Assembly: GCA_965178125.1 (NCBI GenBank)
Contig: OZ237761.1
Location: 62,001-126,000, forward strand
Origin: Bilabrum cf. latius
Taxonomy: Eukaryota
DNA length: 64,000 nt
Direction: 5' to 3'
The notes under the pieces are model-generated. The model did not search any database. It was not told where the DNA came from and saw nothing but the letters and a program-made list of their open reading frames with translations. A program made the translations under genes and the position numbers. Positions 1 to 64,000 of this stretch are shown here, piece by piece; positions within the stretch are counted from its first letter, which is position 1; each line of letters opens with the position of its first letter.

Positions 1-3000
1 CGATTGAGGCCTCAAGGGTTGCAGGGATAGAATGCAGTCCAGAGCCCGGAGCAATGAGTCCAAGGATTCCGGTGTCTCCGAACCTGCTCTTTTGCTCGAA
101 TTTCCCGTTCTCCAGCGGCGTGCCAGAATACATGCTTGGCCACAAGTGTAACGCCTCACGGTCTTCCTCCTTCGGCGGAGCAGCATGGCACCGAAGTTTC
201 ACCATGGCAGCATCGATCAGTCGTAGCGCCTGCCCCAAGGGACCACTAGCGATCGGGTGTTCGTCATCCTCCGACCCCTCTACGAGCGGGGAGCCTTTTG
301 AAACGGGCCGAGTGTCCAAGTCCTTCTCCAAGTATCGGATCAGTCCAACGAGGCCAGCTCTCTGCGTCTCATGCATGACACACTGCCGGTACACAACATC
401 GTCCAACATGCGCCACAGTCGATATCCCAAGGCATCAGTCAGTTTTTGCTCAATGGTCGCTTTCGAGATGACGTCGATGATGGCAGAAATGAGACTGATG
501 ACGTTCTTGACCATGTCCACCAGCCCCTGCATGATTGCAATCGCATCCCCTACAATCGGCGCCGCTACGACTGCCGTGCCGACGGCAGCACTGATGTCTG
601 CAGCCAAGGCGGAGATCTGTGAGATCATCTGCTGAACGGCGACAATTCCGGCTTCTGGACAAGCAGTGACGACGTGGTAGACGGCTTGCTGTGCCATGGC
701 TCTAGCCATAGGCCCTACGGCATGGACGACAGGCATGATAGCCGGCTCCAGAATGTTCTTTTGCACAGACTTCAGAACGTCCTTTGTCACATCCTTGGCT
801 GCCTTCTTGACTTCTTTCTCGATCGCTTCTTTGATTTCCTTCTTCACCTTGTTAACGACGGGTTCGACCCCTTTCTTCACAGATGTAGTCGCTGCCTTGA
901 TGGCGCTGTACGTCTTGGTGACGGAGGCGATCTGGCTATCCACCATCAGCTTTGCTCTCGTCAGTTCATCGGCACCATCGCTGTAGGCGCCGTCCCTTTT
1001 CTCCCAAAACTGCAGGTGCTGCGACATCCGGACCAGGTCAGCATTGTCATTCCCCTTCTGAAACATGGCTTCGCCAGCGCTGCGGAGAGTCTCCGCTCCA
1101 AACTCACGGATTGCCTCTGCATCGCTCTCAGAGAGGCTTCCCTGTGCTTCGCTGGACAGAGCGGACTCGACCGATGACTCTGACGGTGACAAAACACTTA
1201 GCTGCTGCTGCAGATGGTTCAAACTGGCTGAAGCAGCCGCCGGCTTGCAGTACTTGAGCACGTCGAAACTAGGGATGGATCGCCCACTCTCAAAGAACAA
1301 AGGCAGAAGGTTGACACGATCGGGCACCCACTTCTTCAAGCTTTCGGTCTCTTTGAAGCCGTCGTCAAATAGCTCCTCCCACTGGACCTCGAACAGTTTT
1401 TGGACATTCAAATTCCCGAGGTCCAGCTGTCTGCGGAAAGGGCTCGTGTGGTCCACCGGCTTCGTTTTCTTCTCATACTCGTTCGTCGCTAGATCGCCGC
1501 ACCAGTCCACGTATGCCTGCGAGAGCCTCGTCACGGGAGCGTTCAAGACACCGCCACTCTCTGCCTCCTCGAGCAATGCCTCAGCAAAACCGGCTCGGCT
1601 GAACTCCGGGTACGAGAATTGCGCGTCTTCTGCCATCAGCTGGATTCCCGCGAAGAGGTTCGTGACCATGTCGATGGTGATTGCGAACTAGTTCACCGTG
1701 TATGTCTCAACACCCGTCCAGAACTTCTTGCCCTTCGCGACCACGTCATGGATGGCACGCTTCGTCCATGAGCCTTTGCCTGTGGCCTCCCAGCCCTCCA
1801 CCTCGATACTTGGGGTTCGAAGCTTGTCGTAGCTCCCCCCCACGTAGAAGTCGAGCTCGCGCTTGTCGTCCTCGAAGTAAGATATCCTCTTGCTTTCGCG
1901 AAACTCGCCGTGTCCTTCGAAAATCTTGCGTAGCTTCTTGGTCGCACCAGTGCTGAGCAGGATTGGATTGGTCTCGATGTGCCGAACGGCCAGCCTCGCC
2001 TTGGCGGCATTCAGCCGCTTCTGCACGAAGCCCGCAGGACGAACGATGAGACCTGCCTTTGCAAGGACTTGCTGCGTGATGCGGTGTCCTCTGGTCTTCT
2101 GGAAGAACTGGATCAGTGACGCTCGGCCAGAGCCCCTGGCACCCCCCGTGCTAGCGTCGTAAGCTCTGATGAAGGCCACCAGGGCCTGCTTGACCTCTTG
2201 TGCGCGTATTTCGGCGTTGGTAAGCTTGTGGTTTGATTCCTTATCCGGCATAGACTCGAAGAGGGCCATGTGATGGCTTGCACCGCTCTTTGCGACCTCT
2301 TCCTTCACGAGGCTGTCGACTGCATCTTCATCTGCCCTTGCAAGCCGCGTTGTGCGCTTCGTAACTTGTTTGGCAGCCGAACTGATCGTATCGAGGACAA
2401 ACTAGACGGCAGCGTCAGCCTTCTGATCCAGTCTGGGTTCTTCAGGAGGCATGACGCCGTCGGCACACACGGCTGAAAGCACTGCTGCCTCGCGGTTGCT
2501 TTCGCTCTGATCGGACCATACCTTGTCCCGAAGATGCTTCTCCAAGGATGTACACAGCCTTTGCAATGTCTCCTGCGGGGCCATAGTTGACAGACCAACG
2601 AGAAAGAGGCTACTGTGGCAGCATTGACGTTTGGCATCACGAATACGACCCAAATTCTCACTGATACGGGCTTTGAGTACTCCATCATGTTCTTGGATAT
2701 CTGTCCAAACCTCCAGAACCCCAACATCCGGACAGCAGTCTGCTAGATGAAAAGAAACAAGACACTACGGGTTAGGATCTTGTGAGGAGCTTCGTGCAGA
2801 TCCTTTGTCCCAGTGTCGCATCATACTCACGTGACCAATCTGAATTATGGTTCCAACTGCTTTCATGAGAGCGGTCGTGACTTTGAGCCCGATGTTGATC
2901 CCTGTGATCGAGTACTTCACGACTTGAAGGACTGTCTCTACAGTTGCTAAGGCCGGCTCTCTTGCCTCAGTCTGGACCTGAAGAAGGGTATTGTTGGTGC

Positions 3001-3187
3001 GATTAGGCTCCATAGGATACATATTAGCCGTCCTACCAACATGATCAGTTCTTGTAGGAGCAGGAGCCGACTGCTTCGAAAAGCTGGCAATCGGCTAGGG
3101 TGCCCCTGCCAGCTGCGTATTCCCTGACGTTGAGCACATCAAGACCGCTGCTAGAGCAACTGAGATTTTAGCGTACATTGAGACCAT
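1..3187 (-). CDS. Large secreted hypothetical protein (>1050 aa, 3' end runs off the window); 4 in-frame TAG
   Basis: ATG at 3187 or 3178 is followed by a signal-like MYAKISVALAAVLMCSTSG. ORF pieces 2765-3022, 2402-2653 and 1688-2308, plus an open frame from 1687 to 1, are all in one frame, separated only by TAG (3095, 2765, 2402, 1688). No domain recognised. Confidence 0.75.
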
Positions 3188-3979
3188 CTTGTTGACGACC
3201 TCTTGGGGAAGAGTGGGATAGTCGTTTATGACTGCCTGCGTCAAGCCAGTCTGACTGTTCGTTCCAGAAATGCCTCACAATGCCGGCTCTCGATCGGAGC
3301 TACTGGAAGACTACTCCACTCACTGCAACTGCTTGGTCGCTGAACCTCCGTCGACTGATTTCCGAATCCTTTAAAGCGAAAGGTCAAATAAAGCGTGTCT
3401 GAGCTCACTAGGACCACGCGAGTCTCAGCCAAACGACCACGGGGGTGAATCCTCGCAAGAGGACATGTCACATGGGGCATTCGGACAGCCTGCCAACAAG
3501 GCAGCTGTGGGCAGGAGGGCAGCGAAGGGTGTGTGGCTTGGTTTTGGAAAGTATATCGCGATCACTGCGCAACAATAGCATGTGCGTTAACTCCCACCAG
3601 CCAGAGCTTCGCCCTTGTGAATGCTCCACTCTCCTTCTCTACGGCGCTAGTCGTACCCTCTCATGGGCACTCCGGTCTACCGCGCTACTTGCGGCCACTA
3701 GCACCACTGGCACCACTGGTACTCCAGCCCGGCAGCCTCTCGCCTCTAGACCTTCACCTCAAAAGCTGCAGACCCGTCAGCACGACAGCCATGGCAATTT
3801 TGATTCCGAATACAACACAGCCTCAGCACTGCCAGTGGCCCGCTGCATCCACGGGGGGGCAGCCCATGGGCGCCCTGGGGTGCGCCTTGCTTTTCAACTA
3901 TACCTATCTGGCCCACCCAATCATTCACGATCCCTCAACCATCCTTACACCCCTCTTCCCCCCTTCGAGGCACGCAGGA

Positions 3980-6900
3980 TCAGCCCAGTCTGCCAACCAG
4001 CTTCAGTTCCCCGCTCGAAGCCCTTAGGATCAACCTCGTCAACTCCTCGCCCAGCCTGCTCCCCGGCATCTGCAGCCTCCTGCGGAAATCGAAGTGCCAT
4101 GCTTGCAGCTCCGATTGCAGAACGACCTTCCTCTTCAGCATCTGCACGTCCACTGGGTCCAGCACCGCAAGTAGCTCACGCGGGATCCACCGGAGTCTGG
4201 CACGGTCGGCAGGAGACAGGTGCGCTGCACCACCCGCGGCATCCTGGCGCGATTTGGGGTGAGTTTGGGAATCAGACGCTTCAGGCCATACGTACGCATA
4301 CGACCCAGTGCCTGATGCCTCCCCGAGAGGTGATCCGAATCCATCTTCACCATCCATCCGCGGCACCGCTCTGCCTGTGCCACCGGCGCCGCCCCGCTCC
4401 GTCCGGGCACGCTTGGAGGGCGGTAAGCTGGACATGACTGAGCCGGACATCTCGCTGATCTCGTCCAGATCCCAAATCCGACCTGCAGCCGTACCATGGC
4501 CTGGATCATCGGAACGCCTGACGCTGCCGAAGCGGTGCTCCATAGGCATGGGCTGCAGCGTGCTCATGCCGTGGCCTGCGCCAGCTCCAGCTGCATGAGA
4601 GCTGCTGCTGCTGCTGCTGTTGCCAGCACCAATCATTGCACTGCTTGACGATGACGAGACACCTACTACAGCGCCGGCTCCATACGCCGATCCACCACTG
4701 CTAGCACCTGCACCGTGTGCACCCGGCATCCCCTCCTCGATCATGGCCTGCTGACCACTTGCATACCCCGGACTCAGGAATCGCGATGACCCCGAATATG
4801 GCAGGCCCAAGGACGGTGCCTCCACGTATGTATGTGTGCTTCCCCGCGGCGGGTCCATCCTGTGTGTGTCTGCTGCTGAAATGGGACGGGTGAGTGCCAC
4901 CTCACCCGGCTCGAATCCACCCCACGATCGGGACTGCTTCGACTCGCCGGCGCCAGCATCGAAACCCGCAGAGGGAGAGCCGAGCATCATGGGCTGCATC
5001 CCATGTGACGCAAGAGAGGACGCATCGTCATTGCCGGCGCCTTTGCCGGCACCATCATCGAGTACCGAGCCGGTTCCCAAGGAGCCAAGCGCCAAGCTCT
5101 AAGGGCTGCCTAGGGCGAATCGCCCGGCGCGGTCGGTGCCCTCCCCTGCTGGCATGTGCAAGTTGCTACCAGCAGATCCGGCACTGGGGCTTCCACTGGC
5201 CGGAGTCTGCATCCAATCGTGGCCTGGACCTGGACGAGCTGCGGTGGAACTACCGGCTTGCAATACTCCAGACGCAGCACTTCCAGGTCGGCTGCTGGTC
5301 GAGGTGGCAAGCATCGCGGAAGCCCTGCCGCGTGGCAAGCTGGACGCATCGTCGGCGATGTTGCCTTGGTCAGTGGCCGCTGATGCGCCAGAGGATCCTT
5401 GTCCTGATGATGACGAAGGGTCATTTGACTGTACGCCATCCATAGGGACCGATGCACCCGACGACTCCTGTCCAGAGGAAGGGTGACTCGGATTGTGACC
5501 CAACATTGCCTGTTGGCTGGACAGTGGACCTGCTTCTGAGTGCTGAACAGATGGCTATCCAAAGCCAGATGCCAGAGGCTGTACGGATCCGTCACTACCT
5601 AAAGCTGGCGGTTTTGTTACGCGACTATACCAAGTTTGTCTGGTCGAAAAAGGTTGAGCGGGTCCCTACTTCTGCTTCGCTTCAATGGTTTCTGCGGCGG
5701 CCCAGCACCATGGCAGGTAAGGCCCTTGGGTCCGTTGGTCAGCAAGGCCACGGAACTCCCCGAGATGCTCCTCTTTACTCGGCAAACTCTCCCAGTTCTT
5801 GAACTGCCCGCACAGCGCCCTCGGTACAGTGCCTACCCAGTCGGAAACAAGCTCAATTTCAACGTAGAAGAGCACCGAAGCAAGACGGTTGGCCACAAAG
5901 TCACCCGGTGGCACTTTCTCCTATTCAAATTGCGGGGAGACTCGGGGTTCGCATTGTTCGATGCCTGTAATTTGCGACTCAGATGAGAAGGATCCTGACC
6001 CTGTTCCTGTTTTCAATCGTGCACCCATTGCCATTCCGCCCGATGCCGGCCCAGAGTTACTGCTCGCCTTCGATGCACCAGCAGATGCGTGGTGCTGAGC
6101 CTGAGCCTGCGCGAGTCTCTCACCGACGATCGCAACCGCTTTGCGTGCCGCACTGGTGTAGGATTCGCCCTGTTCCTCCACCAATCCGACAAACTCCATG
6201 GCCTCCTGCTTTGCCTTCTCAGACACGAAGAAATGCCTGCACATCTGAGCAGGCAGCGTGAACGTCCTTCGCCTGCCGATGATAGCTCCCAGCTGGCTGG
6301 CGGACTGCAGCATGGCGCTGATCGGGTCTGTCTCCATCGGCTGGTCGGCCGTGCCCATGTACGCCACCGCCACCTCCTCCTCCCCGCACACCATGCCGAG
6401 AGTTGCCGCGTTCACGAATAGCTGCATCGGCTGCAGAGTGAGCATATTGTAGGTTTGCCGCATCACTAGGATGGGGGACCGGCTCAGCTGGTCGAACATG
6501 AAGGCGTCGTGCGCCTGAATCTGGTAGGCATTCTGCAGCTGGAGCGCTTGGGGGGGGTAGCACAGGCCGAGCGCCATTCGGCAGCAGCACCCCGTTCGCA
6601 GCCGACTCGATGGCCGGTGGCACGAAAACGGTGCGGTTGTAGTCCTGGCCAAGCAAAGCTTGCAGTCCTGGGTGCGTGGGGTCCTGCCGCACCGTCATTA
6701 GGAGACCGCCCCTGCTGTCGATCTGCATCGTCAGCATCGGCTGGGGCATGGATAGTGCAGGTCCAAGCGCCATTAACTGACGGATCTTCAGCTGCTGCTC
6801 CGCGTACGAGTCAGAGGAGGACATTCCGGGCAGTCTAGGCCGCGATCGAAATTTTTTTCTACGGGCAGCTTGATACGGGCCACCGCCCGCAATGTTAAGC

Positions 6901-7391
6901 GGTCTAGCATATTCACGAGTATGATTGATTGCATCACCTCTGACCGTTTTCTCCTTTGTATCCAACGGCGTACTGAGCCTGAACTCTGTGCTGTCTTCTG
7001 ACGTTGTGGGATCCGATGGGGCGTGATCTGCGCTGTCGCTGGACGCCGCATTCAGAGACTCGCGCGCACCTTTGGATAGATTATTCGTGAATACAACCGT
7101 TTTATCGGACTTCCCGTGCACGGACACCACGATGGAGGATGAGGCTTGACCACTCACAGCAGCTTTAACCTTACGAGAGGCTTTGCTCCTGCCGTCCAAC
7201 ACCTCGACACACGGAATCCCGCGCTTTACACACCGGGGACATGGTCTCTCAGCCCAGCAAGAACGCTTGGCTCTCTTGCAAGCTAGACAGGCCGAAACTG
7301 TGCTTTTCCTAGCAACCTTGGGTTGTTGCTTCGTTGGGTCGCTCGAATCTGGACCGGCCCTCTTGGAGCCCGCCTCACGCTTCCGCTTCAT
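3980..7391 (-). CDS. Zn(II)2Cys6 binuclear-cluster transcription factor-like protein, paralog A (about 1136 aa); 4 TAG and one apparent +1 homopolymer frameshift
   Basis: N-terminal ACLACKRAKRSCWAERPCPRCVKRGIPC motif. Pieces 5921-6652, 5666-5914, 5099-5506 and 3980-5095 share a frame and are joined by TAG. The G8 run at 6550-6557 has one extra base relative to paralog B. Ends TGA. Confidence 0.8.
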
Positions 7392-7601
7392 GGATGATAT
7401 CAATCTGTGATTTCTGTATTATGGGCTTGAAGAATCAAGTGGGTTGCTCCTGTGTTCCACACTCTTGCAAAGCGAGTCTGGACGCCTCGTCGCGTTTCCC
7501 GGAACGTTCCTTTCCCCCTGTTGTGGTCGTGTGCACTGCCTGAGTAGACTCTAGTCAATTACCCAACTAGAATATATTCCCATACTTGCATGAATTGAGA
7601 G

Positions 7602-10600
7602 ATGAAGCGTGGCCGGCCCAACCGTGCCTACACCGGTGGAGCGACTATGACAACGAAGCAACCTCCATCACGAAAGGGCCATATTTCGGCCTGCCTGGCC
7701 TGCAAGAGAGCAAAACGTTCTTGCTAGGATGCTCGACCTTGTCCACGCTGCATGCGACTTGGAATCCCGTGCGTCGACGTGTTGGATCGCAGGAGCAAAG
7801 CGTTTCGGAAGATACAATCCAGCGGCGGTAGCGGCGATACCTCCTCTGCTGTAGTGCTATCTGTGCACGGTAAACTTGATTCAAAAGCCGCATCAAATCG
7901 TTCTTATTTGTCGATTGGAGCTCGGGAGTCTCTAATTGCTGCGGCTATCAACGGTTCGGATCATGTTGCGTAGGAGCCGACATCGTCAGAGGACTCTGCT
8001 CGGTGTGGGCACAGCGAGCTATCAGAAAAGTGGGGTCCCTCGGCGCAGGCAGCACCCGTATCAATGCAAGCAGTGCTAGTTCCAAATGGCTCTGCGGCTG
8101 CTAGTCCACCGCAATCTACCGGCCAGGAACTTGTACGATCCGGCGCTGCAAATGCCATCCAAGCCCTGGCCCCTGCCTTCTCGCCGCGTCAGCTGGGCGC
8201 TCGTCAGATCATGTCCATCCGCCCCCCGCGCCCATTGTCTCAACCCATGCTCACAGTGCAACAGGACAGTCGCGGGGGCGTGCTGCTGACGGTGAGGCAG
8301 GATCCGGTCCACCCCGGTGTCGCTGCCCTCTTCGGGCAGGAGTACAATCGGTCCTTCTTCGTGCCTCCAGCCATCGAGGCGGCGGCAAACGGGGTGCTGC
8401 TTCCCGGTGGCTCTCACCCTATACTACCTCCGCACGCCTAGCAGCTGCATTATGCGTACCAAATGCAATCGCATGATGCTCATGTAGTGGAGCAGCTCAG
8501 CCGGTCTCCTCTGCCGGTAGTGCGATACACCCAGAACCTGCTCACCTTGCAGCCAATGCAGGCTTTCATGAACGCAGCCACGCTTCAGATGGTGTGCGGG
8601 GAGCCAGGGGTGGAAAAGGCATACCTCGGCAACGTGCGGCAGATGATGGACATGGGGCCGGTCAGCTCATTCACTCTCTCCGCCAACCAGCTGGGAGCCC
8701 TCATGGGCAGGCACAGGGTTTGCAAGGTGCCAGGTCACATGTGCAGGCATTTTTTTTGTGTCTGAGACGGCCAAGAAGGAGGCCATGGAGTTCGTCAGAC
8801 TGGTTGAATAGGAGGGAGAATCGCCTGGGAGGGCTGCCCTGCTGGCTGTGTAGGGAGGCGAGGAGGCGATAGCTGCGGCTGATAGAGGCAGCAGTGGTTT
8901 GGCGGGGCGTGGGGGCTGCAGCGTGGCGCAGCAATTCGATTTAGCCACACCAACGACAGGGAGCATGGACAGTCCTGCTCCGAAACAGGGCCAGTGTTAG
9001 GAGTCGGCAGGAGTCAGCGGTGCCAACGCCTTCGGGCCAGCCGGCTCATATGCAGCACAGCCGGACGAATGGGAAATACCCAAGTTCCTGGCCGAGCGGG
9101 TCGCCTCAATTCCATTCAATTAGGAGATTACGGTGACCGTGGACTGGGTGGGTACCGCACCTCGAGCGCAGTGCGGCCACATCACGCACTGCGACCCGTT
9201 TCCCCGCAAAGAGGACTATGAGGCTGAGTTCAGGGCGCTGGTGGACAGGACACAAGAGGGACCCTTCCTGCCGTGGTGCAGGTGGGATCGATCCAGAGGT
9301 AGGAAACGAGGAAGGGGAAGCGGAAGGGAAAGAGATGGTGGGGATTGCGTTGGCATCACAGCTCCGACAGGCGTGGCATCAGCGCCGTCATCGAACCCAC
9401 TGGTGCCTCGAACACAAGCAGAAGCCGGACGCCGTACCATTCGTGCCGGATTCTAGACCAATGACAGGTCCTACGAAGCCAACGCACATGTAGGGCAAGG
9501 GCAGCTATCAGCGGCCATTCGTACACACGTGTATGCTGGCACCGAGCCAGCCTTTGGTGCCTATACATGTTTAAGCGCGGCAGGCGAGTCTCTGCGGAGC
9601 TGGGGCGAGTCGGACAGCACCGACGGGCAGGGCGTGCTCTTGTCTCCTCCAAGGGACCAGCTGAGTCCGCGTGCTGCCTCCCCTAGTGGCAGCCTGGGGT
9701 TGGAGAGCGAAGCACATTTCGGCGCAGGATCGGTCTAGGGCAGTCCTCGCGAACAAGACTCGGTTCCAGGCAGTCCCATCATCTGGGGGCGCGGTTCCCC
9801 GGGCAGATCAGAAGGTTTTGATGCTAGTGGAGGCCCTGTCTTTAGCCCAAGCGCGATGGAACCGTCTATGGTGGGGTCGTTCTCGGGGTAGGTGGGCAGC
9901 ATTGGGGGTGGCACGCCACCGTCCTGGGGAGGACTCGAGCCGGGCCAGGTCACGCTGACGAGGCCAATGACACCAGCAGATGCCCACAGGGAGGACAGAC
10001 CGATGGGTAGTGCAATTACGTATGTGGAGACCGCTTCGAACGGGTTGCCGTTCTCCGGCAGCATGCGGTTCCTGGGGGAGAGCCACCCACTCGATTCAGC
10101 TGTCTATGCCACTGCAGGTCGCGGAGCTCCGATCGGCAAGGGGGGCATTGAGGCTCGGGGAGGTGTTGAAACAACAAACAATAGTAGCACGAGCGGCAAC
10201 GGTGGCGCCGCAAATCTCGCAGGCGTGGGTGCGGGCTTGCTAAATCATGACCCAGTCACGTATGACGCAGTTGGAGGCTTGGGCACAGCAAAGAGTCGGC
10301 AGGGCAGTGCCAGCGGGAGCGAGACAGGCAATCAGTGGCAAGGCAGTGATTTGGGTGATTCCATGAGCGTGATCTCTGGCGTGTCGAGCCTACCCCCTCC
10401 CAAGCGAGCGCGAAAGGAGGCTGTGAACGGTGGAACAGCGCAGTCCAACGGCCGCCCCATGCCAGCGGAACATGATGTGGCATCTACAGCGGGCCCAAAA
10501 AGTCGTACGAGGCCTAGTGGTAGGGGCGGCAGAGCTGAGGCTAGCAGTAGCAATGTGCATGAAGCTACATACTTGGTGCCTGCTACAGGGGATCACTCAA

Positions 10601-10902
10601 TGGCTGCTTCAAGTCTCGCAGCAACTGGTGGGTCCGATTGTGCAGGCGCTGCATCGGGGCCAGAGAAGCGAGTGCCTAAGGTGGCGGTTCCGGGACTGAG
10701 CCCAGAGCTGCTGGCAGTGCTGGACCCTGTTGATATACACATGATGGAGAGACGGGTGATACTGCAGTCAGAGCTGCAAGCATGGCACTTCGATTTCCGC
10801 AGGAGGCTGCAGATGCCGGGGAGCAGGCTGGGTGAGGAGCTGACGAGGTTGATCCTGAGTGCCTCGAGGGGGGAACTGAGGCTGGCTGGCAGACTGGGCT
10901 GA
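7602..10902 (+). CDS. Zn(II)2Cys6 transcription factor-like protein, paralog B (about 1099 aa); 10 TAG and one apparent +1 homopolymer frameshift
   Basis: ATG at 7602; ACLACKRAKRSC*DARPCPRCMRLGIPC with TAG (7725) inside the zinc cluster. Colinear similarity to paralog A throughout. The T run at 8750-8757 has one extra base. Ends TGA after GRLG, as in paralog A. Confidence 0.8.
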
Positions 10903-11309
10903 GGTTGAAATGGATGAATCATTGCACAGTTTGAATTGATTATCCTGTTATGTTTTCCTCATCCGTGGGGTCCCACAGGCAGGAGGGGGGGGGGGTGTCG
11001 GGGTGGTTGTGGTTTTGATCTTCTTCTTGAAAGTTCAACACGCGACGACCCTCGGCCCTCTTCGGTCACTTCGCGCACGTTTCGCAGGCCTTGTGTCACC
11101 ACTTTACTGAGAAACCGTAACCACTGCATGCTCCGCGTTCACAATATTTTCCGAAGTTCCCTAATCCCTGGTGAAATTGACGGCACCTGTCTGTGTACTA
11201 CTGACGGCACCGCACCGCACCACGGGTCCAAACCACACGCTATCTCCGAATCGCTCCACGCTGCACAGACCCCAGCCGTGTGGCACATACAGATTCCCAA
11301 AGGACGCCA

Positions 11310-14300
11310 ATGCATCACGAAACACGATTTGGGCTTCTTCCTGCTGTGCTTCTTGTGATTACATGTGCCGCAGATCAAGCCGACACAATTGATCAGATCA
11401 CCCAGCGATTCGTTTTTCCTGATAAATCCGACAGATTTGATGAGGGCGTGCTCGCGTTCAATGTTGAGTAGAGAGGACCCCCCGCTTCAACAATTTAGAG
11501 CCTCCCGGTATGCGCGACTTAGTTCGATGAAGCCGGTATCGTCGGCTTCTGCCGTGGCAGGGCCTTTGCGTAGTTGGCTGACTACCCTATGGCCGAGCAT
11601 CAGGACCTTAGAGTGAACTGCTCTTTAGGCGCCTGCGATGTTGCACATTTCGCAACCACACCGTGCCCAGTTAATAAGACTGTGGTAGCAGGGTGCAGAA
11701 GCAGCCCGATACGACTTGGCTTTCACAACGAAAGCTTGCCGGCACAGTCCAGGCGCCAGCCCACGCCTCTTCCTGGCGATGAGTTGCGGAGTCATTTCAT
11801 TCCAGGGCTACGAAAGACAGACTTTGGCGAGCTAACATACCAGTACTACCGATACAGAAGGTCCGGACCTGGGATGCAAACGGCTGACGGACTTTGTCGG
11901 ATGAGCGGATTCGCAAGCGCCATATCGTTCAACGACAGCGCGGCTACCGCATGGGTATCGGATCGTTGGCAAGACGGATGGTCTCGATATGTAGACTTGA
12001 AGCAGTGCCCAGTAAATGCTGAAGTGCCCGGGGATTGCGATGCTTTTTCCAACCACCGCGCCCCACTTAACTAGGCGTTTGCAGTCGAATGCGCCAGGGC
12101 GCGCTTCGTGCTAGGCCCGCAAGACCCCACGGATATCAACGAATTTCTTCCCCTGGATCCATACTCCATGGGAGCTGACGGTATCCTCATGGTATAGCGC
12201 TATCTCGACCCCCTCCATGATGACCCGGGATGTGGCATCACGCCGTACGGCCTAACAGACATGGGCTGGGGCACCAGCAAGGCCACATACGGGCACGTGT
12301 GCGGCGATGCCTTCGACTAGGACACCGCTGACGCCGTGTGCCGCGCCATGCGATTCGATCGAGCAGCCAGCTTCAATGGCAACGTGTCCCTGCAGCAGGA
12401 CGCGTCCTTCCCCCTCGGCTCCCTGCGATGCGACTCGGAGTCCAAATTCCCAACCAACTGCACGATGCAGACGGACCCCTCCACGACGGCGTGGGCGCGC
12501 GCTGGTGTGCCCCAGGGCCAGTGCTCCCACCCCGACGACTCGCTGGCGGGTGCCACGGCCCCGACCTGCCGCACGGGAGGTGTACGGCTACGGTGCGAGC
12601 GGCGTGCCGCCTAGTCACAGTTCTACGTCGGGGACCCGGAATCATACTCGTGGGACCAGACGGGCGGTGTCCTGTACATGGGCGCCTTCACGACGACAAA
12701 CACGGGAACGGCCTGCGTCAGCCGCTCGCTGATCGGCACAGAAGCGGGCCAGGGCGTTGCCGACACCATCTGCAGAGCTGGTGGGATGCATGCGGGCGCT
12801 TTTCCAGGATCGCTGACCGCATCTAGCTTCAGTGGCGCCATGCAGCCTGCAGTTGAAGTTAAGGCATGCCCTGTTGGTGCCATGGACATTGGCCAGTGCA
12901 ACGCAACGTATTTCAGTGACAGTGAGGGGCTGCTCGGGCGCATGGGGCTGGGCGAGGACGGCCCATGCTCGACTGTGGGTGCCGATCTGGTGCAGGCCGA
13001 GGTGCAGTGCATGCCTGGGAAGCCGGTGCTCGCAAGCTACGACGAGTACCGAGAGCCTCGAATCGTGCGGTTCGCTCCCATTCCAGCGGCGGAGCCCCAG
13101 GGTGCGTTGTTCCCTGCGACGGAGGGCTTCTTCGTGTGGGACCAAGCAATGCCTGGCGCCGACACGGTGCAGGGCTGCATGCCCCATGGGTCTGTCGATG
13201 ACGTAGAGGCGGGGTATCGTCTGCTGTGCCAGCACCTCGGGTTCGCGGGGGATGAGGCGCGCCAGCTCGAGAGCTCGAGGGTGTATAGGGCTATTTTTGG
13301 CTCCATCGCCACCAAGCGGCCGGACCTGACCTTCCCCACCACGGGGTGGAGCTGCTCCGCGAATGACACCTCGCTGGGACAGTGCAGCTTTAATAAGAGG
13401 CAATGCGGCCTGAGCTCGTACTTTGACCTGCAGTGCGCTGTCCCCCAGCTCGAGTTGCGCATAGGGCCTGACTTCGTTGTGCAGGCCCGCCTGCTGCTTG
13501 GCGCCAACCAGACCCTCTCTGCCTAGAACGTGACAACGGAATGGTCTGACCTGTGGCACCAGTACAGTCCTACTGACGAGCTGCCAGATCTCATGTGCCA
13601 GCACATGGGACTCTCCCAGGCCGCGTATCGCAAGCTGGATGCGCCGATGGGGAGACGGCCAACCGAAGGCTCCCGCGGGGTCGTCCTCTCCAACACGTGC
13701 GAGGACGGGCACTGCACAGGCAGGCTGTACTACGCCGAGGAGAATAGAGGAGGAGCCACCTGGACCAGGTTTCGGGTGCAGTGCGTGGCCCCCTCTCCTT
13801 CGCCCACGCCGTCCGTCTCTGCCTCACCGTCCGTCACGCCATCAGCCAGCGCCACACCTTCCGGCTCACCTTCCACGGGAGCCTCCCCTTCGACGTCCCC
13901 CACCCCCTCTGCATCGACGAGCTTTGCTGCTGTTCCCTCATAGCAAGGTAGTGGGGGGGAGGGCGGCGGCGGAGACCCAGACCCAGACCCAGACCCAGAC
14001 CCAGACCCATTCGCGTCGATCGCCCCATCTACAGCTGCCGGTGGTGGCGGCGATAGTTCGCGACCCAGCACCTCTCCAGCATCCGGAGACAGCTCTGGAT
14101 CAGGGGCCATTGACGGGCGGGACCAGGGCAATGAAGACGGGTCTAGCGGAGATGGTGGATCGGGCGGTGCTGGCGATGGGTCAAACGACGGTGATGGCGG
14201 TGATGGGCCCACCGATGGGTCAGGGAGTGACGGTCAGGAGGGGCCTGGAGAGACACCGGGTGGGGATGGCGATGGTGGCGATGAGGGGTCTGGCCTAAGC

Positions 14301-14615
14301 GCAGGGGGTGCCGCTGGCATCGCAATCGGCTGTGTTGCGCTTGCGGGTGTCGCCGGTGCTGCGGCCTACTTTTTGGTGGGACCCGGGGCAGCCAGCTCTG
14401 CTGCTGGTGCGTCGAGTGCGCCCGGAAGCGCGTCTGGAAAGGCTGGTGTGTCGGACTCAATGTCATCAAACGACTCTATCCCATTGAAGGGGGCTGGGAC
14501 ATCAGCTCCGGGATTCATCCAGCAGATTGACGGGCCTACCACGTCAGGCGATTTTGGCCGCACAAACCCCCTGCAACAGATTGTCGCCAAACAGGGCACC
14601 ACCGGCTTCGTGTGA
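11310..14615 (+). CDS. Type I membrane protein with SRCR-like cysteine-rich modules, Ser/Pro/Thr stalk, Gly/Asp linker and TM helix (1101 aa); 10 TAG
   Basis: Signal peptide MHHETRFGLLPAVLLVITCAA. SRCR-like YGHVCGDAFD*DTADAVCRAMRF and repeated (L/I)C(Q/R)H(L/M)G(F/L) motifs. SPSPTPS stalk and TM AAGIAIGCVALAGVAGAAAYFLV. Single frame, ends TGA. Confidence 0.75.
13974..14009 (+). repeat. (GACCCA)6 coding microsatellite, encodes (DP)n
   Basis: Read directly from the sequence. Confidence 0.9.
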
Positions 14616-14825
14616 AGTCCGTCAGACTATTTCTGGTTCATTCTGGTGTAGCTGTATCAGGTCGAATCAAGACCACCCGGATTCCGGATCTGATGAATAA
14701 CGATCGGAGGATGCCTGGTCATATGGTCTTGCGCCCGCTATCTGCCAAGATATTCAATGCTTTTTAAGTGTAACCATCGAAATCAGGGAATGCATCAAAA
14801 TTCCATGGCGTCAATCCTGGTTCCG

Positions 14826-16769
14826 TCACTCATCCTTCCTACGACGGGCACGGGGCCGCGAGGATGCCCTGGACCTCTTTGCAGGCCGCCCACTGGCCCC
14901 TGTGCCGCCATCGCCATCGCCATCGCCATCGCCATCGCCATCGCCATCGCCATCGCCATCGCCATCGCCATCGCCATCGCCACCATCACTTCCCTGCTCC
15001 GCGTCTTCTTCATGACCATCGTTTCCACTGGACTGCTTCCCACCGAAATCATGGTTGACTCGCCGCGTGGATTCTGCCGCCCCTTGTCTGCTGCAGCCCT
15101 CTACAGGCACCAGCAGCACGAACACCAGCGATGCGACAAACGCTGTAGCCAGGAAGCCAGCGGCTGCCGCGCCTGCACTGCACTGCAGGTCAGCAATCAC
15201 CAAGGAACCGTCTGCGAGTGCAACCCTCTGGCAATTCCTCTTGGAGACCGAAGGATTGCTGGCCGTGTTGTCTGGCTGCTGCTCGATACTTGGTTGCGCG
15301 GGGGTGCTGGCCGTGTTGTCTGGCTGCTGCTCGACACTTGGTTGCGCGGGGGCGTCTTCGGGGGCAGTCGGGCTCTGGCTCTGGCTCTGGCTCGGAAGCG
15401 TTGGGTCTCGTGGCTCAGCAACACGATCAATCCTCGGCACTGCCTAGCCGACTACTTGCGTGTCACCGTCCGGCTGAATTTCAGTCTGGCGACTCGAAGC
15501 CTGTGCGGCTGTGGAACGGGGGGTGCTCGTTGCAGCGCCAGTGGTAGCACCAGCTACAGTACTTGCGGCTGCCTTATCCTGATCTATGGACATCTCTACG
15601 GTTTGTTCTCTGGATGCAGCGCCCGACTCCTATCCCTCAGTTGCCGGCTTGCGCAGCACGAACACGGGCTCGTAGCTCTTGCGGACACTGACTGGCATGT
15701 CCAGCGCTTCTGGCCTCCAGTCGATCGCGTCCAGAATCTCCCACCCCTCCAGCAGCAAAGGCAGCCGGTGCCTGCCGTACCGCCTGTGCAGGTTCCAGCA
15801 GATCGCATCCGGCCCCACGGGCACTGAGAGGAATAGCACCCCGCCTGGGACCAGGTCACTCATGGCTGCATCCATCGCCAGCAGGTCGCCGTCAGGGCAC
15901 AGCGGGTCACCATACCGGCCCAGCCCGTCGTGGTCAAAGGACGAGGCAGATACGGCCACTTCGAAGCGCGGGGCCGGTTCCAATTTCAATTCCGAGTGGG
16001 ATGCTTCGCCCTCCTCATCGCTGGCCGCAGTGCCCTCCGCGCCATCGCTGGCCGCAGTGGATGCACCATGCCTTGCGGCCCTGGCTCGGTCAAATTCGAC
16101 TGCCTTGCTCTGCGTCATTGGCGCCACGGTCGATTCGAATCGCACCTCGTTGTACTCGATGGTGTGCACGCTGCTCGCTCCAGCCGCAAGCAAGAGCGCT
16201 TCATAGGTCGGCTTGACGGACCCATAGACCACGGCTCGTTTGCCCTTGATCAGAGATTCGTGGCGAGCAAATGCGTCAGAATGCCTGATTTGCAGGACAT
16301 TGCCGCCTCGAGACTGGCTTCTCATCCATTTCTGCAGCTGGGGATCAGGCATGCGCTTCCTGGCAGAGACCGATCCGATGTCCGCTGCGATCTGACGGGA
16401 CTTGTCAAGCTGCTTCTTGTTGACAGTAAGCATTTTGTCAATACTGCTCGCTGGATACGCGTACGATGTCCCCTTGCCGCCGTTCGTATCGTCGATGTGC
16501 ATGGGCGGCGCCATCTGAACTACGCCATCCATGGTGAACGCAGCGGAGCGATCCGATGGCATATACTTTGGTGGAGTTTGACCTTTGTACGAGAAATCCT
16601 TGGTCGTGTCTCTCAATCGGGGCGCCGTCTGAATCTCATCTGGAGTGCGCAGTAGCAGCCGTTTAAGGTCCTTCAAGGATGTTGCTTTCAGATATGGCAG
16701 CACACTCTCTGCATCGCGATCACCAAGCGCAGCTAATACGAATGTAGCTACGATAGCAAGTCGAAGCAT
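14826..16769 (-). CDS. DUF268 (methyltransferase-like) domain protein with signal peptide, low-complexity linker, TM helix and (GD)n tail (647 aa); 2 TAG
   Basis: DUF268 motifs VHTIEYN and SSFDHDGLGRYGDPLCPDGDL. TAGs at 15630 and 15444 are in frame with ORF 14826-15440. Ends TGA. Confidence 0.75.
14907..14981. repeat. (GCCATC)~12 microsatellite encoding (GD)n on the minus strand
   Basis: Read directly from the sequence. Confidence 0.9.
15257..15352. repeat. 48-bp tandem duplication inside the DUF268 protein linker (PAQPS(V/I)EQQPDNTAS twice)
   Basis: Two near-identical copies start at 15257 and 15305. Confidence 0.85.
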
Positions 16770-16915
16770 GCTTGTCGAGTGCGCCGATGACTAAATAGAC
16801 TTGGTCGCCATGCGTCGATGCTCCGGATCCTAGCTGCGATCTTTGCAGAATTTCCTGCCTGTAGTTCAGGTCAACAACAAATTGTGCCTGAAGCTGCATT
16901 AAAGTGCTAATACCA

Positions 16916-18637
16916 ATGCTTGCTATGGCTGGGATAATGACCACATGCTTGCTCAGCGGAGCTATCGCCGACCACGCCTAGGCAACATCTTCTTTCGTCG
17001 TCGACACTAAGCAGATAACCGGCCCGTTTGACAAAATCTGGGAAGGAGCCGTAGGATCTGGACATGCCTCACTTACGCTCCGTGCTGACTGGCAGGAATA
17101 CTACGCCAAGGCCGTGCGGGATATTGGTTTCCGACGGACGCGTTTCCACGGCGTCATGGACGACGATATGTCCACCTACCTCGACGGGAAAACCAACATG
17201 GCAAATGTTCTGAAGTCGTATCAATTCATCGTGGACCAGGGCACCGTGCCAATTATCGAGCTGGGCTTCTTTCCCCTGGTTCTGTCTGGCAATCCGGACG
17301 TCACGCAGTTTCACTACAAAGGAGGCAATTACGTGCCGAGCAACTACAGCAGGTGGGAGCCATTCGTCACTGAGTTTTTGCAGACACTTGTTGACGCCGA
17401 CATCTTCAGCGGGGCGCAGGGCTCCATCAAGGTGGAGGTCTGGAACGAGCCCGACTGCGGCTTCCTGCAGCCGGCCAGCGGCCCCTGCGGGCAGCACGGC
17501 GGTAACCAGTCGGCCTATTGGCAGCTGTACAATGCCACCTCCAGGGCTCTCAAGGCCGTGGACGGCGGATCCTTCCGCGTGGCAGGGCCGGTAACCGCCC
17601 AAGTGGGCTGGATTGCTGACATGATCGATTGGGCCAAGCAGAACGACGCCCCGCTCGACCTCATCTCCTCCCACTTGTACCCCACGGACCCCGTGGTGAA
17701 CCAGACGGATCGCATGGGGTTCATCACCACGGTGCAGGGAGCCGCCCGCACGGCCCAACAGGCGAACCTTCCTTTCAGCCTCACCGAATTCAACGCCGGG
17801 CTGGGTCAGAACACCGAGGACCACCCGTTTTCCGGTGCCTTCGTGGCTCACGTGGCCTCCTTCGCGCAGGAGATGCTTGTTCCCTACGGCGTGGACCTGA
17901 TTTCCTTCTGGTGCGTGAGCGACGTGTTCGAGGAACAGGGTTTCATCTCGACCCCCTTCCACAATGGGTTCGGGCTGCAGACACTCCATGGGGTGCCCAA
18001 GCCGGTCTACAGGGCCATGCAGCTGCTGCACGCTCTGGGGGATGCACAGCTCAAGGTGAGCCCAGGCAACGGACGGGCACTGGCGGGGCCAGACGGCGCA
18101 AGGATCGTGTTCCGGCCGAACCCCTCGGACCCCCAGGGTCCGCCCCTTGTTGGGGTCGCGGGCCAGGACACCCCCAAGGGATCCAGTGACGTCATCGCCG
18201 CCGCCAGCGGCGCTGCCAGCATCGGGTCCATCGACGTGGTGGCAACGCTGCCCGGCGGCAACATTCCAGCTGTGCTGCAAGGCAGCGCTCTCGGGATGGG
18301 TGCGGAGCCGTATCACGCGTACGCCGTTGTGTCGTCATACGAGCCCTCCGGTGTGGCGATCGAGAGCAACACCACAGTGAGCGTGCAGTTCACTGGCATC
18401 GCCGGGGATGCGCCAAGCAACGCCATGCTGGTGCGGGTGGATAATACTCATTCGAATGCACGCGCGGCCTGGGAGTCGCAGGGCAAGCCCCAGTACCCCA
18501 GCAAGAGTCAGATCGAGGAGATGCGGGATGCCTCGCAGCTGCAGGCAGACAGGCAACCGGTGACCCAGTGCGGCGCCGGGTGCGTGGAGGTGTCGGTGAG
18601 CGTGCCGGCGTATGGCGTTGTATTCATAGCGGTGTGA
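16916..18637 (+). CDS. Secreted glycoside hydrolase family 39 (beta-xylosidase-like); 1 TAG
   Basis: Signal peptide ending HA*A (TAG at 16979). Motifs GSGHASLTLRADW, RFHG, EVWNEP (acid/base), LTEFN (nucleophile), SDVFEE and PKPVY. Ends TGA. Confidence 0.9.
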
Positions 18638-18793
18638 TGAGGCTACTTCGTATCTCCAGGGGCGAGGGAGCTCGCTGCGATTTTGTTTGGCTGTTTTAAT
18701 CTTCTTCTTGAAAGAGTCCAGCCTCTGCAGCGGTTGCAACCGAAGATTTGGTTCGGCGAAAGGTTCCTATCAACACACTTCCACCCCAGCCTG

Positions 18794-20320
18794 ATGATCT
18801 CTCAGGCTCTTGTTATTGGCTCATTGGCTGTACTCAGTCAATATGCGTCGGCTAAGGGCTTCGAGATTGTGGAGGGTACCCCAGTGAAGGTGGGAAAATT
18901 CAATCAGAGCATCCTGTACAACATCACTACACCTGGGGACCGCTATTTCGAGCGGCCCCAAATCTTAGACCTGCGTGGCTCTAGTCGATACGACATTGGG
19001 TATGCGGCGGGTGTCTTGATCGGCAAGGGGATTCTTTCTAACTACAATGCCCTGCTTAAGACGATCCTAGGAAACAGCACGCTTGAGCCTGTCGAGCAGG
19101 ACCTGTTCAACGATTTCATCGATTGGCAATGGAACGACTATCTTTCCAAGTAGACCCCCTAGATATATCTGGATGAGATTCGCGGCGTGGAGGACGGCGC
19201 GTCGTCCGTTGGAGCGAGCGGAGCTGGGAAGTGCATGGCGCGCGGCAACGTGCTCGGCAACTTGCCGGGGGATCTCGGCGACATCACCCGAGTACTGATG
19301 GACGAGCTTCTCAACGGCACCAGCGCCCGGGCCACACCCGCCGCCTCTCATTTCCTCTCGTCGGCCGCCCGCGCCGGCTTCCGGGACGACGCGTCCGTCC
19401 GCCAGTGGGCCCTTGCAACCGCCGCCAAGCTGCACGGCCACCACTGCTCGATGATCGGGGCATGGGGGCCCAGGACCGAGGGCGGGAGAGTGCTCACCGG
19501 CAGAAACCTCGACTGGGAGAGCCGCACGGGGGTGGACGAGCACAAGCTGGTGACCGTGTACCACCCCCCCGAGGGGGGGCACCCTCACGCGACCGTGGGC
19601 TTCGCCGCCATCCAGGGGGCTCTGACGGGCATGAGCGCCGCAGGGCTGACCGTGCACGAGGCGAACCTGGAGGAGGCGCAGGAGACGTTCCGTGGGTTCC
19701 CCTGGCTGCTCCGTCTGCGCTGGCTGATGGAGCATGCGGACGATCTGGCGAGCGCCAAGGCGATCTGGGAGGCCACCAACAACACGGTGGGCTTCAACCA
19801 CGGCGTGGGGTCGGCCAAGGACGGAGAGTTCATGGTGATGGAAACGGAGGCCTGGTACACCGCCTACTTCAGGGCCAATGACCCCAGGGAGGCCTCGGCC
19901 ACGGACCCCAAGTCCGGCAAGAAGATCGGAGCCCCGATGCCTCACGCCCTGTGGAGAACGAATCACGGATACGACCCCAAGACGCAGGCGGACTTCCTTT
20001 GGAGCCAGTCTCCGACGAGCAACACAGTCTACCGCTACATGCTCATCCACCAGACCCTAATGGACTACGAGGCGGCGGGCGTGGCCATGACACCCGCCTC
20101 GATGGTGAACACGACGGCCATTGTGGGGCAGAAGGGCGGCCAGGACTGGACCTCGTGCGACGGTGACTACGACAAGGGAACGAACGTTCTCAGCGTCGCG
20201 TTCGACCCGGCGAACCTGGAGCTGTACGCTGCATGGGAGAGCGGTCCCAAAGACGACTGGGCGCCTGCCGCGTGCAGCGACTACATCCACCTCGACATGA
20301 AGCCCTTCTTCCAGAAATGA
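18794..20320 (+). CDS. Secreted peptidase C45 / acid-ceramidase-like Ntn hydrolase; 2 TAG
   Basis: Signal peptide MISQALVIGSLAVLSQYASA. YLSK*TP*IYLDEIRG (TAG 19151, 19160) joins the two ORFs. Nucleophile motif HCSMIGAWG, plus GRNLDW and GMSAAGL. Ends TGA. Confidence 0.85.
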
Positions 20321-20377
20321 AGGAGGGGGGCGGAGATGAAACCGTTCTTCCAGAAGTGAAGGAGGGGCGCGGAGATG
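20297..20377 (+). repeat. 39-bp tandem duplication spanning the C45 gene's last codons and stop (MKPFFQK* twice)
   Basis: atgaagcccttcttccagaaatga.. followed by atgaaaccgttcttccagaagtga.. Confidence 0.8.
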
Positions 20378-20615
20378 CCCTGTCGGTCCGGGCCGTCGAT
20401 CAGACAAGGTGTGTGATGCTATTGGCCATCAAGATTGCGAGCGCGGTGGGCGTGGCTTGTGAACCTGGACTATTTAGGGCACACTGCGCCGCCGCACTCG
20501 CACGCTGATTGCCTGATCATAGCTACGAAAACATGCAATGGAAACTTTGTCCGCACGAACCCATGCGCCAACCAATCCTATCAAAATAGCGATTTCCACG
20601 CGCCTTGCGCTTGCA

Positions 20616-22587
20616 TCACCGGCCCGTCTTCCCGAATCGGACGTTGGCCATGCCGTGTGCCGGCACTTGCACCGTGACGGTCGCCTGGTCTGCGTCCCAT
20701 GAAGCACCCTGCTCCTCCCACACGAGCTGCGATGCCGCCAGCAGCTTGTCGTCCTGCTGCGGGGTCGTGTAATTGGGCAGGCCCATCAGCTGGAAGAGAG
20801 CCAGCGGATTGGCGTGCTGGCTGTCGATGCGCCTGACCTGCGGCTGTGTCCCTCGCAGTAGGCCCGACACACCGCCTACGGACACGGTCACGTTGCAGTC
20901 CGTGATGGGGTCTCCCTGGGTGGCATGGTTGTAGACGGTTATATCCAGCTGCTGCAGGCCCAAGGCCGTCTTGTTCCCTGTGACGAGCACTCCAGTGGTG
21001 CTGGGGCACAGCTGGGCGGAGGGAGTGGCCGGCACGTCTCCGCTGATCCTCCCTGGGTTTGGATGCAGGCCGCCCTTGTCGTCTGACTTGAGCCAGCAGT
21101 GATCCAGCCCTTGCACGGTGGATACGCTCCAGTGGCTGCACCCCTGCAGTGCAATGCACGCGCTGCAGCAGGCCTCTGCCGTGGTGTCATTCGTCGTGCC
21201 GATCACGGTCGCCGTCGGGTAGTCCTGTCCCGGGTGCTGGTTGCAACCGGACGGCTTGTAAGGGGGCGGCACCGGCCCCTGCACCTCTGCCGTGAGATCG
21301 CCCGCCTCGTTGAGGATCTGATAGGCTCTGTAGGTGGGCTTTGGGATCCCAGGCACATTACGATTGCCCCCGCAGCCCATAGCAACGAGCCCAAAGCCCC
21401 CGTGGAAAGTGCAGCGAGCCACGGGGAAGAAGTTCTCCTCGAACACGTCGCTAAAGGCCCAGTAGCTCAGAGCATCGGGCGGGTGCTCCATCTCGTGCGT
21501 GACGCGGGTCACCACCGCTGCCACGTACGCCGCCTGGTCGACAGTGTCGTGGTACGCCGACCCGGGGGCATCCGTGGGGAGTCCGATCCCCTGGGTGCAC
21601 GCCGCGCCGTACTCTGTGACGAGGTACGTCACGTCCGGTCCAAGGATGGCGCGCGCGTCCTTGAGTCCTTCCACAACTCGATCCACCCCGCCCACGTTGG
21701 TGCCGCATCCCGAGTATGCGTGCGAGGATACAAAGTCGAAGGGAGTACCGGTCGATTTAGTGAATTGCAGGAAGTCTGCCAGCCACTTTGTGGGCGAGTT
21801 GGTGGCGGGACCCCCCACGCGGAGCACGGCTGAAGCGTTCTTGAGTCCCCACGCGGCCCGCTGGTACATTTCGAAGTAGTCTTCTTCTGACCCGTCCAGG
21901 AAATTGTCATTTGGCTCGTTCCTGCGGGCATAAAAAGATATGGACAGTTCAAATGCGCACCTTACGAAGGAGCATGGGCAGTCTGATGATATAGGCCAAT
22001 CAAGTGGCTCACCAGACTTCAAAGTAGAACTTCGATGCCTAATCCTCGCCGTACCGCTGCACGATGGCTTTGCCTAGCTTCAGATGAAGATCTTGCCATG
22101 CGTCTAGATCGTTCGGAGGACTGGCATATCCCTTGTAGTGAGTGATTGTGTGGTTTGTTGAGGCCAGCCATTCCGGCACGAATGATAGCTCCAAAATGGG
22201 CAGCATGCCTATTGACAACAGGTTGTCAATGTGAGAGAAAATGTTGTAAAAGGCAAATTGTCCGGGCTACTTGAACACGCTCATATCATCATCGAAGAGT
22301 CCATGGCCGCGAATATAAATCATTCCCAGCTCCTCTGATACCATCGCAAGATGCTGCCTGTAGTCTTGTCGCTAGGCCAATGCCATATGTCCACTACCAA
22401 CAGAGCCTCGAAAGAAGGGCTTCCATGCGATAAAATTGCTAGCATTCGCGCTGAAGGACACCGAGCCGGAAGCAGACCCTTCTGCTGGAAAAACAGAGAA
22501 GATCGCGACGAGGGGCGCCAAGCCAGCCGCCAACAGGTGTAGCCTACGCCTAGATGCACTAATTGGGTAGGTTTTGGCCTCCAGCAT
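20616..22587 (-). CDS. Glycoside hydrolase family 39 with inserted PAN/Apple domain; intron 21922-22012; 3 TAG
   Basis: Motifs GSGHMALA*RQDY, YIRGHGLFDDDM, FEVW^NEP (split by a GT-AG intron), VTEYG and SDVFEE. PAN-like AEACCSAC...CWLKS. TAGs at 22372, 22267, 22039. Ends TGA. Confidence 0.88.
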
Positions 22588-22684
22588 GGAAAAAAGTTAG
22601 ACTTGGGTGCACTTCTGCGCACGCACGCTGCAATTCGGAGCCTAGTAACGGCAAGCTCGGCCTATCCAGCACTAGCAAAGAGCA

Positions 22685-25355
22685 ATGGACCCGTGAGTAC
22701 TCAACAGCCTTCATGCTTGCAAGATCATACGGTCTATGATCGACTACGCCACCTTAAGACGCGCAAAACCGCAGACACGATAGGCAGATCGAAACCGCTG
22801 CAGCTGCAGCAGCGAGCGGGAACTCCTCTGAACTTAATGCGATTCTTTCCAGCAATCTCAATGCCGATGATAAACGGACGTTGATGAAAATTCAACACAA
22901 GGGGCACGTAAGTATGAACTTTGTCCAAGTCTCGTGACGGAACACCATAGGACCATTCTCAAGTGCAAGTCGGACCCACGGATGCGCCACAGCTTCACTG
23001 CCTGACACGCAGCACAACCTCACGTTATTGCAACTCGCTGTCAGTAGTCAAGTTACTGCTGCCGTGGAAGTTTTACTGAGGCATGGAGCTGCCGAGACGA
23101 TGCACCGCGCAGCGAGGCAGCTCGCCCTCTCGCCCCATCTGCGACCCAAGCGAGACATGGCCCTGTGCATGGCTGCAGCTGCTGGAGATGTCCCAATGCT
23201 GGACTTGCTTCTTGCAAATGGAGCTGATCCGAACCGGGCGAGCAGGGTGGTGAGCCGGGATCTGTATCGCACTTACGGACGCTTTGGCCTGCCTTTCCTG
23301 CTGCCTCTGAGACGAAGCTGTAGCTATTTTTGTGGTGCATCTCCCTCAATTATTGCAGGCAACCCTTCAGTACCCGTTGCTGCTGGCTGTCGCATCCGGC
23401 AGTACGGAGGCATGCCGCGTGCTGGCGCTCGCGGGGGCAGACCCCAACTGCCGAGACTTTGTGAGCTAGCAAGCGCCTCGCATGAGCAAGCGCATTGCAG
23501 TACAGTGCTAATCAGGTGTACATAATAACGATAGTGATGGGCACACTTTATATCGGCCTTCGCCAGATGCATGCCATGCTAGATCTACTCACCGCAGGGA
23601 GGCCGCACACCTCTTGTGTTGGCAGCCCAGGCACGTAGGCCGGACATTTGCATGGCACTCATCCGGTGGGGTGCGGACTGCAACGCGAAGACCACCAACG
23701 TGAGAGCGTAGCTGTCATGCTCTGTTGGCTCGATTCCGCACCAAGGTCGGCGGGAGGCCCCCGATCGGTCAAGTCGGGGATTTGGCAACAGGGATTACGC
23801 TGGCTGGATCCGTTCCCAAGGTTGCACCCGTTAAGACTACGATGTGATGCCGTCACAAATTTCAGCACTGCTTGCTTGTGTATCACCGCAGATGGGGGAC
23901 ACTGCGCTCTTTGTAGCAGTCAGGACGGGTGGATTCGCCGTGTGCCGCATGCTGCTAGAGCACGGGGCAGACCCAAACTTAGTGAACAACGCGGAGAAAA
24001 CACCCCTTTTTCACGCGACCGCAATGGGCTACTATGACATTGCCTCCCTGCTGATCCGGAGCGGCGTGGATCCCACCCATCCTGGTTCCCATGGGAAAAC
24101 CAGCGGGGTATCGCCATGCGACGCGCCGCTCGTGCGAGCCGCCATGGCGCGGAGTCCATTGATATGCCTGCAGCTGCTGGCGGCAGGGGCCCCCCACCCG
24201 GCGCGCGGCGAATTGAACGACCCAGTCCTTGAGGCCGTGCGGACTGGTGCCGTTCAACCGGGGAAGAAATATATCCCGCGGGCAAACGCCCACTTGAGGA
24301 AGAGCCCACTGGACAAGTTGCTTGCAACTATAGGGTGCGGCAATTGGATTCTGCACGCTGTGCTCCGTTCCAATGAGGCACTCAATGCCATCGCTGACGG
24401 CTCCGTGCTGGGAGACATACCTGCAGCCTACCGGGTTGTGGTACCCTGCCCTCCCGGGGAGGCCAGTGCAGTGACCGCAAGGCGTCGGCTGGTGTACGGC
24501 ACTCTCAAGCAGCAGGGGGTGGGCAGGGGCAGCAGGGACTACATGGAGATCAAGGCGTGGGACCCGGACGACAGGAGCTGGCCCTTGGCCCGTTGGAGGC
24601 ACGCGGTGCAGTCCAGGCGGGATGTGACGATTGCTTTCCATGCGGCGAGCGAGGGCAGGCCGCTGGAGCTGGCAAAGCGCCTGAGGGTGGGCAAACTGGC
24701 GGGCGCACTGAGGCACAGGGGCGTGGTCTGGAACGCGAAGGAGCTAGGCCCGGTGACGGCGCTGGAGGCCGCTTGGCTGGGGGAGCACTGGGGGTGCGTG
24801 CGCGTGCTGGCCGAGACTGCCGCCTGTGACGAGTGCACCGGGCGATCCTCCACTGGTCTGGACCGGCTGGTGTAGGAGTGTCGCTGCGAATGCCGTGTGA
24901 CGAGTGACGATGGCGATGGGCAAGGTGCATCGGCTGGTGGAGCTCCCCTCGGGCAGTTGGTGAGGCGAGGCGCCGAGGAGTGCAGAGCCGCTGTTTCGTT
25001 GGCCGTGAGCAACGGTGCCGTGTCGATGCAGTATGCCAGTCGGGACGGAGGAGGTGGTCTTGCAGCCGAGCGAGGGGCGGCGTGGGTGGGCACGAGGACC
25101 GAGTGGGACTGGGCGGGGATCGGGCTCCCCCCCGCTGCTCCCGAGGGCATGTCTCCCGGTGTGGCAGCCCTGTGGCCCGTGTACGCGCGCGCTGGTCTGC
25201 TGGAGGACGAGGCAAGGAGGGCAGCTGCATCGAGGGAAGCGAAGGGGGTGGAGGGTGCGGTGGATCGGCTGGGGGCAGGCGCAGGCGTAGGTGCCGGTGG
25301 TTCCGTGGCATCGAAACAGGCTGATGGCTGCGGCCCCTCGTGCTTGATTTCGTGA
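22685..25355 (+). CDS. Multi-exon ankyrin-repeat protein (internal exon boundaries only partly resolved); at least 1 TAG
   Basis: Ankyrin repeats LLLANGADPN, GDTALFVA..LLEHGADPN and KTPLFHA. GT-AG introns near 22693-22774 and 22908-23012. TAG at 24873 joins ORFs 23844-24875 and 24897-25355. Ends TGA. Confidence 0.7.
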
Positions 25356-25726
25356 GAAAACAAACGGATCTCCCGACTGTGAGGACACTGCATGGTGCGG
25401 CTCTAGTTCAGGATTGGATAAGATCTGGATGGATCCGAGTTGCAGTGGATCTGCACGGAGCAGCCCTACGTACTATAGCATGACTGAGGCTGACCAACAT
25501 TGAAACATTAGATAGTGTCAAATTTGCTACGTGTCGTTTTGTCTGCTCCATTTTCGTCCGCTACGACCGAATCGAAAGTGGACCGACAATGCCTGGAGTT
25601 GAATTGCCATGCCCAAGCCAGCATCCTGCTCGTCTCGATTTACAGCGGTCTGGATTTCTCACCAAATTTATGAGTCGATGCAGTTTTCGAACTCTTGTAG
25701 ATGTTTTGCTTTCTTGCTGCCCACAA

Positions 25727-26389
25727 TCACTCCTCCTTGCTATCCTCGCTAGCAACAACACCCTAGGCAACAGCTGGTTTGCCAACTGCTGCAGTTGCAC
25801 TTCCGTCCTCACCATCGGCCCCAAGCTGCTCGCGGAATGGACCCAAGCCGGATTTTCTCTCACTTAATACTGCAATGGTGTCACGAAGCACTTCATCGTC
25901 GCTTCTAGTATCTTTCTAGGTTGAATTGTCTGCATCTAGCGGACCTGTCTCGGTTGCAGGATCCATCTTTGAGTCTTTCGTGATAGCAGAGCCTTTAATT
26001 TCTTTCTCCCAGTTCTACCCATCAAAATCGACGATTGAGCTAGGTTCGAATGTTCCGCGGTCAAGGCACAGGTATGTTATCGCTACCCCGTCAGGGTTGG
26101 AACGCGGGATATAGAACGACACGACCCCGCATCGGTTGCAGAACAAGTGCTTGGCGACGCCGGTGTTGAATCTATATAATGCAATATGATCCATGCCGGT
26201 CAGCAATTCGAACATTTGCTGCGGCACAACGAAGTGTACATTGCCCCGCATCGCGCAGACTGAGCAATTGCACCGGTATACGGCTTGACTTGGTACTCCA
26301 GCTAGCTGGAACCGAACAGCCCCACAGTGACAACCTCCTTTATGCAAAACCAGACGCTTCACGGATTCATGAGAGGCTACCGAGCTCAT
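25727..26389 (-). CDS. GFA / CENP-V family zinc-binding protein; 3 TAG
   Basis: Motifs HKGGCHCGAVRF, CNCSVC, HLFCNRCG, FYIPRSNPDG and FDG*NWE (TAG at 26015). Further TAGs at 25916 and 25763. Ends TGA. Confidence 0.88.
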
Positions 26390-26929
26390 TTCCGATCGTA
26401 ATGTCCGGAACAATTATGACTCCGGATTCTCTATGCATTGTAACGTGTAAGTAACATACGAAACCAGACGGACGCGTCGAACGATGATACGACTCCACAT
26501 CCGCAACATGCAGGGCCGTGCGCGCCCTTTGCTGCAAAATGATGTTCTTGCAGATGGAGGGGGCAACTCGAACGGCGATCCCCCAAGCAAGTCTGAGTGA
26601 GGTGGAGAGTCGCAGCGCTTGCACTTGCGTGCGACCCAAAACATCCCTGATGTTTACTGACAATGTACTTGTGAATGTATGCCCTGGTCCAGACCATGGT
26701 TCACATAGATTTACGCGTATGTCTAGTTTGTCCCTGGCGACTTTATCGCGCGGCTGAGCGGCACAGGCGATAGTACTTCACTGTGCAAGCGACGAGTTAT
26801 GCGGCTGTAGCACAATTGGTCCAGACTATGGAGCTTGTCCCCATTAAAAGGCCATGATACGAGTAGTAGCAGAGTGCCGCTAGGAGCTTGCCCCAATCTC
26901 TCTGTCCTTGTTCGGTCCCGCATCGCAGC

Positions 26930-29878
26930 AGCGCTTGGATGTGGCTACAGCACTACGTCCCAATCCTGCGGTGGCTCCCATACTACTAGCCAGGGCTTCA
27001 AGTAGGCAGAGACGTCGTGGCAGGTCTCACCGTAGGCGTGATGGCCGTCCCTTAGGCCCTTTCCTACGCGGGCGTGGCCGGCCTGTCCCCCCAGTTTGGC
27101 CTGTACAATGCCTTTGTGGGCCTGCTGCCCTACTTTGCGTTCGGCACCTCGCCGCAGCTCATCTCGGGCCCGACCGCCGTGATGAGCATCATGACCCGCT
27201 CCTAGGTGCCCGACACGTACACCCCCGAGACGCTGGACTACGAGAAGATCTGCTTCATCCTTGCCCTGTTCGCTGGCATCATCCAGATCCTGCTGGGCGT
27301 GCTGCGCATGGGGCAGCTGATCAACCTCATCGGAGCCCCCATCATCGTGGGATTCACCACTGCCAGCGCATTCCTAATCGCAGCGACTCAGTTCTCCAAT
27401 TTCCTGGGCGTGCCCAAGTGCCAGCACTTCATCGAGAAACCCAACCCCAACCCGAGCGTCAACGGCACCATGGCAGCAGGTGGGCCCGAGATCAAGGTCA
27501 AGGTGAAGTGCAATTTCATCGAGGAGGTCTCATGGGTGGCTTCCAAGGGCCTCACCAAGCACTCGGAGATCAAGGGGTACGTCGTGCTGGCCTCGGCTAT
27601 CTGCGTGTCGGTGCTGCTCTTCTTCAAGTACTTCCTCAAGCCTAGGCTGCCGCAGCATCTCAAGCCGCTAGGCAACTTGGGCCCCCTGCTGCTGGTGGTG
27701 GTGACCATCCCCATCTGGTACGTGCACGGAGAGGCCCTGGAGAAGGTCGGGCTCAAGATGGCCGGCAAGATACCCGACCACCTGCCGAACCACGTCAACC
27801 CATTCGAGGGCATGCACGCGCACGAGGTGACCCAGCTCATCGGACACGCGGTGGTCATCGCGGCCGTGGGCTACATGGAGTCCATGACCATCGCGACCAC
27901 CGTGGCACGCAAGTACGGCGGGTACAAGATCGACCCCTCGCAGGAGATGACCGCGCTGGGAGTCTGCAACATCGTGTGCAGCCAGTTCCAGGGATACCCG
28001 GTGACGGGCTCGTTCTCTCGGACCGCAGTGAACGCCGATTCCGGGGCCTCCAGCGGATTTGCTTCGGTGATCTGCGCGGTGGTGGTGGGGGTTGCCATCC
28101 TGACGTTGACGTCTCTCCTGCAGTACCTTCCCAAGGTGGTGCTTGCCAGCATCATCATGGTGTCTGTGATCAACCTGATCGAGTTCGGGGAGGCGGCCAT
28201 CTTCTACCGCACCACGTGGCCGGATTTCATCGTGTTCCTGGTCGTGTTCGTGCTGGTCCTGACCATCGGGGTGGAGGACGGCCTCATCATCGGCATTCTG
28301 GTGCAGTGGGTGCTCTCCTTGACCTCGACTCACTGGGCTGCCTCTCCCGTTGCCGTCCTAGGGCAGGTCAAGGACAATGCCATCCTGCCGCCGGGAGGGG
28401 CAGGTGTCCCTACGGAGGAAGAGGAGGAGCAGGCCATGGCTGAGGTGGGTGGCGGTGCGGGCGGTGGCAAGGAGGACGGGTCTGGAAGCAGCGTCTTGTC
28501 GGGTGGCGTGTCCACCCCTGGAGCAGTCAAGCACGCCTCGTCCATCGTGCACAGCGCCTCCGTGCGGCTGTCCTCCAGGCGGAGGCTAGCGGGCGAGAGC
28601 GGGCCCATGGCGGAGGGTCTAGACCCCGAGGTGGGGCCCGTGGACCCGCATCAGGACGCAGCCGTGCTCGAGCCCTTGTACCCTGGGAGACACCTGGTGG
28701 ATCTCGCGGACGCCCGGTTTGCCCACCTGATGAGGGCGGGGGCGGCCGGGGCCGTGGGTGGGCTGGACGGCGCCTCCCGCGGGACCGTAGTGGTGGTGGA
28801 GGTGCAGTCTCCGATCATTTTCGCCAACGCCGAGAAGCTGCGGCAGACGCTGGACGAGTGCATCTCGGTGTTTCAGCCGAGGGTCGTTGTTCTCTCGTGC
28901 ATCGGGGTGACCGCCGTGGACTCGACTGGGACCGGCGCGCTGAGGTCCGCTGTGCTGGACGCGAGGGCGAGGAAGGTCCTTGTGTTCCTCACGGGGATGG
29001 CGCCGGCCCTCGCCCGCACCCTGACCTCGGGGCTGACAGCGCTGGACGAAGGCCACGGGGCGCCGCCCGTGCCGCTGGATGACGAGATAGAGAAGCAGAT
29101 GGAGGAGGCCATGGTGGGCGCCGGCGACAGCGGCCCCGGCAGTGACCAGGGCAAGAGCTTGGGGATCCGCTAGCAGCTATCCGTTGAGCTGAGGCAGAGC
29201 CCGGTGGGGAGTGGGCCCCAGTACGGTGTGACGAGCAGCATCAACAGCCCTTCCTCCGGAGCGGGGGGCATGACGGGCGGCGGCATGGTTGGGTCGTCGA
29301 TGGAGGACGCGCAGGAGGGGGTGAGGCGCGCGTGCAGGCGGGTGCTGGGGGCGTGGCGGCGGTGCTCGGAGAGCGGCGTCCCTGTGGGCGGCGGGCTGCT
29401 GATGTTCTGGAGGGCGCGGGTGGCGGTGAGGCACGGGCTGCGGCTGGCGGCTGCACTGGACCTGTTGTCCGAGGCGGAGGAGGCCGCCGCCAGAGTGGGT
29501 GGTGCTGGCGGCGGCAATGGCAAGAAGGGCAAGGGCACTAGTTAGGACGAGCAGGCTCAGAAGAAAAAGGACCAGGAGCGCGCGGCACTGGGGCTGGGCG
29601 AGGGTGGCATGGGCGTGCCGCTGTCCCCCGTCGTGCTCGCGGCCCGGAAGCAAGCCGCAGCCGACCGTCTCAAGGCGGCGCAGGAGGCGCTCGCCGTGGG
29701 GCAGCACGACACTCCCTCGGATGGGTCCACGCTCGTGTCACTCGTGTACGCTCGCAGGGCGCCGGACTTGCGCAAGTGGGTGGGTGTGGATCCCGAGGTG
29801 CTGGACGGGGATGATACGCACCACGACGTGCATCTCAAGATCGCGGCCAGGACCAAGTCCACTGGCACAGGGACCTGA
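26930..29878 (+). CDS. SulP/SLC26 sulfate-anion transporter with STAS domain (5' exon not resolved); 5 TAG
   Basis: Motifs PILRWLPYY*, DVVAGLTVGVMAVP*ALSYAGVAGL, GPTAVMSI, GSFSRTAVN and STAS VDSTG. TAGs at 26987, 27053, 27203, 29171, 29543. Ends TGA. Confidence 0.88.
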
Positions 29879-30039
29879 TGAGAGAGCCGCAGGGCCAGCG
29901 TGCGAGTGTGCTCCTCAGCACGAGCAGTTGTTATTTTGGTCTATCTTTTTGGCCAGACTATGCGCCAACGATGGGTCACTTGTGCAGTCCACGAGATATG
30001 TCCGATACAATGGTTCCAGTAAAGCCTGTGTTCCACTCA

Positions 30040-30509
30040 TTATGTGCTCGGGGCCGTGGGTGCCTTGTCGGCCTCGGCTGTCCCAGCCCCTGGCACCATC
30101 ATCGCAATGTTGTTTCCGTTCAGCAAGATCTCATCAAGTTCCACCTTTTCTCTTCCATCAGGCGTAGACACACTGCGAGCGATTTGTGGGAGAGACTCCA
30201 AGACTAGGTGTACACATAATGGCGTTCTAGGTGAGCGGCGGGATACCCATAGCATTCCTCACTACTCGGTGACGTTTTCCAATACCATGTTGACGTAGTC
30301 GTCAAAACCTTTCAATGTACCAACCACCTCCTTGTCTCCTTTCATCAGGACCCAAATCTGGGAGCCTACGCACTTGTCCATGAGCTCTGCGACATGTGGG
30401 AAGGCAACCATATGACTAAGAAGCAATTATTTCGCCGAATCAGGTGGTGATCACTTAATCTAAGATGAATTATCACACCTAGAGGAAGAAGACGAGCTAT
30501 CTTGGACAT
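30040..30509 (-). CDS. LSM5: U6 snRNA-associated Sm-like protein LSm5; exons 30479-30509, 30263-30386, 30040-30172
   Basis: Spliced translation [52 protein letters not shown]...[17 protein letters not shown]. Two GT-AG introns. Ends TAA. Confidence 0.93.
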
Positions 30510-30634
30510 TGCAAGCTAGTATTTGCCATTGCATAAAACTATCGAGTTGAAAGTAATGTGGGGTTTCGTGTGCAGAATCTGGTTTTTGGGATGTCGGGCA
30601 AGTGCAACCATTTCAATATAGAAACTTTACGATC

Positions 30635-31998
30635 ATGGCTGCCGCTGGAGAGTCTAAGGTTGATACTGGTGCTACCGGTGAAGCATCCAGCGGCTCAGGA
30701 TCGGTTGGAGGATTCCGCGTAAAGGCGGGATTGGCCCAGATGCTCAAGGGTTAGCAGTATCTTTGCCCCGAGACGCATCTCGGAGTAGAGACAGGCATCC
30801 ACGGGTGATTGAAGAGTCTCCATCAGCCAATCGCTCGGATTACATACTTTAATTCCTTTGAATCCTTTGTGAACCCCGCAGGTGGAGTGATTATGGGTGA
30901 GCAAATAAGAGCAGTGATGACATCATTGCAGACGTGGCGTTTGTACGCACGCTTGTTTGGAGGCCATGGCTGCGTAGCCGTGATACCTTCGTATTCGAGG
31001 GGCTTTAACGCGAGTCCTCCATATGGCGAAAAACGGTTTACGTCGCAGTTGTGCTCGCTAAAAGAGGAACTGGCGTACCGGCACGGCTCAACTTTTTGCG
31101 CCCTCTTTACAGATTTGTTTGCTGCCGCAATGTATCACGTTCAGCTGGATTCTGACCTAACTAAGCTTAATAAACACCTCCCGCAGACGTGACGACCCCC
31201 GAAGAGGCTGTGATCGCCGAGGAGGCCGGCGCCGTCGCCGTCATGGCGCTGGAGCGAGTGCCCTCTGACATCCGTCACGAGGGCGGCGTGGCCCGTATGA
31301 GCGACCCCGAGATGATCCTCGGGATCAAGAAGGCGGTGAGCATCCCCGTGATGGCCAAGGCCCGGATCGGGCACTTCGTGGAGGCGCAGATCCTTGAGGC
31401 CCTCGAAGTGGACTACATCGACGAGAGCGAGGTCCTGACCATGGCTGACGAGGAGAACCACATCGACAAGAACAACTTCAAGATCCCCTTCGTGTGCGGG
31501 TGCAGGAACCTTGGGGAGGCACTCAGGAGGCTGAGCGAGGGCGCTGCGATGCTCAGGACCAAGGGGGAGGCCGGGACTGGCAACATCGTCGAGGCGGTGC
31601 GGCACGCTCGGGCGGTCAACGGTGAGATCCGTAAGATCCGTGCCATGGACGAGGCGGAGTTGTTCTCCACCGCCAAGCACCTTGGCTGCAGCATCGAGCT
31701 CCTTAAGGAAGTGCGGAGGCTCGGCCGGCTGCCGGTCGTGAACTTTGCCGCCGGCGGTGTGGCCACCCCGGCTGACGCTGCCCTGATGATGCAGCTGGGC
31801 ATGGACGGCGTGTTTGTTGGCAGCGGTATCTTCAAGAGCGGGGATCCCAGGGCGCGCGGAAAGGCCATCGTGGAGGCGGTGACCCACTACCAGGACGCGA
31901 AGAAGTTGGCCGAGCTGTCCACGGGCATCGGCAAGCCAATGAGCGGGGATGGGGACATCAAGAAGAGTATGGTGGCGTTCCGGGAGAGGGGCCACTGA
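30635..31998 (+). CDS. PDX1: Pyridoxal 5'-phosphate synthase subunit PDX1/SNZ; exons 30635-30749, 30882-30896, 31187-31998
   Basis: [17 protein letters not shown] after splicing, [28 protein letters not shown] and [12 protein letters not shown]. Ends TGA. Confidence 0.95.
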
Positions 31999-32347
31999 GC
32001 TACGAGATGGGTGTGGTGATCAGCACGTTCTGTCGAAGGATGCTGACTGGCCCACGGCGAGTTGCCGGGTGGGACGCCGTCCTTCACACCGCTTGACTTC
32101 TTTCGGCCCCTGGCGCTGGTGCCATGGACCGATTGGACCAGATGTTGCAAAGGTTATTAATGACCGGTGATTGCATGGCTGCACAGGCTTGCATACGTCT
32201 TCTTTCTACATGGATGGGGCCAAGACGAATCCGAGGTGTGATAAATTATGTGACGAGTGCGCACTTGCTCATTCGGCAGCATCGTATTGTGCCACGTTCT
32301 GTGTTATCTACGCATTTCAGCCTTCCAGTTGCACATTCTGAGATATC

Positions 32348-33208
32348 ATGGCAGCATCTGCACCGGCTATGAGCAGGCGAATCATGAAAGTAAGCAGTAG
32401 CCGTACCTATGTGGGGGGCTATAGCGGTGCACACCAAGAACAGCTCGAAACTGCTACGATATTCCCTATTCGTGTCGCAGGAGACAGTTAAGCTGCAGAA
32501 GGATCCTGTGCCAGGGATTTCAGTTGCTGTGAGGTTGCTGATCCCATTGCACGCTTTGAATGTTGATCTTGGAAGCCAACATACTGCAGCCTCCACGCAT
32601 TTCGACAGCTTGCCCGCAGCCGTTCAAGGATAATCTTCGATACTTTACTGTGTCTATGGAAGGACCTAGTGACTCCCCGTATGAAGGTGGAGTGTTCAAG
32701 CTTGAGATGTAAGAAGCGGCGCGCTCTGCCTGCCCGAATTTGAAAGAGTTCACGTCATGTGTGGCATTTTTCTCCGATGCCTGCACCCGTTCCCATACAT
32801 TTCTTTCGAAGGTTTTTGCCCGGGGACTACCCGCTAAGTGCGCCAAAGGTTCGATTTCTGACGAAGATTTGGCACGTCAACATTGACGGGTGAGTTGCAC
32901 TTGAGCGACACTGACCGCTTGAAGACCACATCAACCGTGCGGATGCGACTGCGATACGAGTACTCGGTTTGTACGGGACTGCACCTCACCTCATCCGCAG
33001 GCTCGGTCGAATTTGTTTGGATTTGCTCAAGGACCGCTGGTCCCCAGCTCTCCAGATGAGGACGCTGCTCCTCTCAATCCAGTCCCTGCTCGCGGATGAA
33101 AACAACGACGACCCTTTGAACGAAGAAGCGGCGGCTCAGTATCGCAAGGACAAGTCGGCGTACCTGGCAAAGGCCAAGGAGTGGACCGCGAAGTTCGCAT
33201 CGTCCTGA
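32348..33208 (+). CDS. UBC13: Ubiquitin-conjugating enzyme E2, UBC13/UBE2N-like; 5 exons
   Basis: Spliced [97 protein letters not shown]. Ends TGA. Confidence 0.85.
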
Positions 33209-33364
33209 AGGTGCTTGGAATATAACGTGCAAAAACACGTATCATACCTTGAATAATCGGGATGTTTTTCGGTACAGCTTCAATCATTGAATGAAGCCCA
33301 CGCCTCGACCGGAGCGCCGCCCAAGTCCAGTCTCTGAGAAACCACGATAAGCCTGCAAGCCGTG

Positions 33365-35740
33365 TCATCTGCGGCCCTCGCCCTCGCCCTGCTCCTGCTT
33401 GGCCTCCTCGTCCAGCAGGGGAGAGGACTCGTAGTCCCACTCCTCCGCCTCGCTGATGTACGCCGTCTTGGGCATCGCAAACCCGTTGAAAGCCGTGCTG
33501 GCCGCCTTGGTGTAGGCTCCCGCAGAGTCGAACAGGAGAGCATCCCCGGTGGACAGCCCAGAGGGCAGAAGGATGTCAGAGGCGATGCAGTCGAACCCGT
33601 CGCACGTCGGTCCCCACAGAGACACGTGCTGCCGTTCTCCCCACTCGTCACTCGGGCAGTACCACGCCGGCACGCCGTTCGCTTCCATCCCTCCCTCCGA
33701 GCTGCCATCGGTCGAGGCACCACCACCCCCAGCCCGCTCCGAGGCCCACGTCGCGAGTGCCGCCGCCAGGGCGCTCTTGGTCGCGTCCGCGGCCTCCTCG
33801 GACCTCTGCAGCACCCGCGCCCGCCCCTCCTCCCCGCTCGACTCGGAGTCGGAATCAGAATCCCCCTCGCCCGGCCGCAGCACGCTGGCTGCCGCCGCCA
33901 GTGCCGCGCTCCCCGCCGCCGTGGCCTCCGATGCCAAGTCCTCGGGGAGGGGCAGCACGGGGGCAGCGGCCGCCGCCGCTCCCTGGAATGCCTCCAGGTC
34001 GCGGTCGCTGATCCCCTGCCCGGCCATGTCTTCCGTGGACACCGCAGGCATGAGGAACTTGGCCGAGGCGTCCATCTCGCTGCGGATGGGAGCTCGCTCG
34101 TCACCATCGCTATCCCCGTCATCATGACCCCCCTGCTGCTGCATGTACTCCACCTGGTCCTCCACAGCCTCAGCCACCTCAGTGCCGGGCAGCGCCGCGT
34201 CGGGCCCGTCGAACTCCCAGTGGGCCCCCTTGAGGCCCAGGGCATGGGCGGGGACGGCCGCAGGGGCCACGCACGCGTGGTCGTACAGCACGCTGTTGAG
34301 AGAGCCGTAGAGCCCGTCGGTGACGTACACCCTCGCGCGAGGGTCCCTCCCCGTCACCCCCGCCTCTCTGTACATGAGTGCATCCACGTCCCTCCTCCCC
34401 GCCACAGTGAGCATGAGCGTGTGGGAGGCCTCCACGAAGAACCGGCCGGGCTCCGCGAGCACCATCGGGGGCATGGCGTCGGAACCCCTGTTGTTCCCTG
34501 AGCCGCCGCTGTTCGCTCGCTTCTTGCCCCTGGGCCTGTCCCTGCCCAGCATGTCCGCCCACCTGCCGCCGTTGGCCGCCTGGTACTCAGGAAAGTACCG
34601 CCTGAGGTAGTGCCTAAGAGCCCGCGCGATCTCGCGGAAGGTGTCTCCGCCGGCGTACGGGCCCATCCGCGGGTCACCCTGCAGCAAGGACATGGGCAAG
34701 CCGTCCTCGTCCTCGTCGCCGTGCTGTCCCTGATCGGACCCCCCCAGCAGCCCGGAAGTCATCTCCGACAGCGCAGCCTCCCTAGCGGCCTGCGAGACGG
34801 CAGACGCCACCGAGTGACCGAGGATGCCCCCGCCCCCGTCCATGGACCCGGGCGACCCAACCCCCACCGGGCCCACCAATCCACCGGTGGACCCGGCCCC
34901 GAGCCCGTGCTCCCCCGCCGCCGCCGCCGCTCCCACGTACACGCCCGGGTCCTCCCTGCTCAGCTCGCGCTCCCTGTCTCCCGCTCCCGTGATGGTCCCG
35001 TGCAGAGACCCCGGGAATCCACCCCCGATGTCAAGCACCTCCATGGGCCGGCCCATGGAGGCCGCCGCATCAAAGGCGAGGCGCGCCCTGCGCAGGGCAT
35101 CGCCGTAGGTGGCTGCGTCATAGCACCCGCTCCCCACGTGGAACGAGATGCCCACGACATCCAGGCCGAGCGCGGCTGCGGTGCGCAGGAGACCAGGGAC
35201 CGCGGCCTCGTCCGCCCCGAATTTCTCGCTGAATCGGCACACCGACTTGCGGTCGTCGGTGGCGATGCGCAGCAGGAGCTTCATGCCCGGCGCGATGCGG
35301 GCCAATTTCTCCAATTCGCTTGCGTTGTCAAACACGGTGAGGCGCACGCCCATCCGGCGCGCCGACCTGACGTGGGCGACGTGCTTGACGGGGTTGGCGT
35401 ACACGATCCGGTCGGCGGCGCGCGTGCCGTCCTGGGACACCTCAGGGGCCGTTTCGAGCACCTGACGCATCTCGGCGGCGCTGGCGCAGTCGAAAGAGAT
35501 TCCTTCTTGGGCGAGGACCCTGATCACCTCCGGGTCATTGTTGCACTTGACGGCGTAAAACGGCTCTATGCTGGGCATGAGCTCACGCCAGCGGCTGACC
35601 TGGTGCTTCACGATTCGAAGGTCGCACAGGAACAGAGGCGAGCCGTCCGCAGTTGCCCGTGCAGCTTGCAGCAGAGCGCGGGAAGCCGTCTAGGAGCGCG
35701 CGAGGCGCACGCGAGGAAGGGTCTTGCCAACACCGAGCAT
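33365..35740 (-). CDS. ODC1: Ornithine decarboxylase (PLP-dependent, fold type III) with long low-complexity insertions; 1 TAG
   Basis: Motifs PFYAVKCN, FDCAS, KFGA, SFHVGSG, DIGGGFP, EPGRFF, WGPTCDGFD and GAYT. ATG at 35740 is in frame through TAG at 35690. Ends TGA. Confidence 0.88.
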
Positions 35741-36391
35741 CGTATCTATTCGCGGGTGGCAACTAGCCGGTTGAGGCAGTCGACGTTATATGCGGCACAA
35801 CCTGCACCAGTTGATATAATAGATGAAGAATGAGAAACAACTTCCAGACATATTCGCCTTGGGGGGCGCAGCTGGATGGCGGTAATAGGTGTTTTGATCG
35901 ACTGATGCGACGTGGCAGCTGCTTCTCGAGCAGCGAACAACGAAGAAAGCGCGCAGCATCGGCTCCTGACAGCACTCTCACCAGCTGCTAGGGTATAACC
36001 TAGTGATTTGTTAGGCTAGTATTTGTTAGCCTGGATCACTGCAATCAGAAATGGGCAACAGAAGCAACGCAAGACTCGTTCCCTGCATCGTTCCTTCCGT
36101 GCGACGCGTCATCTGCGAACTTGCATCTCACACAACGAAGCCGGCCCAAAACACCCTTCGGGTGGGGACCATGCACGGGTGCACCGTGGTAGGTGGCGTT
36201 CTTAGCTCGTAAAGACGAGCCGTGTTGCACGCTTTGCTGTGAAAAGCCGGTTTTTGGGGCTGACTGGCTTGCAACGAATCTTCGTTCGTGAGAGGATAGA
36301 AGGTTCGTGGAGGTTCGTAAATTTGAAAGAATGAAGCGCTTCCTAGCGGACAAACACCGCCATATACGTCACGTTACGCCTCAAAAGCAGA

Positions 36392-46564
<10,173 letters not shown>

Positions 46565-46831
46565 CTTGTCGGTCCTATGGCTTGCGCAACAGACCAGGGT
46601 CTCAGTTATTGTGCGAACAACCCGACAGATCGACTAAAAACGCCAAGGGGGGCGGTTGAGGTTGTGATCTCGGCGACGGTCTGGAACAGGTCATTCGTTC
46701 CCGGTTCGCCAGAGTTCTTTCGGTGGTCGGTCGTCTCAGGCGACTCGTCTGCCCGACCAGGCCCGGTGTCTGGCAATGTAACGGCGCATAGGCAGCCCAA
46801 GACGGAGCGCGCAGCCTGTTCACGTTTCTAT

Positions 46832-48430
46832 TTACAATTTCTATGCATCCAGGACCGTGCTCCCCGCGCTCCCCGCCTGCGCCCTGGCGAGGTACTCCTC
46901 CGTGCCCATCTCCGCGAGCCTAGACCGGGTCCTGTCGAAGGCGAACACCTCGTCCGGCTGCGCACCTTCGTGCGATGCACCCGCATCGGGGAGCATCTCT
47001 TCCAGCGGGGCCTCGGCCTCCACCACCAGCGCCCTGCACTCGTCGTACAGGGTATCCACAAGGGTGATGAAGCGCCGCAGCTCGTTCCGTTTGCTCGCTT
47101 GCAATACCGGAACTCCCTCAACAAATACGGCTCCGAATGCCCCCGCGATCGCGCGGTAATCGCCAGCGCCCATCGGACCCCCAGCGCGCACGCCGCTGCC
47201 GTCCCCGCACAGGTCGTCAAACCGGAACCGGGCCACAGCAAACGGAGCGGGTGCACTCGTCACAGCCCGGGGACATGCGACCGGCCGGCCCTGCGCTTCC
47301 AGCTCAACGGATACCTCTGTGCAACCCCTCGTGGCTCTCCTCCAGTAGTCATCTATGCCGGCGGCTGTCACCTGGCTTCCATCTCCTCCTTTTGCCACCC
47401 CCACCAGCTTCCCCGAGGAATCCGCCGGTGCCCCCCCGCCGGCACCCTCAGTACCCGCTGCCCCATGTCCTTGCTGCTCCCGCACCTCACTCGTCACGAT
47501 CCAGGTGTGCCCGGCCTGTTCCCCAGCCAACCGGTAGTCCACCCCCGCGTCCAGGCAGCACTCCACGAGGGCCCCCTGCAGCAGCACGATGCAGGGAACA
47601 AACAGCTCCCGTGAAAGACCGTTCTTGTACAAGTCCACCGGTGGACGGTTTGAGGTCGTCACGAGGACGCAGCCGGCACGCAGCAAAGCCGGAACTAGCC
47701 TGCCCAGCAGCATGGCGTCTCCGATGTCCGTCACCATGAACTCGTCCAGACAGAGCACGTCGGTTTCCGAGGCGATCCGGGCCGCAATCCGAGGGAGCGG
47801 GTCCCCGGCCGGAGCCCCTCCTCCTCCTCCTCCTCCTGATGAGGCGCGCATCGCCGACTGCCTCTCGGCGTGCATCTCGGCGTGCAGGTCGAGCATGAAG
47901 CGGTGGAAGTGCGCCCTCCTCCCGCTTGTTCCCTTGGGCAGGGCCTCCAGGAATGCCTCCATCAGCATGGTTTTGCCCGTGCCAACGCCCCCCCAGATGT
48001 AGAGGCCCTTGGGCACGCCCGCAGGGAGCGAGGCCTCACCGCCCTGCTCCACCATGGCTGCCGCGTCTGTGGCGAACGAACCGCTCGTGCTTCCCGCTCG
48101 CGGCAGAATGCGGCTCGGTGGCTCAGACGTGTCAATTCCGATCATGTCGGCGACACGTCCGAACAGTCCGCCGAGTATGCCTCCATCCTTGCTGGATTCC
48201 AATTGAGCTGGTCTTGCGCTTTCTTCTGCCGCTGCCCTGGCCCGCTCCAACGCAGCAGACCGTCCCCCGCTGCTGGATGTCCATCTTGCAACTTCGCCAA
48301 CGAGTCTATCAAGCTCAGCGGCGACTTTTTGCTGCTCGGTATCCGCAACTAGGCCTCCATCGGACACTCGAGACGCCAGTATCGCATTTACAGACGTTTC
48401 GGGCGCAACCGCCGACGAGAACCTCCGCAT
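46832..48430 (-). CDS. AFG1: AFG1/LACE1/ZapE-family ATPase, probably mitochondrial; 1 TAG near the end
   Basis: Motifs KGLYIWGGVGTGKTMLM, HFHRFM, LCLDEF, TSNRPP and RRFITLVDTLYD. Transit-like MRRFSS. Reads DA*KL then TAA at 46832. Confidence 0.9.
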
Positions 48431-48740
48431 GTCATGTGGAAACTAGTGGTGCATGCTGAACATGCGTGATTCAGACTAGGCTAGCGTGACCGCCGCCTGG
48501 AGCAAACTTGGCAGGTGTCGCTGGCGACTTCGAGCAGTCACATGCAAGCTTATAGATCGTTTGCAGACACTCTTAGTTGCGCATATGGATCTACAATAAG
48601 ATTTGCATCGTGTGATGGCCCTCATACGTCGAGAAAAGTACAAGAATTCGGTTTTTCGTGGTTCGTACTCGTCACCGCCGGCCGCCACCACAGGCGGCCA
48701 CGAGTCGCAAAGAAAGCCCCACATCTACCCTCGGACAAGC

Positions 48741-50425
48741 ATGCTTCGTTATCGCGCCTTGCGTTCCATGCAAAACATCTCTCGTGTGCCGTGCGGGCAC
48801 AAGGTAGCCTTTGCTCGGGCCTTCACGGCTACGGCGCAAGTGCTTGCCAAGCGCAAGAAGAAGAAGGCCACGTTCGACGATGGTAAGGTACATGTCCAAC
48901 TATGTAATATTTAATGCTGAACTTTTCCAAAGTATAGTGCTACTATGACTTGCAGTCCAATGTACCCGCAGACAAGGCTGCTGCGCTGGATATGGCGGTC
49001 CAGCAAATCGAGTCGGCGTTCGGGAAGGGCTCAATCATGAAGCTGGGGGAACGCGTGCACTCCGACGTGCCGGTAGTCTCTACAGGCTCCCTTACCCTAG
49101 ATGTGGCTCTTGGTATTGGAGGCCTTCCTAGAGGACGTGTGGTCGAGATCTACGGGCCCGAAAGCTCAGGCAAGACTACAATGGCGCTTCACGTGGTTGC
49201 ACAGGCTTAGAAGTAGGTGAGTTATTATCGAAGTCCACGACGACCCAGCTTGGATTGCGCCACCCCGTCAAAGCTTGCAGTCCTGCGTGCTGGCGCGCTG
49301 GCCTCACCACAGAGGCGCGGAACCCGCACCACGCTGGTCATCGCGTGATGTCGGCTGCACTCGCGTGACGAACCCCACGCCTTCCAGCTTTGAACATCTC
49401 ACTCGCAGGGTCTTGATTGCACCTTTATTGACGTCGAGCACGCCATCGATCCGGGTTACGCCGAGCTGATCGGCGTGGACACGTCCTCGCTGCTCCTCTC
49501 GCAGCCAGACACCGGGGAACAAGCCCTCGAGATCGCCGACACGCTCGTCAGGAGCGGTGCCATGGGAGTGGTGGTCGTTGATAGCGTGGCTGCCCTTGTT
49601 CCCCGGGCGGAGCTGGAGGGCGAGATGGGCGACGCGCACATGGCGCTTCAGGCCCGACTCATGTCACAGGCCCTCCGCAAGCTGACGTCTTCCCTGTCTC
49701 GGAGCGACACGCTGCTCATCTTCATCAACCAGATCAGGTCCAAGGTGGGCGTCCTCTTCGGCTCGAACGAGGTCACCACGGGCGGCAATGCGCTCAAGTT
49801 CTACTCGTCCGTACGACTGGACATCCGGCGCACCGGGCAGCTCAAGCAAGGGGACAAGCTGGTGGGCAACTCGACCCGGGTGCGCGTGGTGAAGAACAAG
49901 ATGGCCCCGCCCTTCCGCACGGCCGAGTTTGACCTCATGTTCGGGAAGGGTGTCAGCTGGGAGGGCGAGCTAGTCGACCTGGGCGTGCAGTGCGGGGCGG
50001 TCAAGAAGGCCGGTGCCTGGCTCAGCGTAGAGGCGAGCATCGCGCCGCCGGAGGCATGGATCCAGGACGAGGCGGAGCCGGAAGAGGATGTGGAGGACGA
50101 TGGGGATGACTAGGCCGCCGGGGAAGAAGGGGAGGATGCCGAAGCCGAGGGGGCCGAGGGCGTTGACCCAAAGTAGGCCTCTGTACCTGCACCGGCCCCC
50201 GCCGCGGGGTCCTACAAACCCCCCGAGGGCTCGGTGATGATTGGCCAGGGGAGGGAGAAGGCCAAGGCGTGGGTGCTTGCCCACCCAGCAGTAAGCCAGC
50301 ACATCGCGGCCAGGGTCAAGGAGTTTATGGGGGTCGCAGGAGGGGAAGGGGGGGAGATGGAGGAGCAGGGCGAGGAGGAGGAGCAGGGCGAGGAGGAGGG
50401 TGGGGATCCGACCTCTAGAGTGTGA
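48741..50425 (+). CDS. recA: Bacterial-type RecA with organellar (probably mitochondrial) presequence; exons 48741-48887, 48956-49216, 49409-50425; 4 TAG
   Basis: Motifs [70 protein letters not shown] and IGQGREKA. Arg/Ala-rich presequence. Ends TGA. Confidence 0.93.
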
Positions 50426-50935
50426 TAGCTCTAGCTCGCGGCGATGATGACACGATGAGTGGAGGATGGCAAGCCCACAGAGGTGGGCGAGGGCCCGAGT
50501 GGAGATATTGAATTCGGGGCGCATGCACAGATACTAGGACCTAATGTTTTATTATTGCAGCTCTACTTTCTAATTCTAGACGTGGCAAGTGCGACGGTAA
50601 CGCTCTATGGCAGTTCACGATTGGTGTGCACCCATTAAGCACGGCCAGTTTCTTTAAGACCAACCCACGCTCACCCAAAGTATGGCGGCAGCAGCTGGCG
50701 AACCAAAATTAAGACGTGCCGTTCCTGGCTTTGGTGACATCAGCCATGAGAAAGCGGGCTCTGTGAGTAGGGCCAACCGAGAACCGTGCGATCCGGATCT
50801 GGGGCACTGACACTATGACTACCTGGGATTCATCTTGCATGGGCGTGGGGTCATTGCCGTGCACTTCAGCAAAATCTATATTGACTCCACATAAAATTTG
50901 AACCGGCTGAAACCCCCGTCCTGCGCAAACGACCC

Positions 50936-53900
50936 TCAAGGCTGCGTGATAGCCTCGATTTTCTCCGCCGCTCGCTCCCTCCCGCCTCCCACCGCGTCTC
51001 CCTCGGTCAGCCCAAACAGCGCCGCCGTCGCCGCATCCGCTGCGCGATCCTGCTGCACCGCGGCCTTGCGGGCCGCCTCGTACCACTTTGACCACTCCGC
51101 CTCGGCCGCCGCGCGCTCCGCCGAGTCGCGGCCCAGCAGCCTCTCGGCAGCCTTGGCCGCTGTCTCGTCCTCCTCGGCCCCGACCATCCACGGAGCCTGG
51201 TCCGAGAGGGCCACCGCAGCTGCTTGTTCCGCATCCGATTGCGCGGCGCCACTTTCACCACCTCCGTCCCTCTGCGCAGCCTGCTGCAGGGCCGATCTGG
51301 CCAGCGCTCCAGCACCTAGCGATCGAGCGATGTCCACGGGTACGGCCCGCTCCATCTCCTCTAGCTTCGCGAGGCAGTAGATGGACCTGCACCTGAGCTT
51401 CAAGGAGGCCAGAGCCTCGAGAGACGCCTGGTCCTTGGCGCGACCCAGAGCGAACACCTTCAGTCCTTCCGCGGTCGTTCCGGGGTACGATTCCGAGAGC
51501 GTGAATCCCTTCTGCGTGATCGGCTCGCGGATCGCGAACTCGCGCAGTGCCATGCGCACCCGCTCCCCCGCGCGCAGCATCCCGCTGAGGTCCTCGCTGG
51601 TGGACACGAACGGCAACCCCTGCGTCGCAGAGGCCTGTCCCGGGAGCAGGAGACCCGCCCCGCCGCCGGTGATGACCCGATAGGCCACCACGCCATCCTC
51701 GGACCTGCCCCCGTAGGCCTCCGAGAGGGTAAGCCCCTTGGCCGTGAACGGTGTGACGACTGCGTATTCCCGCATGGGTCGGCCTTCCTCCGTGTAGGTG
51801 ACCCCCTGACTCAGTGTCAGCGCTGTCAGCTGGGACAGCGGCAGGGAGTCCACCCCGGGGCCCCACTTGCCCCTGCCCTTGGAGGCACGGACCAGCGCCT
51901 GCCTCGCGTCGCGGACCCTGTCCCGAAGATCCGAGCCGGAGGCACCGCCGTGCGATGTATCACCATCTCCGTCACCGGTTGCATCGGCAGCCTTTGCCGC
52001 CTGCTCCACCTCGGGCGTCCCGCTCACCAGCTGCACCACATCCCCCACGCCGATGGATCCCCTTAGATCCACACCGTCGTCAGAGACGGCCGCCCACGGG
52101 CTGCCCTCTCGCACGCTCAGGCCCACGGGCAGCCTCACCCTCCTGACGATCCGGGCCCCGCCCAGCCCAGTGGCAGAGGCATCGGGCCAGGGAACAGTGA
52201 GCCGGACGAGGTCCCTGGACGGCGGCTCCGCGACGATGAGCATCTGCTGACGGCCCACCCTGAGCGCATCCCCGGTGGACAGCAGGCCGGTGAGGTCACT
52301 GGTCGTGCTCAGGAAAGGACTGCCCCGGATGGCGTGGAACGCGCCGGGCAGCAGCGCGAGCAGGATTTCACGCTCGGTGCCGCCCTGCCCGTCCTTCTCG
52401 GGCGCAGGCGGCTGGGGATTCAGGTTGAGGAAGAGCGGCTGCGCGCTGCCGTCCCTGCCTTGGAACTGGCTGTCCAGCAGGATGTGGGAGGGACCGTACG
52501 GCAGGCCCCCGTCCTGGCCCCTTTGGGCCACCCTCAGACGCCGGTAGTCACCCACGCGGAGCACCGTCCCGGGCTGCACGAAGTCTCTCAAGTCGCACGA
52601 CGTAGACACGCGGGCGCTACCCTGTTTCACGGAACCCACGCACGGTAACATCCTGTACCCCGTGCCGTGCAGCGGCTGCTTTTCCGCCGAGCCTGCGGCG
52701 TGCGGCTGCACCGTCTGGAAGCCCCGCGCGGACACGCCCACGCCGAGTGAGGACAGGCCTCCCAGCTCGTCCGCGTGCCTGTCCTCCGGGCCGTTGTTCC
52801 CCAGGCCAGTCATGGCACCGCCGCCCACGTGCATGGGTAGGAACGGCCCAGCTACAACCTCATCTCCCGGGACCAGCTTTCCCCTTAGATCCGTGTTCGA
52901 GGCCACAACTCTGCTGCCTTGTTGCAGGTCAACAAGCACGCCGGCGGTGGAGACTGCCTGCAAGCCGCGGCTGCGCACTTCGCACTTGCTGCAGCCACGT
53001 TTGCCTGGCTAGTCTCCCTTCTCCCCGCCACCCGAACCGTCCTCGTCCTCGTCCTACTCCGACTCTTCTTCCAGCGGCCCGGCGAGCTGGAACCCCGTCC
53101 CGCCGATGACGTCACCCTCTTGCCCGTCCTTGGGTACCAGTGCCACCTGACCAAGGTAGAACAGCAGGGGCCCACCTTCGCCACTGCTGCTACTTGCGCC
53201 CAGCCGCAGCAGCTCGCCCGGCCGCACTTGCCCCCTAGGATCCCTTTCACAGATCGCTTTGGACTCGCCGGGCCCCACAGAGCACACGAGTGCATCGAGC
53301 CCGCCCACCGCAGCCGCCCCATCCTCTTCGCCGCTGGGCAATACCCCGAGAAGGCGCTCCCCCGTGTGGAAGAACCACGGCACGCCAGCGCGGCCCTGCG
53401 CAGATGGCACCATGGAGTCCTGCCCGCTGCTGCCATCATCGGAGCCTCGCACCAGCAGTCCGATGGCGGTGAGTGGCACATGAGCCGGTGCCCTCAGCAC
53501 GATGTAGTTGCCATCGTCCTTGCCCTAGTACGGCCCGATGTGATCGATCACTAGTCCGAATGCGCCGCCGATCATCACAATATCGCCAACGCCCAGGACT
53601 GCGCCGACGTCTGCCGTCGACTTGCACTCCACCCGCACACTGACTTCGACGTCCCCCGATCCACCAACATGTTCTCCGGACTGGTCTTTTCTATTCGATG
53701 CGGCCATCTTGCTGCGCAGGACACCCACGATGCGCACGTCGCCAGGCAGCACGCGGTACGGCAGTTTCCTGCCCTGCGCCCTCTCGTTGTCCTCCCCGAC
53801 CCATGCCTTCCGATCCAAGTCAAACCCCGCCGCGTGCATCGCGACGGCCTTGCGAGACCCGTCTATTCCCCCCCCTAGCATTGTTCCTTCCATTGCTACC

Positions 53901-55321
53901 GCGTGCGGGATGGACTGCTCAATCTGCAGCACATCCCCGGTCTGGATGAGCCCCCTGATGTCTTTCGTGGAGCCCACGCTGAACACGCCCCGCTTGACGA
54001 TCAGGAAGCCGGGCAGCAACGCCCCGCCCAGCCCCTTCCCATCCCCAAACATGGACGCTGCAGCGTTCCGCACCGCCGCCACCACGTCATCCACGCGGAC
54101 GCCCACGGGTCCAGGACTCGGTAGCGCTTCCCTCTTCTGGCTCTATCCCATGGCCATGGACGGGTCAACGAGGAAAACAGGCAGCCGCTGGGCCCCTCCC
54201 CTGTGGACGTCCTCGTTGAGCAAGAAGCCCTCACTCGTCACAGGGGATGCCACAAGGTACACCCGGGGGTGCACCGTGGGCCCGTTCCATATGCCATCGC
54301 TGCCCTTGGTGTCTGCATCCGTGCCTTCCACGCCCTTGCTAGAGGCGCCCCCGCCCAGCCCCACCCAAGCCAGCAGCCCCCCGCCGCCGCCCTTGCCCTT
54401 GCCTGTGCCTCGAGACCCGTGCAGACCTTGTTCCTCCATCTCGAGCACGTCTCCAAACAGAACGATCGCGTCTCCCTGCCTCAGGCTCTTGGTCGGATCC
54501 CCCACAGTCACGCGGACCGCGCTGGCACCATGCTGGACGTCGGCCAGGAAGGGCAGCGGTTTCAGGTTTGTAGCCCACAGGCGGTGCAGCAGCTTGTCTT
54601 GCAGCGGAAACGGGGCCAACAAGGTAAATCCAGCCGTAATCGGCGCGGATTTCAGCACAAGCGGCACTGCCTCGGCGATTCGAATCACGCTCTTGCTCTT
54701 GAGCAGCGTGGGCAGCTGCGAGCTGCTGGCACCCAGCCCGCTGAGGTCACCAGAAGACGAGATCCAGGGGGATTGCCTGGTCGCATTAATATGCCCTGGC
54801 ATAGGTATTTCACGGTACAGCGCCTGAAGATTGCTGCTGACGCTTAGCTGCGAGCTTAGCAACCCGCACGCTTTCGCCAACGCTGACAGCTCGCCGTCAT
54901 TCCCTCGAAGCTGTTTTCCACTTATGCTTGCCCCTACCGACGCATCTGACTGCAAGACCTTAGTTACTGCGTCTTTGGTGCATGCTGATTCGCTTTCGGA
55001 GCTTGGAACCTCGCGAAAGCGCTATGTCTGCAACTACGAATTCCGTTCACTAGACCCCGACCCTGCATCCGAAGGGGTGATTCCTCCCGCTTGATTGTGG
55101 TCAGATAGGTCTTTCCTATGCCTGTTTTCCATACGCCCGCTACTTATCCCCGAATCACCCACGAGAAGCACAGCTTCGGCAGAACTTGGAGGAGCCAGTG
55201 TGCGCGCAGTGGCACTTGGCCTAGAAGTCGATGCATCCATGATCATTTGTTGATTTTCTCGCCTCCATCCAGCAGTACTACCAATCCAAAATATAAATGC
55301 TACAGAATACAACGTAGACAT
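50936..55321 (-). CDS. Large secreted protein (1461 aa) with about 9 dispersed copies of a beta-rich module; 6 TAG
   Basis: Signal-like MSTLYSVAFIFWIGSTAG. Five track ORFs share one frame, joined by TAG (55034, 55022, 54143, 53525, 53054, 53009). Repeated LP..V..G...V.T..DL.G....GD.L.VG motif. Ends TGA. Confidence 0.75.
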
Positions 55322-56448
55322 GGCTTTAATCGATTGTGTGGGACACTGCTTTTTTCTGGCAACCTATACCAGTTCTTTGCACCTTACATTCCGAGTCGCT
55401 GAGCATCCGGAGTGAATATTATTATTTTTGCTCCCGATGCTCACCAAGGGTTGTGCCAAAAGATCTGACCCCATCATATGAATTATCTTTCTATATTGGT
55501 CAGTCGCTTCGCAGCTCGTCAGAGTTCACGTATCCTCCAGGCACCCCGTACTGCTGCCCAGCCTGGCAGGCTAGTCCAACCCTGCTCTAGCGCTGGCTAC
55601 CGCCGTGGCAAGGCTGTTGTTTCCAGCTGCCCCCACAGTCAAACTATCAAAGTCCTTCTGAGTGGCAACCACCAGGGGGGAATGGATTCTCGGGGCGGAG
55701 CTTAGGTGGCTCCGGCTACTGGCCCATTGAAGCCGAAGCGTGCAGTTTGGTTTGGTAGTTTCTGGGCTTGCGGTCCAGACAGATGCGAATCCTTTAGAGC
55801 GTCCACTTTTAAGAAATTTTTGCAACCTATTAGTGCATATGGCATATCCCCCCCCCCCCCCTACATGAATATATCGTCACACGCTGCAAGGAGCACTCCT
55901 GCACTGACCCACCAGCAGAGGCCTGCCCACCACTGGCAGGTACAGCCCTGCGGAGCACCCACCGGATCCATTGACGGTGCAGGCAGCATCAATCGCGATC
56001 TGCTCCTAGCCGTTCGCTTTTCCCAGATATTGAAGCGGTCCTGGGGGATATTGGTGATACAGGGTCTGCTGCTGTGGTTGGGTGCGAGGGCTTGTCCCCC
56101 AACAACCTGCCTATTGATCTCTGCTCTTGTTGATTCAGGGCAAGATTCGCAATACCCAGGGACACTCTTCGCTTGCCGCGGGCCACCCGCCCCGGATACC
56201 CTACCGTCCGTAATAACGTTGATTGAGATACCCTACCGCCCCGAAAACCCTAGGTCCGACCCAGAATCTGCACTTTACCCCAAGATGGACCCCCGGATTG
56301 GATTGGCCCCCATTCCGGGGGTGGGGGGGTTGAGTTTCACTTGTCAAGTTGGAGTAGTACCCGGAATTTTCGGGGTACGGTACCTCGCAGGTGTGCTCCG
56401 GCATTTGAAAACACCACGTCACACGCTAGCTCGCCATACTTACAGCCA

Positions 56449-57204
56449 ATGCCGCGCTCAACTGGGCCATTCTGGATGCTGATGCTTGCTCTGGTAGCAA
56501 ATATGGCGCTCGCTTAGACCGATGACGGGTTCGCTGATGAAGACGCCGGTGATGACTCGGAAGACCAGTCTCCATTCACAGCAGTCGTCGGAGCCCTATT
56601 TGCGGCTGCTGGTTTGGTACCACCTCTGTATTTGTACTTTTATGACCGTGTACCGGAGTTGCTCCGTCTCCGGGACGAAGGTGAGACAAAGACGGCAAGC
56701 GTGCTGAAAGACCGCTACAGCACCTCAACAAACGGGCAGGGCGGCAGCTCTACGACGTACTACCTCACGGTACAAGTTGACGTAACCTCGGGAAAGGAGG
56801 GTTGTGTCAGAGTGGAGAAAGAGCTGGTCGTGTCTGCAAAGGCGTTCAAGCGCGGTAGGGATTCTCGCCAGCTTGATGTTGTTGTCCTTCCTAGCGAGCC
56901 CCTGCACATGATGGAGGAACAGGAGTGCCGCAATATCGGAAATAATTTCGGGTGCAACTGCAAAGCTGTGTCGTTCTCGCTTTTCGGTGGGGTGTTTATC
57001 GTGGGCGGCATCGGCATGTCGATGTTGCTGCTTTCCAACTCTGGCTGGGAGCTTGCACCCACAATTGCCACGATCGTTGCACTGCTGATCGGGTTTGCAG
57101 GAATGCCATTCATGGTTAAGAGATGCATCAGATAGTGCGCTGATTCCATGTTCGAAGGTGGCTCGGTCCGGCCAGTCAGCCAGGAGCAGGCAGCGGCCGT
57201 GTAA
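56449..57204 (+). CDS. Small membrane protein (signal peptide, TM, beta-rich domain, 2 TM; DUF3592-like layout); 2 TAG
   Basis: Starts MPRSTGPFWMLMLALVANMALA*TDDG. In frame with ORF 56614-57135. Reads through TAG 57133 to TAA at 57202-57204. Confidence 0.65.
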
Positions 57205-57629
57205 AGCGGAGTCATTGAGTTTGCACGGGCTGCGCAGCAACAAGTATTGGATTTTTTGTTTCGCTATGAGTTCCGATGGGTTTGTGCTTGAGCCTGAACG
57301 TTCCAATATCGGGTAGTCGTGATAGGCTACCATGGCCTTCATCACCAATGAACCAATGCCACTGGCAACACAGGTAGCCGTGAATGTATGTAAACTTTTG
57401 GTGATTTCGTCCACGAATGCTCATCCAATGTAATATAGCTCACCAAAGCCAGCAAACACTGATGCTGAATGACACAACAGTGCCTCAACAGTGCAGTGAA
57501 CTTGCCATGTTCTGTTGTGATGACATGTATTGTTTTGCAACACATGATGGTGTTACGACACGCATGTATGCCAAAGCATCTGATTCAATTATTCACTATC
57601 TACATTTTGATCGACCAGTCGCTTTGCAG

Positions 57630-58893
57630 CTCGCCGAGAAAAGCAAAATTCGAGAACGGAGGATTCGATGACTTCACGAACCTAGAAGGATAGTCCCAAG
57701 GCGGCCCTCCAGTTGTACCCAGGGTAAGTATCCGTCAGCTTAGTTTGCCATCTGGGGAGGAGTTGATCAAAGGTGGCCGACCGTTCGTTATCACGAATGC
57801 AATGGCGGCCTGGAATACCGCTAGCTTGCATCCGCACAGGCTCTTGAAGCGATTCCCCCGCACGGTCGTTGATTTCTACCCCAACAACCTTGATTCAGTA
57901 AACAAAAAGCCTATGCTTATCCCGATGACGAGGGCCCTTTCAGGAATGGCCCGGGCTTCCAAGGCAGGCAAACCAGCCTACATCCACTGGCGGCTGGGGT
58001 TGAAAGAGCGAGACGTCGTCACGCAGAGCGCATTCCCGCTCCCAGAGGTGCTGCAGACCGACTGGTGGCTAAACGAGTGCCTCAATAGCACGGAGGCGCG
58101 CAACAACATGCTGCTTATCTGCGCCTTCAACATGCTCCTCGTGGGCAACGACGGCGCCGGCATGTTCCTGCACTTCGACAGCCTCAACACCGGCACGTGG
58201 CAGGCGCAGCTGCACGGCACAAAGGAGTGGATCCTGTGCCACCCCAGGGGCAGGCGATTCTTCTACAGTCCCGGGGAGGTGGACGCATTCAGCCCCGACC
58301 TCAAGAGGTACCCGCTCTTCAGTCGCGCCCTCGAGGAGCACTGCACGAAGGTGAGCGTGGGGCCAGGCGAGATCATGTTCTACCCCTCCAATTGGTGGCA
58401 CCAAACCCGAAACGTGGGCTACCCCGTGGTGGGACTCGTGGGACGAACCGTGACACGCTACAACTACGACGCTGTACGGTCCGCCGTGGCGGAGCAGTGC
58501 AGCAACCCGGGCCCAGACGTGTCGCTTGCATTCCCCGGTGCGGCTCCGAATCCTATTCCCGAGCTGTGCGAGGGCATCGGGAGGTGCCACGCGCAGTGGG
58601 AGCGGCATTTCAGCGCGATGGAGGATGTGACGGGCAGGAGGGCTGTTGCGGTCGCGGTCGGGGGTAGAGGTCTCAACGGACATACGTAGGGATTGCCGCA
58701 CTGGAAAGAACACGCTGACCGTGCCTGCCAGGTGCATCCGCAGGAGAGATTGTCCTGCCACGGACCACAAACCAAGCTCACCTGCGCCCAGGCGGGGTGC
58801 TGCTGGGGCCCCACCGCTGCGAATTGCTCCGAGGTGGGCACGGTGGATCCCGTGAGCCAGCGGTGCCCATGGTGCTTCGGTCCCGTCGGGTGA
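57630..58893 (+). CDS. JmjC/cupin-8 2-oxoglutarate oxygenase with C-terminal trefoil (P-type) domain; 5' end unresolved; 2 TAG
   Basis: JmjC motifs RPFVITNAM, FLHFDS, GTKEWIL and PGEIMFYPSNWWHQT. After TAG 58687: CQVHPQERLSC..C..AGCCW..PWCF. Ends TGA. Confidence 0.8.
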
Positions 58894-59001
58894 ATGTATC
58901 GGCTTTCATTAAGAAATGACGTGCCGATTGATTGCCGCTGGCAGTATCGGCCACGTTTCTCGCGTCCCACTCGGAGGTGCCAGCAGCCTCTGGTTGGCCT
59001 C

Positions 59002-59077
59002 TGCAAGCATTCTTCTCCTTGCAAGCATTCTTCTCCTTGCAAGCATTCTTCTCCTTGCAAGCATTCTTCTCCTTGCA
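59002..59077. repeat. 18-bp tandem repeat (TGCAAGCATTCTTCTCCT) x4, intergenic
   Basis: Four perfect adjacent units with no spacers. Confidence 0.95.
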
Positions 59078-59707
59078 CGTGGCACCGTGGCGACCTGACT
59101 GGGTCAGCTCGACCACGTTGCTCTGTGTCTGGCTACCCCAGCAGAATTGTATCACGCGCCGCGCCTCTCCACTTCGCCCTGCGTTGCACCTATAGCTTGT
59201 GAGTGACAGCTGCACGGCTGTGGGGTGGCCAGACGCGGCAGCGCATGAGCCAACCATCTTTGGGCTGTACACTTGTTGACAGTATCGACTGGAGCGACTT
59301 ATCTTAGAGGAGCCTCTGTTCCTGCTCTACATCAATCAGTACCGTTACGTGGCTCTGACTGTGCCGTCCTGTTCAGGCACACGGGGCGCCCTCTCAATGG
59401 GTTTGGCGACAGGGGCATCCAGCAGTGCGACAGGTAGATCTAGTAGTGCGTACAAGAGCGGTGCTTCGACATCGGTTTGCTGGCGAGAGTACGAGGCACT
59501 TCAAGCCAGACCAGGTCCATACGGTCGAGAATTGATAATCATGCCCCGGACAGCAGCACCCTTGGGACACATGTCTGCGCCCCGCTGCGGGCCCCCGGAG
59601 CGGATCTGCCCCTCAAGCTGTGAGCTTGCGCGTTACTTAAGGAGTTAATCAGATTACCAGGTCTAGATTCATTTCCCCCCGTATTAGCCAAAGCATAGCC
59701 TCTTCCT

Positions 59708-62700
59708 ATGGTAACCGAAGGGACCATTGAGTTTATAGATGAAGTCAGGTAGGACTTACCGAGGGAAAGGAGGAAATACATTGTCGTTGATCATGGAGCC
59801 CCAGCTGCAGAAGTGCTGGATCAGATCAAAACAAAATGGGACTTCAAGGATGTACCAGGCGAGTTGTACAGTATAACAGGTGGTGCCGATCTTGCAGGTA
59901 TGTCTCGCGATCACCAGGCTGCTTTTGTGCACGGAATAGCAGCCGCAGTTGGCTCCAACGGATCATGGGTAATCACAGGAGGCTCGGACGCCGGAATCAT
60001 GCAGCTTGCTGGAAAAGCACATTCTGATGCAGCATTATATTCACCGTGCATTGGAATCGCAGCATTGGGCAAGGTGTTCAATACTTCCGAGGAGATCCAA
60101 CAAGTCGATGAAGGCGGCGAGACTCCTATATAGTATAAACTCTCTGAGCCCCCTTTCAGGGGTGCTACCAAGGAGGAACACAAAACCCGACTGAACCCTG
60201 ATCACACGCATTTCATTTTTGTTCGACCTCCTGTAGGACGAAAAATATCGAAGTGGGGGGACGACAACAATTTTCGCGAGGCCCTCGAAGGGGAGATCGC
60301 AAAGACCGCCTTCACGGTGCAGGTGGTCGCAAGCGGGGGCCCCGAGACCATGAAGACCGTGTCCAGCGCGGCCCATGCCAAAATCCCGATCGTGCTTTGC
60401 AAGGGATCTGGGCGAGCCTCTGACGTCCTCTGCAAACTGAGTGCCCATGCTGAGCATTTGAGCGAGTTGGACGACTCGTGCCCCCGCGGCTGGTGCCCGG
60501 ATGGCGCCAAGCACACTGCAGCATTGATGGGCAAAGATCCCTATCAAGACTCAAATGTCAACGTTTTCGATCCGATGAGCATAGAGGTCTGGAAAACAAC
60601 GAAGCCACTCACTGCGTGCATCCCTGGCAAAGTGCTACAATGGATGGCGACGAGGTCAAATCCACCAAATCTCGACGATTTCGACAAATACTGTGCCAAC
60701 GGATGGGGCGCATGGACAACTGCCAGTACGACTTATGAAGATTGGCTGGACAGCCATGTGCGGTCGCGGCCAGTTGCTGCTAGATCTGGAAACGGGCAAG
60801 AGGCAGCCGGGCAAGCGGCAGACAGGCAAGCGACAGGCGGGCAAGAGGCAGACAGGCAAGAGGCAGACAGGCAAGAGGCAGACAGGCAAGAGGCAGGCGA
60901 GCAAGAGGCAGGCGAGCAAGCGGCAGCCAGGCAAGAGGCAGACAGGCAAGCGGCAGGCGGGCAACAGGCAGACAGGCAAGCGACAGGCGGGCAAGCGGCA
61001 GACGGGCAAGCGGCAGACAGGCAAGCGACAGGCGGGCAAGCGGCAGACGGGCAAGCGGCAGGCGGGCAAGCGGCAGGCGTGCAAGAGGCAGCCAGGCAAG
61101 CGACAGGCGAGCAAGAGGCAGGCGAGCAAGCGGCAGCCAGGCAAGAGGCAGACAGGCAAGCGGCAGGCGGGCAACAGGCAGACAGGCAAGCGACAGGCGG
61201 GCAAGCGGCAGACGGGCAAGCGGCAGACGGGCAAGCGACAGGCGGGCAAGCGGCAGACGGGCAAGCGGCAGGCGGGCAAGCGGCAGGCGTGCAAGAGGCA
61301 GACAGGCAAGCGACAGGCGAGCAAGCGGCAGCCAGGCAAGAGGCAGGCGTGCAAGAGGCAGCCAGGCAAGCGACAGGCGAGCAAGAGGCAGACAGGCAAG
61401 CGGCAGACAGGCAAGAGGCAGACAGGCAAGAGGCAGCCAGGCAAGAGGCAGACAGGCAAGAGGCAGGCGTGCAAGAGGCAGCCAGGCAAGCGACAGGCGA
61501 GCAAGAGGCAGGCGAGCAAGCGGCAGCCAGGCAAGAGGCAGACAGGCAAGCGGCAGGCGGGCAACAGGCAGACAGGCAAGCGACAGGCGGGCAAGCGGCA
61601 GGCGGGCAAGCGGCAGACGGGCAAGCGGCAGGCGGGCAAGCGGCAGGCGGGCAAGCGGCAGGCGGGCAAGCGGCAGGCGGGCAAGCGGCAGACGGGCAAG
61701 CGGCAGGCGGGCAAGCGGCAGGCGGGCAAGAACCAGGCGGACATCGGCATCTAACCAATTCAGATATCGAGAATCTTTGGTGCTGGTGCGTGCATATACA
61801 CCTCCTGCACATGGGTGCGATCCTTCGAGTCAAGCGTAGGGGCGATGAAGCAACGGGTACGTGGAATTCAACGCGGCGAAGCAGTATCACCCACCGCGTT
61901 ATGTCGAGAGCTGCAAGCACCCCTAGTGCTCCTTCGGGGCACTACTCAAGCATTCGCATCACGCCCGACATGAACGACGACAGTCTCAAGGTCAGGGACA
62001 CGGTGCGCGAATCCCTTGTCGCAATTGCCTTCGATAGCCCGCTTCGACGAATGTCGGATGACCAGCTCAGGCCAGAGTTTGCGGAGGCATGGTCCCTGCT
62101 CATGAGAGGCATGCAGGCCGTGCGGCTTGGCACCTTAGTGACCGTCGACCTGTCTCTGGTGTCATCTTCGTTCGTCAGATCGATGTCTTCTCATGGGCCG
62201 GCACCAAGCCCATCCGATGGTCTCGGGGGTTCAGATCTGCAAGAGCTTTGTCGCGTCTTATTGCAAGAAGGTGCTGCCACTGCTGCAAATGGTGACAATC
62301 CGATAGGCCAGCATCGACCGGCATCTCAAGTGCAGCCTTGCGAGGCACACCGACTTCCTGCGACTGTAGAGTTGCTACTGCAGTGCAAGCAGCCATTAAC
62401 TTTGCAGGAGGCCATGGCAAGAGCGGCGTTGATTGGCAAGGCAATGAACCCACCACAATCAGGTAGAGTTGGACAGGGGAGCGGTGCAGCATCCGCCCCC
62501 CGGCCAAGCCCATTCGAGATGGCCGTCCGATGGAACTGTTCGGAAACGATTCGGGCTTGGTTGCGCGGAACACTGCAGACGACTAGCAGCTCCTCGAGGA
62601 TGGATCCGGGTACTTTGCTCGTTATTCAACTCGGCTTAATCGATGCTACTTTGCGCGATGCTGGTGCAGTAGTAGCTTGCATTCTGCAAGAGTGTACAGA

Positions 62701-64000
62701 ATTCGTGGAGGTGCTTTATATGGTCGACAACCATTGCCTTCAGTAGCTGGCATCACCGAATGGTGCATCTGAGGGCGAATCACCTACCAGGGAGCGGAGC
62801 GACACAATGTGCAGGGATGATTGGAAGCAGCTCATTTCGCAGCGCAAGTGGGAAGAATGGCTCCCAAGCATCAATACATCACACTTCTCCTGCTTGGAGT
62901 CAACAGCTTGGAGTATGCACTCTGCTGACGAAGCAAAGGAATCGGTTCGGTTGTTGTGGGCTCTGGTGAATCGCAAGTTCAGCGTCGCTCGTGTCTTCTG
63001 GAGGTACTGCTCCGAGCCTCTGCGGATGGCTCTGTACGCGGCACAGGTTCTGCGGAAGCTAGCAGGCACGGATGATGCAGCGCGCACCATGCTGCTGAGT
63101 GAAGCGGACTGGTACGAACGGTTTGGTATATAGGTGCTCGAGCACGGTGGTACTAGCAGGGACTTCCGTGGGTGGGACAAAAAGGATCGGCAGAACGTTT
63201 CACTGTGGCTTAGGTCCACAGCACCGAGGTCTCAAGTGATATGCGATGCCATTCTTCAGTAGTACTCGGTGTCAAAACACATCGAGCATGGTAGGTGCTG
63301 TTGGTACATGTGTTGGTCTTGCTGTCGGGATATGCCGTCTTGCTGTCAGAGTTGTTTCTGCTGTCGGGATGGCCTGACTCAGGTGACCCGCCTCCACCGC
63401 GGCTCAAACATCATCCGATTGGCTCAACGCTCTGAGTCAATGGAGTTTATGGGCCATCCGGTGGTGCAGAGGCAGCTGCGATGTCTTTGGCGACACAACA
63501 CTTGGGAGAAGCCATCGGGGGGACTGACCACAGTATGGGGATGCTGCCGAGTATGGGACTGCTGTGCAAGCTAGGACTATTCTGCTAGGAACAACTGGTT
63601 TAATGCACCACGCACGCGGTGCTGGTTGCATTCGATTTCTCGGGTTGCCCTCACTATCCTTCATGCTTGGGTGGTTCTTCAACACTACGATGAGCCGCGA
63701 GCTCGGCTATTTCTTCCCATTCTCTTCTTCGTATGGAAGGGCCTGCAGCTTTTGGAGGACAGTCTAGTTGCTGCTAGGCTGGGCATCCACGACATCTCCG
63801 TGTGGGATGCGCTTGGTACTCTTGATTACGCGGCAATGTTTGTAAGCCTAGGGCTGTTCACGGCTGCTGGCATTGGTGACAATGGTATCTTGCACGACTA
63901 TTCGATGGATGTGCTTAGCGTCTCGTTCATTGTGGCGTGCATCCGTCTCCTGGACATCCTCGCAGTCATAGAGTTCTTTGGCCCGATGGTTATCACCATC
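59708..64000 (+). CDS. Second TRPM-like channel paralog (3' end beyond the window; a further upstream exon is possible); at least 6 TAG
   Basis: Motifs GTIEF, SITGGADL, WVITGGSDAGIM, LNPDHTHFIF, GGPETMKTVSSA, WALVNRKFSVARVFW and TM RLLDILAVIEFFGPMVITI. TAGs at 59750, 60131, 62744, 63131, 63260, 63572. Confidence 0.85.
60794..61740 (+). repeat. 15-bp coding minisatellite (about 63 units) encoding Q(E/A)A(D/G/A)(R/G/E) pentapeptides
   Basis: Units such as gcaagaggcagacag and gcaagcggcaggcgg, in frame within the TRPM-like paralog. Confidence 0.95.

Follow-up and report, generated by a model that had tools for sequence, protein, structure and literature searches.

Reassignment of UAG alone to glutamine corresponds to NCBI table 15, and reassignment of UAA together with UAG corresponds to NCBI table 6, which is used by many ciliates, ulvophytes, Hexamita, Streblomastix, and Amoeboaphelidium. 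In the rhizarian exLh and the TARA phyllopharyngean ciliates, UAG is read as leucine, and in codes of the Condylostoma and Blastocrithidia type, the reassigned codon also ends genes. The fornicate Iotanema spirale reads UAG as glutamine and retains UAA and UGA as stops; the logic given for it is that a CUA anticodon reads UAG and not UAA, and a T32G change is reported in the Iotanema eRF1 (PMC5304391). Among ciliates, PMC11687900 names Protocruzia tuzeti and two phyllopharyngean lineages as reading only UAG as glutamine, with repeated independent origins, and states that UAG=Leu, UAG=Ser, and UAG=Glu are all known in other organisms. According to these two papers, nuclear codes that give UAG a meaning different from that of UAA are found in a few ciliates and, outside that group, in a fornicate, a rhizarian, and a green alga (PMC11687900, PMC5304391).

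The sequence analysed here, referred to as the window, comprises 64,000 nt of Bilabrum cf. latius (assembly GCA_965178125.1, contig OZ237761.1, positions 62,001-126,000, forward strand) and has a G+C content of 60%. In this window, UAG is a sense codon, and UAA and UGA are stops. With UAG alone read as glutamine, its codon table is identical to that of Iotanema, but Iotanema is an anaerobic metamonad that terminates mainly with UAA, whereas the window comes from a stramenopile-like lineage and is GC-rich, and 17 of its 19 complete genes end in UGA. The ciliates that read only UAG as glutamine show the same reassignment; they have 27-54% G+C and prefer UAA for termination, whereas the genes of the window have their best hits in stramenopiles. 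Table 6 codes likewise turn a stop into glutamine, probably via a suppressor derived from tRNA-Gln, but they have a sense UAA, whereas the window has no internal TAA in 17,056 codons and two genes that end in TAA. The same codons include 207 CAA and 481 CAG, a ratio that predicts some tens of in-frame TAAs if UAA were also glutamine; none was seen, in line with the first-pass annotation, which had set the code apart from table 6. The exLh and TARA phyllopharyngean type resembles the window in reassigning UAG alone and keeping UAA and UGA, but it reads leucine, which in the window scores -12.1 nats against +2.05 for glutamine. The genes are as follows (coordinates in the window, strand, product, in-frame TAGs, and stop).

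2-3274, minus strand: ORF of no recognised family, without a Pfam match, leaving the window; four TAGs in frame
3980-6694, minus strand: protein without a recognised family, paralogue of the 8647-10902 gene; four TAGs; stop TGA
8647-10902, plus strand: protein without a recognised family, paralogue of the 3980-6694 gene; seven TAGs; stop TGA
11205-14615, plus strand: secreted or membrane-bound Cys-rich protein carrying an SRCR domain; 10 TAGs; stop TGA
14826-16865, minus strand: DUF268 protein; 3-4 TAGs; stop TGA
16892-18637, plus strand: GH39 glycosidase a; one TAG; stop TGA
18641-20320, plus strand: AAT/C45-like protein; two TAGs; stop TGA
20616-22596, minus strand: GH39 glycosidase b with a PAN domain, two exons (20616-22079 and about 22012-22440); three TAGs, in the conserved 5' exon
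22938-25355, plus strand: ankyrin-repeat gene with several exons; one TAG, in the last exon; stop TGA
25727-26413, minus strand: GFA/CENP-V-like protein; three TAGs, one lying 15 codons upstream of the stop TGA
26939-29878, plus strand: SulP/SLC26 sulfate permease with a STAS domain; five TAGs, one at the PQA glutamine (VPxALSYA)
30636-31998, plus strand: PDX1/PdxS, encoded by three exons, one of them a micro-exon of 15 nt (30882-30896); TAG absent from the coding sequence; stop TGA
33365-35785, minus strand: ornithine/DAP decarboxylase with long inserts; one TAG; stop TGA
36392-46690, minus strand: giant TRPM-like channel with an SLOG/LSDAT N-domain, a TRPM2-like domain, and an ion-transport domain; 12-13 TAGs within a single frame of 3,432 codons; stop TGA
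46832-48748, minus strand: AFG1-like ATPase; four TAGs, one lying three codons upstream of the stop TAA
48732-50425, plus strand: RecA with a presequence at its N-terminus, encoded by three exons; four TAGs (49208, 49214, 50111, and 50174) and two GT..AG introns (48882-48970 and 49217-49408); stop TGA
50936-55525, minus strand: 1,514-aa protein without a recognised family; seven TAGs; stop TGA
56227-57204, plus strand: small membrane protein; two TAGs; stop TAA
57469-58893, plus strand: Cupin_8/JmjC-like protein with a trefoil domain; two TAGs; stop TGA
59624-64000, plus strand: second TRPM-like channel gene, leaving the window; 6-7 TAGs

Read with the standard code, the window has no stop-to-stop ORF longer than 932 aa. 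Setting TAG to sense raises the longest ORFs to 3432, 1529, 1459, 1136, 1091, and 1006 aa, whereas setting TAA to sense leaves the 10 longest the same as under the standard code, and setting TGA to sense gives a longest ORF of 951 aa. In-frame TAGs numbered 80 when counted over 18 long ORFs and 82 in the 22 ORF segments that represent 20 genes, with frames started at the first ATG of each ORF, which is a crude start. At least one TAG is present in 19 of the 20 genes, the exception being the main PDX1 exon. For four small multi-exon genes, the models are partial (LSm5, UBC13, the 5' exons of PDX1, and the upstream exons of the ankyrin gene), and two TAGs considered as coding, after 'VTE' in LSm5 and after 'MLKG' in PDX1, were rejected, each lying in a 5' splice site. 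TAA and TGA appear in frame two and 17 times, and every one of them is the terminal codon of its gene; neither occurs internally in the counted codons, no frameshift is needed in any counted ORF, and TAG is required as a stop in none of the 19 complete genes. In the two other frames of the same segments, there are 114 and 108 TAGs, 51 and 48 TAAs, and 304 and 326 TGAs, which means that TAA and TGA, unlike TAG, have been removed from the coding frame. TAGs lie inside the Pfam envelopes of Sulfate_transp, LSDAT_euk (in both TRPM-like genes), SRCR, GH39, and RecA. These counts bear out the first-pass annotation, which had claimed a sense UAG across the whole window from about 79 TAGs, counted by hand in 19 of about 22 genes, with fragments joined in one frame and no in-frame TAA or TGA.

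Glutamine, which the first-pass annotation had considered the most likely meaning of UAG, is also the best-supported one at the TAG columns that could be aligned (n = 8), most of the signal coming from two of them. In the VPxALSYA motif of SulP, the homologues with a residue at the TAG (118 of 120 aligned) have Q in 108 cases and E in 10, and Q is also found there in three solved SLC26 proteins and in the SulP of Cafeteria roenbergensis. At the first RecA TAG, Q is present in all 74 bacterial RecA proteins (80 loci, six of which were dropped as they lacked the anchor motif), as it is in the RecA of E. coli and Mycobacterium. Summed over the eight columns, the log-odds are +2.05 nats for Q, -6.6 for S, -7.2 for T, -7.3 for E, -9.0 for K, and -12.1 for L. 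That UAG is sense but specifies an amino acid other than glutamine (Leu, Glu, or Ser, for example), through a CUA tRNA from a different isoacceptor family, has some columns in its favour. One of the eight, the first TAG of GH39b, points to L, the residue of 114 among 145 homologues, one of which has Q, although the seven closest homologues with a residue there are variable (L, M, L, A, A, S, S); another conserved GH39 column has E in 93 of 134, and the 10 homologues with E in the SulP motif point the same way. The third SulP column, with G in 80 of 118, is contrary to glutamine as well, but the Cafeteria protein has A there and the column varies among the closest homologues. There are also precedents for UAG as Leu, Ser, and Glu (PMC11687900). 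Against this stand the RecA and SulP motif columns, where neither L nor S was seen among 74 and 118 sequences, and the log-odds, so that we regard another residue as unlikely. Several further TAGs were tried for reading the residue and set aside: alignments of paralogues (the two of unrecognised family, TRPM1/TRPM2, and GH39a/b) were too divergent, the TAGs of AFG1 lie outside the conserved core, and those of the TRPM N-domain lie in variable loops. For the AAT-like protein with its two TAGs, no solved relative was found, and the match of the GFA-like protein ends ahead of its TAGs.

If UAG were ambiguous instead, being mostly glutamine and a context-dependent stop in some genes, as in codes without a dedicated stop, the TAGs located three codons before the TAA of AFG1 and 15 codons before the TGA of the GFA-like gene could be of this kind, and a 64-kb sample is too small to show that TAG never terminates. 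However, each of the 19 complete genes reaches a TGA or TAA, the TAGs are spread along the genes, as in the giant TRPM-like frame, and with dedicated stops at hand context-dependent termination is not needed; ambiguity appears unlikely as well. Least probable of all, and hardly to be entertained, is that the TAGs are not translated, owing to decay, to assembly or sequencing errors, to editing to CAG, or to unrecognised introns. Its sole formal opening is that no matching run is recorded as RNA; run X5, from another study, is labelled 'RNA? (probably DNA)', and its evidence consists of assembled contigs, not raw reads. Yet its record 10 matches 48732-48881, 48971-49214, and 49407-50262 with no differences, skips both GT..AG introns of RecA, and keeps all four TAGs. 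Lacking these introns, the contig is derived from spliced mRNA, and with the TAGs unchanged, editing and splicing-out are excluded for RecA. Retention of TAG in RNA, which had been proposed as a check in the first-pass annotation, is thus observed at the level of a contig, the claim being based on this single spliced contig together with pieces of gene size. The region 45600-60700 contains 25 TAGs. Of these, 16 are matched without difference by the listed X5 pieces, or 17 if the one at the junction of exon 2 is counted; 10 lie in the listed X7 pieces and 24 in the DNA-like X1 contigs. Contigs from runs of different studies have the same letters at these TAGs. Decay and error are further opposed by the fact that TAG is the only one of the three stops inside the frames (82 times, against none for either of the others), without any frameshift, and by the position of TAGs within conserved cores, beside the Walker A region of RecA and in the PQA motif of SulP. 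Taken together, we consider it very likely that the window is stramenopile nuclear DNA, GC-rich and intron-poor, in which cytosolic UAG is glutamine, with UGA as the main stop and UAA also terminating.

The placement among stramenopiles is based on two single-gene placements, SulP and PDX1. The SulP protein is 42% identical to that of Cafeteria roenbergensis, a bicosoecid stramenopile and the nearest relative with a name, over 967 residues, end to end and including a common C-terminal extension motif, and in the tree it is sister to a C. roenbergensis clade (Cafeteria and two further proteins) with 96% SH-aLRT. In the PDX1 search, all 10 named hits among the best 120 were stramenopiles, and the PDX1 of a relative, P0241, is 93% identical; in the tree, the window sequence pairs with P0241 only (99), and the deeper branches are without resolution. 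For AFG1, the best homologues were bacterial ZapE proteins with 41% identity, which gave no lineage signal. From these sequences, the host resembles a stramenopile with bicosoecid affinity and not a fornicate or a ciliate, in agreement with the first-pass annotation, which had found it unlike the known hosts of this code. The genome of Cafeteria, which presumably uses the standard code, is GC-rich and intron-poor, and the organism of the window has both features in common with it.

By analogy with other UAG-only codes, from which both steps are taken, a tRNA-Gln whose CUA anticodon differs by one base from that of the CUG isoacceptor would read UAG and not UAA, and recognition of G at the third position would be lost or weakened in an eRF1 that still reads UAA and UGA. 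ARAGORN and Rfam found no tRNA genes in the window, no Rfam family matched it, and the eRF1 gene is absent from these 64 kb. The first-pass annotation had suggested an independent and undescribed origin of the code. The code pattern itself is already known; the window is probably a further, independent case of it, with independence depending on the SulP and PDX1 placements. For stramenopiles, a full-text literature search, bounded by the searchable library, found no nuclear stop-codon reassignment, in keeping with the suggested novelty. We therefore lean, with modest confidence, towards the first such reassignment in stramenopiles, an independent UAG=Gln origin in a bicosoecid-related flagellate with 60% G+C and almost only UGA stops.

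Nuclear codes that split UAG and UAA in meaning are rare, and a stramenopile case would add a major lineage to them. A G+C content of 60% and termination by UGA are unusual features for a UAG=Gln code, and this setting offers a contrast for testing stop reassignment and the discrimination by eRF1 of UAG from UAA and UGA. If the reading is true, mutation pressure in such a genome should favour UAG and not erase it, which would speak against capture of the codon under AT pressure and for a route through an ambiguous intermediate or a change of the release factor first; the relative with the 93% identical PDX1, P0241, would then allow the event to be dated. Annotated with the standard code, 19 of the window's 20 genes fall into pieces, and proteins predicted from this organism in public databases are probably truncated.

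Two minor observations concern the contigs of the other runs. Run X8 yielded a few identical pieces of low depth together with unrelated RecA-like contigs. One X1 contig, matching 59812-60700, shows 10 differences, eight of them non-synonymous and two synonymous, none of which touches a TAG, and it looks like a paralogue or an allele.

The 64-kb window has a G+C content of 55-63% and consists of tightly spaced eukaryotic genes, in which spliceosomal introns are few but present. Pfam matches identified two TRPM-like channels with SLOG/LSDAT N-domains, a SulP/SLC26 permease with a STAS domain, an ornithine decarboxylase, an AFG1-like ATPase, RecA, two GH39 glycosidases, and AAT-like, DUF268, ankyrin, SRCR and Cupin_8/trefoil proteins, while inspection of smaller ORFs added PDX1/PdxS, a UBC13-like E2, LSm5 and a GFA-like protein. 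Genes with features of their own are these:

3980-6694 (-) and 8647-10902 (+): divergently oriented paralogues of unknown family, with N- and C-terminal blocks conserved between them and no Pfam match in either
20616-22596 (-): one of the GH39 glycosidases (GH39b)
26939-29878 (+): SulP/SLC26 permease
30636-31998 (+): PDX1/PdxS, in which two introns flank a 15-nt micro-exon (30882-30896) encoding GVIM; the exon junctions, once joined, give back the conserved MLKGGVIMDVTTPE
36392-46690 (-): giant TRPM-like channel, one uninterrupted frame of 3,432 codons with long inserts of low complexity, among them a (Gly-Ala)n run from a repeat at about 45321-45523
48732-50425 (+): RecA, three exons, introns at 48882-48970 and 49217-49408, TAG at 49208, 49214, 50111 and 50174
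59624-64000: second TRPM-like gene, with a long tandem repeat rich in Gln, Ala, Asp and Gly; CAA is used 76 times there

The longest ORF between two stops in the window has 932 aa when the standard code is applied. Reading TAG alone as sense yielded ORFs of 3432, 1529, 1459, 1136, 1091 and 1006 aa; with TAA alone as sense the ten longest ORFs remained those of the standard code, and with TGA as sense the maximum was 951 aa. The 18 long ORFs contain 80 in-frame TAGs. With each first ATG taken as the start, 20 genes in 22 ORF segments (17,056 codons) contain 82 in-frame TAG, 2 TAA and 17 TGA, and every one of these 19 TAA and TGA codons closes a gene (TGA in 17/19, TAA in 2/19). Compared with the off-frames of the same segments (TAG 114/108, TAA 51/48, TGA 304/326), TAA and TGA are depleted in-frame and TAG is not, indicating that selection purged the former two but spared TAG. 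None of the ORFs counted required a frameshift. The pattern is that of a sense codon, not of decay, and the first-pass annotation, which had taken UAG as sense from a hand count of about 79 in-frame TAGs in 19 of about 22 genes, agrees with this count.

The common code in which UAA and UAG both specify Gln is ruled out. Given 207 CAA and 481 CAG codons in the counted genes, a TAA read like TAG would be predicted some tens of times in-frame next to 82 TAGs, yet no internal in-frame TAA was seen in the 17,056 codons, and two genes end in TAA.

The residue inserted at UAG was approached through conserved alignment columns. Three TAGs fall within the conserved N-terminal half of SulP, aligned here with its 120 best homologues. 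At the TAG in VPxALSYA, 108 of the 118 homologues with a residue carry Q and 10 carry E, and three solved SLC26 proteins have Q; the remaining two columns are variable (K29/D20/N19 and G80/A13/S11, with A in the Cafeteria protein at the latter). Exon 2 of RecA ends in AQAxKx. Among 80 bacterial loci retrieved, the 74 with the Walker-A anchor motif were used and six without it left out; all 74 have Q at the first TAG column, as do E. coli and Mycobacterium RecA, and the second column is variable (K18, A13, N11, Q8). The conserved 5' exon of GH39b, compared with the 150 best library representatives, has three TAGs, and the first of these speaks against Gln, being L in 114/145 and Q in 1/145; the nearest seven homologues that have a residue there, however, read L, M, L, A, A, S and S. 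The second column is mixed and the third is E in 93/134 and Q in 6/134; solved bacterial xylosidases have L, E and E at the three positions. Summed over the 8 TAG columns (pseudocount 5, standard background frequencies), log-odds in nats were +2.05 for Q, -6.6 for S, -7.2 for T, -7.3 for E, -9.0 for K and -12.1 for L, so that Gln is favoured by more than 8 nats, in a small sample whose margin comes mostly from two near-invariant columns. With UAG confirmed as sense, its proposed reading as most likely Gln is supported.

As to the host, the top SulP match was Cafeteria roenbergensis (515 bits, 55% identity over the transmembrane half; runner-up 380 bits). Their alignment spans the full length of both proteins (42% over 967 residues) and takes in an insert within the transmembrane domain as well as a C-terminal extension in which a motif is shared; a quick maximum-likelihood tree of 47 proteins placed the window protein as sister to Cafeteria plus two metagenome proteins (96% SH-aLRT). 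The main exon of PDX1 shares 93% identity with P0241, a protein from the PDX1 homologue search, which points to a close relative among public sequences. All ten named matches among the best 120 for PDX1 were stramenopiles (labyrinthulids, oomycetes, ochrophytes); the PDX1 tree resolved nothing deeper than the P0241 pairing, and the AFG1 homologue search gave no lineage signal. From two single genes, the host may be read as a stramenopile, probably related to the sampled Cafeteria group but outside it. RecA has a basic N-terminal presequence (48732-48881, +), and the bacterial proteins nearest to it come from Alphaproteobacteria, with at most 74% identity over exon 2, which fits a mitochondrial RecA.

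In the available sections of two papers (PMC11687900, PMC5304391), UAG alone is read as Gln in Iotanema spirale, Protocruzia tuzeti and two phyllopharyngean ciliate lineages, as Leu in one rhizarian and other ciliates, and as Ser in Scotinosphaera. The same sections set out the mechanism: a CUA anticodon decodes UAG, not UAA, and eRF1 is changed in its N-domain (T32G in Iotanema). The code table is therefore already known, and the present case adds a member from a lineage for which the openly accessible main texts searched record none: no nuclear code change was found in them for stramenopiles, the sole code changes found being mitochondrial ones in Labyrinthulea. Whereas UAA is the primary stop of Iotanema, the present genome has 60% G+C and 17/19 genes end in UGA.

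Sequence near-identical to the window occurs in sequencing runs X1-X8 under four organism labels from four studies, reflecting either one organism or else a frequent companion in cultures; the region 26858-29878 is near-complete under three labels from three studies and partial under a fourth. Four runs were compared over 45600-60700 as assembled contigs, not raw reads. X1 behaves as DNA, with long contigs crossing intergenic sequence (e.g., 45600-55998 with 0 other letters). X5, from a different study and classed "RNA? (probably DNA)", consists of gene-sized pieces, and its record 10 covers 48732-48881, 48971-49214 and 49407-50262 with 0 differences. Between these blocks, stretches of 89 and 192 bases with GT..AG ends are missing; they are the two RecA introns predicted beforehand from the protein alignment, and this assembled contig is therefore from spliced mRNA. 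Each of the four TAGs of RecA is retained in it; the TAG that closes exon 2 is restored over the junction, since the intron ends in the same two letters as the exon. The stretch 45600-60700 has 25 in-frame TAGs, of which the listed pieces of X1 cover 24, those of X5 16 (17 with the junction TAG) and those of X7 10, and none of these pieces has a letter other than the window's at a TAG. Editing to CAG or removal by splicing is accordingly excluded for RecA, at the level of assembled contigs, and unlikely elsewhere. At 59812-60700, a second X1 contig differs from the window at 10 sites (8 non-synonymous, 2 synonymous) and probably represents either a paralogue of the TRPM-like gene or a diverged allele of it. 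At the intergenic position 55847, an X1 contig has one additional C after it compared with the window.

What the first reader, a model, noticed from the sequence alone, without database searches (positions are those of the whole stretch)
27032..27075. Diagnostic site 1: TAG at the conserved Gln of the SulP signature (VMAVP*ALSYA)
The SLC26/SulP TM1 consensus is P-Q-x-x-(A/S)-Y-A with a near-invariant Gln. TAG at 27053-27055 occupies that position, and the rest of the transporter is intact.
Basis: partly seen in the sequence, partly recalled or inferred. Interest (0 to 1): 0.8.

Follow-up and report, generated by a model that had tools for sequence, protein, structure and literature searches.

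The report
TAG codes glutamine in sulfate transporter
An intact, expressed anion-transporter gene of a GC-rich eukaryote carries the "stop" codon TAG exactly where all relatives need a glutamine, which shows that this organism reads TAG as glutamine rather than as stop.

Summary
TAG at 27053-27055 lies in frame in the motif P-TAG-A-L-S-Y-A of an SLC26/SulP gene (ATG 26508, one 332-nt intron, stop TGA TGA at 29876-29881; 1012 codons; 5 in-frame TAGs). In 150 homologs the column is Q in 123 of 138 residues, then E in 12. It is Gln112 of AtSULTR4;1 and Q97 of prestin, a residue of the anion-binding site.

Four results support TAG = Gln:
- A spliced cDNA contig keeps all five TAGs unchanged.
- A metagenomic ortholog (91% amino-acid, about 71% nucleotide identity, dN/dS about 0.05) has CAG at all three window TAG sites it covers, and has TAG at one site where the window has CAG.
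- GC3 stays at 0.84-0.86 past the last two TAGs and falls only after TGA TGA.
- In 16 long ORFs of the window (15,783 codons) TAG is in frame 68 times; TAA and TGA, which bound these ORFs, never are. About 30 TAA would be expected if TAA were also Gln.

The code looks like UAG-only to Gln, a known but rare kind. One marker gene places the organism nearest to stramenopiles, and I found no report of such a code there. The suppressor tRNA, eRF1 and proteomic proof could not be tested.

The parts
26508..26596 (+). Exon 1 of the SulP gene, coding from ATG 26508 (MQGRARPLLQNDVLADGGGNSNGDPPSKS, last codon split GA|C)
   Evidence: The cDNA contig of run X5 covers 26503-26596 and joins to 26929. The sequence and frame were read. 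The choice of start codon is inferred.
26597..26928 (+). Intron, 332 nt, GT..AG; contains the two upstream TAGs (26864, 26867) that the raw ORF seemed to hold
   Evidence: Joint 26596/26929 in X5 (1 contig, depth 51.5, side 94) and weakly in X7 (side 20). The DNA contig of X1 is contiguous there.
26929..29878 (+). Exon 2: the rest of the CDS, holding the SLC26 transmembrane domain (about 26939-28372), STAS (about 28781-29026) and a C-terminal tail, up to TGA 29876-29878
   Evidence: Pfam, PDB alignments, translation with TAG=Q, cDNA contig cover with 0 differences.
27050..27070 (+). TM1 signature P-[TAG]-A-L-S-Y-A
27053..27055 (+). The TAG of the finding. It corresponds to Gln112 of AtSULTR4;1 and Q97 of prestin; read as Gln
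   Evidence: Column Q 123 of 138. The ortholog L001/L005 has CAG here. Residue numbers were counted from the alignments. Role of the residue.
26987..26989 (+). In-frame TAG (YY-TAG-PG) in a variable column
   Evidence: CAG in L001 and L005. Column mixed: D 30, R 20, K 15, N 15, S 12, Q 8.
27203..27205 (+). In-frame TAG (TRS-TAG-VPD) in a variable column
   Evidence: CAG in L001. Q in ORF fragment P0002, which comes from the same relative.
27155..27157 (+). CAG (Gln, GTSP-Q-LISGP) where the relative's ortholog L001 has TAG: the reciprocal case
29171..29173 (+). In-frame TAG about 50 codons after the Pfam STAS match; the standard-code ORF ends here
   Evidence: GC3 is 0.86 before and 0.86 after it. 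The frame stays open to 29876.
29543..29545 (+). In-frame TAG in the C-terminal tail
29876..29881 (+). Tandem stop TGA TGA, the real end of the CDS
   Evidence: GC at the three codon positions drops to 0.45/0.53/0.54 after it.
29882..30172 (+). 3' untranslated region covered by the same cDNA contig
   Evidence: X5 record 8, X7 record 16.

Best explanation
The window comes from a GC-rich, intron-poor eukaryote whose nuclear code reads UAG as glutamine and keeps UGA, and apparently UAA, as stops. The gene at 26508-29878(+) is a functional, expressed SLC26/SulP anion transporter of the SULTR / SLC26A11 type, with a transmembrane domain, a STAS domain and a long tail.

Its codon 27053-27055 (TAG) encodes the conserved TM1 glutamine of the P-Q-x-x-(A/S)-Y-A motif. 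That residue lines the anion-binding pocket and, in AtSULTR4;1, positions the TM10 arginine.

Shown:
- the codon, its frame and the conservation of its column;
- retention of the codon in spliced mRNA;
- TAG/CAG interchange between orthologs under strong purifying selection;
- the window-wide use of in-frame TAG.

Inferred: decoding by a tRNA-Gln with anticodon CUA, together with an eRF1 that no longer recognises UAG.
For: 1. TAG is in frame at the conserved Gln: Q 123, E 12, M 2, K 1 of 138 residues in 150 homologs, and Q in the 3 PDB alignments printed.

2. mRNA. The X5 contig (3413 nt) lacks the 332-nt GT..AG intron that DNA run X1 holds, so it derives from spliced RNA. It covers 26929-30172 with 0 differing letters and 0 gaps, so all five TAGs are in the message.

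3. Ortholog in metagenome loci L001/L005. Over 274 aligned codons, 236 amino acids are identical, 129 of them through different codons; pS 0.71, pN 0.10, dN/dS about 0.05. In total 4 of 4 TAG positions pair with CAG: three in the window and one in L001.

4. GC3 is 0.86 before TAG 29171, 0.86 and 0.84 after the two last TAGs, and 0.54 after TGA TGA.

5. Window-wide ORF lengths. Freeing TAG raises the longest ORF from 932 to 3432 codons. Freeing TGA gives 951 and freeing TAA gives 932.

6. Window-wide codon counts. The 16 long ORFs (15,783 codons) hold 68 in-frame TAGs, and 13 of the 16 end in TGA.

7. The relative's gene was called as separate ORF fragments under the standard code (P0002, P0001). 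P0002 ends after ...VCS, where the window has CAG.

8. Q112A abolishes almost all transport in AtSULTR4;1 (passage). A truncated or wrongly decoded product would therefore not be maintained under dN/dS of about 0.05.
Against: - No tRNA gene lies in the window and no whole genome is held, so the decoding tRNA and eRF1 were not seen.
- There are no protein-level data.
- Only one of the five CDS TAGs lies in a family-wide Gln column; the other four columns are variable.
- CAG to TAG is also a common nonsense route, so CAG pairing alone would not exclude decay.
- Within-window paralog pairs pair TAG with E, V, I, H, D and others, and are uninformative.
- The ortholog evidence comes from one relative only; L001, L005, P0001 and P0002 appear to be the same or nearly the same organism.
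- Contigs drop rare variants, so minority editing cannot be excluded.
- The status of TAA as a stop rests on its absence in frame. The only ORF ending in TAA has a TGA four codons later.
Confidence: 0.85

Rival explanations
1. UAG is ambiguous. It is read as Gln inside genes by a suppressor or near-cognate tRNA-Gln, but still terminates translation in some contexts (a context-dependent or leaky code), so part of the product may end at, for example, TAG 29171.
For: TAG 29171 lies about 50 codons after the Pfam STAS match, where many SulP proteins end. The relative's ORF fragment P0001 also stops within a few codons of that place. The homology of the tail beyond it is weak: one 27-residue match to P0004, E 4e-5, which was not recovered.
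Against: GC3 of 0.84-0.86 continues in the same frame for 234 more codons up to a tandem TGA TGA. None of the 14 ORFs whose ends lie in the window needs TAG as its stop. TAG also occurs at the essential TM1 Gln, where termination would destroy the protein.
Confidence: 0.08
2. TAG is a sense codon but stands for another amino acid, such as Glu, Leu, Ser, Tyr or Lys, as in other reassigned codes.
For: E is the second residue in the column (12 of 138). Prestin Q97E keeps non-linear capacitance, unlike Q97D. UAG to Leu, Ser and Glu codes exist.
Against: 4 of 4 TAG positions pair with CAG, and none with GAG, CTN, TCN or TAY, in an ortholog at 91% amino-acid identity whose synonymous sites are near saturation. 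The column is 89% Q.
Confidence: 0.04
3. The gene is a decaying pseudogene, or the TAGs are assembly errors: CAG to TAG nonsense changes.
For: CAG to TAG is a single transition. Under the standard code the gene is cut into pieces.
Against: dN/dS is about 0.05 against the ortholog, which carries its own, different TAG. There is no frameshift, TGA or TAA in 1012 codons. The gene is spliced and expressed. The same TAG-only pattern is seen in all 16 long ORFs. The sequence is identical in runs of several studies.
Confidence: 0.01
4. The TAGs are corrected in the RNA (U-to-C editing to CAG) or are removed by splicing.
For: None found.
Against: The spliced cDNA contig of X5 (depth 51.5) and a contig of X7 carry the genomic letters with 0 differences across the sites. 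The only joints are 26596/26929 and 30172/30263.
Confidence: 0.01

Closest known systems
AtSULTR4;1 (PDB 7LHV), human SLC26A11 (9IAR) and prestin/SLC26A5 (7V73): SLC26/SulP anion transporters
   Same: Same domain order, with Sulfate_transp followed by STAS. Best PDB matches: E 1.8e-63, 6.8e-57 and 1.6e-57. The TM1 P-Q-x-x-S-Y-A motif, the TM3 GP, the TM8 E and the TM10 S-F-S-R binding-site residues align.
   Different: About 40-48% identity to the nearest full-length homologs. There is an insertion of about 50 residues in the TM5-TM6 loop region, an insertion within or before STAS, and a tail of about 235 residues after STAS. The conserved Gln is written TAG.
UAG-only to Gln nuclear codes: Iotanema spirale (Fornicata) and the ciliates Hartmannula sinica, Trochilia petrani and Protocruzia tuzeti; formally NCBI table 15
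   Same: UAG is a sense codon at Gln positions, while UAA is not used as a sense codon (PMC11687900 introduction and discussion read; PMC5304391 abstract seen in the search listing only).
   Different: In those ciliates UAA is the preferred stop (86.9-98.3% of genes). Here 13 of 14 ORF ends are TGA. The genome has about 60% GC, and its nearest named PDX1 relatives are stramenopiles, which are neither ciliates nor metamonads.
UAR to Gln codes (NCBI table 6): many ciliates, hexamitin diplomonads, Ulvophyceae, Streblomastix, Amoeboaphelidium
   Same: A stop codon of the UAR pair is read as Gln.
   Different: In this window TAA is never in frame in 15,783 codons, whereas about 30 would be expected from the CAA:CAG ratio if it were Gln.

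Membership tests
SLC26/SulP anion transporter | Sulfate_transp (PF00916) domain above Pfam's gathering score | tested here: met
   300.2 bits against a cut-off of 23.2, E 2.4e-89
SLC26/SulP anion transporter | C-terminal STAS domain | tested here: met
   PF01740, 53.5 bits against 22.6
SLC26/SulP anion transporter | TM1 motif P-Q-x-x-(A/S)-Y-A with the binding-site Gln | tested here: met
   The gene reads P-TAG-A-L-S-Y-A. The feature is met if TAG = Gln, as the ortholog's CAG indicates.
SLC26/SulP anion transporter | TM3 and TM10 binding-site residues (GP of TM3; F-S-R of TM10) and the TM8 Glu | tested here: met
   ISGPTAV, YMES and TGSFSRTAVN align with the corresponding 7lhv residues.
SLC26/SulP anion transporter | Anion transport activity and substrate | not testable with these tools
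UAG to Gln nuclear genetic code (UAG-only, table 15 type) | Many in-frame UAG codons in otherwise intact genes across the genome | tested here: met
   68 TAG in 15,783 codons of 16 long ORFs. The longest ORF rises from 932 to 3432 codons when TAG is freed. The test covers this 64-kb window only.
UAG to Gln nuclear genetic code (UAG-only, table 15 type) | UAG falls at conserved Gln positions or pairs with CAG/CAA in orthologs | tested here: met
   One family-wide Gln column (123 of 138), and 4 of 4 TAG-CAG pairings with one relative. The number of sites is small.
UAG to Gln nuclear genetic code (UAG-only, table 15 type) | UAG present in mature mRNA | tested here: met
   Spliced X5 contig with 0 differences.
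UAG to Gln nuclear genetic code (UAG-only, table 15 type) | UGA and UAA kept as stops | tested here: inconclusive
   UGA: 13 of 14 ORF ends. UAA: 0 in frame against about 30 expected. The single TAA end is followed by a TGA 4 codons later.
UAG to Gln nuclear genetic code (UAG-only, table 15 type) | Cognate tRNA-Gln(CUA) gene | not testable with these tools
   0 tRNA genes in the window; no genome is held.
UAG to Gln nuclear genetic code (UAG-only, table 15 type) | eRF1 altered in stop-codon recognition | not testable with these tools
   eRF1 is not in the window.
UAG to Gln nuclear genetic code (UAG-only, table 15 type) | Gln found at UAG sites in the proteome | not testable with these tools
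   No proteomic data are available.

The most novel reading that the evidence does not exclude
This may be the first nuclear stop-codon reassignment in a stramenopile. It would be an independent origin of the rare UAG-only to Gln code, in a genome of about 60% GC whose main stop is UGA. At least one further species, known only from metagenome contigs, shares the code.
Probability: 0.4. Interest if true: 0.75.

Novelty: new member of a known kind. Interest (0 to 1): 0.62.

Why it matters
Nuclear code changes are rare, and codes that separate the meanings of UAG and UAA are rarer still. The 2024 paper I read lists only a handful of lineages.

A further independent case would bear on two questions: why UAG is captured by Gln so often, and whether low GC content or a preference for UAA as stop is needed. 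This genome is GC-rich, uses UGA as its usual stop, and appears to lie outside ciliates and metamonads.

There is also a practical consequence. Any annotation of this genome and its relatives under the standard code cuts most genes into pieces, as the fragmentary database ORFs P0001 and P0002 show. Gene calls for this lineage should be redone with TAG = Gln.

Tried and rejected
- **Whole genome.** G000 is not held, so there was no search for a tRNA(CUA) or for eRF1.
- **tRNA scan.** ARAGORN found no tRNA gene in the window.
- **RNA runs.** No listed holder is on record as RNA. I inferred that X5 and X7 are RNA only from their spliced contigs.
- **Paralogs in the window.** The pairs orf904/orf751, TRPM1/TRPM2 and GH39a/GH39b are too diverged. 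TAG pairs with E, V, I, H, D, P and gaps, which says nothing.
- **Synteny with the relative.** tblastx of the 4 kb upstream of the relative's gene (L005) against the window gave only low-complexity noise.
- **Homology of the C-terminal tail.** There was one 27-residue match to P0004 (E 4e-5). A direct pairwise BLASTP did not recover it, so I treat it as weak.
- **Lineage.** The AFG1 search gave only about 40% matches to bacteria and animals. The nearest named SulP hits, at 39-41%, are Picozoa and chlorarachniophytes. Only PDX1 gave a consistent (stramenopile) signal.
- **Pfam scan of smaller ORFs.** The call failed because one of my references held stops. I did not resend it and used only the translations it printed.
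- **Literature.** Five searches found no report of a stramenopile nuclear code change. The library lacks most subscription journals.
Full report
**1. The observation**

The sequence at 27032-27075 reads GTA GGC GTG ATG GCC GTC CCT TAG GCC CTT TCC TAC GCG GGC. TAG lies at 27053-27055, in the frame that gives VMAVP*ALSYA. Under the standard code this frame is cut into pieces of 43 and 655 codons and smaller ones. With TAG read as a residue it is open from 26858 to a tandem TGA TGA at 29876-29881.

**2. The gene**

Pfam finds Sulfate_transp (300.2 bits, cut-off 23.2, E 2.4e-89) followed by STAS (53.5 bits, cut-off 22.6). The best solved relatives are:
- AtSULTR4;1 (7lhv, E 1.8e-63);
- a prestin (7v73, E 1.6e-57);
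- SLC26A11 (9iar, E 6.8e-57).

Laying public contigs on 25500-30500 gave the gene model. A 3413-nt contig of run X5 (depth 51.5) covers 26503-26596, skips 332 nt with GT..AG ends, and then covers 26929-30172 with no differing letter and no gap. A 12,297-nt contig of run X1 is contiguous over the whole stretch. X5 therefore holds spliced RNA, although its record does not say so. X7, from another study, shows the same joint weakly (side 20) and has identical contigs over most of the gene.

Read, exon 1 carries an ATG at 26508 that is in frame across the splice (GA|C). This gives a CDS of 1012 codons: 26508-26596 plus 26929-29878. Two upstream TAGs in the raw ORF (26864, 26867) are intronic. The CDS holds five TAGs, at 26987, 27053, 27203, 29171 and 29543.

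**3. The column**

phmmer against 1.84 billion representatives found 19,978 relatives at E up to 0.001. I aligned the best 150. At the TAG column they hold Q 123, E 12, M 2, K 1 and 12 gaps. The neighbouring columns are P 134 of 137, then G/A/S, then M/L/I, then A 99 or S 39 of 141, then Y 138 of 141, then A 130 of 141.

A profile that I built from the 150 without the query emits Q 0.44, E 0.10 and K 0.08 at that state. The emissions are heavily smoothed, since the effective sequence number is 3.41.

Counting along the alignments, the residue is Gln112 of AtSULTR4;1 and Q97 of prestin. The AtSULTR4;1 paper (PMC8298490, passages read) says three things:
- Gln112 helps to hold the guanidinium of Arg393 at the sulfate site;
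- Gln112 is universally conserved in eukaryotic homologs;
- Q112A loses almost all transport.

In prestin, Q97D almost abolishes non-linear capacitance (PMC9584906, passages).

The other four TAG columns are variable. This site is therefore the only family-wide diagnostic one in the gene.

**4. Is TAG translated, and as what?**

(a) The message keeps the codon. That excludes efficient editing or splicing of the site.

(b) A scan of JGI metagenome contigs with the N-terminal 160 residues found the ortholog of a close relative. L001 shows 91% amino-acid identity over residues 1-160, and L005 covers residues 1-47. The two genes are about 71-73% identical in nucleotides. Over 274 aligned codons, 236 amino acids are identical, 129 of them through different codons. 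With pS 0.71 and pN 0.10, dN/dS is about 0.05. Both copies are therefore under strong purifying selection.

At the three window TAGs in this stretch the relative has CAG: L001 at all three and L005 at the two it covers. At window codon 27155-27157 (CAG) the relative has TAG. So 4 of 4 TAG positions pair with a Gln codon, and none pairs with a codon for another residue.

The database ORF fragments P0002 and P0001 match L001 and come from that relative. P0002 has Q at the 27203 site, and it stops after ...VCS, where the window has CAG. The relative's gene is thus also broken under the standard code.

(c) Codon-position GC of exon 2 is 0.63/0.44/0.86. After TAG 29171 it is 0.67/0.62/0.86, and after TAG 29543 it is 0.75/0.47/0.84. 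After TGA TGA it is 0.45/0.53/0.54. Coding constraint therefore runs through both late TAGs to the TGA pair.

A short tail motif (AALGLGxGGxGVPLSP) recurs in homolog P0004 (27 residues, E 4e-5). A direct comparison did not recover it, so I count it as weak.

**5. The window as a whole**

GC is 0.53-0.67. Freeing TAG raises the longest ORF from 932 to 3432 codons. Freeing TGA gives 951 and freeing TAA gives 932.

The long ORFs are eukaryotic genes (the last two from the translations printed):
- two TRPM-like channels with SLOG domains;
- ornithine decarboxylase;
- two GH39 glycosidases;
- an AFG1-like ATPase;
- an ankyrin protein;
- a cupin/JmjC-trefoil protein;
- an SRCR protein;
- a DUF268 protein;
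- a PDX1 exon;
- a RecA-like ORF.

In 16 such ORFs (15,783 codons) TAG is in frame 68 times. TAA and TGA are in frame 0 times, which follows from how the ORFs were defined. The two other frames hold 42-49 TAA and 277-292 TGA.

With CAG 458 and CAA 201, about 30 in-frame TAA would be expected if TAA shared the meaning of TAG (68 x 201/458). None is seen. Thirteen ORFs end in TGA, one ends in TAA (AFG1, with a TGA four codons later) and two run off the window.

The code therefore looks like UAG = Gln with UGA, and probably UAA, as stops. The status of UAA rests on absence only.

**6. What could not be tested**

- There is no tRNA gene in the window and no genome is held. The expected tRNA-Gln(CUA) and the eRF1 changes are inferred from what is known of such codes (PMC11687900, introduction).
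- No protein-level evidence is available.

**7. Rivals**

- Pseudogene or assembly error: contradicted by the dN/dS, by expression, by the absence of TGA, TAA and frameshifts, and by the window-wide pattern.
- Another amino acid: contradicted by the 4 of 4 CAG pairings, although the number of sites is small.
- RNA editing: contradicted by the cDNA contig.
- Ambiguous or context-dependent UAG: not excluded. TAG 29171 lies about 50 codons after the Pfam STAS match, and the relative's ORF fragment stops nearby. The GC3 signal beyond it argues for readthrough as the main outcome.

**8. Comparison with what is known**

As a protein, this is an ordinary member of SLC26/SulP with long insertions and a tail.

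As a code, UAG-only to Gln is known from Iotanema spirale and from the ciliates Hartmannula sinica, Trochilia petrani and Protocruzia tuzeti. UAG-only codes with Leu or Ser are also known (PMC11687900, discussion; PMC5304391, abstract in the listing). Those ciliates use UAA as their main stop. Here the main stop is TGA and the genome is GC-rich.

**9. Lineage**

The PDX1 exon (31174-31995) has a 93% match without a name. All 10 organism-named rows among the best 120 are stramenopiles, at 74-78% identity: Mucochytrium, Hondaea, Heterosigma, Phaeomonas, Tribonema, Pythium (twice), Achlya, Phytophthora and Florenciella. Cluster look-ups add Chaetoceros and a pelagophyte.

The nearest named SulP relatives, at 39-41%, are Picozoa and chlorarachniophytes. 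AFG1 was uninformative. I therefore take a stramenopile origin as likely, not as shown.

Five full-text searches found no report of a nuclear code change in stramenopiles. The library lacks most subscription journals, and the runs date from 2025, so a report may exist or be on its way.

**10. Verdict**

The finding is correct and its interpretation is supported. The site is a valid diagnostic of TAG = Gln, and is much strengthened by the ortholog comparison and the cDNA evidence. The kind of code is known. The lineage and its setting (GC-rich genome, UGA as main stop) appear to be new.

Noticed in passing
whole window; 16 long ORFs listed: TAA is never in frame in 15,783 codons, whereas TAG is in frame 68 times. 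Thirteen of 14 ORF ends are TGA. The reassignment therefore seems to affect UAG only, with UGA as the usual stop.
   Followed up: partly
31174-31998 (+): An exon of pyridoxal 5'-phosphate synthase PDX1/PdxS, with no TAG. Every organism-named hit among the best 120 is a stramenopile (74-78% identity), and an unnamed relative reaches 93%.
   Followed up: partly
49394-50425 (+): A bacterial-type RecA-like ORF with an acidic C-terminal extension, presumably an organelle-targeted recombinase. It was seen only as a translation; no family search was completed.
   Followed up: no
36392-46690 (-) and 59624-64000 (+): Two very large TRPM-like channel genes (SLOG/LSDAT plus TRPM2-like plus ion-transport domains). 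One is an uninterrupted reading frame of 3432 codons with 13 TAGs. Both hold long simple repeats: an (Ala-Gly)n run in the first, and QEADRQ/QAAGGQ-type units in the second.
   Followed up: no
3980-6694 (-) and 8647-10902 (+): A divergently oriented pair of paralogous ORFs (38-40% identical over two blocks). They match no Pfam family and share N-terminal (FFVSE.AK.EAMEFV) and C-terminal (LQSELQAWHFDFRRRLQMPGSRLGEELTRLIL) blocks.
   Followed up: partly
30173-30262: A 90-nt stretch is skipped in the cDNA contigs of X5 and X7, with CT..AC ends on the + strand. That makes it a GT..AG intron of a minus-strand transcript converging on, and assembled together with, the SulP 3' end.
   Followed up: no
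29876-29881: The SulP gene ends in a tandem stop, TGA TGA.
   Followed up: no
L001:558-560 and ORF fragments P0001/P0002: A second organism, known only from metagenome contigs, shares the in-frame TAG usage. Public gene calls cut its SulP ortholog into separate ORFs.
   Followed up: partly

Follow-up and report, generated by a model that had tools for sequence, protein, structure and literature searches.

Evidence for a nuclear genetic code with UAG as glutamine and UAA and UGA as stops in a GC-rich stramenopile

The window analysed here, by which we mean the whole stretch of 64 kb, has a GC content of about 60% and is nuclear DNA from a stramenopile; its sulfate permease SulP has its best match in Cafeteria (55%) and the organism-named matches of its PDX1 are stramenopiles. 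Within this window we could confirm that TAG is used as a sense codon and TAA as a stop. The most probable reading of the sequence (roughly 0.85) is that this GC-rich stramenopile would use NCBI table 15 as its nuclear code, with UAG encoding glutamine, only UAA and UGA acting as terminators and UGA being the more common of the two simply due to the GC richness, and it would apparently represent a new lineage with this code. An earlier note on the same DNA had proposed from codon counts that UAA remains a stop and is uncoupled from UAG. This proposal is supported by three independent kinds of evidence beyond those counts, as the C-termini of homologues coincide with the TAA of a membrane protein gene, as a related organism (metagenome contig L046) carries a TAA in RecA for the TGA of the window and exchanges TAG with CAA or CAG at glutamine positions, and as RNA-type contigs carry the TAGs unchanged. 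The evidence base consists of this one 64-kb window and the 2.8 kb of L046, and the features discussed are collected in Table 1.

Table 1. Coordinates of genes, stop codons, in-frame TAG codons and introns in the window.
Feature	Position	Strand	Details
Partial gene running off the window start	2..3190	-	1063 codons: 4 TAG, 0 TAA, 0 TGA
Zn2Cys6-A, TGA end	3980
Zn2Cys6-B, TGA end	10902
SRCR, TGA end	14615
DUF268, TGA end	14826
GH39a, TGA end	18637
AAT/C45, TGA end	20320
GH39b, TGA end	20616
Predicted ankyrin intron, 192 nt	23700..23891	+	GTGAGA..CACCGCAG (GTGAGA..CCGCAG); motif-based
Ankyrin, TGA end	25355
GFA, TGA end	25727
In-frame TAG, SulP codon 39	27053..27055	+	Sulfate permease CDS 26939-29878 with 5 TAGs
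SulP, TGA end	29878
LSM5, TAA-TGA tandem stop	30037..30042 (TAA 30040-30042, TGA 30037-30039)	-	From sequence and gene model
PDX1, TGA end	31998
E2, TGA end	33208
ODC, TGA end	33365
TRPM-like giant gene, TGA end (36392)	36392..46564	-	3390 codons: 12 TAG, 25 CAA, 96 CAG, 0 TAA
AFG1-like ATPase, TAA stop	46832..46834	-	CDS about 48454-46832; Pfam AFG1_ATPase E = 1e-74
RecA intron 1, 89 nt	48883..48971	+	GT..AG; bridged by X6 and X7 contigs
TAG AAG TAG, final three codons of RecA exon 2	49208..49216	+	TAGs are CAG and CAA in L046
RecA intron 2, 192 nt	49217..49408	+	GTGAGT..CTCGCAG; bridged by X6 and X7 contigs
RecA, TGA end	50425
g50936, TGA end	50936
Membrane protein, TAA stop	57202..57204	+	251-codon gene, CDS 56449-57204
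Cupin8, TGA end	58893
Second TRPM-like gene, cut off by the window end	59729..63997	+	SLOG domain E = 2e-17

A new inventory of the genes gave the same figures as the earlier note, namely 20 complete genes of which 17 end in TGA and three (LSM5, AFG1 and the membrane protein) in TAA. The strong preference for TGA that had been claimed from these figures stands as a count but needs no special explanation, as it is predicted by base composition: three TAA among 20 stops match the TAA/(TAA+TGA) ratios, which are 0.15 for off-frame codons and 0.30 for intergenic DNA (binomial P(≤3) = 0.10). In the 17,088 in-frame codons of 21 coding segments, a set made up of 19 ORFs and two partial genes, we counted 76 TAG, distributed across 18 of the 21 segments, together with 214 CAA and 498 CAG, and found neither an internal TAA nor an internal TGA. 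The 19 ORFs alone (14,737 codons) contain 66 TAG, 125 CAA and 443 CAG, again with no TAA and no TGA. The claimed absence of internal TAA also holds for the TRPM-like frame, which is bounded by a SLOG domain (residues 38-289) and a channel domain (3002-3233). The second TRPM-like gene shows six TAG but no TAA or TGA over 1423 in-frame codons, and for the partial gene at the window start no Pfam family was found.

Given the CAA:CAG ratio, 18.6 (14,737-codon set) to 32.7 (17,088-codon set) TAA would be expected, and about 42 given the off-frame frequency of 2.47 per 1000 codons, numbers which are partly circular as a test because the ORFs are themselves delimited by TAA. Counting only homology-bounded stretches, a small set of 6,596 codons with 17 TAG, 3.6 TAA are expected and none was seen (P(0) = 0.028), and the 640 codons of L046 contain no internal TAA either. 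TAAs are present shortly 5' of the ORF starts of ODC, AFG1, ankyrin and Zn2Cys6-A, where the flanks score as non-coding (-0.10 to -0.01; coding mean 0.23). These counts bear on a code similar to table 6, in which UAA and UAG would both encode glutamine, UGA would be the sole stop, TAA would be very rare owing to the GC content and the terminal TAAs would be sense codons located shortly before a TGA. We regard this as highly improbable, even if a TGA follows the TAA after one codon in LSM5 and four codons in AFG1, RNA contigs run beyond the downstream TGA in both AFG1 and the membrane protein gene, and most of the known variant codes have UAA and UAG reassigned jointly (PMC5304391). A-ending twofold codons are common in the window (CAA makes up 22-30% of CAR, GAA and AAA each about 24%), so the numbers of TAA given above should have been seen, and all three TAAs are located at ORF ends, whereas three sense codons would all fall this close to gene ends (last 30 codons) with a probability of only about 4e-5.

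The three terminal TAAs differ in what they can tell. LSM5 has an LSM domain (E = 1e-13) on exon 1 (30411-30266), which a 93-nt GT..AG intron separates from exon 2 (30172-30040); the TAA of this gene is directly followed by TGA and, in line with the caveat already given in the earlier note, this tandem is ambiguous when taken alone. In AFG1 a TGA (46820-46822) is located four codons past the TAA, and its homologues are not informative on whether the protein ends at TAA or at TGA because their C-termini vary in length. With TGA within one to four codons, the TAAs of these two genes alone are no proof of termination. For the membrane protein the next in-frame TGA (57289-57291) lies 29 codons beyond the TAA, all three full-length homologues (P0242-P0244) stop one to two residues from the TAA with none of them entering the extension, and the coding score changes from 0.14 ahead of the TAA to -0.13 past it. 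By this sequence evidence at least this one TAA marks a true protein end, and it is the clearest TAA terminator in the window; the ends of the three homologues also argue against UAA being read as glutamine.

L046 is a syntenic metagenome contig of 2.8 kb from a related organism with the same TAG usage. It differs from the window by an exchange of TAG and CAR at four glutamine positions, two of them being the TAGs of the window RecA, and TAGs of L046 itself fall on glutamines of the window, one in a RecA motif where E. coli RecA also has Q and one in the motif 'QQKV' of AFG1. The RecA gene of L046 shows a TAA within three codons of the position aligned to the TGA of the window RecA, and no TGA follows in the remaining 15 codons of the contig. 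With UAA as a glutamine codon, RecA of L046 would have to continue for 15 or more residues that do not resemble the acidic tail.

At the position of TAG codon 39 of SulP, all 13 homologues have the Q of a 'VPQ' motif, and Q is also found in all three solved SLC26/SULTR structures among the PDB alignments shown. The first TAG of RecA exon 2 ('AQA-TAG-K') is aligned with the Q of 'AAAQR' in E. coli RecA. Most other TAGs of the window are located at variable alignment positions and are uninformative on the amino acid. From the conserved glutamine columns of SulP and RecA and the exchanges in L046 we infer that TAG is glutamine. RNA-type contigs, which are colinear with the genome and originate from runs of two studies, show 17 of 19 checked in-frame TAGs unchanged (in AFG1, RecA, g50936, the membrane protein and Cupin8), both TAGs of RecA exon 2 are present in spliced contigs of this type, and the independent DNA-like run X5 has an identical sequence. 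An unchanged code, with the TAGs being artefacts of missed introns, of pseudogenes, of misassembly or of RNA editing at UAG, is consistent with several uncertain ORF starts and with at least one in-frame TAG (23709) in a predicted intron. It is contradicted by the spread of the TAGs over nearly all coding segments, by the RNA-type contigs of the two studies and the agreeing X5, by the presence of TAG on invariant glutamine columns and by the same usage in L046, and we give it even less credence than a glutamine code for both UAA and UAG.

One candidate for a TAA as internal sense codon was set aside. The TAA at 23832-23834 is the sole TAA in frame between two coding stretches, both of them ankyrin, and it is located inside the predicted 192-nt GT..AG intron, a prediction from motifs only in a region outside the RNA coverage. 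Excising 23700-23891 fuses '..GADCNAKTTN' with 'MGDTALFVAV..' and restores a regular ankyrin repeat, and the splice motifs match those of the RNA-verified RecA introns, the first of which contains TAAs in frame with the exon (48884 and 48905). The TAG at 23709 also falls in the predicted ankyrin intron.

TAG is not evenly distributed within genes but biased to the 5' end, with quintile counts of 27, 14, 9, 8 and 5. TAG/(TAG+CAR) drops from 0.205 to 0.047 along the genes (chi-square p = 4e-4), and the positions of TAG and CAR differ with a Mann-Whitney p = 4e-6, or p = 0.006 when the opening 100 codons of every ORF are left out. Such a bias is not obviously expected of a fully neutral glutamine synonym. 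As CAA is likewise 5'-biased (p = 0.002) and GC3 climbs from 0.645 to about 0.75 along the genes, part of the TAG gradient is general codon bias, and some 5' TAGs may be located in over-extended ORF starts. The gradient in all three tests, as well as the AFG1 TAG three codons ahead of the TAA, would fit with an incomplete or ambiguous reassignment, in which UAA and UGA are stops but glutamine insertion at UAG competes with termination or varies with the location of the codon in the mRNA, and in which some genes may end at UAG. We consider this unlikely, not only because of the general codon bias and the uncertain starts, but also as ORF ends show no excess of TAG (two in the last 30 codons versus 2.5 expected) and conservation continues beyond the TAGs: the alignment of SulP with the Cafeteria protein spans all five TAGs and reaches residue 900, with 'AALGLG.GG.GVPLSP.VL' still aligned after the TAG of codon 869. 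A combined scenario appears somewhat less remote, although we still regard it as doubtful, in which glutamine at UAG only has an independent and so far undescribed origin in a GC-rich bigyran stramenopile clade with at least two members (the window organism and L046) and in which this reassignment is not yet neutral, so that UAG decoding still competes with termination and TAGs pile up at the 5' end.

For the table 15 reading one would propose a tRNA-Gln with the anticodon CUA, which would read UAG but could not pair with UAA, and a single eRF1 with lost or weakened recognition of the third-position G that would keep UAA and UGA. Such a tRNA(CUA) and an eRF1 blind to UAG are described as the logical consequence of this type of code (PMC5304391). 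The eRF1 change would be expected in the N-domain motifs for stop-codon recognition (GTS, NIKS, YxCxxxF), and a tRNA with the anticodon UUA would be absent. Neither tRNA genes nor an eRF1 gene were found within the 64-kb window.

Table 15 is the nuclear code described for Iotanema spirale (Fornicata), where, as proposed here, UAG alone was reassigned to glutamine and UAA and UGA were retained purely as stops, with UAG reported to end no genes and eRF1 carrying T32G in its GTS motif (PMC5304391). According to the same source I. spirale is an anaerobic metamonad, unrelated to the stramenopile of the window, its main stop is UAA instead of TGA as in 17 of our 20 genes, and its code was derived from a transcriptome, whereas our evidence is from genomic DNA. 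The ciliates Hartmannula sinica, Trochilia petrani and Protocruzia tuzeti have been assigned to table 15 on a similar basis, namely in-frame UAG at glutamine and C-termini at UAA or UGA (PMC11687900). In their case 93.5-100% of the aligned C-termini are at UAA and UAG is reported to be distributed like the synonymous glutamine codons (PMC11687900), in contrast to the TGA-dominated, GC-rich stramenopile with its 5'-biased TAG. Table 6, in which UAR is glutamine, is listed for many ciliates, Hexamita, ulvophyte algae, Streblomastix and Amoeboaphelidium (PMC11687900); it shares UAG as glutamine and TGA as a stop with the window but also has UAA as glutamine, whereas TAA is absent from the 17,088 codons and ends three genes here.

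Further uncoupled codes are those of the rhizarian exLh and of ciliate MAGs with UAG as leucine, of Scotinosphaera with UAG as serine (PMC11687900, PMC5304391) and of the oligohymenophorean PL0344 with UAA as lysine and UAG as glutamate, UAA being sense as well (PMC10553269). As described in these sources, UAG and UAA differ in meaning in all of them, as they do here, but UAG encodes an amino acid other than glutamine. Condylostoma, Blastocrithidia and karyorelicts also use a standard stop codon as sense inside genes, but the same codon ends genes there (PMC5304391), in contrast to the window, where no gene requires a TAG stop and TAG shows no enrichment at ORF ends; a weaker position-dependent effect may nevertheless act on UAG of the window. 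As summarised in PMC11687900 and PMC5304391, UAA and UAG nearly always change their meaning together and the lineages splitting them are few, those named being Iotanema, an uncultured rhizarian, Scotinosphaera, an uncultured oligohymenophorean (UAA as lysine, UAG as glutamate), Protocruzia and a few phyllopharyngean ciliates including the ciliate MAGs. In the literature searched we found no nuclear stop-codon reassignment in stramenopiles.

For annotation, the standard code would truncate most genes of the window at TAG, with the TRPM-like frame being broken up into fragments no longer than 913 codons, and table 6 would over-extend the three genes ending in TAA. If true, the stramenopile case would add an independent origin of such a code in a major group, and a GC-rich one with UGA rather than UAA as the main stop. 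It would also offer a natural test of how a single eRF1 can drop UAG while keeping UAA and UGA.

The genes of the window very probably follow NCBI table 15, in which UAG encodes glutamine and UAA and UGA are stops. A recount of the 20 complete genes returned the ends given in the earlier note, 17 in TGA and three in TAA (LSM5, AFG1 and a 251-codon membrane protein), and the giant TRPM-like frame indeed holds 12 TAG together with 25 CAA codons, many as had been claimed. In the 19 coding sequences defined by ORFs (14,737 codons) TAG occurs 66, CAA 125 and CAG 443 times and TAA and TGA never, and adding the two genes cut by the window ends (17,088 codons) raises TAG to 76 and leaves TAA and TGA at zero, in a count in which the first 15 or so codons of the ankyrin segment turned out to be intronic and some ORF starts may reach too far 5′. 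The in-frame rate of TAG is 4.48 per 1000 codons; read in their five remaining frames, these genes contain 2.47 TAA, 6.38 TAG and 14.37 TGA per 1000 codons. There is no avoidance of A-ending twofold codons (CAA makes up 22–30% of CAA plus CAG; GAA and AAA about 24%), and a TAA used as a glutamine codon like TAG would be expected 18.6 times in the smaller and 32.7 times in the larger set. This test is partly circular because the ORFs were delimited by TAA as well as by TGA. In stretches bounded by Pfam or homologue matches alone (6,596 codons with 17 TAG, 40 CAA and 190 CAG) the expectation is 3.6 TAA, against none observed (P = 0.028). Three more points limit the circularity. The sequence upstream of the TAAs closing ORFs on their 5′ side (ornithine decarboxylase, AFG1, ankyrin, Zn2Cys6-A) has codon-usage scores between −0.10 and −0.01, the mean for coding sequence being 0.23 (sd 0.16, a weakly discriminating score and of supporting use only). 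By this score no TAA in TGA-to-TGA frames has coding-like sequence on both flanks in a sense frame. For three terminal TAAs that were sense codons, the probability of all falling within the final 30 codons of genes would be about 4e-5.

The one real internal candidate is a TAA at 23832, in frame between two ankyrin-coding stretches, and we take it to lie within a predicted intron. GTGAGA immediately follows the codons for ‘..GADCNAKTTN’ and CACCGCAG immediately precedes those for ‘MGDTALFVAV..’, both being motifs of the RNA-verified RecA introns, and excision would restore a regular ankyrin repeat. The predicted intron is equal in length to RecA intron 2 (192 nt), and acceptor sites of the source organism read (C/T)CGCAG.

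In the membrane protein the next TGA lies 29 codons 3′ of the TAA. When this gene was read through with table 6, in which UAA and UAG both mean glutamine, and searched against 1.84 billion representatives, four relatives were obtained, of which the three full-length ones end 1–2 residues from the TAA position, and the extension was covered by none. Judged by these homologue ends, TAA terminates. LSM5, whose TAA-TGA tandem had rightly been flagged with a caveat, and AFG1, with a TGA four codons on, are each ambiguous alone; AFG1 homologues end 10–20 residues past a conserved ‘EEYL’ with varying lengths and do not distinguish the TAA from the later TGA. An RNA-type contig of AFG1 ends at 46819, 13 nt past the TAA and 1 nt past the downstream TGA. 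This may indicate a very short 3′ UTR, contig ends being no proof of an RNA end. RNA contigs of the membrane protein extend beyond the downstream TGA, and RNA 3′ ends are indecisive between TAA and TGA. A second TGA within five codons of the stop is present in 6 of 19 tabulated genes, given here as a bare count.

By its alignment partners, TAG means glutamine. SulP codon 39 is aligned with the glutamine of ‘VPQ’ in all 13 homologues and in all three displayed solved SLC26/SULTR structures, and the first TAG of the window RecA faces the Q of E. coli ‘AAAQR’; the columns of the remaining two N-terminal SulP TAGs are variable, and the paralogue pairs within the window (TRPM1/2, Zn2Cys6 A/B, GH39a/b) were too divergent to show what TAG means. 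The TAGs are also found in RNA. Contigs of the sequencing runs X6 and X7, both from one study, bridge both RecA introns at GT..AG borders and therefore come from spliced RNA, and run X8 from a different study shows the same gene-shaped coverage, these two features being the basis on which we judged X6–X8 to be RNA; run X5, with a colinear contig of 10 kb, is DNA-like. Between 46400 and 60300 no differing letters are reported between contigs and window. AFG1, RecA, the membrane protein, Cupin8 and the 1513-codon gene ending at 50936 have 19 in-frame TAGs, and 17 of these lie inside such contigs. Since the TAGs are unchanged in RNA-type contigs, editing, hidden introns and assembly errors are no explanation for them. 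In the 1513-codon gene the RNA-type contigs of three runs and two studies all stop at 50997–51001, about 60 nt inside the ORF, and the DNA-like run goes on. Polyadenylation inside the ORF was set aside: contigs break in the G-rich low-complexity sequence found here, and such a break is the likely reason for the shared end.

The TAGs are concentrated toward the 5′ ends of genes, with 27, 14, 9, 8 and 5 in successive quintiles of 17 complete coding sequences (3983–58890), and TAG/(TAG+CAA+CAG) drops from 0.205 to 0.047 from 5′ to 3′. The difference in position between TAG and CAA plus CAG is significant (p = 4e-6), also without the first 100 codons (p = 0.006) and with TRPM dropped as well (p = 0.03). 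Part of the gradient is general codon bias, because CAA shows a weaker gradient in the same direction relative to CAG and GC3, at 0.645 in the 5′ part of genes, climbs to about 0.75, and over-extended ORF starts may add to it. Such a distribution could also reflect a residual competition of UAG decoding with termination, a reading that we regard as improbable.

The strong preference for TGA described in the earlier note holds as a count and not as anything beyond base composition. TAA/(TAA+TGA) is 0.15 off-frame and 0.30 over 9.9 kb of sequence between genes, and three TAA stops among 20 are consistent with both values (for 0.30, P(≤3) = 0.10). TGA preference is the outcome of a 60% GC genome once TAG is unavailable. 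According to two reports, table 15 is known from Iotanema spirale, Protocruzia tuzeti, Hartmannula sinica and Trochilia petrani, and UAA is the main stop in Iotanema, Hartmannula and Trochilia (PMC5304391, PMC11687900), whereas TGA prevails in the window. Decoding UAG with UAA kept as a stop would need the anticodon CUA, as argued in PMC5304391. Following the argument made there, the simplest source of such a tRNA would be a mutated copy of tRNA-Gln(CUG), and an eRF1 N-domain no longer accepting G at the third position would also be needed. Neither a tRNA gene nor an eRF1 gene was found in the 64-kb window.

The window has a GC content of 55–63% and carries densely packed eukaryotic genes on both strands, the majority single-exon and a few with short GT..AG introns. 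Among the SulP homologues the clear best match is a Cafeteria roenbergensis protein of comparable length (515 bits, 55% over 480 residues, alignment spanning residues 2–900), and the organism-named PDX1 matches are Mucochytrium, Hondaea, Heterosigma, Phaeomonas, Tribonema, Pythium, Achlya, Phytophthora and Florenciella. These genera and Cafeteria are all stramenopiles, and on these matches the source is therefore a stramenopile. Cafeteria and Mucochytrium, the two looked up in the taxonomy, both belong to Bigyra, and the source is probably a heterotrophic bigyran. A PDX1 with 93% identity is present in public assemblies (P0245), thus close relatives have already been sequenced. Full-text literature searches returned no paper on nuclear stop-codon reassignment in a stramenopile, a result that is no proof of absence, as most subscription journals lie outside their coverage. 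The frame split shared by both Zn2Cys6 paralogues suggests that each has a short intron or a frameshift at the corresponding position. RecA is presumably organelle-targeted because of a presequence exon at its N-terminus and an acidic, low-complexity insertion preceding the C-terminal domain.

Features of the window with their positions; family names are from Pfam unless marked otherwise
Feature	Position (strand)	Remarks
Open frame	2–3190 (−)	at least 1063 codons, expressed-looking; no Pfam family
Zn2Cys6 factor	3980–7391 (−)	head to head with its paralogue; two frames, broken near conserved ‘MCRHFF’ (~6600)
Zn2Cys6 paralogue	7602–10902 (+)	broken near the same region (~8750)
Ankyrin protein	22938–25355 (+)	about one repeat per exon in appearance; additional exons
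Predicted ankyrin intron	23700–23891	not a Pfam feature
SulP/STAS permease		codon 39 (TAG) at 27053
LSM5		TAA stop at 30040
TRPM-like channel	36392–46564 (−)	3390 residues
Gly-Ala dipeptide run	45321–45523	in frame, inside first TRPM-like gene; not a Pfam feature
AFG1-like ATPase		TAA stop at 46832
RecA	48741–50425 (+)	nuclear, bacterial-type, with introns
Open frame	50936–55477 (−)	1513 codons, expressed-looking, under RNA-type contigs of three runs; no Pfam family
Single-base difference	55848	intergenic; X5 one base short, sole reported difference over 13.9 kb
Membrane protein		TAA stop at 57202–57204; not from Pfam
Second TRPM-like gene		
Tandem units	60700–61750	~1 kb, in frame in second TRPM-like gene, Q/A/G/E/D-rich; not a Pfam feature
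Ornithine decarboxylase		
C45/AAT protein		
Cupin8/JmjC-trefoil protein		
GH39 genes		two; additional exons of GH39b
SRCR protein		
PDX1		
E2 enzyme		
DUF268 protein		
GFA-family gene		

A metagenome scan with AFG1 gave 73 loci with one sole close relative, the contig L046 (2762 nt, 56% GC); the other 72 were rejected as distant, mostly bacterial-type ZapE with 27–52% local identity, among them locus L073 with 65% identity over only 37 residues. L046 keeps the divergent AFG1-RecA arrangement and both RecA introns, shares about 90% identity with the window in the RecA core, and has in-frame TAGs of its own (8 in 640 codons, with TAA and TGA at zero). The window closes RecA exon 2 with TAG-AAG-TAG where L046 has CAG-AAA-CAA, the L046 TAG in ‘ARLMS-TAG-ALRK’ corresponds to CAA or CAG in the window and to Q in E. 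coli RecA, and a fourth exchange is found in AFG1 (‘QQKV’ in the window, ‘Q-TAG-KV’ in L046); three more L046 TAGs are at variable positions, opposite D, F and R. The acidic tail of L046 RecA closes with TAA at most three codons from the column of the window’s TGA, and the 15 codons left on the contig beyond it contain no TGA and have no acidic character. Together with the membrane protein homologues this bears out, at the level of sequence, the proposal that UAA is still a stop. As L046 has in-frame TAG and a RecA ending in TAA, the table 15 code is, from these alignments, common to at least two members of a clade.
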